From the NCBI GenBank assembly GCA_965178125.1, contig OZ237741.1, positions 310,001 through 374,000 on the forward strand: a stretch of 64,000 bases of DNA, given 5' to 3'. The translations under genes and the position numbers were made by a program. The notes beneath the pieces are model-generated. The model searched no databases. It saw only the letters and a list, made by a program, of their open reading frames with translations, and was not told the origin of the DNA. Below, piece after piece: positions 1 to 64,000 of this stretch. The DNA is from Bilabrum cf. latius. Lineage: Eukaryota. Each line of letters starts with the position of its first letter. Position 1 is the first letter of the stretch.

Positions 1-401
1 GGGGCAGCAGGTGATAAGGCGGGTGGGGGTGCGGCAGCAGAGCTCTCCCCGGAAGACAAAGAGAAGCGAGCACGTGCCCTGGCGGAAGCAGCGGCAGCAG
101 AGGCGGCGATGGCCATGGCGGATGCTGGCGAGGCGCCCTTTGGCGCTGCGCACGCTTAGGTGGCATCGAGCGGCGACTTGGGCTCGCCTGTGGTGGGAGG
201 TGAGGGTACATGATGGGAGGTAGAGGGAGGCCGACGCGTTACCTGTAAAGGTGCCTGTCGAGCCCTCGGGGTGACGGATCCGCTCCATCATGCGCTGCAC
301 TGCCAGCTTCCGGTTCTGGCAGCGCGGATGCTGGGTGCGTGCATTATTTAGCGATCGATATGGGAACGATAGAAATAGCAGGCTTTACCATCACTGAGGA
401 G

Positions 402-1904
402 ATGGTTTTCTACTAGATCTTAATCGCTGCGTTTATACTTGTCGCCACTGCCGTGGTTTTCAAGATTTAGCAGCACAATGCGCTGCCGCAAGATGCCCGA
501 GCCGTCATGCAGCAGAACGAGGACCACGAGTAGAATGACGGTGTTGAAAACGCGCGTGGCGATCAAGACGACTGGAATGCCGAGCATGACAGCGACGAAG
601 ACGAAAGTGGCGAGGAGGACGATGGAGACGATGGAGACGATCGCGACAACGCTGCTGCACTGATGAACATGGGTCCCAGGGCCCGTGCAGCTGCATTGAG
701 AAGAAGGGAGCGGGCCCATCGGCGAGAGATGGTTCGCGACATGAGGCGCGCCATGGTAGAACGCAACAACGAGGCCGAGCGAATCCGGCTGCAGCGCATG
801 GAGGAGCGGGACGAAGAGCAGGAGGAGCAAGTTCGAGAGTAGCGAATCCAAGAGCGCGCCACAAGAGATGCGTAGGAACGCCGACTGTGGAGTGCTTTGG
901 AGGCACTGGGCCTGGAGCGCGCTGATTGCCTCACGTCGGTGGCAGCAGATGGCACCCTGCTGCACAGAGCCCCACCCCAGCAAAACGGCACCTAGCGATC
1001 GCACCAGCCGTCTGGTACTATTAGACCCCCGGGTCTACCCGGGGGTGGTTCCTATTCAGGGGTGAATCCACAGAGCCTCAGGCTGGGGGCAGTCGCCCTG
1101 GCGTCGCTTCGCAGCCGGCTGCAATCGACCAGTGTCGCCGGCAGCAGCAGCAGCAGCAGCAGCAGTCCTACTGGCAGTGGCAGTTCGAGTCTGGCTGGAA
1201 ATGGCAAAGCGCTGATTGACATCCCGGAGATAGCTGGCTGCTTGCTGCACGGCCACGGTGCCCCCGACAGCCTAGCTGCTGCCCTGTCAATCTCTTCAGG
1301 TCAGGTAAAAGCCGGGGTGGAAGTGGCAGCATCAGTCTCTAGTATTGGGCATGCAGGAGCTAGAGGGCTTGCAGCTGTCATTCGGAGCATGGCTGAGGGC
1401 GCGGAAGCGTTGATACATTCTGCAACAGACTAGGCTATCTCTGCCACAGGGTCGAGAGACAGACCAGAAAGTGCTGTTGAGCCAAGTCAAGCCGATGCCG
1501 CTACGAATCACTTCTCATCGCCAGCAGGCGCCTCCACTCGAAGTGCGGCTGGCACTGATGCTGGCACTTTCACCGGCTCACGGTCGATAGAAGCACAAAC
1601 ATTTCAAAGCCTTGGCTCCGAATGGCACGCCGTGCTTGCTGACGCACCAGTTGGTAGGCTAGTCGGCTGCACGCGAGCGGCGCTTCAGGCATGGCTTGCA
1701 ATGGAGCACCCCGGAAATGGCAGCTCAAGAGGCGATGCAACCAATGAGCTCTCAGTCAGTGCTGGGGCTGCAGGGAAGAAAGGTAAAGGGATTGTGATTC
1801 CTAGGTCTGGGATCGATGTTGACGCGGTGCATGAGTGGATGCTGCGCGATGCAACACCGGCAGTCGGGACCGATGCATCGGCAGTCGACCGACCACGTGA
1901 TTAA
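402..1904 (+). CDS. N-terminally membrane-anchored acidic/coiled-coil protein (~500 aa), weakly DDRGK1/UFBP1-like architecture; 7 in-frame TAG
   Basis: One frame from ATG 402 to TAA 1902-1904, interrupted only by TAG at 414, 468, 531, 840, 873, 993 and 1431. It starts MVFY*ILIAAFILVATAVVFKI*QHN (TM anchor), followed by a D/E tract and an E/R coiled coil. Track ORFs 1062 and 1632 are in this frame. Confidence 0.75.
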
Positions 1905-1957
1905 GTCGATGGCTATACCTGCAATCTTCTGTATCAACGGGTAAGCCCTTTTGAAAA

Positions 1958-3056
1958 TCACGCTTCCTCTTTCTTGGCTTCCCCAGACTTGTCGGCGGCA
2001 ACGTCTTCCGATGCCTTGCCCTCCTTGGCCCCTCCCGATGCGGCCCCCGCCCCAGAGGCAGCCCCCCCTTCCCCTTCCCCTTCTGCTTCTGCTTCACCCG
2101 CCTTGGTCGCAACAGCTGGCGACTTGCTGGACACCGTGGCGGGCAGCAGGTCCCGCAGAACCTTCATGAACTCTTCAGGCTCCTGCGCCCCGCTGAGGCA
2201 GACCTCCCTGTCGCTCCCCTCTGCACTCACGATGAAGTATGGCACCCCTTGGATGCGGTACTTCCGCATGTGCGAGTGCACTTCCTCGATGACCTTGTCC
2301 TCGTAGGAGCCAGTCAGCAGCACGTCCTCGCCCTCCTTGCGGGGCAGACCCGCCTCTTCCACCGCGTCCAGCAGCGTGGCTCTGTCGCCGAGGTTGCCCT
2401 TGCGCTCGAGGTAGACCCGGAAGAGAATCTCGGAGAGGCGGCACTGGGCCTCGGAGCCGTGCTTCTCCAGGGCCCAGGTCAGCAGCTGGTGGCCCATGGA
2501 GGTGTTCGCTGTCTTTCCACCCCAGTCAAAGTCGATTCCGACTGCGATCGATCAAGTCAGGCCAAAATGAATAGCAGCAGGGTGCCGACGCCACGGGGGC
2601 GCGGGGAAACACAGCAAATGTGTCAAGCAGGCAGTAACAGTGGTCAGCACCGGGTAGTTAGCGCAACAAGTCCGATACATTCTATTATGCATGCATATGG
2701 CATTTATGGGATCCCAGCTGCTCGCTTGTTAGAGCGGCCAAGGTGACTAGGCAGCCCATGACGAAGACAAAGTGCAACCCACCTGTTTTGCCTACTGAGG
2801 TCATGTATGGCAAGATCTGGGCTGTTCTCTCAGCTCCGAACTTTGCCTGATATCCTTTTAGCTTGTCCCTACCCTTGATCGGGAGCGTTGGGTCCAGGAA
2901 GAACGGAAACCATTTTATTTCGACCTCCTCCTTGCTTTTCAGGTACCCTTCCGTCACCGCTCGCTCGAGAGCAATATTCATCCTTCTCGACCCAACCAAG
3001 CACCAAGGACATATAATATCGCTTACTACTTTGACAAGCACGCGCCTCGATGCCAT
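1958..3056 (-). CDS. DSBA-like thioredoxin-fold oxidoreductase (FrnE family), 2 exons
   Basis: SDIICPWCLVG active-site motif and IQGVPYF cis-Pro loop. Exon 1 is 3056-2783, a GT-AG intron spans 2782-2542, and exon 2 is 2541-1958, giving GKTVGIDFDWGGKTANT. Ends in TGA; no TAG. Confidence 0.9.
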
Positions 3057-3216
3057 CCTGCCTCAAGCTTGTGCCACAGATGAAACTCTCGAGCTGATGC
3101 GACGTGGCATCGTCCACCGCATCCACATTTGATTCCGAACTGATCTAGGAACGTTCGTTTTTGCCTCAACGGCAAATTGTCCGAATTTGTATATTCAAGA
3201 AGACACAGAGCACGCC

Positions 3217-4474
3217 ATGAGTGGAGTGGAAGCGCGAATGTATGATGATGAGTCTGATCAAGCCAATGAGACTAATAATGTAGACTCAGGACGGATCGAA
3301 GGAAGCTCAAGTTGCGCATTGATCGAGAGCATTCGCCTTGGTGACTTGAAAGCCGTCCAAGAAGCACTTCTCGAGGAAGCAGTTGACATAAACGAAACAT
3401 GTATCGTGCGTGGTGTTAGAGTTGAGCATTATCGCTCGCATCCGCTGTTCGAAGCCTGCAGAACGAACGACGTCTCCATGGTTGAAACCATCCTCCGCCG
3501 CCCGGATTGCGACGTGAACGCGCCTGCAACCTCCGCGAAGATATCCTCACTGGCTGATGCTTGTAACCGTGGGGCAGATCGAATTGTAGAAGTGCTGCTC
3601 GATGATCCAAGAACCGATCCGTTTGCCGGCAGCAAGGTAAGGGCCATGCGCTGAGCTGCTTTCGGCCGAAAGCCATGAATATCGCAGCCAATTCTGATTA
3701 CGCCAATTCATCAACCGTGCTCGGCGCTCTTTCTCGCAGGATGTCTTGCTTCCGCTGTAGTTTGCCTGCATGCGGGGCTTCCTGCCAATCGTGGCGTTGT
3801 TTATCGAGCGAAAGTTCGTGCCGTTTGCCCACGAAATGCTCCTCTTGTCGGCGGCGCGCGATGCAGAGCAGCCCGCTGTGGAGCGCAAGCTCTACGAGTA
3901 TTTCCTGAGCCAGCGTGATCCCGACGGACTGCCTCCTCGGCTGCAGGTAGAACGTCTCTGGCTCGCATTCCACGAGGCAGACAGGGATGGGAGCGGGGCG
4001 CTGGAGCTTGCCGAGCTCAGGCCGCTGGCGGCGCGACTCGGCTGTCCACTAACTGAGCCAGAGCTGAGCGAGGCCATTCGAGCCCTGGACACGGACGGTG
4101 ACGGTACCGTGGACTTTGACGAGCTGGTGGCGTTCTGGCTGGGAGGTACCGAGGGGCTGGATCCGGAGGTGGTGGAGGCTGTAGAGCAGGTGAGGACAAC
4201 GGCACGGGAAACGGGTGGGATGACGAGAAAGAGGCCGCGGTCCGGGGCGGACGTTCTCGCGGCCACTGGGGCGACGTCTGGGGCGGTTGGGCAGGGGGTG
4301 GTTGGAAAGGAGGGGGAGAATGTGTCAGGTGCGGAGTGGGCCCCCGGGCAGGGCGGTTCGCCGGATCCCGCGGTCGTGGTTGAGACTGGGGTGGGTCCCA
4401 TGGCGGCCACTAGCGGGCAAGGCTTCAGGTCTACGCTTGCGGGGGCAAGGGCCCCTGACACGAACTACGGCTGA
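3217..4474 (+). CDS. Ankyrin-repeat protein with paired EF-hands, 2 exons
   Basis: Ankyrin repeats (HPLFEAC..DVSMVETIL...DVNA). Intron 3637-3739 (GTAAGG...CGCAG). Exon 2 starts DVLLPL*FACMRGFLPIV (TAG 3758). EF-hand loops DRDGSGALELAE and DTDGDGTVDFDE. Ends in TGA. Confidence 0.85.
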
Positions 4475-4496
4475 TCTGATCTGATCTGATCTGATC
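4471..4496. repeat. (CTGAT)5 microsatellite overlapping the stop codon of the ankyrin/EF-hand gene
   Basis: ctgatctgatctgatctgatctgatc read directly from the sequence. Confidence 0.9.
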
Positions 4497-4774
4497 ATGG
4501 GGCTGGATATTGGCCTATAGAATCGTGAGAGAAGGTGGCGTACTATGGCTAGAGAAGGTGGCCTACTGTGGCTGGTCAGGGTGTTGCAACAATGCTGTCG
4601 GCTCGGTATGCTTGGGTCGGTATTATACGTGCCTTCGATATCTGCAACTATTCTTGTTATGATCAACTGTGTTCTTGGTATATCACTTAATGCACTGGGC
4701 TGAGCTGAACCGTTCGGGACTTTGCTGTGCATGCCGAGCCCATGCGATGTTGGGCCTGGTCACTGGCCATGCCG

Positions 4775-6517
4775 TCAAGCGCGCCGATCAGCAGCTTTGT
4801 AGAGCTGCACCGCCACGAGCGCCGCAAACAAAGCACAGGCGAGCTGCACGGCACCGAGCATAGTGAGCGAGGACCCGGCGCGCGCGCCCGGCATGTTCTC
4901 CTGCGACTCCAAGCTCTCACTAGCCTGCGAGCTGCCCGGGGCAGCCTCGTCTGTGGCCCATTCTGGGATGGAGCCTTCAATCTAAGGGAAAATATCGGTT
5001 CCTGCGGCGGGTTCTGCCACACCACTCGGTACAGTTGTAGCATCGACGGTCTTTGTCGCGGTGTCGTCATCAGGTGTGGCCTCGTCGTGGACTGCAGCAT
5101 GCAGCGGCGACTGGGCATCCTGGCCCGCGGTGTCGTCATCAGGTGTGGCCTCGTCGTGGACTGCAGCATGCAGCGGCGACTGGGCATCCTGGCCCGCGGT
5201 GTCGTCATCAGGTGTGGCCTCGTCGTGGACTGCAGCATGCAGCGGCGACTGGGCATCCTGGCCTGCGGTGTCGTCATCAGGTGTGGCCTCGTCGTGGACT
5301 GCAGCATGCAGCGGCGACTGGGCATCCTGGCCCGCGGTGTCGTCATCAGGTGTGGCCTCGTCGTGGACTGCAGCATGCAGCGGCGACTGGGCATCCTGGC
5401 CCGCGGTGTCGTCATCAGGTGTGGCCTCGTCGTGGACTGCAGCATGCAGCGGCGACTGGGCATCCTGGCCCGCGGTGTCGTCATCAGGTGTGGCCTCGTC
5501 GTGGACTGCAGCATGCAGCGGCGACTGGGCATCCTGGCCTGCGGTGTCGTCATCAGGTGTGGCCTCGTCGTGGACTGCAGCATGCAGCGGCGACTGGGCA
5601 TCCTGGCCTGCGGTGTCGTCATCAGGTGTGGCCTCGTCGTGGACTGCAGCATGCAGCGGCGACTGGGCATCCTGGCCCGCGGTGTCGTCATCAGGTGTGG
5701 CCTCGTCGTGGACTGCAGCATGCAGCGGCGACTGGGCATCCTGGCCTGCGGTGTCGTCATCAGGTGTGGCCTCGTCGTGGACTGCAGCATGCAGCGGCGA
5801 CTGGGCATCCTGGCCTGCGGTGTCGTCATCAGGTGTGGCCTCGTCGTGGACTGCAGCATGCAGCGGCGACTGGGCATCCTGGCCTGCGGTGTCGTCATCA
5901 GGTGTGGCCTCGTCGTGGACTGCAGCATGCAGCGGCGCGAGGCTGCCATGATCGCCAACCAGCTGGTTTGCAAGGTCCACAGTAGCATACACAAGGTTGT
6001 CATGCATAGGTACCTGCTGGTCAGAAGCATCAGATGCATTTACTGTTGTGCAGTTAGATGTGCAGCCCAGCTCAACCTGCTCCTCCTCGTGGCCACGGTG
6101 CTGGTCCAGCGCTGGAACTGAGCAGTTTCCGGACATTCGAGCGTTTTGAATCACACTTGGCCCTGACAGACATCCTTTGGCTGCGAGGGGTGGATTGGAT
6201 CCGCTTGCTCCAGTTTGCCAACCTGGTTCATGCGGCCCACGTTGAAAGCTCCAGTCTCCCCAGCCATGACCAGTTGGCCTCCATGGACAGGTCATGCGAA
6301 CAGTATTCGTAGTGAATGGCAAATGAACCTGCTTCTGGTGCATCTAGGGGGGCATCGTGCCTCGGCTTGGGACGGATGGCACCGTAATGACACGTGTCTT
6401 CAAGTTGCGGTTGCCCACCCATGCAGCAACGGCGGTGCTGTGGCCCATGGCTACATTGGGAAGCCCCACAGATGCGGCCAGCACGATGCAATGCAGCATG
6501 CATTGAGCGGTCTTCAT
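4775..6517 (-). CDS. Putative cell-surface protein (~580 aa): signal peptide, acidic 23-aa tandem repeats, C-terminal TM helix
   Basis: Reading through TAG at 6344 and 4982 joins MKTAQCMLHCIVLAASVGLPNVAMG, the (SPLHAAVHDEATPDDDTAGQDAQ)n repeats and SLTMLGAVQLACALFAALVAVQLYK, ending at TGA 4775-4777. Confidence 0.75.
5058..5937. repeat. 69-bp coding tandem repeat, ~12.7 copies
   Basis: The unit recurs every 69 bp (5060, 5129, 5198 ... 5888). Copies differ only at one synonymous C/T position. Confidence 0.97.
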
Positions 6518-6770
6518 GGAATTGCTACTTCTGTGGCTCTCTACCACAAGCCTTTTTGATTGAGGTGTGTGTCGTGTCGGCAAAAACTGGCGGTAATTCG
6601 GAATCTTATTAAAACCTGGCTAAAGGCTAAACCGGAAGTCAAACAATCCATTGAATCAGCAAAAATGGCAGGAATCCAGACTTGCAGAATAAATCTGAGC
6701 TTTCCCCGGCTTACTACTGCACATTGATCCATGGAGGCAGCTGCCATGAAGATGGCTGGCATTCGATCCT

Positions 6771-7391
6771 TCAGGGTCTGCCTCTGCTGGACGCCATTGC
6801 TGCCTCCATGCCCATCACTAGAATAAAGGAGCAAACCATGACCGTGGCCAAACCAACTAGCGACATCTTATCGGTAGTCTCTGTCTCCTTCATGTTATCT
6901 GATGGCTTTTCAGGCTCCACTGCCTGCTCGGGCTCCACTGCCTGCTCGGGCTCCACTGCCTGCTCGGGCTCCACTGCCTGCTCGGGCTCCACTGCCTGCT
7001 CGGGCTCCTCTGCCTGCTCGGGCTCCTCTGCCTGCTCGGGCTCCACTGCCTGCTCGGGCTCCACTGCCTGCTCGGGCTCCACTGCCTGCTCGGGCTCCAC
7101 TGCCTGCTCGGGCTCCTCTGCCTGCTCGGGCTCCACTGCCTGCTCGGGCTCCACTGGCAGCTCAGGATTCACAGGCTGCTTGAACGCAGAGTCCTCATTG
7201 CCTGAACCCCCAGCAGGGTTGATATGCCCAAGCTTGTTGACTGCTTCACTCAGAGTATCATGCGCATCAGAAGCTGAAGGCTGGATTTCACCGGGTCGGC
7301 TCCCTCCTGTTGCAATTACCATAGCAATTAGACACAGTAGCACCAGTATCAATGTAGGTTTGCGGTTTTCACCACGGTAGAGCCGAACCAT
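6771..7391 (-). CDS. Small putative surface protein with (V/E)EPEQA hexapeptide repeats
   Basis: N-terminal hydrophobic stretch LILVLLCLIAMVIA, 13 EPEQA repeats, and C-terminal hydrophobic stretch LVGLATVMVCSFILVM. Ends in TGA. Confidence 0.75.
   Translation of the reverse strand: MVRLYRGENRKPTLILVLLCLIAMVIATGGSRPGEIQPSASDAHDTLSEAVNKLGHINPAGGSGNEDSAFKQPVNPELPVEPEQAVEPEQAEEPEQAVEPEQAVEPEQAVEPEQAVEPEQAEEPEQAEEPEQAVEPEQAVEPEQAVEPEQAVEPEQAVEPEKPSDNMKETETTDKMSLVGLATVMVCSFILVMGMEAAMASSRGRP
6912..7157. repeat. 18-bp coding tandem repeat, 13 full copies plus a partial copy
   Basis: gggctcc(a/t)ctgcctgctc repeated head to tail. Confidence 0.97.
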
Positions 7392-7815
7392 GACTGGGCC
7401 TGCGAACACAGGTTAGTGTACTGTTGAACCCACCGCTGGATCTGTGGACATTGCGGCGAAGTTGAGCACTCTGATACTTCGATCCTTCTCACAATATAAT
7501 CGATTGGCTTGGATTTGTTTGTTTGTACCTTATGTACTTTGCAAGATGTTTGCTGGTTGATTGCCGATTCGGGCAACGTGGCCAAAAACCAGTCCACAGA
7601 AGGGAGTTGCGTGTAGTACTAGGGCCTACTCGAAGGTTTGGCCGCCTGCAGGCCCGGTCCGGGCTGGCAGCGCCGGCGGTGGTCTAGGCTGCCTAGAGTG
7701 CCCCTGGTCAAGCTTCAGACTTCCCGAATCACAAGAACCGCATAGCTAACTAACTTCCAGCCTTTCCGCAATCGCAACAAGGCAGCAGTCGTCAAGTCAA
7801 ACAAAACTCTGCTGT

Positions 7816-10800
7816 TCACTCCTCGCCCGTGCCCTCGAATAGCTCAGAGAGCTCTGCGAGTAGCACGGCGGCTTGCGCGGCATTCAGGCCACGATTGGAA
7901 GAACCCCCATCCAGGTCACCAAGCATGGCATCGCTTTCCTCTTCAAAATCATCACCGTCCTCATCGTCCTCATCCTCACCTGCCGGCCCCTGCCCGCCAG
8001 GCCGCATCCATTTCGGAATTTCATGCAGCACGTCCTCCCTCACCTCCTCCCTCAAGCTGGCCACGTACTCCATCAACCGACTCGCTGAGACACCAAGTTC
8101 CCTCACACCGACGACAGAAGCGCGCCGGCTTCCCCCCCTACTGGACTTGCTTCGCTGCTGGTGTTGCTGCTGCTGCTCTAGTTGTGGGCGGCTCTGCACC
8201 CTCCGCCGTATGTCACACAGCGCGCCCGAAGGACAGCACAGGAGCCACGCAGCCGAGGTACACTCCCAGCACGATGCGCTGCTTCCCGACAACTCATCAA
8301 ACTGCCAGTCAGGCTGCATACGCCTCCTCCGATCACGGGACCCATGCCCAACCCCGCTGCCACCAATGCCGCCTCCCCAGCTACTGCCCCCTGAATCATG
8401 TGCCCGGAAGCAGCATGGCGCCACCAGGGATGCAGCTGCCATGCTGACGGGCGGCAGCGGGACCCGGCCCACCGAGTCCCTCAGTCGTGGCAGCCCAGCG
8501 GGGGATACGTGTTCCCTGGCCGCCACGAAGGATGACATGGGGTTGGCTTTGCGCTTGCGACGCACCGGTCCCGTTCCTGGATCCGTGCCTCCTTGGGCAC
8601 CTCCGTCACCATCGTCGCCATCGTCTGCGTCCTGCTCCCCGCCCGCCGCCTCAAACAGAGCCAGCTGCAGCTCGTTTCGCCTCGACTCGGCTGCGGTGTA
8701 CTCATACGATGAGACGATCACACCTTCCACGATGCTGGTCAGAATGAGCGTGACCCCGACATAGTAGAGGATGAAGTAAATCGAGCACCACCGCGAGGTC
8801 TGGTTCACTGCCGGGTACAGAATCTAGTTCCAGTTGTTTGAGGTGGCAATCTGGAACAGGGCGAGCAGAGCATACGGCAGACTGCGGAAGGTGTACACCT
8901 GGCCCTGACCCTCGTCGTCGTCGATGCCGGCATCATCGTCGCCCGTCACTGGCTCCAGCCCCCCCTTGACGTGCCCGAATAGGCGCAGCCCCACGAGCCC
9001 AAACGAGTATGTGACGGAGCAGTACAGAACCGTAAAGATCACGCTGGCACGCAGCACGCTGGACGAGGCCCTGGAGCCCGTGATGTTGTCGATGAAGCCA
9101 CGCAGTGACGGCACCACCACAACCAGGCGCAGCACCCTGAGCGCTCTGGACACCTCGAGCCAATCGACGTGCAGAGTGGACAGATGCTGCTTGGCACCGA
9201 GGAACAAGGCGACCGAGGCAGTGAGAGACCACACGAGAACGACGAAATCGAATGCGTGCCAGCCGGAGTTGGCCAGCCATCGCACAATGCCGCCGGTGGA
9301 AGCCACCCTCACCGCGACCTCAATCGCCTACAGCAGCAAAAACACCACAGCTGCAAGATCCATCATCGGGACCCCTTTGCCCCTGCACTCTTGGGACCAC
9401 CTGCCGTGCGATGCAAGGCACTTCTCGTAGTCCACCTGCTGTTGCACCGTCCAGCCACATGCAGTTACAGCAGAACCTACGGATATGGCCAGTGCAAAGT
9501 AAGGAAACCAGGGCGACCACACCACCTTGCGCGCAGCGGCCCGCAGCCGAGCGTGCCCCACCTGGCCGCTAGACCCACCCAGCATGCAGCACCAACCGAC
9601 CCCGTCCTGCTCGTTCCTGCGCGTGTGTTCCGTCCGGACTGCGTCTGCGCTGGCCCTCCCGGTCCCCTGCAGGCTGTGCTGCTCCACGGCGAGAGGCACC
9701 GACTGCTGCTTCGTCATGTCCAGCAAGGACGAGTCAATGTGCAAGGGCTGCCTGCCGGGAGACTGGGGTGCAGAGACGCCCATGCCGAGGCTTTGCTGAG
9801 GGTCGCCAGGGCCAGCTTCATTACCGGCGTTGTTCTCCTGCCGCTGGTACCGTCGCCCGCACACCTGCCAGCAGGGCACTGCCTGCATGCCCTGAGGAGC
9901 GATGCCCACGAACTGCGGAAAGGCTAGGAATTCCACCGCCGACAGCATCCCTTCCCCGCCCTGTCCATCCTCCACGTCGAGCGCTGCAAGGAGTGCCCTG
10001 GCCGCTCGCGGTCGCATCCCATGGCTCCTCCACAGCAGCTCCTCGAACACCGATCGCACGACAGGGTCGTCCACAGGAAGCACGCCTGCCTGCGAACACT
10101 CCCTCGCAAACGCAGCCTCCCTCCAGTCGCCCGGCAACCGCTGCCATTCTGAAGGGTCTTGATCTGGCTCGGTGAATCGCTCGAACGGCACAGAGGACCG
10201 TGTCTCCTGTTGGCTGCGGCGCCGATGAGTCTCCGCGCTTCTCTAGCGCTTGCCGGACTCCATCGGATGCCCGTCGGCAGACGAGTCCGAGTCTTCCTCG
10301 CGGATGTGCCTGCGTCCGACCGAGGAACTCCTGCCACCCAGCCTATGCTGCCGCAGCTGAAAAGCGTTCGGGGCCACCGGCATGCGGCTGAAGAACTGCG
10401 GTTTCCCTCGCTAGGCGGACTTCTCTGCCTCCCCAACGGCACGAGGCAGGTCGCTGGGAGGCAGCGGCACTGTGGTGCTCAAGCCCACCTGCCTGTGCTT
10501 GCGTCGCTCCACGAGGTATCCAGCTACCTTGAATGCTGCTACCAGAGGAAGGTAAGCCTTGACCCGTAGCCGTCTCCTAGATTTCTCTTGCACGTCGTTG
10601 TACAACTCGAACGTGATTGCCAGCAACAAAGGAATGATCACCCACAGAAAGACCCAAAGCGACGACACGAAGAACAGCACGGCCACCACGGGCCTAGCCG
10701 CGAAGGCCGGATAAAACACCGTGGGATACGACTCGGTGCTCGACAGGATGTTGATGGCCACCGCAGCGGCCCCGAACGAATCGAAGTTGTCGCCAGTCTT

Positions 10801-12888
10801 GTGGTACCCGTCCACCTGCTCGCTGGAGAACAGCTGGCAGCCTAACGTCGCGTAAAAGAACACAACGACGCCGAACAGTGCCGCAAGCGGCACCATGGCT
10901 TGCAGCGTGCGCGACACTGCTGCCAGCTGTCTCCGTAGATCAGGACTACGCACAATGAGCAGCAGAGGGCGAAGGATCCTGCTCCACCGGAACGAGGACC
11001 TTACAAAGAAGAGATAGTACAGCACCCAATCGAGAGCGCAGTAGATCAGGACAATGAAGGCAGCATTCTCCCATTTCTTGTCTTGGAACATGAGGAAGCT
11101 CTGCGGGAACCCGGAGCACGCTCGCGCGCAAGACGCCGGTGGTTGTTGTGCCTTGCCCCGGCCTTGAGCAGCATCCGCGAATTCGCTGGCAAGCAAACCT
11201 TCCTCAAGTTGCACGTAGCCGGTGCTCGCTACGGGCTTCCGGTCTTCATTTCCTGCACTCGCGCACCCACAAGCCCTCGCCATCGATTTCCACGGGCGCC
11301 TTGGGTCTGAGCACGGCCTCACGAACAGCTCAGCCACAGCTCGCATGTACTGATCTGTCGCCAGTACAACCAACAAAGCAGCCTCGATTGATCCGACGGC
11401 CCAGCTGAACTTCGGGTTTGACCGGGCGGGCACATGAGTCTCGTGCTCGAAGAATGCAAGTGCCATGAGACCCACAGCTGCCAGCGTCATCACGTGTCCC
11501 CAAAGGTCGGCAAGAAAAAGCTTTGCAAACGGATGCTGCGGAGAAACCAGATCGGTTTCTCGGCTGGCATCAGCATCAGCCATCAGCTCGACCGCGACCT
11601 CAAACAGCTCGTCATCCTTGCTGTGCTCCAGCAAGGCTCTCGGGGTGTTCAAATGCCCGCTGCCAGCCCCACCACCTGGAGTTGTTCCTTGCTCTCGATT
11701 TGACGATGGGTCCCCGCCAGCACGCTCCAAAGTCTGAATAGACCGGTATCGCTCCGGGACACCCGGCGGGACAACAGCTGGGCCGTGCCCGCCAGTCCTA
11801 AGCCCCTTCACTTGCTGCTGTTTCTGCTGCTAATGAGCGCCGCTGAGGCCGATCGATGTTGCCCTCGCTCTCTGCACGCTCTGCTCTCGGGCAGCTCGAA
11901 CGGCCTACAGCGCCTCATCGGCCAGACGACGCGTATCGTTGCTGGGCTGGACTCCGCCTCGCGAAGCCCCTGCTGGCTGGCAACTCGAGCAAGCAGCGCC
12001 GCAGCACGGTACGCAGCAAGCGCAAGCGATGCTGGCAAGGCCGCAGAAGCCCAGCGCGCGCTCCGCCTTCCTCTGCTGCAGCCGCGCGGCAAGAATCTCG
12101 ATGAAATCATCCTCCGCAGCAGCATCTTGTTGCCTCGTGGGAACCTCGTCGCCTGCTCTAGCGCCATCCTGTGATGCATCACGCCAACCACCTTCGCTGC
12201 TGCCTTCGCTGCCATCGCTGCCGCCATCCGCCAGACCTGCCTACTGCGGCGCTGAATGCTCGCCCTGATCGGTCGCTCTAGACATGCCAGACCACTGCTA
12301 CACGGGCGCTCCAACAGATGCATCGGACTTCACCGTGTCCAAGTCGGCTCCCTATCCGTTCCGACTTGGAGGCTGGGGCCACTGTGTTCTGGGCTGCATC
12401 GCCTCTGGGGTGTCAATGCGGCTGAGCTCTCTCACAGGTGGGAGCATGGTTCTCATGCTCGGGCTCTGTGGAGCTCCAGCTTGACCTCCCGTGGTCCAGG
12501 TGCCTCCATTTGCTGCTGCAGTGCTCGGTGCATGAGGACGGGCCGGTGGACTTGGTATCCGGGACGGCTGCGGCGCGTGGGCTGGCTAGCCGAGCAAGCC
12601 TTTCATCTGCCCTGCAGATGCTGTTTGGCTCCGAGAAATCTACTTGGATTCTTCGTTCGGAAACCCATCCTCTGCGAGACTGCTAGCATGTTCGCCGGCA
12701 GCGGAGCCTCGGCGCTCCGGTCGGGAGTCCGTGCTGCCGGACAGCTTTGCCTTCTCAAGTCGTTTCTAGCGCAAAATTGATCTCATCCGCATTGGTCCTA
12801 CAATTGACGCCCAAGATACTCCCTGCTTCCTGCTCATCCGGCGAGACCGCACCCGCTGCATCTGATTGGCCCTGGCATCATCGTCCAT
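7816..12888 (-). CDS. Two-pore channel (TPC-family 2x6TM cation channel), ~1690 aa, intronless, 12 in-frame TAG
   Basis: Two voltage-sensor/pore repeats: S4 segments RWSRILRPLLL and RALRVLRLVV; pores NFDSFGAA..ILSSTESYPTV and TFRSLPYALLALFQIATSNNWN. Track ORFs 7816, 8824, 9328 and 10411 share one frame, broken only by TAG. ATG 12888 is the first ATG after an upstream TAA. Ends in TGA. Confidence 0.88.
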
Positions 12889-13225
12889 CGAGCCAGCAGT
12901 GGGCAGCGATGAGGAGGGATCTGCATCTTAAATAAAAGGGGCATATGACTTCAAATGAATACCATGTCATGACGATTGTCATCATCAGACGAAACCATGC
13001 AAAGGCAGACCTCGAGAAGCTATCGAGCCTTAGCAGAACATACCTGGTGGGGAGCTCTCCATATCGGTTCAATCCTGGGCAGGATCTGCCCGTTCGAGAT
13101 TGAGCTGTACTATTTGTAGCTGCTAAGTGTAGTTTTGTGCTGAAAAGTGGAGCACTGTTGATCTTGCTGGGCTCCGAATTGGAGCACACCGCCTCGGCAA
13201 GCAAAATTGGTCGCAGTCAAGCAGC

Positions 13226-15660
13226 ATGGACCACCAAAGAGGCATTGCTTATGCAGAACGTACCATGTTTTCCGCGCAGTCCCGTGGTGCCCGGCTGGCC
13301 TTGGCGTCATCCCACAGAGAGGAAGCTGTCTTGAAAACAAGAGAGTATCTTCGCCGGCTGGGGCGAGCTACAGCGCTTGAAAGCATGCCATGCGTCCATA
13401 TTGCAGGGACAAAGGGTAAAGGATCAACCTGTGCGTTCACAGAGAGTATTCTGCGACGGAGTGGGCTGAAGACTGGTGAGGCAAGCATGACTGCAGCCAG
13501 GGCTGCGATGTGCAACAGTGTTATCACAGCGATAAGAAGTATGCAAGTGGCCTTCTGCGCAGGTTTGTTTGTTTCTCCACACCTCACAACTGTCAGGGAG
13601 AGGTTTAGGATCAACGGTAAACCAGTAGCCACGGCGGTGTTCTTGCGTTGTTTTTGGAGGGTTTGGGACACGCTGAGGGCATGGAGACACCGAGAGCCAA
13701 GCGAAACGGAGATGATGGAAGCCGCCGGTGCATGCGTGAAACAAGGAGCGGGTTCAAAAGCTGGCGGTTCGTCGTGGAATCCGCTTGCAGCTGCTGACCT
13801 GGTGCAGCCTGCAGTCCCTGGCTTCTTCCATCTCGCAACGCTGGTTGCCTTCGAGATATTCATTGGTAAGTACACAGCCCAGCTCGCCTACTCGTGCGAA
13901 TACTAATCTGCTGTTTTTATTGGCGTTTTGCTCGCCTGCGCACCCGGTGCTACGACGAATAGCCTCAGCAGCCGTGCAGATCTATGCACGGCCGCAGCTG
14001 CCGCCAACCCAAGCTCGCGTTGCAAGCAGCTCACTCCGCCCTTCACTCGAATCAACCAAATTTCGCAGAAGAAGGCGTTGATGTTGCGGTGATAGAGGTC
14101 GGTATGGGCGGCAGACTAGACGCAACCAACGTGATACCATTCCCTGCGGTGACTGGCATCGCGACCCTAGACTACGACCACGTTGACGTGCTCGGAGGGA
14201 ACATCCGGTCGATTGCGAGAGAAAAAGCAGGCATCATGAAACGCGGATGCCCTGCACTAGCTGTCAGGCAGCCCATCGATGGAGCCGAGGAGGTGCTTGC
14301 GTCGTGTGCGTCACGAGCGGGTACGCGGCTGGCGTGGTCAGAATAGGATGCGCTTGCGCGGCACCACATCATGGCAAGATCGGGTGCATCCGCTGCAGCC
14401 AGTGCGATCCAAATCGATAGAGCAGGCGTTCTGTGTGATGAGAAAATCAGTGCTGGGGAAGAAGGCAAGCATGCCATGCTGGGACTCGCTGGAAGGTTTC
14501 AAGCGACCAATGCTGCCCTCGCTGCCCATTGCGCCGAGGCGCTTTGGAGGAGACTCGGTCAGTGGGATAGAGTGAGCACGGGCAAAACGTGCGATCTCAA
14601 GCTAGCAAAAGCGTGTTGGATTCGAGAGGTAGCATCCTTGAAGAGAGGCGATGCGGCTGACTCCCCAGCTCCCGCGACCAGCACTTCTGCCGCCTCCCAA
14701 GCACCGGATCTAGATCGTGTCCACGTCCACGGCGGCTACCTTGAGACCTTGCCCGAAGCAAGCCGCGCTGGACTGCAAACTGCGCGCTGGGACGGCCGCT
14801 GCCAGACGCTCCGGGTCCGGCTGGAGCGATTGGAACCGCAGGAACATGCGGCCGATTCAGGTGCAGGTGGTTCGCCAAGCGCGGCCGTGCCTTGCAGAAT
14901 CGTTGGGAGAGACGTGCTCGACGGCTCACTTCCACCGATAGGTCCTGTATTGGCTGCAGAGTCCCATACAGGGAGTGGACGGGGGCCGCAGTCTGTTGTC
15001 TGCTTGGATGGGGCGCACACAGAGAGGTCCATGCTCGAGTGCGTGCGGTGGTTCCACGAGGAGACAGGCGATCGTAAAGCCGAGTCGTCGCATGCGAAGC
15101 GAGTGCTGCTGTTCAACGCCTCGCACGAGAAAGACGTGGTGCAGCTGCTGCTACCGCTGACGTGCCTCTCCTGGGATGCCGTGGCCATGTGTCCCTTCGA
15201 TATGGCGAGGCCTAGCAGGAAACCGTATCCATCCGTCGACGGCTGCCTTAAGAAGTACGTATCTCGACTGATTGACGCAGGGGATACGGATGCGGCTGGC
15301 AGAATCCAGTCAGAATGGGGTTTAGACGAATCAAGTGCAGGCGCAGGTGCAAGCCCCCTACCGTCTTTGTCGCCTGGCGATAAGTTGGCTTGGCAGCGCA
15401 CACTGGCAGATTTGTGGCTTAGACTTGGTACTGAGTCCCGTTTCTCAGGTGCTCGACAGCGGGCCGCCGCTTCTGTTGGGATGGAAGAAGAGGTGCCCAG
15501 CGAGGTACCTGCCCCCGCTTTGTACGGCTCTGTGCGGGAGGCAATGATCGGCTGCTTGGGGTCGCAGGGCGAAGGGACTGAGGGTCATATCGCAAGCATC
15601 TTGTGCACTGGGTCTCTTTACCTTGTTGGGAATGTCCTTGGATACGTCGAAAGGATCTGA
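13226..15660 (+). CDS. FPGS: Folylpolyglutamate synthase, 3 exons, one in-frame TAG
   Basis: Motifs VHIAGTKGKGSTC, TGLFVSPHL..VRERFRING, IEVGMGGRLDATN, DH..VLG..I..IAREKAGI, GRFQATNAALA, WDGRCQ, LDGAHT and TGSLYLVG. Introns 13476-13562 and 13866-14068. TAG at 14344. Ends TGA TGA. Confidence 0.93.
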
Positions 15661-15906
15661 TGAGGCTGCCGGCGGTCGTGCTTTTCCCGCAGCACGGCGG
15701 CGCCGCGTGTGATGAGCGCGGTTAACAAAGCCTGGATATGGAGCTAGCTGCGCCTATTCCTAACGGATTAGTGCCACCTGATTAATAAAAGTAGCAAATA
15801 CTTCCCAGCGTTTCAGGGTTTTAGGCGTCTTACATCGTCATCTCAATTTTTTTGGTCGATTCGAATTACGTCACACCCTGCACAACACGTGACGTTGAGC
15901 AAAAAT

Positions 15907-18900
15907 ATGCATGTAGACGCGTTTGCGCCGTACCAGGCAATCAGAAAGGCTATCAGTGGATATGCATCAGTCTTAGTTCGTACCCCAACGACTTCTTGTA
16001 TGTCTATTTTGTTTGCACTGGCGGCAGCGGCGATGGGTGGAGTACTCGCACAGGACTTCTGGCGGCTTAATGTTTCAACAGCCGCATTTGTGTACGCAAG
16101 GGGGAACAGCACTAGGTTTAAATTGTAGAATTCTCAGTAGTTTGGCCCTTAGCCACGAATGTCCACGATCATTGTAACTCCGAGAGGCAACAATGGTGTG
16201 ACGCCGGCCGGAGCCTTCGATAAACGAGCCTTTCAGGTGCTGTATGACATCGAAGATGCCGTCACTACCATTCAAATAAGTCGTAATGGTATTAAATGGT
16301 CCTTCCCTGACTTTTGTCAGAGGTTGTATGGCCCTGCTTCGTCATGTAGCGAACTCTCTGCAACGCAGTTCTGGCCAAACAGTGGCTTCATGCAGAACGA
16401 TAGTGCTATTGGATACACCGTGGGAAAATGTACCTCGGGTAACATTCCATGTCAGGATTCGAAAGGGCAGCCCATTGAAGTGGCGTATAATTTGGGGCGG
16501 GGGTTCACGGTGGATGGCGGCAACGTGACCTCTGCCCCGGCGCTGTTCAGCACTTACAGCCTCAACGCTGTACCAGAGGCCGAGGCATCCGGTGGAGAAG
16601 CAGGCGGCAAGGCAGAGGACGAGGAGTACCTCGCCGCAGCCATTGCCTGGGAACGAGAGTGGGTCTCTAGGGTACGGCGGATCGCGAAGACGCTGGATTC
16701 GGAAGGCTCCCCATTCCAGATTGCCTACGGCGCTGCGTCAAGCCTCGAGGACGAGGTGTCAAATGAAGCCCATGCCGACGTGCCGATCATCGCGCTGAGC
16801 TACTGCATCATGTCGATGTACCTGGTTGTGGCGCTCTCTACCCTGCAGAAGCCCCTGCTGTCAACGAGGATCCTGGTGGCGACAGCCACTGTCGTTGGAG
16901 TGCTGGCTGCACTATTGCTCGCCGGCGGCATCGCTCTGGCATCCAAAGTAGACCTAAATCCCATCGTTTTCCAGGTCCTTCCCTTCCTATTGCTCGCGAT
17001 TGGTGTTGACTCTGTGTTTCAGCTGCTCGATGCATACCAGAGGGAGCAGGCGAAGTCGTGGGGCGAGCCAATGCCAAGCGGGATTCCAATGGCAGTGCGC
17101 AACCAGGTGGACCGCCTGGCGGGGCTGGAGGGCGCTGCTGCTAGCGCCGGGGCTGCTTGCTGCGGCACAAGCTCGCCGACCTTTTGTCTGCCAAAGCAAC
17201 GCGGGTACAGGCACCGCTCGCGGCCCCAGGCTGGGGTCGTTCGCAAGCCGACAAGCGCTTTCTAGCCGGCGCCTATCCGAGAGTCAGACAGCACGCGGCA
17301 TGCAGCGCACGATGCAGCTGTATCGATTCATTCATTGGAGGAGTTTCACGCGGAAGCTTTCGGTCGCGCTGCGATGGAGGCAGGCCAGACCATTTTCATT
17401 TCGAGCCTGGTGCAGAGCCTTGCGTTCATGGCGGCGTCCTTCATCCCCTTCGAGGCGATGAGTGCCGTGTGCGTTTACTGCTCCATTGGAGTCGCCTTCA
17501 ACTTCGTGTTCTTTCTCCTGCTTACCCTACCAGCTGTCGCCTTGGACATCCAGAGGCAGCTGGGCGGCAGGCTGGAAATACTCTGCTGCGAGGCGTGCGG
17601 CCGCGGGCCAAGATCGTCGCACACTGCGAGCAGAATCGCAAACACGACCGTACGTCCGTCCAGGCTGTACCAGGATCTTGCCAGGATCGACGCCGAGGAG
17701 AAGGGCCAGGGTGACAGCAGGGGGCCGCAGCAGACGATCCCTGCGGCCGACGTCGAAAACGATTTTGACAATGGTAGCAGTTCGAAGTTCGAGGCAGAGG
17801 AAGGGACTGAGGTGCGGGCGTGCACTGCATGGGTTCTATCTGGCCCATTCTCGTACCTAATGTCACCGTCGTGCAAGGCAGTGCAGTACGTCATCGTGCT
17901 CTGTTTTGTAGGGTGGTGGGCCTGGAGCGCCACCCAGCTGGCGTCTGTCCCTGTCGCGTTCGAGCAGATCGACCTGCTCCCTTCAAGCTCGTACATGTAC
18001 AAGTTTTTGCGGGCTTAGGACAGCTTTCTGGGTCTCGGTCCTCCCCTCCAGCTGGTCGTGAATGGGTCTGATTTGAGCCAAGTGGAGCAGCGCAGGAGCT
18101 ACGAGGCCACGTCGGCCGCCCTCCACGCATCTCGAGCCACTCTTGAGCAGCCGCCATTTGATGCCATTGGAGACGCAGAGTGGTACACCGACTACTGCTC
18201 ACCGGTTATAGCTGAAAAACTTCCATCCAATGCAACGTTTGGTCAGATCACGAAGCATTTCGTATCGGCTGACTGCCTAGACGTGTGTGGCCTGCCGCCG
18301 TTTGCCAGCTGCCAGGTGTTCAACGAGACCGCAAGGTGCCCGGCGTCGCTAAATAACCTGGACTCGGCAGAGTGTGCGTCCCCGTACGGCCTGTGCATCG
18401 CAGCTCTCTGCAACATCCGTGGGATTCACGCCACCAATCTGCGGTGGACCAGCGACAACAAGACCATCGTTGCGTCCCGTCTGCAGACGTACATGCAGCC
18501 GCTCGAGTCTATGGACGACTATGTGGGTGGAATGAAGGCTGCTTGGCAGATTGTTGGAGATGCTCGTGCAGGAGGCCATGCTCTTGCATCTGCCGCAAAC
18601 CAGCTGCCGAACCGCACCACCGCGTTCGATGATTCCGTTGAGCCGCTAGCACCAGGTGCCAAGGAAGGCGTATACTCGGACTCGGTTTATTTTGAGTACT
18701 ATCAGCAGTACGTCGTGCTTGTGGGGCTTGCTTGGAGACTCTTTGGATACGCTGGTGCTGCGCTTCTGGCCCTGCACACGCTGTACTACCTCGATGTAAG
18801 GCAGAGCCTGATGCTGCTTGTGGTGGTGTCTGGCACCATGCTGTCAGTGGCGGCCTCCCTCGCCTGGTGGGGCATCGGGCTCAACTCTACGACCGTGGTG

Positions 18901-19497
18901 AACCTGATCGGGACCACAGGTGTGGTCATTGAGCTGTGCGTGCACCTGCTGTCCTTTGTATTCAACGGCGCCCCCAAGCTGCTCGCCAGCAGGATGGCAA
19001 AGCACACTGGAAGCCGTGATAGCGCCACCGTGGACCTTGATAGAGCCGTCCTACTGCTCGCATTCGTGGATGGCGGTGCAACCGTGCTCTCCGGCATCAG
19101 CACCACCAAACTGCTGGGCCTGGCTATTCTTGCGGTCGCTCCAAGCCGGCTTACCCGAGTGTACTTTTTGCGGCCGTTCCTGGCTGCAGTGGCATTCGGC
19201 ACCCTGCACGTGTTGGTATTCGCCCCGAGCGCGCTGCTGTGCGTGGCTGATGCAACAAAGGCAGTTGGCTCTTGTTGCTGCGGTGCAGACGCTAGTTGGA
19301 GCTGCCTGGGTCCTCGGCGCGACGGGCAGGGCAACAGCGCCACGAAGGCGTCAAAGCTTGTGCAGGCCAATGACGTGTCGAGATCGGTGGGATACGGTGC
19401 CCTTCGCGACGAACAGGACCCCGCGTTTGGTTCTGGGCAGTCCATGTACGTGGAAGTGGAGGCATCGGCTGTTGCGAATGAGTGGGACATGAAATGA
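15907..19497 (+). CDS. NPC1/Patched-family (RND-type) sterol-sensing-domain membrane protein, ~1196 aa, 5 in-frame TAG
   Basis: SSD motifs SLEDEV and VLPFLLLAIGVD; DLLPSSSYM and GPPLQLVV; VYSDSVYFEYYQQY; GATVLSGISTTKLLGLAILAVAPS..RVYFLR. Four track ORFs in one frame are joined across TAG at 16126, 16138, 16150, 17263 and 18016. Ends in TGA. Confidence 0.9.
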
Positions 19498-19601
19498 TCC
19501 CTGTTATTGTAGTGCGGCTGCCTGGCATGGGCTTTGTGGATCTATACGAACATCGATCTAGACTATTGCCCTTGGTGCTGACTTTGGTTGCTTGAGTGTA
19601 T

Positions 19602-19860
19602 TGCACTGCATATTTATCAAACTATTTCACTCTTTGCCCCCTTCTCTTACAGACAATCATCCACACCGTCACGACTCGACCGCCTCGGCCCGTTGCCGCC
19701 TACGCTCATCCCTAGTCAGCGGCTCTTTGCCGCGGCTGCTCCGCCGCTACGCCCTCGCGCCTCTGCGTGACGCAATCCCAGATCCCCCGACACCCCCGAG
19801 CAAGTCACTCAGCTCGTCCAGGTCATCACCGCCACCGGTGCCGAAATCAGCCGTACCGCC
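19602..19860 (-). pseudogene. Diverged ~260-bp copy of the 3' end and 3' flank of the giant gene (about 25638-25895)
   Basis: Shares near-identical blocks such as cgttgccgcctacgctcatccctagtcagcggctctttgccgcggctgctccgccgc. The copy has a premature TGA at 19669 and its frame closes at a TGA just upstream of the homology. Confidence 0.8.
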
Positions 19861-20201
19861 AAACGACTCAGGACATGTCACTAGACAGCAGGATCCGCAT
19901 CAGCTTACGCGTATGCCAAACCAGATTTGCTGCGATAAATATCATAATAGTGACAGAAGCTGTTCCTAGTTGCGAGCTGAGCCAAACGAGAGCACTGGTA
20001 CCCTGCTTCGAGTCGGCAGCGCGGAAGCCAGAGTGCGCACAACGCGAGCGCGGCATTCCATCGAGTCGAGCAGGCAGTGGGCTGGCTGGCAGGATAACGG
20101 TGGCAGCAGCTACTGAGCCACTGAATACCTGCACTTATGAGCGCACTATTGCAGATTGCTTAACGGGACTTTGCTGGTGACAGTAGCCAGCAGCGTAGCC
20201 T

Positions 20202-23200
20202 TCATTGCAGACTATCATCGCTTGATGTACGCTGCATCACCGACGGTGCTTGAGGGAGTAACGCTGTGTCAACCCACACGCCGGCCACCAGACGGTACTT
20301 GGCTTGCAAGTGAGGCGGCGAATCGAGCGTGGCAGGACCGATAAGCTAGCGCAGCATTCCTGACCACGCAGGGGGGTTGTCTGCTGCTGTCGGAGAGCTG
20401 CTTCTGGGTACCTCGATGGGCCTGCAGCCAGGAGTGCACCGGTGCAGGAACAGCGGGCGTTCCTCAGGAGCAGTCACAGTATCAGTCGTACCTATTTCAC
20501 TGCGGTTGTTACATGATGCATCCATGGTTTCGCTGGCTTGCTCCATCCTGGCTGCTGCTGCATTGATTCTGTGCTCGAGTTTGGCCTTGTACTGCAGTAA
20601 GGCGGGGGCCATCTCCACTGCGGTGGATAGCATTCCATGCAAGCGAATCGCGTCTTCTTCTATCCAAGGGAGGCCGACGTTTGTGCTGTTTGACCGGATG
20701 GTGCTAGCAAACATCGCAACAGCAGTGCGTAATGCCAGAATACTCCTCTGACTTCCCGGGCTCCGAAACGCGGACTGAGCTTGCGGCTGCTCCTGGGCCG
20801 CTCCTGCACTGCCGCTTAGGGATGGATGCCTTGCATATTCGCGTGCCAACGTCCATTGAACTATTGCAAGTTGTGAATCTTCAAGTCGATGGGAGAATTC
20901 TCTATCCCAGCCTAGCAAGTGGGTGTTGCTGAATGGTGTTCTCGGCATCAAAACGCTCCGAGCTAGCTCGAGGTTATACACATCCCTGCGCCTCAGTCCC
21001 TCAAACAAATCTCGTGCCACTGCGCGGGACACATCTGCAGGCAATAGTGCAGATTCTAGACAGGAACCAAGGGTATCGAGCGCTGGAATTGGACACCTAT
21101 GTGGTCCGGCAACCGCTGGATTTGAGGGCGAGCTCCGTACGTCTCCAGTCTGCATCACCATGCACCTTGCAAACTCAGCAAGCGCATTTCTTGCCCGGCA
21201 TCCTAGCAAAAGAAGAAGCAATATGCGCTGGGAACTCAGTAGTACCTCGTACGCTGGGACTTGTACGGTTCGAATGCTAGAGTTGCGAGCTCTAACCGCC
21301 AAGTATGGGGCCTACTCACTCAGAATTACGTCTAGTGCAGCACCGCTTCTGGCATCCCCGCGCTCATTTCCCTAAAATACAACCTCAACAGAATTGTCAG
21401 TCGCAGTTGGGGCGGATTTGTGATCCACGACCTGCAAAATACCCTTTCGTCGCAACGGGTCACAACGTTTGCCTTCGAGAGTATACGCCCAGGCATTCGC
21501 TAGCCTGATCAAGCCCCTACCAGCACGAACTACCTGCATCTGTAACCCTGTTGCGCGGAGCACGTTCTATAGCCGGGATCCTGCTACAAATGATGCGGGT
21601 GCGAGACGACGTTGAATCTAGTCTGTGGTGGTGAATTCCGATTGCGGAGTCAGCAAAGGAACTGCATGCCGTAACCTCAGCTGCGACCAGGGTATACGTG
21701 GATGATTTTCTAGTGTTCCATTGATAAACTCCATCCCTACCGACTTGCTTGGCGTTCGGCTGGGAGAAGGATCACGATCATACAGGTGCGCCCACATTTG
21801 CAGCAAATTAGAGTGGTTTAACCCAGCTTGCGGCTCGACAACACCGAAAGGAACCCTAGTAGCATTCTATCGATCAAATCTACAAAGAGCTGCTATCGAG
21901 AATGGGCTAACCGGACTCACTGAGCCGGAGACCAGCAATAGTAGAGCCCCTGCAAGGACTAGCATCCATGCAAGCGTAGACAACGCACCCGTAGGGAATA
22001 GAAGTAGCCTGGCTGGTGCCCACAATACCCACATAAAGGCTGCAATGATAAATCCTTTGCTTGGATTTCCCACCAGGGGCAAATACAAGTTCTAGAGGCG
22101 AGATCCACCATGCAAAATACGCCAAGTTTGTTCCAGGTCGACCGTCCAAGGGTTCACTATGCTAGCGAATACGGCGCGCATGATCTCAAGAGGTGCTAGT
22201 GCACCCACTGGGCCATTTATTGCTAGGCTATGCAGGAACTCAACGAAAGCCGCAGGAGCCATCAGTGCGAGTACGAATCCGACCGAGGCAACAAGGCTGT
22301 TCGACCACTGCGCACATATCGCCTTGCGGTATTGCTCTTGAGTTGCAATGCTAATCGCTTCACGATCCGTCGAATGAGCCAGCTATTGCGATGTTAATGA
22401 GCTCACCGACCGACTTAATCGCCACATGGGGGCAAAGTATGGCACGTAATCAAATCTTGCAGCCTACGAATAGCTGTCCCGACTGCTCACCCCTCCGCCG
22501 TCAATACGCTCAGCCAAATTCGTCGCAAAACAAACTGCACTATGGTAGATCAACACACCTGTAATTGAGCACTTGTAGTAGAGAAACACACCCCAAATTC
22601 TGATGAGAGGCCCAGCAAAGTTCCTGTGGTGCACAGTGAGATGACAGACACGAGCAAGTGCATCAGGCCCGTGACTCTCCAACCAGGTGTCCACCAGAAC
22701 TCCAAAAGTTACAAGATACCCCAGTACGATAACACTTATCCATGATGACGCACGCGCAATGTGTGCATCTTTGCCCATAGATGATCGGTTCCCCACGAAG
22801 ATTCCACATGTTTGAGTTGACAGCAGCAGTGTCCATATCGCCGCAACACCTGGAAAAGGATACCCCTGGGCTCTGAGCCGACAAAAACGACTTATTGCTG
22901 CACCCATTTGCACGACAACAAAGAAAAACGCGGTTGCGAGCTGCATGAATACACCTAGTGAAAGTAGCCGCTGGTGCTTACTTAGATCGGGAGTCTACAG
23001 GAGGTATGCTGATGACTACCACGATGAGCCGCACTCTTGCTGCATGAAGGCCACCATCGGTTGTTCCATGTAGGCCAAAGATCGCTGCACGAGCTTCATG
23101 GCGGCATCTGTCGCTTTTGCGGCAGATTCCCTCTGCGTTGCAAGGTCGGAGCAATGCGACAGAAAAGCCGAGCTGCTGTTGGAGTCCATCTGGGTCGCCA

Positions 23201-25123
23201 GGAACTCCGCGTGTGCATGGAGAGCACAGCGAGTCCCAAGCACGCTGTGGCTCGCAAAGTCCACAGAAACGAACAGCATCACAAATGTCCACACACTTAG
23301 CAGAAAGATTGCAAGCAGTGCAAAGTGTGGTAACTGGTGCTCAAATAGTGCAATCCAGATTTTGCAGTGGGACTCGGGCAGTTGAGCAGACTCAGCTTGA
23401 CGGCGTTGCCCTGCAGTACCTTGCGGGAACCGTCTACACGCACAGCATCTTGATTCCCAACTCTACGCTGCCGCTTGAGCCTAACGTGAGACAGCAATGG
23501 CACGTTTTTCCTCGTGCTCGTCAAGGGCTGCTCCTCGAATAGCCGCATGCTCTGTCCGGAGAATTGCCTTAGCAGAGTCAAACGGCCCACCTGTTCGCAC
23601 CCCACCTCCACGTTTAGGACAGGTGTCCCTCGATTGCGCAACCTGGATCGCACCAGGCAGAGCATCTCGGATATTGGCTGCCTCAATGGAGAACGATAGC
23701 CCTCGCCCGCCGTGCAGCACATTTTCCCTATCGGCTCCTAGAAAATAATTTCGCGCCAGTTCGCTTGTTGTGAGTTCCATTCCATCCCTCTTGCGATGAA
23801 CTTGAGGCACACACACTTCGGGCACCACTTTGCGCCGTACGGCATCGTGCAGCTAAGATGCCCGTGCGGCAGCGATACCAGGCGTAGGTGCAGGGCTTGT
23901 GCTTGCCTCTGCTGTGGAAGCAGCTCCTATAAGCTCAGAAGCTTCATCGCGGCCAGCCTGGCAAAATGATGACCCTACTTTAACGTGATCACCTGGTGCA
24001 CTTGTGCCTGCCATGACGTTGCTTGAAGCGCCACTGGCTGCACCAGCTCCGAGGAGTCCGCTGGTCTGTTGATGGCGCTGCAACTCGATTTCCTCCAGAT
24101 TGTCGTGGCCTTTGTCTGTGTCGTCTGTCGGCCATGAAGCAGCGTGCTGCCGGCTTTCCATCACCACAGCAGCTGCCGCGGACGCACCCACGCAAGATCC
24201 TGGGTTAGTGCCAATCCTCGTAAGGTTGTAGCCTGCTTGGGCCAGCACTAGCAGCACTGCCTCGCGAAGAGACACCCCTTCGCTCGAATCTAAACTGACC
24301 CTAGGCTCCGGTGTTGGCTCGTCGCATCCCTTGCAAGACAGCAAATTCTTAACCGGAATTCTCCCGTACAACAACCTGTTTATCCGCCACTCGGGGTTCC
24401 TCTTGTCAAAAGTGAGCGGATGTCTGGCTTGGTCAATCTTGTCCAGAGCGACTTGGTCACTCGCAAGATCACTTGCAATGAGCTGGGACACCCTGCGGCC
24501 TGTGTCCATCGAACGTAAGATGCAGCCTGCCCGTATGGCCGCCTGGATCTTAGCCGCCTGTACTACTAGCTCTGCCCACGGAGGAACCGGCAGTTCACGC
24601 GGGTGGGGCGTGACCCGAGGTTCGGAAATTGCAGTCGTACTCTCGAACCGGAGAGCCTCCAAGACGAGGTCGCTCTCGTCCCCACTGCCCTGTCCAGTCA
24701 GTAAGAGGCGCTAGATCTGAGGCGTTTTCACCGCAACCAAAAGTCTACTGCTGCGCTCTAGTCCTGCCAGCCAGGCACCTATAATATCTGATGCGCATTG
24801 CACCTGTGATGATGCCTCCATTGTTTCGTGGAACTTGCCTAATCGGGCAACGAGGCTCTCACATATTGTGTCTCGACCTCGTGCCGGAACGATTGTGTCC
24901 ACACAGACGCGCGATGCATTTCGGGACACAGACATCAATGAAACTATATCAGCAGCAGACAGGAAGTTTGCAACCCCACTCGAAACTCCTGCGCATGGCG
25001 AAACGAGAAAAAAAAAATCGGTGTTCGGACTGGAGAAAGTGCAAGGAAGACGGAGCTCCCGAGTGCAATGCCGCGCAGCACAGGACATGCCTCACTATGA
25101 TCTCTCTACAGTAATCTTAGCAT
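20202..25123 (-). CDS. Uncharacterised ~1600-aa protein with an N-terminal F-box-like motif and a central multi-pass membrane region; ~15 in-frame TAG
   Basis: Track ORFs ending at 20346, 21372, 21618, 21867, 22464, 23016, 23481, 23853 and 24711 share one frame and all end in TAG; the first TGA is at 20202. Acceptor poly-T...CGCAG at 24989; tentative exon 1 is 25123-25096. VANFLSAADIVSLMSVSR resembles an F-box. The start is uncertain. Confidence 0.65.
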
Positions 25124-25691
25124 TCCTCAGATTGAATAGCGTCTCGCTTCAAGCCGCACGTTGTTGTGCTGGGCGCGATTATCGCGCCGCGATACCAGAA
25201 TACCAGAATAATTTGTAGGGTAAACTTGACTGATGCAACCATTCTTCCAGATCCACCACCTGGTTGTGCTCCTGCCGGGATTGCAGCCTGCATGCACTAC
25301 CTCCGCTTGTTCTGCTGCTTGCGCCGCCTCCGGGGTCCCAGCTCCTGCTGAACCCGCTTCCTGCACCACTCTCGTTCCCTGCCAGTGAAGCCCTGACATG
25401 CTCCGCACCGCAACGTTGAATCGAATCGTGCAGCATACGCTCAGCCAGATCCTGATCAAGGCCTCCTCCGGCATACTACGGGCCACTCCCACCCGCTTCT
25501 GGCGGATACGGGCCAACAAGCGCACCCCACTTCCCAGGCGGCCCGCCCCACACAGCGCCCTCCGTCCCGTCCTGGGCGATGATGATCTTGAATCCTAATA
25601 GTTGAAAGCTATCACTACTTTGTCTTTGTTCATCGCTTGTGCACGATTATTCAATTGTTTCACTCTTATTTGCCCCCTCTCTTAACGACCA

Positions 25692-28600
25692 TCATCCACG
25701 CCGGCGCGACTCGACTGCCTCTGCCCGTTGCCGCCTACGCTCATCCCTAGTCAGCGGCTCTTTGCCGCGGCTGCTCCGCCGCCCCGCCCTCGCGCCTCTG
25801 CGTGACGCAATCCCAGATCTCCCGATACCCCCGAGCAAGTCACTAAGCTCGTCCAGGCCCTCAGCGCCACCGGTGCCCAAATCAGCCGCGCCGCCGACGC
25901 CACTGTTCGAGCGTCGATGCTGCCGCCGCGACGATTGCCTGCCGTCCCCAGCGCTCGGTAAGCTCGAACTCGACCTGCGACTGGTTGCGTTGGAAGGCCC
26001 GCCGCCAAGCAGTGCTTCCAAGTCACCGGCAACATCCCTCTCTCGGTCGTGCTTGGGCGGGACCCGTGTTCCACGGACCACGTCAGACCCGGCGCGCGTC
26101 TCCCCTGAAATCTCACTCACCTGCGTCCTTCGAGATGGAGACACTGCGATGTCGTCAAGCCGTAGGGACTGCTGCCTGCCGCGCTGCGATGACTCTTCGG
26201 ACCTCTGTCCCCCTCCAAGAAGGTCATCCAAGTCGGCCGCTCCTCCTCCACCACGGCCTCGGCCTCGGCCCGCAGCAGGTGCCTCTCTGTCGTCCACTCC
26301 CAGCAGGTCGCGCAGGCTTGTTCGGCTGGAGGGCCTGCTCATGGGTCGTGTCCTTTCGGCGACCCCACGTCGCGACTTCACTGTGGAGTCAGGCCCGAGC
26401 AGCTCCACCAGACGCCTGTCTCGGTCGTGGCTCGGGGCTCGGTCCCACGGCAAATCAGCGTCGCGGCGACGGCTCCCTCTGCGCTGGTGGTCTTCGCGCC
26501 GACCGAACCGACTCCGACTCTCGTAGTCGCGGCTCGCTCGGTATTCTTCGCCGCTCAGCAGTGCTTCAAGCTTGCCGCCCGGCTAGAACCGACCCCTGTC
26601 TTCTTCATCGGTGCGATAGTCATACTCGTCCTCATCTCCGGCCCTGAGCATCGAACGGATGCCAGCATCCTGTCGCAGCCTCCGGATAGCGGCCCTGAAC
26701 AGCTCCTCTGTCAGCCCAGCTCCCTCTGTCAGCCCAAAGTCCCGGAATACTCTCCTGGCGACTGCCCCTGAGCAATCTAGGCCAAGAGCCCTGCAGGCCT
26801 GAGGGAAAGCAGACTGTCCGACGCCAACGCCGTTAGTGGTATGCGTCGCGAACGTGCGATATATTCTGACCACAGCCGTGCGGGCGGGAGAGGCAGGCGG
26901 CTCTACCCCATGCCTTGCTGTTCCCTGCGGGTTGGTACCCTCCTTCCTCATTGGGGGTGCCACGGGCGGCTCGGCTGCAACCGCAGCACTTGCGGCGGCG
27001 CTGGTGCCGCCAGTGTTTCTGATCCACTCCTGCAACCAAGGCGTGCCAGCGATGTGAGACGGCAGGCCTCCTCTAGACACCATGCCGCGCAGCTGCGCGT
27101 CAATTACTCGAAGGAAAGCATCGAATGAGATGCCTTCCGCGGCACTCGATCTCGAGTTACCCGAGAGGGAAGAGACGCGGCGTACCATCCACTTCCGGAG
27201 CAAGCCTTGCATTTTGGCGTACTTGGCAGCAGGACCGGCAGCGATTCCCAAGCCTAGTTTGGACACGCATCGGGGCAACGCTGCAGCTTCCAAGACAGCC
27301 ATAGTTTCGTTGCCGCTGCCGGCGGTGGGATCACGCTGCTAGCGGGACGATGCTGTTTGCGAGACCTCTGAGGCGTACGAATCGAACGCATCTTTCAGGT
27401 CAATGATGCCTCCTCCGAACGCCGCAACGACGGAAGCGACACCGCCACCGCCCGACTATGTCAATGCTGGCGCATCGGGGCTTAATCCATCTGCCAACCG
27501 GTCATGCTCCTGCTCCTATTCCTTGCTGCTGGAGGTGCCCGCAGCCAAGGCACCCCGCGTACTCCCCGCCGTTGTAACCCCCATCGCTGCCCTGCTTGTC
27601 GGGTACCTGCTTCCCGCCCCTGATTGCATGGGCCCCCACCCATCCGGCGCTGCTTCACCACTGGGAGCTGTGCCATAGCCCTGGTACAGCTCGACGGGTT
27701 CAAACCCGTCGCCAACCAGGCGCAACAGCTTACTACCCATCACCTCGATGTCCTCGTGGTCGTCTTGAGCAGCGCGGCTGCCGAGAGCACGCCCAGCCAA
27801 CACGCCGCTCTCTAGCATTGTTTTCACTGTCGAGTCACCCACCGTGAACGACATCCTCGGGTCCACTTTGGCGGCATCTGGGTCCTTGCTGCCGCGGAGG
27901 AATTCCGTGTCGCCTCGATCCAGGCGGTCTGTTTCCCCCTCGCCATGGCCAACCCGCGCTCGCCTGGCATGGAAGGAGACAAAGCCTCTCTCCCGGTCTG
28001 CCAGTCGCGCAGCCCTACTCAGGGCACCAGACCTGCATCGCCTAACCAGCAGAGCAGCAATGGGCTCAGCGGCCCTCATTTCGAGTACCACGCAGCCTCT
28101 TGCCTCTCGCATGATAGCGGGCGAGTCAGCCGCCATGCCCCGCCTGCCAGCCAGCATGGAGCTCGACGCATCTTTGAACAGGCCGCGCAGCCCGCCTCGC
28201 ACAAACGCAATCGCACTGAGGGTGATTGGATCATCTCTCTAAATGAGCGAGCCGGGCTGCTGCTCCGATTGATCCTCTACCACGCTCAGCACGACATCCA
28301 TGATGGCCTCGCTGTCCACGCTAGACACCCCTGACGCCTCCACGGTCAGCCAAATCGCGGCTTCCCCCTTCGGCGGAGGTCCACTGAGGTAGCCAACCTG
28401 CGAGTGGTTTTGCGATTTCGCTTGCGACCTTGAGCCTTGGTCGGCTAGCCCCGGCCCGGCGCTGTGCGCGGGCAGCGACGCAGGTCGTGCCGCATCGCGG
28501 CCTTGCTAGGACGCTGCAGCAGCCTCTATATCGCCCGGCAACCTCTAGTCAGAGGTCGCTGCGTCTGATGTAATGGCAGCTCGCATACCCGCCGCCTGCA

Positions 28601-31600
28601 GTGACTATCGCATGGCGGCAATGACGGCGGCGTCATCGGTGCCTGCACCTCGGCGGGCCCCGGCAGTATCCTCTCGGATAGATGCCTCGCGACCTGCAGC
28701 GTCTGACGGGCCATGAAGATTTGCCCGTAGCCACCTCGTCCACTCTTTGTCTTGTCTTTGCCGCTCGTGAGCCACCGATGCCCCATCACCGCCAAGCCGA
28801 ATGGGTACCACCAGACTAGCGGGCGCGTGCTGCAGTGAAACGGGCACACCACCCTCTGCGATGGACTGCACAATGCTGATGCTCTCGATCGACAATAGCG
28901 TCCGTAGGTTGGTCTGCAGGCACACCTGGTCCCATGGCTATTTCGCAGAGGCAAGCATCCTCGACTCCCTGGGCACGGCCCCGCTAGCGCTGATCACGTC
29001 CTCGCACCGCTGGCACATCCGGCCGAGCGCATCGCCGGCCTGCCGGAGCGAGGCAAAACTCTAGGCGAAGCGACCCACTGCCTTCATGGCTCGATACAGA
29101 GCCATAATCCGCCACAAAATAGCAGAAGCTTCGGCACGGAAAACGGCCCTATCGCCCACAAGGTTCTCAAAGATTGCAGTGGGCGCTGTCTGGCCGGGAT
29201 CCACGCGGGTGTCATCTCCCAGTCCGGAGCCAACTGCCAGTCCGAGCAGCTCGCTACCAAACATTAAATCTCCCAATAAGCGCTACGTGTCTGCCTCTAG
29301 CTTGTCCGACAGAACTGCATCGCGCAGCAAGCTGCCCATTGCAAGCTGCAGAAGTGCATCCAGCACAGCTCCGCGGGCTGCCATCCACTGGGGCAGCCCG
29401 TCAACCATGCCGCGAATATTCGTGCTCTCACGAACAACCGTTCGGACTGTTCTGCGGCACTGCGCACTGCTCAATGAGAGCGTGTGGGGTATGTTGCAGT
29501 TGGCGAGAGCGATACCCAGAGTTGCTCGCCAGTGCATTGGTGCGGAAGCCCACGCGAGTCCAATGTTGGTTGCCGTTGCCCCGTCGGATTCTAGCAGAGC
29601 CATAACTTGGGATGGTGCCGCGCTAAACTGCTGCGAATTAGCCTGTATGATGCTTGTAGATGCGCAGTAGAGCACACGAGCCAGGACTGAGCCGGCCGAG
29701 GTGCACACGCCGACGTTGCGATCCAGATCACCTACCAGGTCTGCAGCGGAGATGTGCGAGCAAGCCATTTGTGAGAGGACTGCCAGACCAAGCCCCCTGA
29801 CACTGGACTAGCCAACGAGGCCAAGGCAGCCTGCGACTGCTCGCGGATGGGCGATCCCCGACTCCGCCTATGCACACGCAGACCCAACCACAGCGAGCAT
29901 GTCTGTGATCGCGGCTGACCACCGAGCCTGCGCTTCACGTCCGTACCGGCTTCTGGAGGACACATTCATCACTCCAGCCCACAGCAGTGCCGCTGCACTC
30001 CACGATGCTTCCGCGAGAGCCACTAGTTGCTAGTCTCCGGCAAGTTTCAACATCCTGGCATCCGGCAGGGGCTCGTCTGCCTGCGCCTGGGACAGCACAG
30101 CCCCTGCACGCTTGGTTCGCGCCTATCTCAGACCCTGCGTCCCCGCCATTTGCACAAGGCCAGTTGCGAGAGAGACCAGCTGCGAAAGTCCGGGCGAGGC
30201 CTGCTGCATGGCCATGTAAGCAGCGGTTGCCTGCTGCTCAGAGTCAGCGATACAGGACTGCAGGAAGGGGGCCGCGCTCTGCAGCGCGCTTGCAATGGGG
30301 TCGAGTGACTCCAGAACGCCCCTAGCTTCGGCTCCCGACAGGTCCATTCCCTGCGCGCCAAAGACCTGCATCGCCTCAGTTACAGAAGCGTCCCGGCGGC
30401 CCAGGGTCACTGCAAGCACCGAATCAGTACCGTCTTGCACGGCACCATCCACCGCTGCGCGCAACCTAGCAGTGGCCGCGCCAACCGTGTATTCGTGCCT
30501 GATCGCATCTGAATCGCGGGCGTCACCACTACCGAAGACACGCTCTACAGTTGAAAGCAGCGATTGTGCAGGCACAGACTGCTCACACAACTGGCCTACA
30601 TCGGGGCCCAGCTCTCCTTGCGAGGCAATCAGCACAAAACCCATGGCGGTTCCCGTGACAGCAAATGCGTCCAATTTCCCGAGATCCTACCTATCCATGG
30701 GAGCTATTTGGATGCTCCTAGGTCGAGCACCCGCCTTCCAGGACCTTAACGTCGCGATGGACAACGAGGGAATAATGCCAGCAGCTTCGCAATGCTGCGC
30801 CGAGACTGCACCGCTACGAATACCAGTCAGCAAAAAATGCAGGCAAGACATCGCGCAGCGTTTCTCGGGTCTGTCGTGAGGAGCAGCCTACATCTCCAGC
30901 TCATCTGCAATGCAGCGTAACGCCCCAAGCAGGATGGCCTCGGATGCCAAGAGACCCCGCCGTTGCAGCTCAGCGCACAGACCTGCTGCAGCCGTCTGTC
31001 CACCCACAAATCCATCCCCAAGCTCATCGGACCTGCGAGGAAGCGCCAAGCACGCTGTTCTCCGAGACTGCCTGTCAGAGTACATGCAGCGGGCAAGCGC
31101 AAGCAGCACACCGGCGCAAGCCTCCCTACACCTCGAATCCGAGTCGCTGATACAAGCCAATGCAAGCTCCAGCAGCCCGGAATCGACCAGTGCAGCACTA
31201 CTGTCTGCAAGCAGCTGCACAGCATCCGCCGTGGCCGGCTCGCAAACAGACGCTACCTTGCTAGCAATGATCTCAAGGGCTGCTGCTCGTGACGCTGGCC
31301 TGTCCGACTGCATGTCGTCCTGCAGGCGAAGCAACCCGCGGCATGCCCGAAGGTAGGCTGGCGACAGCGGTGCAATCGGACCATCGATGATGCCCGTGCC
31401 CTGTTCCATGGACGAAATTCTGCCTCCACCAGGAGGATGAGCCAAATGAGCAGCATGGCCAGTCGAACGTGCCTGGCCTTGCTCACTTGATATCTGATCC
31501 ATGCCAGATACCGCTCTCTGAAGCTGCATGGACATGTTTGCAATCGATGCTGCGGAAGATGCGCACAGAGAAGCCCCAGATACGCCGCTATCAATGTCCG

Positions 31601-34600
31601 TGGTGCCAGCCAACGTGGCTTCCAATGACCCAGGCTGAAGAACCTTGTCCTCTCTTGACCTTGCGCTGGATTGTTCACCGGGCATTGCCCCACGCAGCAC
31701 GCTGCTGATTAAGTTGCCGTCATCACCATACACTGCATCCATCAGCACGCTAGCCGATTGCCTGCTCGATGCGGTGGGAAGCAACAAACTCGAACCAGTT
31801 TGGCCCGATGCCAATTTTGCGCATGCAGCAGAGAAGGGAGCGACGAAGGCGCGCGCTGCGGCACGAACCCGCGACTGAGAGTCCGGCGTACCCCCCGAGG
31901 AGTCCGATGAAGCCTGCACAATGGATGCCATTGCATCAATCAGAGCTGTGCCCAACACCTGGGCAGGGCTGGCGCCCCGCCTCTCTCCTGACATGGCTGC
32001 GTTGACTTCAGCGACTACAGGCTTGCTTCCTGCAGCATCGTCAGCTGCTACAAGTGCGACTGAATGCCTCAGCTCGCGGCCTGCGTGCTCAAGATGGATG
32101 GCAGCATTGGTGGCTCCCATGACTAGCCCGAACACCTGCGCTGCGGCTTCCCGGTCCTGGCGGTCACTCAACGGCTCGCCACCGAGCATGCGTGCCGCAG
32201 CTTCGACTATTTGCGCGCAGCATGACTTTAGAATGCTGCAGCCGCCCCGTAGAAGCGAAATAGAGCTAGATCGGCTGGGCTCCCTGAGTGAACCTTGCCC
32301 CAAAGAGCTATGCAGCCTAGCAGTGATTGCATCCAGCAACTGCACGAGTGGCTTTGCGGTGCCGGTCAGGGGGCCCACCAGCATACCATCAGTAGAACTG
32401 CCACGACTCGTTGATCGAGAAGGAAAGAGATTAACTTCTTGGCTACTAGACTTCAGCAAATCTACGCTCTAACGACCAGCTTGCCCCACAAAGTGAAGCA
32501 GTAGACCCTTTGGGCACTCTTCATCACTGATTACCTGCTGGGTTGCCCTGGCAACATTGCCGCACACCTTTCGGAAGAGATTGCTTGCCTGGGCAACAAG
32601 AAGCTTCCCACCAGAGTGGTCGTTGGCCTCTTTGGCTCGAAGGAGTTGCTGCAGGGACGGCGGGATAATCATTGATAGAGGTGAAGGCACAGCTCCTTCA
32701 GCTCTCTCTTCAAGCACGACTTGCTGCGTGGCTGGGGTTGATGCTGCAACGCTGCTGAAAAACTGCTCGATTTCCATGCTGGCTGCGCCAATCGTTCGCT
32801 GCGTGTCCAAATACCTCGTGAAATTGCTTTCAAAGCGCTGTCCGATTCGGAGCAAAGCCATCTCGGCAGACAGTGTTTGCTGGCTATCTCCTAGGCGGCA
32901 AATGGCGTCGCTTAGTAGCTGCGGAGACAAGATCATGGTCCCACCTGAAGCTGCTAGCAACGCATGCGATGCGCACCCGATTGACACCGCGAGTCCCACT
33001 GCGGATTCGTCCGCGGCACGTCTAGGAAGACTGGCGCGCGGTACCATGCCAGCGCTTGAGGCCCGCTGGACGGCAGCAAGGAGCGTGTCAACTGAGACAC
33101 CCAGCTTTGCAATCCTCGACACAGCGCTAGGAATTGTCTTGTCTAGGCCATGCGAAGACGCTACGGCAGCAACAATCGGCTCGAAGAATCCCGCGATTCC
33201 TCGCACTATGCCAGAGTCCGGGGCGTCACCCAGAGCTGCTTCTCCAAGCGCGATGGAGGCGGGGCTGGCCTGATGTATGCAAGACAGGGTAGCAGCTGCT
33301 AGCACTACCCTAAACTAGGGTGCTCGCACCATCAGATGCCTAGCAGCACGCATCAGCTGCACGATGGTACGGTGGTCTTGGCCAGGGACACAGTCGGTAC
33401 TCTCGGCATGCGCTGACACATGCCAGAGAGCAGCTGCCAGTGAGCCTCCGTCAAACAGCGACAGGCCGGGAGTACCACCGACCGTGCTTCCTAGCATGCT
33501 CATGGACGAAACCGTCCGGTGGAGTGCACCGACGTCAACCTCGCCAATCGTTGCCGTTGGGTCCCGCTCTCTGCCCCCTGCAGCTGCGATGCCTTGCATG
33601 ATACCGTCCCAGTCCATAAGTGACGACGACGCCTGCTGCAGTGAGACCTGCGTCGCTAGCCTCCTACTCTACGCAGCAGCAGCCACATTCTGAAGCATGC
33701 CAGCTGCAGCCGCATGCCGCAGAGCCGCAGTCATCGATCCGACTGCCGATTCTGGGAGCGGGGATGCCGCAATGCTGCGAGGCACCATGGCCTGTGCACA
33801 TCCGACAGCAAGCGTAAAGCGTGAGTTCTGCTTGGCACCCGAACCGGCGGTCTCAATGCGAACGAGATCAGCACAAGCAAGGGCTTCTGCCGTACTAGGC
33901 GGTGCGTCCAACCTTCTTTGTACAGCCGCTGGGAGTCTTGCAACAACAGACCACGGGACACGCACATGCACCAGATCGCCCAACTTTAACTCGGGCACGC
34001 TGCCACCCTTCGTGTCGCAGACAAACTGCACGTTGCAATGCAGCGAAATGGCACTGCAGCTATCCTTGTCAGCCACTCGGATGGCTGCGGGGACATGAAC
34101 CCAAGCCGCACCACTATCACCTGCAACGGCATCGCTAGAGACACCACCATTAAGCGAGTCTCCGATCACCCGTACACATGATAAAGATGGTGTGTGGTCT
34201 TGATCGACTGCAGCAATCTCCGAATCGGGCGTGTCTCCATCGCGGGAGAACCAAGCGATGCGCACGTCGCTTCCTTCTTGTGGCGAATCACCCACCGATT
34301 GCTCGGTGTTCCCAACAGGAGCTGCAGAGCCCCAGCCAATTCCTTCGTCAGATCTAGCCAGCTGTAGCCTGCTGCGCTGCATCGAATCCAAGATCTTCGA
34401 TACCGGCTACATGCCGAGCTATTGCGCTGGCCTTTCTGGCGTAGCGCTGTCTGCTGTATCTACAAAGTCGGCGCAGGCACGATGCCACGTTCTCTTTGCA
34501 GCTCCCAACGGACCCACGACACCGACGCAAAATACTCTGCACACTTTGGATCTGTCTCGAAGCACACGGGTGAGTAGCTTCGAGGCGCTGCTCGGTAGCT

Positions 34601-37600
34601 CTCTCTGCGGGTGTACCAGGCATGACATCAAGTCACTCTGCCTGCTGCTGGTCAGCTGCACAAGCGCTGTACTGAACCGAACAATGGGCATGCAAACAGA
34701 ATCACCGCTGTCGAAGCACCACACGCAAGCTAGTCTACAAGCAGCTTCGCCGGGGTCGGCATCAACGGCACCTTTGCCAGTCACGCTGATCGTTGCAGCT
34801 TCTTTGCATTGTACCGCATCGACTAGCACGGAGCACTGCGAGCTACTGATCGATGTCATCCCAGCGAGCGAGGTAGAGACCTCGAGCCCACCAAGCGATT
34901 CAGAGAGGTCTACGGCAGTTTGCACCGGCATCATGACGGGTCCATCCAAATCCCCACTCGAAGGCCGTAGAGACGCGCGAACGGCGTGTGAACTTGCATC
35001 GACTACAAGGAGGCCGCTTGTTCGATGCTGCGAAACAGCCAGCGCCCCACTGCCAGGTAAGAACTTGATCTAGCTTGCAACGAACGAGTCCGGCTTCATG
35101 AAGGACGGCAGTGAAAGGCCAGGGGTTGGCTGCAGGGCGGAGGCCCAATGCACCTGTGCGATGCACGGAAGATTAGGCACATCGTTCACTCCTGTATCGC
35201 CCGTTGAAGCCTCAAATGCGAACGAAGCCGCCAATGAGAGCGGATACACTCCCACATGCTGCCTGTGAATAACGGCAATATACCCTGCTAGGGCGGGGTG
35301 TCCTGTGGGCACGCTTGACTCGATCTTCCACGATGCTGGCATCCACGACGTGATCCTGCTTGTAGGCGCAGACGCGTTGCTTGCGAATGCAGGCGTTGAG
35401 ATGCGGAACGCCGGCCCACCGAATGTGGTAGAGAGGCCAACGAGGTCTCGCTCTTCGCTGTCTCCACGGGCATCTTCGCCTCCATCTAGTGATTCGGGGT
35501 CCACGGCCTCACAAACAAGCAGATTTGCATTCGATGCGTACACGACTGGGACAAGCTGTCGCATCGAGTCCTCCTCACTGATAGGTGACCCGTGCCAGGC
35601 TGGCGGATCTACCGTGTGCAGAAGGGAGCCACCGGTAGCCAGGGAGCAGCTGCGGAGCTCTAATGCGCGGCCAAAGCTGCAGTCCACGACGCACTCCTCC
35701 CGCGGCATGGCCGTGGTCATCTTGCTCACAATTGTATCATCTATGCCCGCCAGATCCTCTTCCTTTTCTATCGATGTTGATCCTGTGCGAAGGGTCGGGC
35801 ATGCGACAGTGTGATGCTCTTGCAGCGAGCCAAGGCCGTACCAGAGCTCATGCTCGGGCTTGCTGACGCAAGCAGAAAACGTAGCAAAGCTAAAGCGTCC
35901 AGTTGACATGCCATCAGAGAGCCGAAGCCGGATTGGGATCCCTGCAGCTCTAGCGATCGCCTCGGCTGGGTCCGAGGGCTGGATGGCCTTCCAAGCCGCG
36001 CATGGGGCTCCGGTGAGGCAGTTCCATACCACGGCCAGGCCATCGCTGTGCAAAGTGCAGCAACGGGATCCATCATCAGACAGGGTCGAGAGAATCACTG
36101 GCATGGTCGGCAGGTTCCCACCCAGCACCCGGCCACCCAGCGCCTCAGCTGGTGCTGGGTCAGCCACGACTGGACGAAGCGCGGTCAGCACGTCCGCTCG
36201 AGTCAGGCGAGAGCCCTTCAATTGGAACTTCTCTCGTAAGGTAATATCCACAGCGCCACCGAATTGATATAGAAACAGAGTTGTCTAGTCGCCCAGGCTC
36301 CGCTCCAAATCCATCAATGATACCGTCTGAGATTCGTCCCCAGTTGCCGCAATGGATTCGGTGACCGCAGCGTTGAACACCTGCCGCAGCCAATGCAGCC
36401 TGGGAGAGCCCACTGGCATACTGGCTTGCAAACAAGCATCTGTGTCGCGTGCCTGTGCCATTTCGTGCTCTTCAAACTCATCAGCTTGTGCTCCGCTCCC
36501 GATCCGCCTTTGTCTCTAGTCTCGCCACACGCGAAACTGTACAGCCTGCACGAGATCAAAAGTTCCATCAAGCTCGTACTCCTCAACAAAGCTCTCCAGC
36601 TCGTCTGGAAGCGGATCAAAACCATCCAAGCTTCGCATCAGCGCGGCTGCTCGGTATGCGAACAAGGCATGGCTCGGGCTTGTGCGGCCACACTCGTCGC
36701 GCTGCTGCGCGAGATGGTTGCCGAACTCACATGCAAGCACCCTGAAGCTCCCTGCTGCCCAATCCGCTGCGAGTTCACGCGCCGCATGCCGTGCACTGGG
36801 CCAGTCATGCTCGCTGCCGGCCCCTGCGATCTCCTCGCCAAAAGCAAAACTCGGCATCATCGAGTCGACGGTTGCTATCCTGCACGTGCCTTCGCAATCA
36901 TCAAGTCCGTTACCAGCCCGAAACAGGCTGGAGAATTCCTCTGCTCCCAGGCGAGTTTCGAGTAATCTGACGTGGTCACCCATCGTCTAACGGTCGCCGT
37001 CGCCTCGCTGAAAGGTGTCATGGGCCTCGCATAGAAGCTACCAAGCCTTGGATATGGACGGTGGTACCGTACCGCCGTGGGAATCCTCATCAATACCGGC
37101 ACAGCCTGGCATCAAATGGTCAGTTGCTAGCACATTGGACGGCCGGGCGCGCATCAAGACCATCGCTTCTTTAAGCGGAATCTCCGGCTCACCGAGCTTG
37201 GATGCTGCGGCTTCGAACGCAGCTTGGAGAGCAACGAATATACCGGGCACCGTACCAGAAAGAGACACGCTCGTCGGGAAAAGAGGACTGCGAAGGCAAA
37301 CCTGGCTTCCTGCGATGGCGTCAATTGTGTCTCGAGTACCTTCCAAAATACCCGGCCCACCAGCTAAGCACCACCCCATATCATCCCCGAGCCGAGGCTG
37401 CGGCGGTATTGGCACCACTAGATGCTGCCGTTTGCGCACGATCGAGTCTCGCTCGAAGGCGTCGGCGGCCGCCAGCTCTGCTGCTTGATTTGCCGCAACC
37501 GCTGAGGCTTTCTCGATCGCTAGCCCGATTACTTCGTTGCGGACGAACGACACAATGTCTTCTCTGAGCAACCGTAGTGTATCCTCGGTGTTTCCCTACA

Positions 37601-40600
37601 CTACGTACAGCTGCGTAGCTTCAGCTGCATGGTCCAAGGAGAGAGGAGCCGCCAGTACGACGTGCACGTCCTCCGCTTCGCTCTCACCGCGCTCCACTGC
37701 AGCTACTAGGCACAGCTCGCAGTCCTCTGCAGAGCTCCCGACCGCTAGAGTGCAACCAGTCGTGATCTCAACGGGACCAGTATGCTCATCGTACCCCGGC
37801 AATCGTGCAGGCACGGGGCCCAAGCCAAGCTCCGCGAGCCCAGCCTCGAGGTCTGGGTCTATCGCTTGTCCAGACCGTTGCGATTTGCGCCTTGACGAGG
37901 ACCTGCCCCTGGTTCTACTGCGAGATCGAGAGGAGCGGCCCCTGCTTTCACTTCTGGCTCGCTGTGTCTTGCCCTTCTTACCCTTCTTTTTAGACGCTTC
38001 CTCGGCGGTGGCTGCAGGGACGATGCTCCCAGCAAGCCGAATGGTCCTGCTGCCCCTGGGCACGGACTGCTGGATGCCCACTGCATCGGAATACCTGCCC
38101 ACTGGCTTCCAATCGATGGCAAACGCACCGGTCGCTGCGTGCTGCGAACTTGAATCGGCACCACTGGCAGGCCCTGCTGCTCGCACCTGCTTGGAGGTAC
38201 CTTTGCTAGATGACCGATGATCGCGCGCCGTGTTCCCGTGGGTATGTGCACCGGCCTCATCGCCCCGGCTCGCAGACGCCGAACGCAGGGCATCCACGAT
38301 GGCTGAGGCTCGCAGCTCAGGTGCAGCCCTTGCCTCCACCCGCATAGACTCAAGCTCTTTCTCGGCTCGAGAGGCACGCTGCTCTGCGAGCTATTGGGCG
38401 GCCTTTGCAGCCTAAACTGCTACTTGCACCTGCTTCTAGCTCGCGTGTGAAGAGTCATTCGGCTCCTTGGACCTGTAAATCTGCAGAGGGGATACAGAAC
38501 GGCCGGCAGATGGCATCATATCTGATGTTCTCGACGTCCTGAGCGATCGATCAGCAGGTGCGCGCGCGTCCGTTACGCCACGCTGCGCCGGTGCACGCCC
38601 CTGCGTGTCTGCTTGGTGCGCGCGAGATTCCAGTCTGCCGTTGCCTTCCGCTACGTCAGTGTCATCAGTGTGCAAACTGGCAAGCTCTAGGGCGCACTAC
38701 AGCTGAACGTACTGCTCGCGGACTGCACTGAGAGTTGCACTGCCAGGCAGCACCAACTTGCCGTCGCTGCTTCGCTGCCATCCGCACGCCAGCAGCAACC
38801 CGGTACCACTGAGATGGTCGCCAGCAAAGCTTGGCAATCGACCCATGGCGTCCACAAAGGCTCGCGAGTCGGCATTCACCCGGCGCCACTTGGGCTCGTC
38901 GGGGTTCTCGATCACCTTGCCGAGTACTTTGCTCGCTAGGGACAAGGCGCGCTTCCATTGGTACCACGCAGAATCGTCGGGTTTGTCGCGTTGCAACGAT
39001 GCAATCGCACTCGATCTCAGCTGGGCCCTCGCAGCCCGTGCAGCACCTTGCACAGCTGCCATCACTCCGCAACCCACGCTTGCGCAGTCAGGCACGCCAC
39101 TGATCTCGCCGATACGCGCCTCGGTCCGCACTCTGTCAAGCATGCGCTGGAGCACTGAGCGCACCGAGGGCGGAAGCGAGGTCCAAGTCTCGGATTCTCC
39201 CGGCAAGAAGCGCAGCCACACAGCCCCACCCGGCGGTTTGCTGTCAACTCCATCCGCATCACCGGCATCTTTGCTCTCGCCTGCGCCTGCACCGCTGGCC
39301 AGCTCGGTAGAAGCGTCCGCGACCGGTACCAGCCCCACAGCGCGCAATAGAGCAGCTGACACGCTGCACTGCAGCAAGGCACTGTTCAGGACTAGGACTG
39401 GCCTGCGGTGCCAGTCAATCACACGAGCCGCAGTTGATTCGAGCTATGCCCTTGCTGGGGCCTCCTCAGCGTACTGTGCTGGGTCCTGGATGGCCAGCAC
39501 CTGCCACCGCTAGCTGTCGTATTCGTCCGCGAGTACCCAGCGCAGGAAAGCTCCCAGCTGCTTGAGAAGTCTTACGGCAGGGCTTGAACCCGCACTAAGA
39601 CGAACCAGTCCAATGGCTGCGGGAATCGAGCTGCCAGTCCCGAGCGACGGGCCGGCTGCCTCCTGCAGAAGCTGGCCCGCTTGCAGGGCAGGGCTTGAGT
39701 CCTCCGGTGCGCCAGGCAGCTGTGGGGCAGGCGGCACAAATCGATGCCTGAAGGCCAAGGCAAAATCATTGATGCCTACCTGACCGTCGCGATCAATGTC
39801 CATATCAGCTACAAATCGCTCCCCGCTTGCCTCGGCCTCCTCCGGCGGCAGCCTTTTCTGCATAGCATAGACCCATGTGGCGTCCTCCCTGGACACGGCA
39901 CCCAGTCCGCGCCGATCCCACAGTTTGAATTGCGACACGAGGCACTCTGCCTACGCTGTTGACATGCCATGCGATGGGAATACCGCCTTGGAGTGCCTTT
40001 GACCCGCTCGGCGGGGCGAGCCCTCGCGGCTGCTGCGAGAGTGTCCACGGCTTCGGCTGCTCTTTCTACCAGCAGCCGTCTGTCCAGCACGTCTGCTGCC
40101 TGGTTCAACCCCACCTCCCGGGTTTTCGTTCACTAGCGATAGCACCATTGCCACCTGTGCGCCTTCGGATGCATGACGCCCTGTGACACCACCCGCGCTA
40201 GATTGCTTGGCATCGACCCGGCGGCCTGAGCTATTCCTCGATCTGCTTCTGCCTGATCCGCGTCCAGTCGTGCCTTCCTTGCTTTGGTGACCGCTTCGTC
40301 CCCGGCTTTTTGGTCGCCTCGAAGGCTCCATTGCGATCTCTTCCTTTGACTTGTCATCAGGCTGATCCCCGTGCCTCTCAATGGCGCGCTCTAGCTCGCT
40401 GATAGCCTTCTCAAGGTCTGCTCGCCTAACTAAAAGCATCTGTAAGGTGCTGTCTGGCAGCTCCGGAAACTTGAAGGGCCTCACACCCATATCACCATTG
40501 ATATTTGAGCCCCGCCGGCTGGACTTTGCACGGTGCCGGCTGGAATCTCGATCGGGTACGTCACTGTCGGAGTCGAGGAAGGCGGAGCCACCACGCACCG

Positions 40601-43082
40601 TGAAGTGCTTCGGAAGGGCTTCCCATGGAACTTGCAGGGCCTGCACGCCGGACTCGTCTCTCGAGTTACGCCTGCTTCGATTGCGCGATGCAGCGCGACT
40701 CGACCGAGCGGAGGCCCCACGCTGTCTCCTGCCCGGCCGGCCGGCTCCTTGCTGATGACTTTTATCGAGCTTGGGCGGCTGCAGCGCCGATTCCAGGTCA
40801 CCGCCACCAGGCGCAAAGCAGCACGATTCCATGAGCCTCCGCGCCGGCAGACCCCCGAGCACAGCCATCTTGTCCTGGAACACGGGATTGCGGCACGGTA
40901 CGCGCCACGCCCTCGAGTCTCGGGGGTTCGCGAGAACGTTGGTCACGTATCGAAGCCCCAATCGACAGGCCATTGAGGCTGCTACTCTCCCCTTGGTCTG
41001 CACCGCCAACCGCACCGCAGCCCCAAGGCGGGGGGACCCCTCAGCGATCTCGAGCTGCGTCTCGAGACCAACGCGGGCTGCGACTGCGGACCTCACAGAT
41101 GCATCTGACAGCTACTGCACTGGCGCCCCGCTCGAGTCGTGCCCAGCTTCGAAAATGTACGTCGTGATTGGATCGCCGTCCCTGTGGTGGGCATCCAGGG
41201 GCACAAACCCGGCAGCGGCAAGCAGCCCATCGCCCCCCTGCAGCCTCAGCACCGCATGGCCAAGCAGACCCTCCTCACCCACGTACCTCCAGCACCTCGC
41301 ATCGTCCCGTGGGCCGTCAATGATGCGATCCAACATCTCGCACACTGTCCTAAGCGCCGTTCGCGCATCGGCTGGCGCGTTATCCATCCTGATCCTGGCA
41401 GAAGCTTGCTCCACTGTCGGTTTTGAGTCCCTCTCCTCGACTACTTGGTGGAAACAAGAAAGAAACTCCAAGAAGGCTACCGGGCCGCTATCTTCGCTGG
41501 AGCCGCGGGCGTACTGCTGGAGCCGCCCTGCGGCATCCTCGTCTCTAGCCACCGGCTGCCTGCCCGCAGCCTGCAGCACGTGCCTCCAGGCGGAGAGGGG
41601 AAGGGCACCGAACTCGTCAGGTATGCTAGCAGCGATCCCGCGAAGGTCACCTGAGGCAGCCTTCGACGCAGCATCAAGTAGTGCAGACGAACTCAGTTCA
41701 GAGGTGGGTGAGCGCTGAGACGCAGACGCAAAGGCGCACGCCAATGCTGCAATCATGCCCTGCTGTCCGATTGGCCGGCCTGCGGACAGCCGCCTCAGCG
41801 TGTGCCCGCACGATGTTGCCTGCAGCCCAGACCCAGAGCATGACGAACATTTCGTGATGTCTCGTTCAGCTGAGCTCCCATCATCTTGCTGCGGCATGTC
41901 CATCGATTTCCCGTCTCGCAAGGTGCCCATGCCACCACAGGCAGCGCACGATTCTTTGAGGAGCAGCTCGCCGCACAGCTATCTGATGGATGGGAGCTAC
42001 CCACGAAGCTGCCTTGGCTCCTCCTGATCTGTGACCTTCCGGCTGGGAGGCCCCTCCTCCGTTCCAAGAAGCGCGGACAGACCCATCGGCTCGCCCCCCT
42101 CTGTGCGAGCACCGTCACCAGGCGACAATGACCGTCCACGCCTGTGAAGAGGGCCGATCATTGACTCGCGTACAACTTCCCTGTCATCCCGCCTATCTCC
42201 ATCGTCATCATACGTGTCTACCGGAGCCAGGCCTAGGACCCGCCTGACAGAGTCTGCACCGGAGTGCCTTCGGCTTCGTGACTGCCTTCCATCCTCTGAG
42301 ACAGACGAGCGCAGATCCACGAACGCCCTAGCAAACTCGCCCAGCGCCAGCACGTCCTCCTCGTGTAGCCCACACTATCTCCTCCAGCTGCCTAGAGAGC
42401 TCACTGCGGGGCTGAGCTGCAGCTCCCGCAGCGCCGCAGGCAGTCTCACCACCGGCAAGACTCGAATGCGAACGACCGGCTGCTCCGAAACAGACCTGCT
42501 GGACATTGAGTCTGCCCTGAGATGCATCGCAGTCGAGTGCTTCAGGAACGCATCCTCAACACGCTCCAGTAGGCGATGGCCCAGCCCTCGTGCCCAGCCT
42601 TCTTCCCGCCACTGCCCGCCATACCTCGTGGCCCCGCTGCCCACCACTCGCAGACGCCTCACCAGCCTACGTCCGCCCCCAGCCGCGCTGCCCTCCAAGT
42701 CATCGAGAGCGATTCCTCCTATAGACATCTCGTCCCTCCCATCGCCGTACGGCACTCGCTCGTCATAGGAACTATACCGACCTCTGTCCCTGTCCCTGTC
42801 CCTAGATCCGAGGAGGTCGTGCAGCCGGTCCCTGTCTCGCCTGCTGCCCCCGGATGGCCCGCCGCGGAACATCCCCCGCAGTTCATCGATGCGATCGTCG
42901 TGGTAGTCATCAGCGCGCCCACCGAGCAGGCTCGCAAGCTAGTCCCGTCGCCTGCCGCCGGAATGGTCCCTGAGCACATCATGTAGCTGGCGCAGGTCAC
43001 CCCTCCGGTCCGATGGCATCCCTGACGCGAGCTCGTCCAAGTCGGCGGCACCAAGGCCGAAGTTGTCGCTTCGTCCGCGCGA

Positions 43083-43119
<37 letters not shown>

Positions 43120-44924
43120 CGGTCGCGGTCGCCGCCAAGTACAGAGCGTAAGCCGTCGAGCCTGCCGCCGCCCCTGTCCCGGTCCCTTGAGTCGCCCCTA
43201 CCGCGGTAACGATCCTAGTCTCTATCACTGCTGTACCGTCTATCCCTATCCGTATCGGACCCTTTTCCACCCAGAATACCGCTAAGTCCATCCTTGCTGC
43301 GGTCCCTCTCGCCCCTTCGCCTGCCTCCGTCGCTACTGTCATCACCCAGCAAGTCGCCAAGCAGGCCGGACTTGCCTCCCTTCGTGCCCCTACCGCTGTC
43401 CCTTTCCCTGTCGCGGTCCTGGTCGCGGCTAGACCGTGGAGGCCGCCCCCCCCGGTCCTCTTTGCCCAGCAAGCTGCCCAGGCGATCGCCAGATCCACCC
43501 CTGGATGGCTTCCTGTCTCCTAGCAGCCCATCAAGCGCCTTTGGTGACCTGCGATCCGGCTTTGCATCGCTGTCCGAGTCGAGGCTGTCTCCGCCCAAAA
43601 GGCTACCGAGGCCGGAGCCTTTCTTTTTCTGTGCATCTAGCTTATCCTTCGCGCTCCGCAACCCGCCCTTCCTATCCTTGTCATCGTCAGCACCGAGCAG
43701 AGAGCCCAGCAGGCCGTCCTTGCTGCCTGTTTTCTTGCTGGAAGACTCGCCGTTATCCCCGGCCTTGCCTTTCGCCTTACTAAGCATGCCCTCTAGAGGG
43801 TCAGTATCGCTGTCGGAGCCTTTCTCTCGCGACTTCCTCCCTTGTTTTCCGGCGCTCACGCTCACGGCGCCCCCGCCCTTCGTCTTGCCTGGATCGCCAA
43901 GCATGGAGCTGAGTGCATCCTGACCGCCTTCGGAGCTACCACCACCGGACCCGCCTTTGCTGCTTCCCTTATCCTTTGCGAGCATAGTAGCTAGGTCAGA
44001 AGCCCCTTTCGTGGGTTCCTCCTTCTCTTCAACCTATCTCGCCCGGGCTAGGGGCACGTTCCTGAGCTTCTCGCCTGTAGTGTCCAGCTTCACGTCCACG
44101 CTGCCATCCCGGTGCACCCTGTACACGGTGCACTTGATCCACGGCGAGCTGGACAAGGAGCTCCGTTTTACCTCAATAGTGTCCTGCAGCTTGTAGGGCT
44201 TGCTGCCTTTCTTCTTTGCTGCAGCCTTGTCGCCATCCAAGTCCACTGTGGACGGCTCTGACCCGACCGTGCCGGCCGTATCTGCGCGCTTCATGGGCTC
44301 CTTCGGCCCTGCCTTGTCGCCCTTGCCCCCGCCTTCTTTCGCATCGGAGGCGGCTGCGCCGCCATCAGCGGCCTTGGCCTCGCCCTCTTTGAGCTGGAAC
44401 CTGTCCTTGTTTTTGATTGTCAGAGTGAGGGCGCCACCCGTGTCCTCGCGAGTGAGCCGCAGAGTGTCCCCGGTGCGGCTTTCCACTCGCACAGGGACCC
44501 ATCTCCTGCCGAATTTGTACTGGCCAGTGCTGCCGGCTGAGGCGTCGGGGTGCAGTGAATCGGTAGAATCCGAAGCTTTGATCGACGTGGCTGCCTCACT
44601 AGAATCCGCCTTTGCTGCCTCTGATTGAGAAGACGGGGGACCAGATTGTGATGCGTGACACTTTCGAGCAATTCGCTCAAGTTGGCTCCATGAAATTCGA
44701 CCGCCAGCAGTGATGCCTAGCTCTCTGCAGATTTCAGGCAGGCTTGGACCACCCCTCATCGAGATACCAGCTTTCCGGAGCGTACCAGGGACTCGGTGGA
44801 AACCTATCTATTTTTCGCTACCAGACCCATCATCGTGCAGTTTGCCAACAGACCTCGACTAATACTCGCGTTTGAGTGCAGCTAAAATTTTGTCCGGCAG
44901 CTCTGGAAGGGCAGCTGACGCCAT
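25692..44924 (-). CDS. Giant intronless multidomain protein (~6410 aa): EF-hand(-like) units, Tudor/Agenet-like domain, RD-rich tract, three PUB-like domains, helical repeats
   Basis: 24 consecutive track ORFs (26583 to 44034) share one frame and all end in TAG; hand-checked gaps contain no TAA/TGA. ATG 44924, TGA 25692. PUB-like segments KVLGKVIENPDEPKWRRVNADSRAF, RYVTNVLANPRDSRAWRVPCRNPVF and EMLDRIIDGPRDDARCWR. EF-hand DIDRDGQVGINDF. Confidence 0.85.
43083..43117. repeat. (CCTGTC)n hexamer repeat encoding an Arg-Asp dipeptide run on the minus strand
   Basis: cctgtccctgtccctgtccctgtccctgtccctgt; translates to DRDRDRDR in the giant-gene frame. Confidence 0.85.
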
Positions 44925-45225
44925 CGCAGCGTAGAACTGTCTTCACGACAATACGCGAAGAGTGTTTGGTGATTTATGGTCAGATTCTCAGCCCTTCGCA
45001 GCAAAGTCAATAGATGAAGGCTTGAGTTGCCGTAGAACCCAAAACGGTTCGAAATTTGTTTGTAGCGTGCCGGCAGGCGGACGAAAAAAACGGATTGCTT
45101 GGGATGCAACTTTGCTGCTGCACACCGGTATTTATTGGATAGTTCGTACATTCGACTGCCAAATCGAAAGATTACTAGTAGAGTAACGCGCTTGTTTGTG
45201 TTTCGTATCCCATTAATCAAAGAAC

Positions 45226-48089
45226 ATGGAGAAGTCTGCGTCAGTTGATGTTCCCCCCACTGCTGGCGGAAGTTCGAGCTCTGGCAGCCTTGGTTAGTGA
45301 TAGACATTATACGTACAGCTACCAGAGCATTCAAATTGACAATTAGTTTGCTGTGTGCCTTTTATGATTGATTTTTTCCACATTTGCGTTCGAACACTGC
45401 GCGCAGAAAGCCAGCAAGTGCTCACAGCCCTGCGCAACCAGGTTGAGTACTATCTGTCGAAGGAAAATTTGGCAGGAGATCAGTTTTTGGTTCAGAAAAT
45501 GGACCCCAGCTGCTATGTTGACCTAGCGGTCCTCGCTGACGTGAGAAAGTGGCCAGAGAATTCAGCTGCACTGGAGAAACAATGGCTGTAGAATCCCCTT
45601 CTGTGCTGCATTCCAAGTCCCGCTTGACGCAGTTCCCCAAGCTGAGAGTTATGGGACAACCCATCGACCGCATTCGCCAGGCTCTCGCGGGCTCAACCAC
45701 AGTCGAGCTCAGCGCCGACGGCAGCAAGGTCAGGCCTGTCCTGCCAAAGCAGCCGGCGGTGATCATCATCCGCGACGCGCCCGCAGGCACGACTGCAGAG
45801 AACATACGCGAGGTTTTCTCCGTGGACGGAGCCAAGGAACCGGAGAGCATCAAGGAGGAAATGAAGGGAACTTTCTTTGTCACCATGCAGTCGGACGAGG
45901 ATGCCCAGGCGACAACCCAGGCATGGGAGGCGGCCAAGCCCGTGGTGCTCGGCGAGCCTCTGCACTATCGCCTCAAGGCCAAAAACCACCTGAGAGCCCT
46001 GCTCGGCGGGGCACAGCCGGCGGCAACCAGTGGCCTTGCCGGTGCTGCCGTCCACGCAAAGCCGTTTGTTCCCACCGCAGGCGGAATCCCGACCTTCCGC
46101 CCTAGGGTAGACGCTCGCGCATTTGTGCCTCCGGGGGGCGTAGGGGCTGGGGCTGGCGGGTTTGGTTTCGGTGGAGGGGGCGACTTCAGCGCGATGGGTG
46201 GCGCACCGCAGGGTGGCATGGGCTTTGGTGGCGGCAGCGGCAGCAGTGGCGGCATGGGTTTCGGCGCTCCAGGAGGCATGGGCTTCGGATTTCCGGGAAT
46301 GGGTGGCATGGGGGTCACGGGCGGGTTGCGTGCAGCCACTGGAACGACAGACGGTGCTATCGCCCTGACCGGCCAGCAGCAGCTCCCGTCGGGCGCTCCT
46401 GCCAACATCCCTGCGTTCGCCAACCTGCCTGGCTTTGCAGGGAATCCGGCGCTGGCCGCAGCCGCGGTAGCAGCGGCCGCAGCGGCCGCTGCCGGCGCCC
46501 AGCGCGCCTCTGCCCCCAAGCCGGCATACACTGTGGACGAGCTCATGTCGGTATTTCGACGCATTGACAAGGGAGAGCTGAGCCTGCCTCACGAGATGAG
46601 AGGAGATAAGGACGCCGCCGTCGTGCGGAAGACCCCGGACATGGGTCTTCTCGTGCGTCAGCGCAGTGCCAGTATGGACCAGGTGGTGCAGAAGGGCAGG
46701 CCCAGGATTGCTTCGGTCGCATCGGTCGACTCTGTGGATTATAACAACGTCATGTACGGAGAGGAGCGCAAGAGGCGCGGATCTTCCATGGCGCAGGACC
46801 TCGCAAGAGCTGCGAGGGAGCCGCAAGCACCCCCAGGCCAGGTGGCCGCCACTCTGGCGGGATCCGCCGCCTCGTCCGCAACGGCAGGATCTGGCGGCAT
46901 GCCTAACTTTTTCGGGATGACGCCGCCGCCTGGCGCCATGATGGTGGGAGGTGGAGGCTCCGGCGGATGGGGCTCTCGGCAGTCGCGCAAGGGAGGCCGG
47001 AAAGGAAACGCCGCGGGGGGGAAAGGATCTCCCGCTCAGGGGCAGGGCAAGCGAAAGGGGGCCGCTGGTGGTAAGGGCGGGAAGGGCGCTCACAACCGGG
47101 CCCCGCAGGCGCCTGCAGCCTTCCAGAAGCGAAGGCAGTCTGGAGCAGCCGATGGAGCGCAGGGCACACCTCCTCCCAGGAGCGGGGGGAAGGGCTCTGC
47201 TGCGCGTGACAGGTCGAACAGCTGGCGGGACCAGCTAGGCTCGCCTCAGGGCGGCACAGGCGCGAGCACGACCACTCCCGGAAAGGCGGTCAATGGGGCA
47301 GACAGGGGACGCCAGGGGTCTGCGAGCAGAACGCTCGCATCGTCGGCGACAGCAGCTGCAGGCGGATCCAAGGCAGCCGTCCCGCCTCAGGCCGCAGTGC
47401 AGGGGCAGGGCAAGGGCAAGTCCGGATCGGGGGCCCCATCTGCTGGCGCCAGCAACGGGTCTGCGCGAGGAACTCCGAGCAAGAGCACGGGCGGCGCAGC
47501 CGCCACAGCTCCTGCGGGTGGCTCGGGATCGACGGGAGGCTGGAAGGGCATGATCCAGCGCGCTGGCCCAGTTCCGAAGTTAGGAGAGGGGACTCCTCGA
47601 CGGAGCAAGCCAGCCGGAGCACCTGCCAGTGCTGGCGGCGCATCCCCATCGGAGACTGGTGGTGCGGCTGCGGCTGGCGGCAGGGGTACCCCGAGCAGGC
47701 GCAAGGGCGGCAAGGGTGGCAAGGGTGGCAAAGGGGACAGGAAACGAGCGGGTGCTGCCGCTGAAGGGGGGGCCAAGAGCGGCGGCAAGGGTGAGGGTCG
47801 GTCTGGGAAACAGTCCAGCGGGAAAGGCTCCGCAGGTTCTGGCGCTGCGCCCGCGGGTGCCTCGCCGGTAGCGGCTGCCAACTCAAAGCCGGCCGGCAAG
47901 ACGTGGCGCGCAATCGCGACTGGTTCCGGATCGCCCGGCGGGGCTTCCCCTGTCAAGCCAGTCAAGGTGGCTGCCGGTGGCGAGAGCAAGCCCGTGGTAG
48001 GGAAAGCCCATGAGGCTGGTGGCAAGGCCCCGGCTGCTGTTGCGGCCAAGGAGCCAGCCGGTAAGGGCCCGGAGGGCTCGTGGCGGTGA
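45226..48089 (+). CDS. La-related RNA-binding protein (LARP4-like: La motif, RRM-like domain, G/A-rich disordered tail), 3 exons
   Basis: La motif LRNQVEYYLSKENLAGDQFLVQKM...FPKL...VRP; RRM-like VIIIRDAP...TFFVTM; PAM2-like AKPFVP and ARAFVP. Introns 45293-45406 and 45541-45632. Ends in TGA; no TAG. Confidence 0.85.
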
Positions 48090-48255
48090 ACGAGGGTCGA
48101 GAGGTTCACCTCGGGCAGCAATGCCATCAAACATAGGCCCACTAGTTGAAGGGATAATACAGTCAGTGATTCTTGGACAGGAAGATTGGTTGAGTCTGGC
48201 TCGCGTCAGTCTAATTTATATTTTTCGGGTGCAGCCACAGGGCGCGCGCAGCCTT

Positions 48256-51200
48256 TCACGAAGTTTCCATCGCTTGCTAACCGGATGCAGCTCCACCTTG
48301 TGCAGCAGATCCACTCCCAGCAGCGGCAGATGAGCTGCTGCTGCTGCTGCTACTGCTACTGCTGCTGGAGCTGGAGCTCACTGTAGCGACCGCTCCAGAT
48401 CTGTCTGCGGACGACTACTAGTGCTGCTGCGTTGCCAAACTAGCAGCCCTCTCCAGCTTATCCTAAACGCTCGAATCGTAGTGCTCCGGCATTTCGCAGA
48501 CCCACTCCCATATTTCACCGTTCCTTGGCTTGGCATCTTCGCATTGCTTGACTACCTAGCGACGGCTCTCCTCTTCGCCCTGGTCTCGCTCGAAAGCTAG
48601 CCAGAAAGCCCAGCCGTCCCCGTACCGTGGATCAATCGCAACAGCGCGGGAAAACCATCGCCTGGCCTTGTCGTAGCTTCGGTCTCTCCAAAGGAGAGCA
48701 GCAACCCTAGTGATCACGATCGGATTGCGGTCAAGCGTCCGGGCCGCCTGCACCGCTACGCCCTTCTGCTGTGCCCGAGGGGTCCGACTGATCTTCTCTG
48801 CCCACAGCAAGCCGCTCTTGGGGACCGCCTTGAGTCCTTTGGCAAGCAGGCTGTCGCCGGCCTTCTCCTGGCCGTGTCTTGCCTCCAGCCTGACACCCTC
48901 CACCCATAGCGCCTCGAGGTCAGGGTGCCTCTGCCTCCCGCTCTCAAGCAGAGAACGTGCTTTGGCGGGGCCGCTCCCCAGCCCCCCTTCGGAAACTGGT
49001 CTCTCTAGCAGGCGCGCTGCTCCGAGCCACACCCCTGCCGCTCCCGGGCACGCGCGGATCCCACGCTTATACGTTTCCATGGCATGCTGCACCTTGCCCC
49101 GTGAAGCAGCAGCCGCAGAAGAGGGCTTGCCATTCGCTAGCTCCATCGCCTGGGCCTCGTACAGCCGCCCTAATAGAATCCACAGGTCAGCGGCCTTGCC
49201 AAACTTGCTGATCCCGTCCGTGATCACGGCCTCGGCGTCTCCCAACCTGCCCTGCGACCTAAGAAGCCGCGCTAGCTTCAGCCACACTTCTACTGACGCT
49301 GCCGATGACTGCGCTCGGCGGAGAAGCGCCTCGGCGCGATCTGTGTGACCGGCTGACTTCTCCAAGCTGGACGCCGCGAGCCACAGAGGGCTGGACTTCG
49401 GATTGGCCCTGATCGCCTCTGCTAGCACCTTCCTGGCATCATCAAGGCTGCTCGATTCACGGAGGTGGTGCGCGTACAGCATCCAGAGCTCTTGCGAGCC
49501 TGGGCACGCCTGCACCGCCTCCTGCAGCAGCGCTGTGGCCGCCTCAGGAGTACCGTCTCGGCGCTCGAGGGCGACTGCCTGGGCCCACACGTTCTTCTGG
49601 TCGGGGTACGCCTTGAGGACCGACGCGTAGCACGCCCTGGAGCATGCGACAAAACCCTGCATCTCAAACTGAGCTGCATCGGCCAGCCACGTGCGAAGCC
49701 TGTCTGCTTCCTCAACCCCGAGTCCCACCGTCGCTCGCACGATTGCAGCCGCAGTGAGAGGACTGCTGGCACCCTCCGCCTTCCTGGCGTGCTCAAGCCA
49801 GTTGGCCCTGCTGATGATGGCTCCACGGGCCGACAGAGATTTCACCGCCATTCCTACCACCTTGTCAATGTTGGCCGCCTTGCCCTTGGCCTCTTCTAGC
49901 TCCGCTGCTGTGATCCAAATCTGCGGTTCAGTTGGGTTCGCCTTCCTTGCCTTGTTTAAGACCTTGCGAGCGTTCTCATAGGTCTCAATTCTGGCGAGAG
50001 CAAGCCAAAGCTCGACCGCGCTGGGGATTTGCTCCACGGCTGCGGCGAGGAGCAGCCTCGCTTCTGCCTCGTCTTCGAGCTCGACTGCCGCTTTCCAAAG
50101 CTGCACGCTACCAGGGATACTTTCGATGGCAGCGCGCAGCACTGCCTTCTTGCCAGCAGCGGTGTTTTCGAGCTCCGACGCAGTGAGCCAGATCTTGACT
50201 GAGTTTGGCACATTGCGCACTGCCTCTGCCAGGATCCCTTGAGCCTGATCAGGGGGCAGTAACGTGGCGGCTTCCACCCACACGTCCTCGCTGGAAGGGC
50301 ACGCCTTTGTGCCGTCGAGGATGAGTTTACGTGCCGCGGTTGTCTTGCCCACACTCGCCTCAAACCTGGCTGCTGTGATCCAGGCCATAGGCTGGGACGA
50401 GTTGGTCGCAACCAGGCTGCGGAGCACTTCTCTGGTCTGGTCTACGTCAGTGACAGAGCCGGACGCGGCGGCCCGTGTCATGCTCGTCTGCAGCTGGGAC
50501 GCGTACCCAGCGGGGTCGAGCACGCTCTGCCCCCCAACCTGCGCCCCTGCTGCCGCCAGCGTGCTCTCCAAGCGCTTTGCCCTGGCATTATTCAATGTAA
50601 TGGATGACGGTGTGGTGCTCATCGTCGATGCTAGGCCCGTGGCGGAATCGGTGCCAGCACCGGAAGCAGCCGCTGATGAGGAGGCAGAGCCACCGAGGGG
50701 CACGCCATCGGGCGCCTCTTGCGCGCTAGAAGGCTGCCCTGGCGGCTGGGCGGCAATGCCAGCGCCTTGTAGTAATATGCTGTCTGGCACTGGGACGAAC
50801 GACTCTTTCTGGCTCCCGCGGTCCTCTCGATTTCGAGCTCTCGCCCCGCTTTCCTCGGGAATCGATTCCCAGTCTGTCATGCTCATGGATGACAATGATT
50901 GCTTTGCATTGGCATGTTGTTCTGCAATGGAAATCGCACCTGTTGCGCGGCTTCGCTTGGCGCTTTCGCCCATCCTGCTGCTAGGACCTTGAGCTTCATC
51001 GTCTGCGCCCCTCTTTCGCTTCCTCCTTCGGACGGCCTCATCCACACTGGCATACACCTGGTCCGCCTCCAGGTCTTCTGCATCTGCGCCTCTTGGTTGC
51101 CCGCCCTGGCCGACTGGATCGGGCCCGTCTCCGCCGCTACCATCCGCAAGGCCAGTTGCCCCGCGTCCGCGTCCAGGCACGTAGCCAGTCGGTGGTGCAC

Positions 51201-51424
51201 CAGTCCTCAATACACCAGCGGGGCCTATATCTGCTTTAGTTACAAATCCAACTGCGCCTCTACCGAGTCCTGGGACGTATTTTCTCTGCGATGAGACGGG
51301 CAACGACAATGAACCGCATCGATCGATGTCAGCACATGAACGCAAATCACCATGTGCAACAGCATCTTACCGGCGCTCGGGCATCAGAGTAAGTATTGGG
51401 AGCTTTGACATTGACACCAATCAT
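48256..51424 (-). CDS. PRP6: Pre-mRNA splicing factor Prp6 (U5-102K), 2 exons, 5 in-frame TAG near the C-terminus
   Basis: Motifs YVPGLGRGAVGFVT, DLEADQVY, DWESIPE and PVPDS, plus HAT repeats. Exon 1 is 51424-51371 and the intron spans 51370-51286. Homology continues past TAG 48556 (CEDAKPRNGEIW, cf. conserved C..AEPRHGE.W) to TGA 48256. Confidence 0.95.
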
Positions 51425-51512
51425 GACACACTTTAAGTAAATTGAATGATATTATTCGAGTTCGCACGGACAGCGGTTGCAACCTGATTCACAGCAGTCA
51501 TCCAACATTCAT

Positions 51513-57452
<5,940 letters not shown>

Positions 57453-57597
57453 GATCTCCTTTTGAACGAGCAAAATGACAATTGAATTTTTTTGAATCCC
57501 ACGCCGTTTCTACCAGCTCCAGCTGTACCCGACTCCTGTACTTAATAAAATCTTTAAGTACAGCGAACAGACCAGAGTGTACTATCCAAACAAGGCA

Positions 57598-60500
57598 ATG
57601 CGCCGGGCGGCAGTACATTGTTGCAGTCATCTTCAAGCTTGGTCACGGCTTTGCGACCAACGGCAGTTCAAGCGACCTTTGCCGCGACACATTGGCCAAC
57701 TAGCGGGCATCTAGTGTTAGCTCGGGCTGGCACATCCAAGGGCGCTTTAGATCGGCTTGATGTCGGCTTGGGACTCTTCGGCCCGGTAGCAAACGCTTGC
57801 TCAGGTTCGCATCGCAGCAAGGCAGCAGACGATCGAACCAGCACACGGTTTAGCAACCCGGCGAAATGCATCCAGCAACTCAAATCAGGTCAAAAGCTAT
57901 GATGGTTAGCTTGGTGCAAGCCATCCATCTCTGGCTAGATTGCAAGGGGTCCCGAGGGTGCAACGGCCCGCAGGGGACCCCACAGATCAGGTCGCTGCAG
58001 CACGAACTCTGCTTGAGAGCCAGTCGTAGCCGCTTAGATCGGGCTCCTATCACTATTCTGAAATGGATGATGCTGCTCACTCTCCTGCTGGTCCTGGAAT
58101 TCACCGGAATCTGACGAAGGGAGGTAGCTACCGCAGTCTCCTCGCCACTGCAGAGCGGCTTCCATCGAGGTCGAAACATTCCCGAGTGTCACTTGACAGA
58201 GCAATACATTCATCAAATGACGGCGCCAAAGGTACTTGGGCAGACCAAAGGGCCGTCGATAGCCACCAGCACAGGGCTGATAGAGGTGACAGGCGCCGAT
58301 ACACAGGTCCATGTGCAGGTGAAATGGTACAGTCCACCGACCATATGAGCTCGAGGGTGGGCCCTCACGATTTGGATGAATCTAACAGTACCGTGTATGA
58401 CGGCACGATTCGAAGCAGCAGAGTTGATGGTTCTATGGCAGGAGCCACGCCGGCTGCTGAAAGGTTGCTGCACTTGCCTGCGCCGTCTGATTCTCTCCAA
58501 AGCTTGCAACTGCACAGTCCTGCAGGAACTATTCAAACTGGTCTTGCAAGAGGTACTCAATTCGACAGGGCTGCTCCAGGTTCAAGGACAAGCGGTCGCC
58601 TCGGTCCTATTGTTCGATCTGGCCGATCGGTTTCGGCTGGCGACGCTTTGCTGCCGAGATCCCAGCACTTTCTGGGCGTTGCGGAGAGATAGAGAGAAGA
58701 CCAATAGCGTCTAGGGGATACACATCCAGGAGATTCGCGCCGGTTGGGTCCAATGGCTCGCCAATAGCCTCGACGCCCGACGCCGTGTGTTCCCGAATAG
58801 AGAGTCGCAAGAGAACCACTCGCTGGGATCCAGCATGAGGACCGGCGAGCAGAAGGTTCGATTGGTTTGCATATGCCTAGGATACATGCAGGATCTAGGC
58901 ATGCTGGCGCTAACAGTGGTCGGTCAAGTGGTGTTGCTGGCAATGCTTCGTTCTAGAGCTCGCTTGGGGCGCAGCAGATCCCGCATGACGCAGATGCCGA
59001 TTCACGAAAGCGGACCCAAGGACACTAGCCCCACATGATGCGACCTTCGACGGAGATATTTGGGGGCAGGCCGCACCCACCAACAGCGAGGGCTTGGACG
59101 GCATCGGAGCAGCACCCTGCGAGCGGCTAGCTGCACATCGGAGACCATGCTGTGGCACCTGTTTCGCCGCTGAAACGAAACGGTCACACAGAGGCCCCAG
59201 CCTAGTCCCAGAGCGGATTTGCTCCATCTTTTATCGGGAGCGAGTCGGCCCCTCTTCACCAGTCGGTGACCCGCAGGTGGGGGGGCGGACTGGGCGAGGA
59301 CATGGAAGAGCGCGATGAGAGTCGCCGTGACGCAGCCTCCGGGCCGCTGGGGCAGCGACTGGGTCCATCTGAGTCTTGGCAGCCACCTGCACTGGGCTCT
59401 CTCCCAGCAGAGAGGCAGAGCGTCGACTCGCGACAGTCCTCCTAGTCGCATACATTCCACCAGTCCGAGGTCGACGAGACTGAGGCGCGGCCTCCCCTCA
59501 TGCACTAGCTATCCATGGAGACTGCAGCCACGGAAGATGCCCCAGTGTGGCAGGGAGGAGATATTCATGATGGAATCAAGGATATGTCTGATGCTATCAA
59601 GTTGCAGAGGCTTCGGGAGCAGTGGAGATAGTCGCAGAGCGAGGCCCAGCAAAGGGTGCATGGACACGGCGACGGCAACGAAGTTGGAGTGTGGAAGAAG
59701 TCGCAGAGTGGTCCAGGAGCGAGCGATGATGAACATTCCAATGACAACGCACCTCCTCGAGTGCCTGGTAAAGACACGATGGCCTCGGCAGTCCGGCGTG
59801 GATCAAGCCTGCTGACTGACGTGTCGGACAGCTCTAGCGATGAAGGCCCCCCACCGCCTCCTCAGTCCACCAGCATCGGGCCGCAAGCAGCTGACCACCA
59901 TGGCCCATCTCCAACAGGACAACGCGGGCTGTAGCGCGGCATGAAGCCCATGGGACTCAGCATGGATGTGGTCCCGCCTGCTGCCGTCCGGAGGGAAAGC
60001 ACCGAAGAGCTCGAGTCTCCCTCGCCCACCATGGCCGCTCGACTGGGTCTGGGTGGCGGATTCGCCGCACCGGCTTCGCCCAGAGGTGCTCTGGTCGATG
60101 CGAGCGGACAGACTGACAGCCAGTCGATGCATTTTGCAAGCCAGCTGCAGCAGCATGCAGAGCAGACCAAGGCAGCTGCGCCCCGCGGCCGTCGTGCCAC
60201 GATTGGCGGCGGGACGCAGGCGGCATCGTCGCTGCTGTCACCTGTGCGGGAGGAGTCGCAGGAAGCGGGCACGAGCGACGACTCGAGCAGCGTGGACCGG
60301 TCGCCGCGATCCCCAGCTGAGTCAGATGCTAGCCCGAAGCTGCATGCTCTCGGCAAGTTGCGTCGATCCAACACCACAGGTTCCGTGCCGTCTGCGAGTT
60401 CACGCTAGAGACCGATCGTCGGATTTTCAAGCCCACCAGTTCCACCGTCTGAACGCGGGCTGTAGCGCGGCATGAAGCCCATGGGACTCAGCATGGATGT

Positions 60501-63500
60501 GGTCCCGCCTGCTGCCGTCCGGAGGGAAAGCACCGAAGAGCTCGAGTCTCCCTCGCCCACCATGGCCGCTCGACTGGGTCTGGGTGGCGGATTCGCCGCA
60601 CCGGCTTCGCCCAGAGGTGCTCTGGTCGATGCGAGCGGACAGACTGACAGCCAGTCGATGCATTTTGCAAGCCAGCTGCAGCAGCATGCAGAGCAGACCA
60701 AGGCAGCTGCGCCCCGCGGCCGTCGTGCCACGATTGGCGGCGGGACGCAGGCGGCATCGTCGCTGCTGTCACCTGTGCGGGAGGAGTCGCAGGAAGCGGG
60801 CACGAGCGACGACTCGAGCAGCGTGGACCGGTCGCCGCGATCCCCAGCAGATGGCGAGGCAGGGCAAGCAAGGAAAATCCCGCCGATGCTTGCCTCAGCA
60901 GGGCGCTCGTCCACCACTGAATTCGCCTGAAACTCCCACGAAGGCGAGTACATCGCGCCAGTGAGCTCCCTTCAGCGTCTTGCTCGGCCTGCTGCCGGTG
61001 CGGCACCACCTGCAGTACACCGGAGCTCGACGCTGGGTACTTCAACCACAGCCGCGCAGTCAAGGCCAGCCCGAAGATCCACTGCGAGAAGGAACACGAT
61101 GCAGGTTCCGACTTCGTTCGAACTGTCCCGCAAAGGCGGCGCCGCTCGTCCCCGCAGGCGACGCGTGAGCGATTTCACTGCCCTTGATTCAGCAAAGAAG
61201 CTTAGCAGTGCAGTGGCGGTCGAGGAGCTGCCCGCCACAACCGGGAATGCCCCTTCAGGTGTGGCTGTCGGCCGAATTCGCCGCCGTTCGGTCACCAGCG
61301 GCAGTGGGGGTCCAACCGTTCCACAGCTGCTTGCGTCAGCTGCAAAGCGCCCCGCAACAGCAGGAACCACTACCAGCAAGGGCGCCGTGGTGGGCTCCGT
61401 GGACGGCCGCTGGTCAGATCGGGGTAGTGCTCCAGAATCTGAGCTGGACAGGATGCTTGTCGGGCTGCAGGCCAAGCCGGTGGACGACGACTCTGTCGCC
61501 TCCACAGAAGATGAACGCGGATCAGAGAGCAGCAGTGGCAGCGGTTCCAGACAGCGCGAGTCGAGGACTCGACAGGCGATGGCACATCTGGGCCGGGCCA
61601 TGTTCTCGGCTTCGATGAACACCACCTCTTCCGTGTTTTCTGGACCATCGCGATCGAAATCCACCGGCAGGGACAGGCCTCCCAGAGCCCCGCATGCTTC
61701 GCTGAGTGGCTTTAGTCTCCCTTTCACAGAGGAAGAGAGCCGCAGGTCGGTGGAAGACGGGGCTAGGGCCAAGCATTAGATTCACCACGTCGAATCGTGG
61801 ATGTCTGTTGAAGACGATGCTCAATTCGCTGGACGCACGCTGACTAGGCGATCCTCTTCCTTCCTGCCCCTTGCAGCGGACGCGCCTGCTGAGGCAGTCG
61901 CCCTGCGAGGACAGTCGTTGCTTCGATCCCAGCTCGATGACTCAGTTCCAGACGCCAAGTTCGAGTGGAAGCTGGGCCCCGCTCTCGGCAGCGGCTCCTT
62001 CGGCGCTGTGCACCGAGCCCTCGTGGTGGGAAGCGGCAAACAAGTGGCAGTGAAGCGCATCATGCTGCCCGAACAGTTCAGGAAGCAGTGGCGGGCGGCT
62101 ACGGCAGCAGGCTCGGAAAAGCCTGAACTGGGCGCTGCTGCTGAAGTGAAAGCGGCCGAGTAGCTACGATCTATGCTGGAGTAGCAGATGGACAGTGCGC
62201 GTGGTTCGGCAGGAACGGGCTGGAGTCCAACCTCATCTAGGAGCACCCCATCCACAGGGCCGACCGCGAGGCAACCCTCGGCCACTACTTCGGACAGCAA
62301 GTCTCTTTGGATTGGTGGCAGGAGTTCAACATATGGAAAGAGCCTGAAAACAAAACATGCTGGCGCTACCGGCGATGACAATGACCACAGAGGCAGGTCT
62401 GATTCGCGGGAGACGACCCCGAGCACGCTGCACGCACTCAAGCGCGTGCTGAAGACCAGCGGGTCGGCCGCTGCCACGGAAGTCCGCGAGATTTTGCGAG
62501 AGGTTGATATGTTGCGCAGGCTGAGACACCCCCACATCGTGCAGTATCTTGGTGCTCGCGTGTCGAGCGATGGTGGGCACCTGGATTTGGTGATGGAGCT
62601 CGTGGACGGTGGGACCGTGTCATCCATGCTCAAGGACTACGGCCCCATGGATGAGCAGCTCGCATCTGCTACCACCAGGCAGCTCTTGCTGGGCCTGCAG
62701 TACTTACATGACAGGTGCATCATGCATTCTGACCTTAAGCCAGCCAACGCGCTGCTGACTTCGGGAGCTGTGGTGAAGCTCGCGGACTTTGGCTGTGCCA
62801 GGCGGATTGACGGCCTGGTCAACGGCACTCTATCATCCACTTCTTCCAGCGAGTTGTCTGAAAGCAGGGCTGGGACCGGTGCGAAGAGTTCTGGGTCAGA
62901 GTCGGGGAAGGCCTAGACGAAGCCAAGCTCGCGGTCTATTCGGGGCACGTTGCCGTACATGGCGCCAGAGGCAATCCGGGGCGAACTCACTGGACTTCCT
63001 TCCGATATCTGGGGCGTGGGTTGCACGGTCCTCGAGATGCTGACCGGCACTATGCCATGGATTGACCAGTTCGACAACCGCATCGCGCTGATGTTCCATG
63101 TCGGGCACACCAGCAACCATCCTCCTATTTCAGACGCGATCTAGGGCCAGGCGCGTGACTTCCTTGAAGTGTGTATGCGCGCCGATTCCAAAGAGCGGCC
63201 GACCGTCAGCACGCTCCTTGAGCACCCTTGGATCCGCAAGTATGCCAGCAGCTCACGGCAGGGGCTGCGCTCGGTCCTGTCCTTCAAATCTACCGGTTCA
63301 TCGGTACATGGCTCGGAGGCCGTCGGGTCGAAGGTTACGCGAGGCTCGCCCGGATCGTCTGGACAAGCGGCAGCGCATCTTGACGAAAGTCACGTTGATG
63401 TCGGGGCGGTGCCAGCCCTCAGCCCGGGAGCTACTTCAACCGAGGCCGGAAGTTGGAGCCCTAGGTCGCTGCTGGCTGTGGCGAGCATGGTCCGGAAGTT

Positions 63501-63558
63501 GCGTCGAACAAGACGCCGGAGAGGTGCTTCGCCCGTGTCACAGGAGTCACGTGGATAA
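57598..63558 (+). CDS. STE11/MEKK-like MAP3K with a long disordered N-terminus; >20 in-frame TAG and one in-frame TGA (60928)
   Basis: Kinase motifs LGSGSFG, VAVK, LRHPHIVQYLG, HSDLKPANAL, KLADFG, GTLPYMAPE, DIWGVGCTVLEMLTG and RPT...LL.HPW are in one frame, with TAG at 62161, 62182, 62914 and 63142. Ends in TAA. The start is uncertain (57598, 57760 or 58063). Confidence 0.8.
59921..60848. repeat. Apparently identical 397-bp direct repeat (59921-60317 and 60452-60848) with a 134-bp spacer
   Basis: Both copies run aacgcgggctgtagcgcggcatgaag...tcgccgcgatccccagc. The offset is 531 bp (in frame) and the track translations are identical. Confidence 0.95.
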
Positions 63559-63706
63559 ATAGTCAGAGCGAAAAGTTGTTTTTAGATCTAACCACAATTA
63601 GGAACAGATCTGATTAGAAAATAACCTCGCAGTGCACTTAGTTTCAGGCCTATGCTAGCTGATCACATATGGTCACTTCCCACGCAAACCCAAACATTTC
63701 CAAAAC

Positions 63707-64000
63707 TTATTGCTAGTCTTGATCCTCCTCCTCGCGCTGCCTTCTATTGAGAACACCAAGCGGCCCTGAGGGCTCGAACTCGTACCTGGACGGGTCCAAG
63801 AGGATGCTTGACTGACGTCTTTGCATCCCGCTCTGCTGTGGGGCCGGCGGGTCCGAGGCGGAGCGCCCTGGCCGCACAGCCGCACTCCCCGCTCCTCCGC
63901 TGTGTCCGCGCTACTCACCCTCTAAATCTCTCACGATAATGATCCCGTTGTTGGCAAGGAAGTGCCTCACGTCGTCCACCTCCCCGTCCCTCTCACCACC
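63707..64000 (-). CDS. 3' end of a gene running off the window (unknown product)
   Basis: Frame GGERDGEVDDVRHFLANNGIIIVRDLEGE*RG...RRQREEEDQD*Q ends at TAA 63707-63709, convergent on the kinase across an AT-rich spacer. Confidence 0.5.

Follow-up and report, generated by a model that had tools for sequence, protein, structure and literature searches.

Gene content of the window

The window, i.e., the whole 64-kb stretch of DNA analysed here, is contiguous over at least 64 kb (run X1 contains a 212-kb contig) and has a GC content of about 60% overall and 54 to 63% per 4-kb bin, a composition that, together with the long contigs, we take to be unlike ciliate macronuclear DNA. The set of genes examined comprised nine large open reading frames (ORFs) and one ankyrin/EF-hand gene; the features mapped are listed in Table 1. 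Four of the large ORFs could be assigned through both Pfam and PDB matches, namely the channel gene (two stretches of the Ion_trans domain, 1.1e-41; T-type Ca channels and TPC1), the NPC1-like gene (Sterol-sensing, 1.9e-20, and Patched; NPC1, 3.5e-39), the Prp6 gene (PRP1_N and HAT/TPR repeats; human Prp6, 1.4e-182), and the kinase gene (Pkinase, 2.6e-54; MAP3K2/5). The folylpolyglutamate synthase (FPGS) gene was recognised by its PDB match (2.8e-13), and no Pfam family was detected in its pieces at E values of up to 0.001. The 1629-codon frame had no Pfam match and belongs to no known family. For the LARP4-like gene, the first Atlas match of the TAG-free ORF (translated with table 11) was RRM_LARP4/La (0.90), which serves as a lead only. 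Oomycota was the commonest phylum in the same Atlas reading, a signal too weak for taxonomy.

Table 1. Features mapped in the window
Feature	Position	Strand	Remarks
Intron, 93 nt, GT..AG, in gene with EPEQAV repeats	7399..7491	-	joint in X5 and X6
Two-pore-channel-like gene	7816..12927	-	12 in-frame TAG, including 8824 (codon 1367) in the second pore; ends in TGA
Intron, 123 nt, GT..AG, near 5' end of channel gene	12921..13043	-	joint restricted to X5, lacking in X1
Folylpolyglutamate synthase gene	13216..15660	+	in-frame TAG at 14344 (exon 3, codon 92); ends in TGA
FPGS exons	13216-13474, 13562-13864, 14068-15660+	+	from spliced contigs
FPGS introns	13475-13561, 13865-14067	+	from spliced contigs
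NPC1-like sterol transporter	16153..19497	+	2 in-frame TAG between these positions; ends in TGA
Multi-pass membrane protein, 1629-codon frame	20202..25091	-	15 in-frame TAG; ends in TGA
Giant low-complexity protein with PUB domain, 6416-codon frame	25692..44942	-	44 TAG, no TAA or TGA; ends in TGA
LARP4-like RNA-binding protein gene	45540..48089	+	no TAG; ends in TGA
Prp6 splicing factor	48256..51366	-	5 in-frame TAG, at 48556 (codon 936) and codons 967, 982-983 (tandem), and 1029; ends in TGA; first coding exon outside the frame
2037-codon frame, no known family	51513..57626	-	28 TAG; possibly untranslated over its first ~100 codons; ends in TGA
Repeat	51982-52081
TGA in frame, separating the 57496-60930 frame from that of the kinase	60928..60930	+	codon-usage score
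MAP3K-like protein kinase	60931..63558	+	5 in-frame TAG, including 62914 (codon 661) and 63142 (codon 737); probable start at ATG 61099; ends in TAA

In-frame TAG codons and frame lengths

With the standard code, no stop-to-stop frame in the 64-kb window exceeds 936 codons. When TAG is read as a sense codon, the longest frames reach 6416, 2037, 1703, 1629, 1277, 1144, 1036, and 875 codons; the same treatment of TAA gives a maximum of 954 codons, and that of TGA yields scattered gains of up to 1615 codons. The summed length of frames of at least 500 codons rises accordingly from 2,824 codons with the standard code to 19,889 with TAG as sense, as opposed to 2,842 with TAA as sense. Frame 0 of the nine ORFs (16,189 codons) carries 112 TAG and neither TAA nor TGA, whereas their other five frames carry 80 to 174 TAG, 34 to 59 TAA, and 128 to 383 TGA. 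Since these ORFs were themselves delimited by TAA and TGA, the test lies in the length of the frames and not in the count alone.

TAG is present in eight of the nine large ORFs, among them those of the kinase, Prp6, the channel, the NPC1-like protein, and FPGS. It accounts for 0.69% of the codons in the nine ORFs and, if it encodes glutamine, for 15% of the glutamine codons. Some of the TAGs in raw frames fall within introns or untranslated sequence, such as the FPGS intron at 13865-14067. The individual sites that the preliminary description had placed within essential domains of the kinase, channel, FPGS, and Prp6 genes were all recovered at the codons given in Table 1. Its account of 25692-44924 as 24 consecutive ORFs, each ending in TAG, stands in part: the region is indeed one open frame, and the number 24 depends on a length cut-off. 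The single in-frame TGA that it reported, at 60928, is real. The codon-usage score is negative in 180-nt windows starting at 60826 to 61006 and goes up again at 61096, so this TGA most likely marks the boundary between two genes as a genuine stop.

TAG in spliced contigs and in relatives

Logan contigs, and not raw reads, were compared with the window over positions 7200-27199; rare variants could therefore be missed. Contigs of X5, X6, and X7, which come from two studies other than that of X1, have GT..AG joints that are lacking in X1, and by these spliced joints we consider X5 to be RNA-derived, notwithstanding its automatic label "RNA? (probably DNA)". A 5364-nt contig of X5 covers 7641-12920 with 0 differences, is spliced there (12920>13044), and spans the channel gene with its 12 TAGs; another, of 2300 nt, joins the three FPGS exons, also with 0 differences (the joints are found in X6 and X7 as well), and a third, covering 19755-22843 and thereby part of the 1629-codon gene, has 0 differences, too. 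Only three differing places are listed in the 20 kb compared, all of them intergenic (25331-25338). The TAGs of the channel gene, including 8824, and the one at 14344 are unchanged in the spliced X5, X6, and X7 contigs. Wherever a TAG is covered, the window is matched by the contigs of all four runs, which stem from three studies.

A relative of the window was found in a metagenome contig, L001, which has three genes in synteny with the window and a Prp6 that is 77% identical; the N-terminus of the giant protein is 51% identical to L001 6956-9136. Its genes carry 22 in-frame TAGs of their own (7 + 11 + 4), with 11 of these in the orthologue of the LARP-like gene, and in no case are a TAG of L001 and a TAG of the window aligned with each other. 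The 1629-codon gene has relatives in the protein fragments P0282 (80%) and P0283 (73%). The predicted fragments of closer relatives, P0007 (97%) and P0283 (73%), have ends exactly beside a CAG of the window at three of the four boundaries that are unexplained by a window TAG, an indirect observation, as it comes from proteins only. No related locus was found for the channel gene among viral contigs or for the 1629-codon gene among genome contigs, and a word-based protein search with the C-terminal part of Prp6 returned six distant matches only.

The occurrence of in-frame TAG as a sense codon is confirmed by these data. The core reading of the preliminary description, with TAG as sense and TAA and TGA as stops, is supported by the spliced contigs that keep TAG, by the in-frame TAGs of L001, and by the lack of a single in-frame TAA or TGA in 16,189 codons.

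Terminators

The nine large ORFs end in TGA in eight cases and in TAA in one (the kinase gene), with the last TAG located 7 to 493 codons upstream of the terminal TGA or TAA. In L001, Prp6 ends in TGA, and TAA immediately follows the C-terminus of the LARP-like protein (...SWR), which is conserved in the window and is followed there by TGA. TAG was not found as a terminator in the nine window genes or the two L001 genes.

TAG might nevertheless be ambiguous, usually specifying an amino acid and acting as a terminator in some contexts, as in Condylostoma, karyorelict ciliates, and Amoebophrya sp. ex Karlodinium veneficum. The tandem TAG-TAG of Prp6 (codons 982-983) lies near the end of the human protein (codon 972 of the window's Prp6 is aligned with residue 931 of 941 in human Prp6), as would suit a contextual terminator, and the gene ends surveyed number nine only. 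However, the Prp6 tail past the tandem is conserved between the window and L001 (SSADRSGAVA versus SSAAQTGAVA), and L001, which has CAG ATG at this place, reads on. With all nine ORFs reaching TGA or TAA, and with the conserved C-terminus of the LARP-like protein followed by one or the other of these codons, ambiguous decoding appears quite improbable.

The amino acid assigned to TAG

At the 29 aligned TAG sites of the window and L001 taken together, the partner residue is glutamine in 13 cases, compared with a glutamine background of 3.4%; CAG and CAA codons face glutamine at 51% and 50% of their own sites, respectively. The log-likelihood over these sites is best for Q (-74.1), followed by K (-105.7), R (-108.9), S (-113.1), and E (-114.3), which gives Q a posterior of about 1 and the next candidate, lysine, 2e-14. 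The TAGs of L001 contribute most clearly: opposite 11 of its 20 aligned sites the window has CAG or CAA, and the posterior of Q is about 1 from these 20 sites alone. In an alignment of 267 Prp6 homologues, one L001 TAG falls in a column that is 74% glutamine and another in a column where glutamine is the commonest residue (27%), and of the nine TAG sites for which homologues are numerous enough, seven are in columns that are not Gln-rich.

The window's own TAG sites, nine in number, face N, R, Q, M, Q, E, D, T, and R in L001. An empirical matrix slightly favours R (0.39) or T (0.37) over Q (0.16) at these nine sites, where a background model fits better. As they show no preference for glutamine, the assignment for the window rests largely on its kinship with L001. 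The residues found opposite window TAGs in distant homologues are other than glutamine, namely E in human Prp6, S in MAP3K2/5, I in NPC1, F in the S2 helix of Ca channels, and V, K, D, or N in their pore. Such sites leave some room for a different amino acid, which might be leucine (the meaning of UAG in the rhizarian exLh), serine (its meaning in Scotinosphaera), glutamate, lysine, or arginine. Against this stand the likelihood over all 29 sites and the glutamine codons opposite TAGs of L001; leucine is the partner at none of the 29 sites and is outside the six best assignments. Any such assignment would seem less likely still than ambiguous decoding. The preliminary description had left the amino acid open while equating the pattern with NCBI translation table 15; its equation holds, with glutamine, on the strength of these alignments, as the most likely meaning of TAG.

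TAA as a stop codon

TAA is the rarest of the three stop triplets in the window (207 in 64 kb), and just one of the nine ORFs ends in it. It could be argued, then, that glutamine is encoded by both UAR codons, a situation known from Amoeboaphelidium, hexamitin diplomonads, oxymonads, and many ciliates, with TAA being rare through GC-richness and TGA being the sole stop. In that case, some 47 in-frame TAAs would be expected in the 16,189 codons, given 194 CAA codons and a TAG:CAG ratio of 112:463, but there are none. Further, reading TAA as sense adds merely 13 to 64 codons to the top frames, the TAA of the kinase gene is followed by AT-rich sequence, and that of the LARP-like gene of L001 stands right behind a conserved C-terminus. 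The probability of this alternative is very small, slightly below that of a different amino acid.

The absence of any reassignment, with the pattern produced by pseudogenes, by errors of sequencing or assembly, by RNA editing, or by leaky stops that near-cognate tRNAs read through, has nothing in its favour except the in-frame stops themselves and is extremely unlikely: random decay should, as the preliminary description argued, bring in all three stops plus frameshifts, whereas TAG is the only one in frame and frames of up to 19 kb contain no frameshift, four runs from three studies match the window and spliced contigs retain the TAGs, an independent metagenome contig has the same TAG habit, and 44 TAGs in one frame with 90% readthrough per site would leave about 1% of full-length product.

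Proposed code and decoding mechanism

The window is, with high probability, nuclear DNA of a GC-rich, intron-poor eukaryote in which UAG has become a sense codon, most likely for glutamine, and in which UGA, the predominant terminator, and UAA end translation. With TAG as glutamine and TAA and TGA as stops, the code matches NCBI table 15. By analogy with other lineages that have gone from UAG to Gln, as treated by Panek et al. (2017), decoding would be carried out by a tRNA-Gln with the anticodon CUA, which pairs with UAG and not with UAA and differs from tRNA-Gln(CUG) by a single base, acting alongside an eRF1 that would lack efficient recognition of UAG. Scans for tRNA genes found none in the window or in L001, and an Rfam scan of the window produced no match; the window contains no eRF1 gene. 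Single C/T transitions would convert CAG to TAG and back in a near-synonymous manner, an interchange that would explain why TAG is found at different glutamine sites among relatives.

Comparison with known codes

Nuclear codes that split UAG from UAA are rare, the cases given in two sources (PMC11687900, PMC5304391) being a rhizarian, Iotanema, the green alga Scotinosphaera, an oligohymenophorean ciliate, a few phyllopharyngean ciliates, and Protocruzia. In the fornicate Iotanema spirale, UAG encodes glutamine and UAA and UGA are stops (Panek et al. 2017, PMC5304391). It resembles the window in that UAG occurs in frame where glutamine is expected, that UAA and UGA do not occur in frame, and that UAG was not seen as a terminator among the genes surveyed (nine in the window). 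The two differ in their gene ends, which in Iotanema are UAA in 104, UGA in 15, and truncated in 7 of 126 genes (PMC5304391), whereas TGA ends eight of the nine window ORFs. Moreover, Iotanema is an anaerobic gut flagellate known from a transcriptome, whereas the window is GC-rich and encodes a Prp6 that departs little from the eukaryotic consensus (match to human Prp6, 1.4e-182).

Among ciliates, UAG alone encodes glutamine in Hartmannula sinica, Trochilia petrani, and Protocruzia tuzeti, according to McGowan et al. (2024, PMC11687900). These organisms share with the window table 15 and the use of UAG throughout the gene body as a synonym of the other glutamine codons; unlike those of the window, 93.5 to 100% of their C-terminal protein alignments end at UAA, as given there for a run with the standard table. 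[quoted passage not shown] Amoeboaphelidium protococcarum, which is algae-associated, resembles the window in having changed stops to glutamine, and differs in that both UAG and UAA encode it, as opposed to no in-frame TAA in the window (cited in PMC5304391 and PMC6299283). In Amoebophrya sp. ex K. veneficum, in-frame stops are described in approximately half of the genes; they are not edited out of transcripts, and cognate suppressor tRNAs are present. There, however, UAA, UAG, and UGA all occur in frame, in a genome described as much more AT-rich than other Amoebophrya genomes (PMC6394959, PMC12005148), whereas the window uses TAG only. This organism was rejected as a candidate on the grounds of that AT-richness and the use of all three stops, and an ambiguous all-stop code of its type does not agree with the count of 0 in-frame TAA or TGA in 16,189 codons.

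Placement and implications

Single-gene trees, in which no named alveolate, rhizarian, or metamonad was included, place the lineage outside the opisthokont/archaeplastid/haptophyte side, and in the Prp6 trees the window falls outside the opisthokont clade with an SH-aLRT value of 99. An aphelid origin, considered in view of Rhizopus being the best full-length Prp6 match, was rejected on account of these trees and because TAA is not used as a sense codon. Kinship with Iotanema may still exist, given the lack of a metamonad Prp6 in the trees. Our literature search found no report fitting the code of this lineage.

Judged from sequence comparison, the window most likely represents a further case of a rare but known code type, table 15. 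A serious, if still tentative, possibility goes beyond this and takes up the independent reassignment suggested in the preliminary description: a previously unrecognised GC-rich, intron-poor lineage, which a single-gene tree puts outside the opisthokont/archaeplastid/haptophyte side, may have reassigned UAG alone to glutamine without any link to Iotanema or the ciliates, with several divergent members (the window species and relatives at 97%, 73 to 80%, and, for L001, 77%) and with UGA as the main terminator.

Under standard-code annotation, genes are cut into pieces both in this assembly and in metagenome contigs related to it, and re-annotation with table 15 is needed; protein databases already contain such fragments (P0007, P0130, P0133, P0282, and P0283). 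As a further case, the window would provide a data point on how eRF1 and tRNA(CUA) separate UAG from UAA, unusual among such cases for its GC-richness, its mainly UGA ends, its long-contig assembly, and the availability of relatives of graded divergence. If the more far-reaching proposal of a separate lineage is true, the split between UAG and UAA would be independent of an AT-rich, UAA-terminating background.

Reading frames with TAG as a sense codon

Read with the standard code, the window contains stop-to-stop frames of at most 936 codons, and those of at least 500 codons sum to 2,824 codons. Reading TAG as sense opens frames of 6416, 2037, 1703, 1629, 1277, 1144, 1036, and 875 codons and raises this sum to 19,889; reading TAA as sense leaves it nearly unchanged (2,842). 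Across nine ORFs (16,189 codons), frame 0 carries 112 TAG, 0 TAA, and 0 TGA codons, the zeros being partly a product of construction, and the five remaining frames of the same DNA carry 80 to 174 TAG, 34 to 59 TAA, and 128 to 383 TGA. Because these ORFs are bounded by TAA or TGA, the weight rests on frame length (up to 19 kb), not on the zero counts. The in-frame TAG pattern is confirmed as real, and the TAGs that the preliminary description had located in the kinase, channel pore, folylpolyglutamate synthase (FPGS), and Prp6 genes lie where it placed them.

TAG in spliced transcripts

Assembled (Logan) contigs from four sequencing runs, X1 and, from two other studies, X5, X6, and X7, were aligned to window positions 7200-27199. 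The X1 contigs are long, unspliced, and identical to the window. Contigs of the other runs contain four joints (13474>13562, 13864>14068, 7398>7492, and 12920>13044), all of which, as read at their boundaries, show GT..AG termini when oriented with the respective gene; these contigs were therefore taken as RNA derived, including those from X5, which is labeled “probably DNA.” An X5 contig of 5364 nt covers the coding frame of the channel gene in full, including all 12 TAGs, with 0 differences, an FPGS contig joins three exons and retains TAG 14344, and TAG 8824 is retained in X6 and X7 pieces. Only three differing places, all intergenic, were listed across the 20 kb (25331-25338). Since the contigs match the window at the covered TAGs, editing, splicing-out, and base-calling error are excluded at these sites, although assembled contigs may hide rare variants. 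At the covered sites within 7200-27199, TAG is thus retained in RNA, a point for which the preliminary description had looked to transcript data.

A relative with in-frame TAG codons

A metagenome scan with the Prp6 query returned one contig, L001 (9137 nt), which carries Prp6 (77% identical to that of the window), an adjoining LARP-like orthologue (57%), and an orthologue of the giant gene N-terminus (51%), all three arranged and oriented as in the window. This contig is unreadable in the standard code and opens with TAG as sense; its three genes contain 7, 11, and 4 in-frame TAGs, none of which is aligned with a TAG of the window. L001 is independent evidence that the lineage is characterized by in-frame TAG, and it allows the amino acid to be read off.

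Amino acid assigned to TAG

At 29 aligned sites, TAG in one genome (window or L001) faces another codon in the partner, which encodes Gln at 13 sites (CAG at 11, CAA at 2), A, R, E, and G at two sites each, and N, M, V, K, S, D, T, and Y once each. Gln makes up 3.4% of the residues aligned between the two; for ordinary Gln codons, the aligned partner is Gln at 51% (CAG) and 50% (CAA) of sites. When these alignments are also used to estimate the substitution probabilities, TAG scores a log-likelihood of -74.1 as Gln, followed by Lys (-105.7), Arg (-108.9), Ser (-113.1), and Glu (-114.3); Leu falls outside the six best amino acids. The 20 TAG sites of L001 are decisive alone (11 Gln, posterior ∼1). 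The nine aligned TAG sites of the window, located in poorly conserved stretches and facing N, R, Q, M, Q, E, D, T, and R, are not decisive alone (R 0.39, T 0.37, Q 0.16), the background model fitting better. In an alignment of 267 Prp6 sequences, Gln fills 74% of the column at one L001 TAG and is the commonest residue (27%) in that of a second; the columns of the other seven TAG sites with sufficient homologues are variable. PDB homologues, in remote alignments and at variable positions, have E, S, F, V/K/D/N, and I opposite window TAGs and are counted as not supporting Gln.

Closer relatives are represented by three database protein fragments, P0007 (97%), P0283 (73%), and P0282 (80%), all of them ORFs called with the standard code and seen as protein only. 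The fragments break exactly beside a window CAG at three of four boundaries, as expected if these relatives have TAG there, and beside GAG at the fourth; two begin 3 to 4 codons past window TAGs. Such boundaries would favor Gln as indirect support. If TAG is Gln, it accounts for 15% of Gln codons, next to 60% CAG and 25% CAA.

TAA and TGA as terminators

TGA ends eight of the nine ORFs and TAA the ninth. About 47 in-frame TAA codons would be expected in the 16,189 codons if TAA:CAA matched TAG:CAG, with none present, and adding TAA as sense makes the top frames only 13 to 64 codons longer. The LARP-like protein has a conserved C-terminus (...SWR), after which the stop codon is TGA in the window and TAA in L001. 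The Prp6 tail that follows a tandem TAG-TAG is conserved in L001, where CAG ATG stands in place of the pair, indicating that this pair too is read through. The codon-usage score is negative around TGA 60928 and rises again at 61099, where the kinase frame has its first ATG; this TGA is read as a putative gene boundary.

Within the limits of sequence evidence, the reassignment of TAG is demonstrated. The proposal of the preliminary description, TAG as sense with TAA and TGA as stops, is supported by frame lengths, spliced contigs, and L001, and is sharpened to UAG = Gln.

Candidate mechanism

By analogy with UAG-only codes elsewhere, as treated in the available text of PMC5304391, a tRNA with anticodon CUA, which would pair with UAG and not with UAA, may have been derived from tRNA-Gln(CUG) via one change, and eRF1 may be weakened for UAG. 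tRNA scans of the window and L001 found no tRNA genes, and an Rfam scan of the window found no Rfam family.

Gene content and other features

The GC content of the window is 54 to 63% (4-kb bins), and eukaryotic genes are crowded on both strands.

Genes and further sequence features (window positions unless L001 is named)
Feature	Position	Strand	Observation
Two-pore-channel-like gene			
32-nt stretch in channel gene	8909-8941		Same two loose ends flank it in X5, X6, X7; suggests that it is shared with another transcript or locus
FPGS gene			
NPC1-like transporter gene			
Membrane protein			1629 codons
X1 contig breaks	25190-25800		Long contigs break, depth up to 55-70, short variant contigs, loose ends; with the three differing places at 25331-25338, suggests a repeated element between 1629-codon and giant genes
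Giant protein	25692-44942	-	6416 codons, PUB domain
LARP4-like gene	45540-48089		0 TAG, 2 CAA among 34 Gln codons
LARP4-like orthologue	L001 3560-6412		11 TAG; TAG use strongly unlike window orthologue
Prp6 gene			
Serine run, Prp6 tail	48330-48345		∼19 residues
Prp6 upstream end	51291-51366; L001 316-360		Similarity lost just upstream of SQRKYVPGLGRG, no start codon in either; first coding exon would thus lie upstream, behind a putative intron
2037-codon protein			
Serine run, 2037-codon frame	51982-52081		∼35 residues
MAP3K-like kinase gene			
Ankyrin/EF-hand gene			
23-residue tandem unit (SPLHAAVHDEATPDDDTAGQDAQ)	5058-5926 (frame 4775-6655)	-	∼12 copies, open frame; opposite strand likewise open across array
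18-nt tandem repeat	6920-7141	-	Encodes (EPEQAV/EPEQAE)n; gene has verified intron 7399-7491
∼130-codon segment (GLxRGMKPMGLSMDVV...SPRSPA)	∼59700-60900	+	Twice in one frame, TAG in same place in both; may be real tandem duplication or assembly duplication

Placement and novelty

Among full-length Prp6 sequences, even the nearest are no more than 39 to 49% identical, and they are spread over the whole eukaryotic tree. In two single-gene Prp6 trees, the window and L001 form a long branch outside a clade (SH-aLRT 99-100) of opisthokonts, a breviate, a heterolobosean, a glaucophyte, Rhodelphis, haptophytes, and green plants, on the side of oomycetes, diatoms, a thraustochytrid, and unnamed sequences. 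As no named member of the alveolates, rhizarians, or metamonads is among the sequences of these trees, which are also probably subject to long-branch effects, the trees exclude little beyond an aphelid or green alga origin. Amoebophrya sp. ex K. veneficum was set aside as AT-rich and using all three stops (available text of PMC6394959 and PMC12005148). Iotanema was likewise set aside: among its transcripts examined in PMC5304391, 104 end in UAA and 15 in UGA, whereas TGA dominates here. A literature search, with most subscription journals and supplements outside it, returned no UAG = Gln in a GC-rich non-ciliate besides Iotanema. The UAG = Gln variant is already known; its use in the organism of the window probably adds a new case, within a lineage that has several members.

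Follow-up and report, generated by a model that had tools for sequence, protein, structure and literature searches.

What does TAG specify in the genome from which this 64,000-nucleotide stretch of DNA (the window) is taken? The first-pass annotation had read it as glutamine from neighboring residues and family motifs. We consider it very likely that this nuclear genome translates UAG as glutamine and terminates its genes with UGA and UAA, the pattern of NCBI table 15. Glutamine is by far the best-supported meaning, chiefly through relatives that share the code, and the earlier proposal is thereby upheld by orthologue comparison with relatives at three levels of divergence and not by motif arguments.

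Distribution of TAG and of gene ends

The genome sampled by the window, that of a microbial eukaryote, is ~60% GC, gene-dense and poor in introns, with large genes on the 64-kb contig. Twelve gene models, with ORFs bounded by TGA or TAA, hold 143 in-frame TAG among 18,098 codons, spread over 11 of the 12 (g849 has none), and neither an in-frame TAA nor an in-frame TGA. When TAG is taken as sense the longest ORF grows from 936 aa under the standard code to 6416 aa, accompanied by further ORFs of 2037, 1703, 1629, 1277, 1144 and 1036 aa, and ORF lengths are nearly unchanged when TAA is taken as sense. Prp6, an NPC1-like protein, an ion channel and a kinase are among the TAG-bearing genes (Table 1), and TAG would account for ~16% of all glutamine codons. 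The 1144-codon ORF contains a 531-nt internal duplication, with TAG retained in both copies (59932, 60463).

UGA ends 10 of the 12 genes and terminates Prp6 both in the window and in L001, a syntenic metagenome contig whose Prp6 is 76% identical to that of the window. UAA ends the other two and L001 g849, a result with few gene ends behind it; the g849 C-terminus (...GSWR) is followed by TGA in the window and by TAA in L001. TAA is a real stop, and the code is therefore one of UAG-only-to-Gln and not UAR-to-Gln.

Table 1. Features of the window that bear on the meaning of TAG (aa, codon number within the ORF named; flank, identical flanking positions).
Feature	Position	Strand	Detail
Two-domain Ion_trans channel ORF	7816..12927	-	12 in-frame TAG
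TAG, channel aa 1200, S1 helix	9328..9330	-	Versus conserved Phe of Cav channel repeats; counter-example
NPC1-like sterol-sensing-domain ORF	15664..19497	+	7 in-frame TAG
1629-codon membrane-protein ORF	20202..25091	-	15 in-frame TAG
Giant ORF, 6416 codons	25692..44942	-	PUB domain only; 44 in-frame TAG; TGA end
TAG, giant aa 28	44859..44861	-	Opposite CAA (Q) in L001, flank 8/12
TAG, giant aa 4685	30888..30890	-	Q in a relative (P0130), flank 11/12
TAG, giant aa 4940	30123..30125	-	Q in distant P0125, flank 8/12; near-relative P0128 ends at preceding residue
TAG, giant aa 4971	30030..30032	-	E in P0127 (flank 11/12) and in P0125; counter-example
TAG, giant aa 5025	29868..29870	-	Q in near relative P0127 (89% identical), flank 10/12
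TAG, giant aa 5045	29808..29810	-	Q in near relative P0127, flank 11/12
TAG, giant aa 5220	29283..29285	-	Q in near relative P0129 (94% identical), flank 11/12; E in distant P0125
TAG, giant aa 5294	29061..29063	-	Q in near relative P0129, flank 12/12; S in distant P0125
TAG, giant aa 5568	28239..28241	-	Q in near relative P0126 (86% identical), flank 11/12
TAG, giant aa 5809	27516..27518	-	KE(TAG)EQEH of the first-pass annotation; Q in near relative P0126, flank 10/12
TAG, giant aa 5829	27456..27458	-	E in near relative P0126, flank 11/12; counter-example
g849 ORF	45540..48089	+	0 TAG; L001 orthologue 11 TAG, 4 of them opposite window CAG
Prp6 gene	48256..51424	-	5 in-frame TAG; exon 1 51424..51371, exon 2 51285..48259
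Prp6 GT-AG intron	51370..51286	-	
Prp6 stop TGA	48258..48256	-	
Tandem TAG TAG, Prp6 aa 983-984	48415..48420	-	CAG ATG in L001; Ser-rich tail beyond aligns in both
Window CAG, Prp6 Q280	50527..50529	-	Opposite L001 TAG aa 258; column Q in 117/120 homologues
Window CAG, Prp6 Q482	49921..49923	-	Opposite L001 TAG, flank 10/12
Window CAG, Prp6 Q566	49669..49671	-	Opposite L001 TAG, flank 11/12
2037-codon ORF	51513..57626	-	28 in-frame TAG; no family detected
TAG, aa 1762 of 2037-codon ORF	52341..52343	-	AAG (Lys) in ~10% diverged relative; place 52343 A>T in X10 and X8; counter-example
1144-codon ORF	57496..60930	+	20 in-frame TAG
Protein kinase ORF	60931..63558	+	5 in-frame TAG
Kinase gene TAA terminator	63556..63558	+	Diverged relative's contigs cease matching the window at 63554-63556

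All 11 places cited in the first-pass annotation (3758, 8824, 11830, 18016, 27516, the tandem at 48415-48420, 48556, 55212, 58705, 58765 and 62182) carry an in-frame TAG with the neighbors described, although 62182 lies beyond the end of the span, 3758..59000, that had been assigned to them. The proximity of TAG to glutamine codons is likewise real but weak: Q occupies 21 of 286 positions next to TAG against 11.8 expected, the rate of Q neighbors being 7.3% for TAG, 6.7% for Q itself and 4.1% in the background.

The family motifs fared badly. FLRA(TAG)DSFL at 18016, likened to PTCH1, belongs to a protein that resembles NPC1 (PDB matches: NPC1 E=1.6e-39, PTCH1 1e-9), and NPC1 has Ile where the TAG aligns. 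LPL(TAG)FAC at 3758, taken for an ankyrin repeat, lies in an ORF (3698-4474) with EF-hands only and no ankyrin Pfam match at E<=1, and the ORF containing PS(TAG)L at 55212, assigned to FANCI, gave no such signal by Pfam (E<=1) or PDB (E<=1) over 51513-57626. Two caveats had placed TAG at usually acidic positions; the column at 8824, attributed to TPC, holds V/D/E/K/N/T and is variable, not acidic, whereas that at 48556 in Prp6 is indeed acidic in large part (A30/E30/D27 of 120). Distant homologues (NPC1, Cav/TPC, human Prp6) vary too much in the columns where the window has TAG for the residue to be fixed, and the window's own Prp6 TAGs sit in variable or acidic columns among 120 homologues. 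The S1 position in the channel would be an odd place for glutamine.

Residues opposite TAG in relatives

Orthologue comparison made use of relatives that themselves carry in-frame TAG. Public data contain at least three levels of divergence, comprising strains identical to the window that carry three organism labels, one relative with ~10% nucleotide divergence and the one with 76%-identical Prp6. Some sequencing runs that contain a relative are labeled algae or protist metagenome, and none of those listed is recorded as RNA. Two runs, X5 and X6, which may be RNA but are of uncertain type, show no differences from the window. At all three levels TAG positions are kept, or swapped with CAG or CAA. 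The ~10% diverged relative differs from the window at 1157 places in the stretch compared. Differences fall on third codon positions, and among 40 listed ones one hits a TAG.

L001 has 22 in-frame TAGs, distributed over Prp6, g849 and the N-terminus of the giant protein, and 20 of these align to the window. The opposing window residue is Q at 11 sites (10 CAG, 1 CAA), G and A at two each, and E (g849 aa 128), V, K, S and Y at one each; against a Q background of 4.1%, 11 of 20 has a binomial P=7e-11. In well-conserved context, defined as at least 8 of 12 flanks identical and no gaps, 9 of 12 L001 TAGs face window Q. TAG turnover may be fast, as exemplified by g849, where one orthologue has none and the other 11.

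Comparison with near-relative ORF fragments (86-94% identical) points in the same direction. Window TAGs face Q at six of eight sites and E at two (P=1e-7; logL Q -3.6 versus E or H -11.9), and beyond those eight another fragment, P0130, again has Q opposite a window TAG (flank 11/12). Empirical likelihood places Q ahead of the next residue, K, by 10^14 over 29 aligned window/L001 sites and by 10^12 over the 14 of these that are well conserved, and ahead of E/H by 10^8 at the near-relative sites. A hand tally of the 25 window TAGs for which at least one relative supplies an aligned residue gives Q 11, E 4, R 3, T 2 and D, S, N, M and K one each. The other sense codon that a single transition separates from TAG, TGG, served as a mutation control and is opposite TAG in none of the tallies.

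In public protein collections these genes are present only as fragments between TAGs, with at least three shorter proteins matching the 2037-aa ORF and at least one matching the 1629-aa ORF. The C-termini of nine near-relative fragments lie opposite window TAG (4), CAG (4) or GAG (1), their own stop presumably being TAG. In the 2037-codon ORF, the points at which near-relative fragments end coincide exactly with TAG aa 638, TAG aa 1152 and CAG aa 1993.

Alternative readings of TAG

It is improbable that TAG is dual, mostly encoding glutamine and in some contexts serving as a terminator or a second residue, as in context-dependent codes. Nothing direct favors such a reading; since the ORFs are bounded by TGA or TAA, however, a gene truly ending at TAG would escape notice. 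Moreover, the tandem TAG TAG of Prp6 is placed roughly where human Prp6 ends, and a further TAG stands seven codons before the Prp6 TGA. Against this, the tandem TAG TAG corresponds to CAG ATG in L001, and past it the Ser-rich tails of the two genomes align, so that this tail is translated. Furthermore, two dedicated stops, TGA and TAA, are in use, and the window frame is open far past the four of nine fragment ends that lie opposite window TAG.

Glutamate, kept by the first-pass annotation as the remaining alternative, we judge to be less probable again. UAG encodes glutamate in one ciliate, according to the available text of PMC11687900. In the present data E faces the window TAG at two of the eight near-relative sites and at giant aa 45 in comparison with L001, the Prp6 columns at aa 937 and aa 968 are rich in E/D, and one fragment end lies opposite GAG. 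Nevertheless, these are a minority of sites of the kind expected from E-to-Q replacements, with Q to E ratios of 6:2 at near-relative sites and 11:1 opposite L001 TAGs, and an L001 TAG occupies a Prp6 position at which 117 of 120 homologues have Q. Of 97 E residues in the near-relative alignments, 85 are matched by E and 1 by Q, which makes six Q among eight sites ~10^8 less likely under glutamate, and the likelihood rejects that reading. Glutamine is the commonest meaning of reassigned UAG, and is therefore the least surprising identity.

Very unlikely, in turn, is a standard code with U-to-C editing of TAG to CAG in mRNA, which would insert glutamine without a change of code and yield the same TAG/CAG correspondence between genomes. 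It would need 143 nuclear sites in 64 kb, and we know of no case of nuclear U-to-C editing on such a scale.

Another residue (Leu, Lys, Tyr, Ser or Trp), or ORFs that are pseudogenes or unspliced introns, is the least credible proposal and close to negligible: the TAG at 9328 does face a hydrophobic Phe position and one TAG is AAG in a relative, but Leu (0/29 window/L001 sites, 0/8 near-relative sites) and Trp never occur opposite TAG in any tally, L001 TAGs face K, Y and S at one site apiece and window TAGs face K and S at one site apiece, other residues are disfavored by at least 10^8, and the frames are open for up to 6416 codons in one frame only, with the relative's differences at third codon positions and TAG positions conserved in relatives.

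Decoding, lineage and comparison with recoded genomes

Under a glutamine code, UAG would be decoded by a tRNA-Gln with anticodon CUA, one base from CUG, which would pair with UAG and not with UAA, while eRF1 would have lost recognition of UAG and kept that of UAA and UGA. With ARAGORN and Rfam, no tRNA was found in either the window or L001, and eRF1 is not encoded in the window. A tRNA-Gln(CUA) together with an altered eRF1 is proposed for Iotanema spirale in the available text of PMC5304391.

Reassignment of UAG to glutamine is a rare and already known kind of genetic-code change. Codes in which the meanings of UAG and UAA are split are few; those named in the accessible part of PMC11687900 are a rhizarian, Iotanema, Scotinosphaera, Protocruzia, some phyllopharyngean ciliates and one oligohymenophorean. 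The code of the window would be a further case, probably of independent origin. As far as the available portions of these sources describe it, Iotanema spirale (Fornicata) is alike in reassigning nuclear UAG alone, to Gln, with UAA and UGA as terminators and the same expected mechanism (PMC5304391, PMC11687900), but it was described from a transcriptome and is probably an unrelated lineage, whereas the window is genomic DNA of ~60% GC with few introns. Fornicate sequences number zero among the listed Prp6 homologues. The same codon table is given for the ciliate Protocruzia tuzeti and two phyllopharyngean lineages (PMC11687900, in the text available); by contrast, no ciliate is named among the 120 listed Prp6 homologues and the window has large genes on a 64-kb contig.

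Other systems share only part of this pattern. Reassignment of UAR to Gln (NCBI table 6 type) is likewise the transfer of a stop codon to glutamine, and the accessible text of PMC11687900, PMC5304391 and PMC6299283 attributes it to many ciliates, Hexamita, Streblomastix, Ulvophyceae and the aphelid Amoeboaphelidium protococcarum. The last is an algal parasite, and a relative of the window occurs in some runs labeled algae or protist metagenome. Table 6 was rejected for the window, with 0 in-frame TAA in 18,098 codons and TAA ending two genes and L001 g849 at a conserved C-terminus. The rhizarian exLh (UAG to Leu) and Scotinosphaera (UAG to Ser) also change UAG only and retain the UAA stop, on the available text of PMC11687900, but to other amino acids; opposite TAG, Leu is absent and Ser appears at most once per tally. 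A UAG-to-Leu code of the exLh type was accordingly rejected (Leu 0/29 and 0/8, with a single hydrophobic-column case), as was a UAG-to-Glu code (E 2/8 at near-relative and 1/20 at L001 sites; likelihood 10^8 below Q). Code 15 crAss-like and other phages also read TAG as Gln (PMC9523058, available part), where recoding is a viral trait, whereas the window is from a cellular nuclear genome with spliceosomal genes. A literature search, with paywalled papers and closed supplements outside its scope, found no description of UAG-to-Gln in a stramenopile, labyrinthulomycete or GC-rich non-ciliate lineage.

In Prp6 trees (FastTree, IQ-TREE) the window and L001 share a very long branch, whose stem measures 1.51 changes per site; it lies on the same side of the tree as diatoms and environmental sequences, away from fungi, animals and plants, a position that we do not take as a placement. 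The window is separated from the sampled fungi with SH-aLRT 96, in a set without an aphelid sequence, and a Prp6 search of genome contigs found no relative. We see an even chance that these genomes represent an undescribed GC-rich, gene-dense, intron-poor clade that gained UAG-only-to-Gln independently of ciliates and fornicates and that may lie near the stramenopiles.

Standard-code gene callers will break these genes up, whereas with TAG read as Gln the restored proteins reach 6416 aa. With a further split case for which genomic DNA and several relatives are available, the changes in tRNA(CUA) and eRF1 and the rates of TAG gain and loss could be studied directly. If the clade is indeed independent, it would provide a genome-level system for how UAG and UAA become uncoupled.

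In-frame TAG and the terminators

Read with the standard code, the window has no ORF longer than 936 aa in any of the six frames. Taking TAG as sense yields ORFs of 6416, 2037, 1703, 1629, 1277, 1144 and 1036 aa, and reading TAA as sense leaves ORF lengths almost unaltered. Our 12 gene models, 18,098 codons in all, contain 143 TAG, 525 CAG and 224 CAA codons with no in-frame TAA or TGA, so that TAG would make up 16% of Gln codons; they terminate in TGA (ten) or TAA (two). Codon lists and translations recovered an in-frame TAG, with the neighbors named, at every coordinate cited by the first-pass annotation, which had proposed from the sequence alone that TAG most likely encodes glutamine.

Two gene ends bear directly on TAA. 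The protein of g849 (window ORF 45540..48089, +) finishes in ...GSWR both in the window and in L001, a syntenic metagenome contig, followed by TGA in the former and TAA in the latter, and the match between the window and contigs of a diverged relative breaks off at 63554-63556, at the TAA of the kinase gene. Together these ends mark TAA as a terminator, which makes the code UAG-only and excludes a UAR-to-Gln pattern here.

Residues opposite TAG in relatives

L001, a single locus of 9137 bp obtained by scanning metagenome contigs with a Prp6 query, preserves the window's gene order across Prp6 (76% identical), the orthologue of g849 and the beginning of the giant gene. Unless TAG is taken as sense its ORFs are interrupted; they contain 22 in-frame TAGs, with TGA or TAA as the final stop. 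Pairwise alignment matches 20 of the 22 with a window residue: Q at 11 (10 CAG, 1 CAA), G and A at two each, and E, V, K, S and Y at one each. The excess of Q over its 4.1% background is significant (P=7e-11), and in well-conserved context (at least 8/12 identical flanking residues, no gap) Q is found at 9 of 12. Likelihoods derived from substitution counts in the window/L001 alignments themselves place Q ahead of K, the runner-up, by 10^14 when the 29 aligned sites of both directions are pooled, and ahead of the next residue by 10^12 at the 14 well-conserved sites. At aa 258 of L001 Prp6, where the window has CAG (50527-50529), the TAG falls where 117 of 120 homologues have Q (122-sequence alignment). 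No TAG is present in window g849, as opposed to 11 in its L001 orthologue (3560-6412), so per-gene TAG usage changes fast from one relative to another.

A HMMER search of residues 4601-5800 of the giant protein against 1.84 billion representative proteins returned 11 proteins, five of which, at 86-94% identity, represent pieces of ORFs from a closer relative, taken to be the ~10% diverged genome of sequencing runs X8 and X10. These five cover eight window TAGs, each with 10-12/12 identical flanks, and have Q at six of them (aa 5025, 5045, 5220, 5294, 5568 and 5809) and E at the other two (aa 4971 and 5829). A sixth fragment, less closely related, has Q at the aa 4685 TAG (flank 11/12). In the near-relative alignments Q is kept as Q in 90/97 cases and E is replaced by Q in 1/97, giving log likelihoods at these sites of -3.6 for Q vs -11.9 for E or H. 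Among the matches listed, the ends of nine near-relative fragments lie opposite a window TAG (four), CAG (four) or GAG (one), indicating that in-frame stops of the relative coincide with TAG or Gln codons in the window. The one other sense codon a single transition away from TAG, TGG, scored zero in every tally, which argues against a purely mutational explanation.

Not every site agrees with glutamine. A hand tally of the 25 window TAG sites with an aligned residue in any relative, using the closest relative per site and, for the ~10% diverged relative, 40 of 1157 differences listed, gave Q 11, E 4, R 3, T 2 and one each of D, S, N, M and K; the 13 in well-conserved context gave Q 9, E 2 and R 2. 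At 52341-52343 the diverged relative has AAG in place of TAG (among those 40 differences), the TAG at 9328-9330 pairs with an S1 Phe that is conserved among Cav channel repeats, and, as the earlier caveat had warned, Prp6 TAG 48556 falls in an A/E/D column. The channel TAG at 8824, also thought to occupy an acidic position, lies in a variable one. The non-Gln sites fit a young codon, concentrated where constraint is weak and arising not only from CAG but also through E-to-Q or K-to-Q replacement; no one alternative residue accounts for them.

The original arguments for glutamine were of a different kind. An association of TAG with neighboring Gln is real (21/286 neighbors are Q vs 11.8 expected) but weak, equaling the self-clustering of Q. 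The family motifs mostly failed: the supposed PTCH1 is an NPC1-like protein, with Ile opposite the TAG in NPC1, and neither ankyrin nor FANCI gave any signal in the window proteins even at E<=1. It is the L001 comparison and the near-relative fragments that back the assignment, and from these sequence comparisons we consider it very probable that TAG is read as Gln in this genome.

Gene content and organization

GC content is ~60% across the 64-kb window, in which tRNA and Rfam scans found no tRNA and no Rfam family. Protein identities were assigned by Pfam and PDB searches, in which several further large ORFs had no family match.

Genes and other features of the window
Feature	Position	Strand	Basis or detail
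Prp6			Pfam/PDB search
Prp6 exon 1	ATG at 51424	-	18 codons
Prp6 intron	51370..51286	-	canonical GT-AG, 85 nt, phase 0
NPC1-like sterol-sensing protein			Pfam/PDB search
Two-domain voltage-gated-type cation channel			Pfam/PDB search
Protein kinase			Pfam/PDB search
Folylpolyglutamate-synthase (FPGS)-like protein			Pfam/PDB search, weak match
EF-hand protein			Pfam/PDB search
Giant protein with PUB domain	25692-44942	-	Pfam/PDB search
Array of 69-bp units	5058-5937		~13 tandem copies
Array of 18-bp units	6920-7152
Long poly-Ser run, 2037-codon ORF	51982-52081
Long poly-Ser run, Prp6 tail	48334-48351

The PUB domain (aa 1997-2071) is the sole Pfam match of the 6416-codon giant ORF, whose ends are RD/RS-rich low complexity; orthologous fragments are present in at least two relatives. 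The stop-to-stop Prp6 ORF lacks a start codon of its own, the ATG being supplied by exon 1, and L001 (217-362) shares that exon together with the position of the intron. Prp6 together with its canonical intron points to a spliceosome-bearing, intron-poor, gene-dense eukaryote. The FPGS-like ORF terminates in tandem TGA TGA, with the ATG of the NPC1-like gene ~50 nt 3' on the same strand (15658-15712); remaining intergenic gaps are 146-700 nt, making the genome very compact, though its genes are huge.

Several overlapping ORFs are open around the tandem arrays; in one of them, the minus-strand ORF 4775-6655, the 69-bp unit would encode a 23-aa repeat. The 1144-codon ORF contains a 531-nt internal duplication (~150 residues) with an in-frame TAG at the equivalent place in both copies (59932-59934 and 60463-60465). 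It shares a frame with the kinase ORF (57496-63558, +), one TGA (60928-60930) lying between; we read them as two adjacent genes, the kinase starting at ATG 61099, although they may be a single gene with an in-frame TGA.

Decoding and lineage

UAG would be decoded by a tRNA-Gln with anticodon CUA, unable to read UAA, alongside an eRF1 that would no longer recognize UAG, the same reasoning that Panek et al. apply to Iotanema in the available part of PMC5304391. The eRF1 changes may lie in domain 1 (GTS, NIKS and YxCxxxF motifs), at residues touching the third-base G, such as T32 in Iotanema (PMC5304391).

Prp6 trees separate the window and L001 from fungi, animals and plants (SH-aLRT 96) and place them on a very long branch beside environmental sequences and diatoms, which is not a lineage assignment; the best named homologues are only 39-44% identical. 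Among runs X1-X10, the stretch 52082-64000 is present under three organism labels (A, B and C), with zero differences in aligned reads of X5 and X6 (labels B and C). The ~10% diverged relative occurs in runs labeled protist metagenome and organism D, and an algae-metagenome run contains ~8% of the words sampled. The organism may accompany other cultures, as an associate or a contaminant.

In the portions of the sources available, UAR-to-Gln is recorded for many ciliates, Hexamita, Streblomastix and ulvophytes (PMC11687900, PMC5304391) and for the aphelid Amoeboaphelidium protococcarum (PMC6299283), unlike the window, where TAA terminates. UAG-only-to-Gln, as in the window, is recorded for Iotanema spirale, Protocruzia tuzeti and two phyllopharyngean ciliate lineages (available part of PMC11687900). 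Searches of the openly accessible literature and supplements turned up no description of it in such a lineage; the window code is a further case of an already known code variant.
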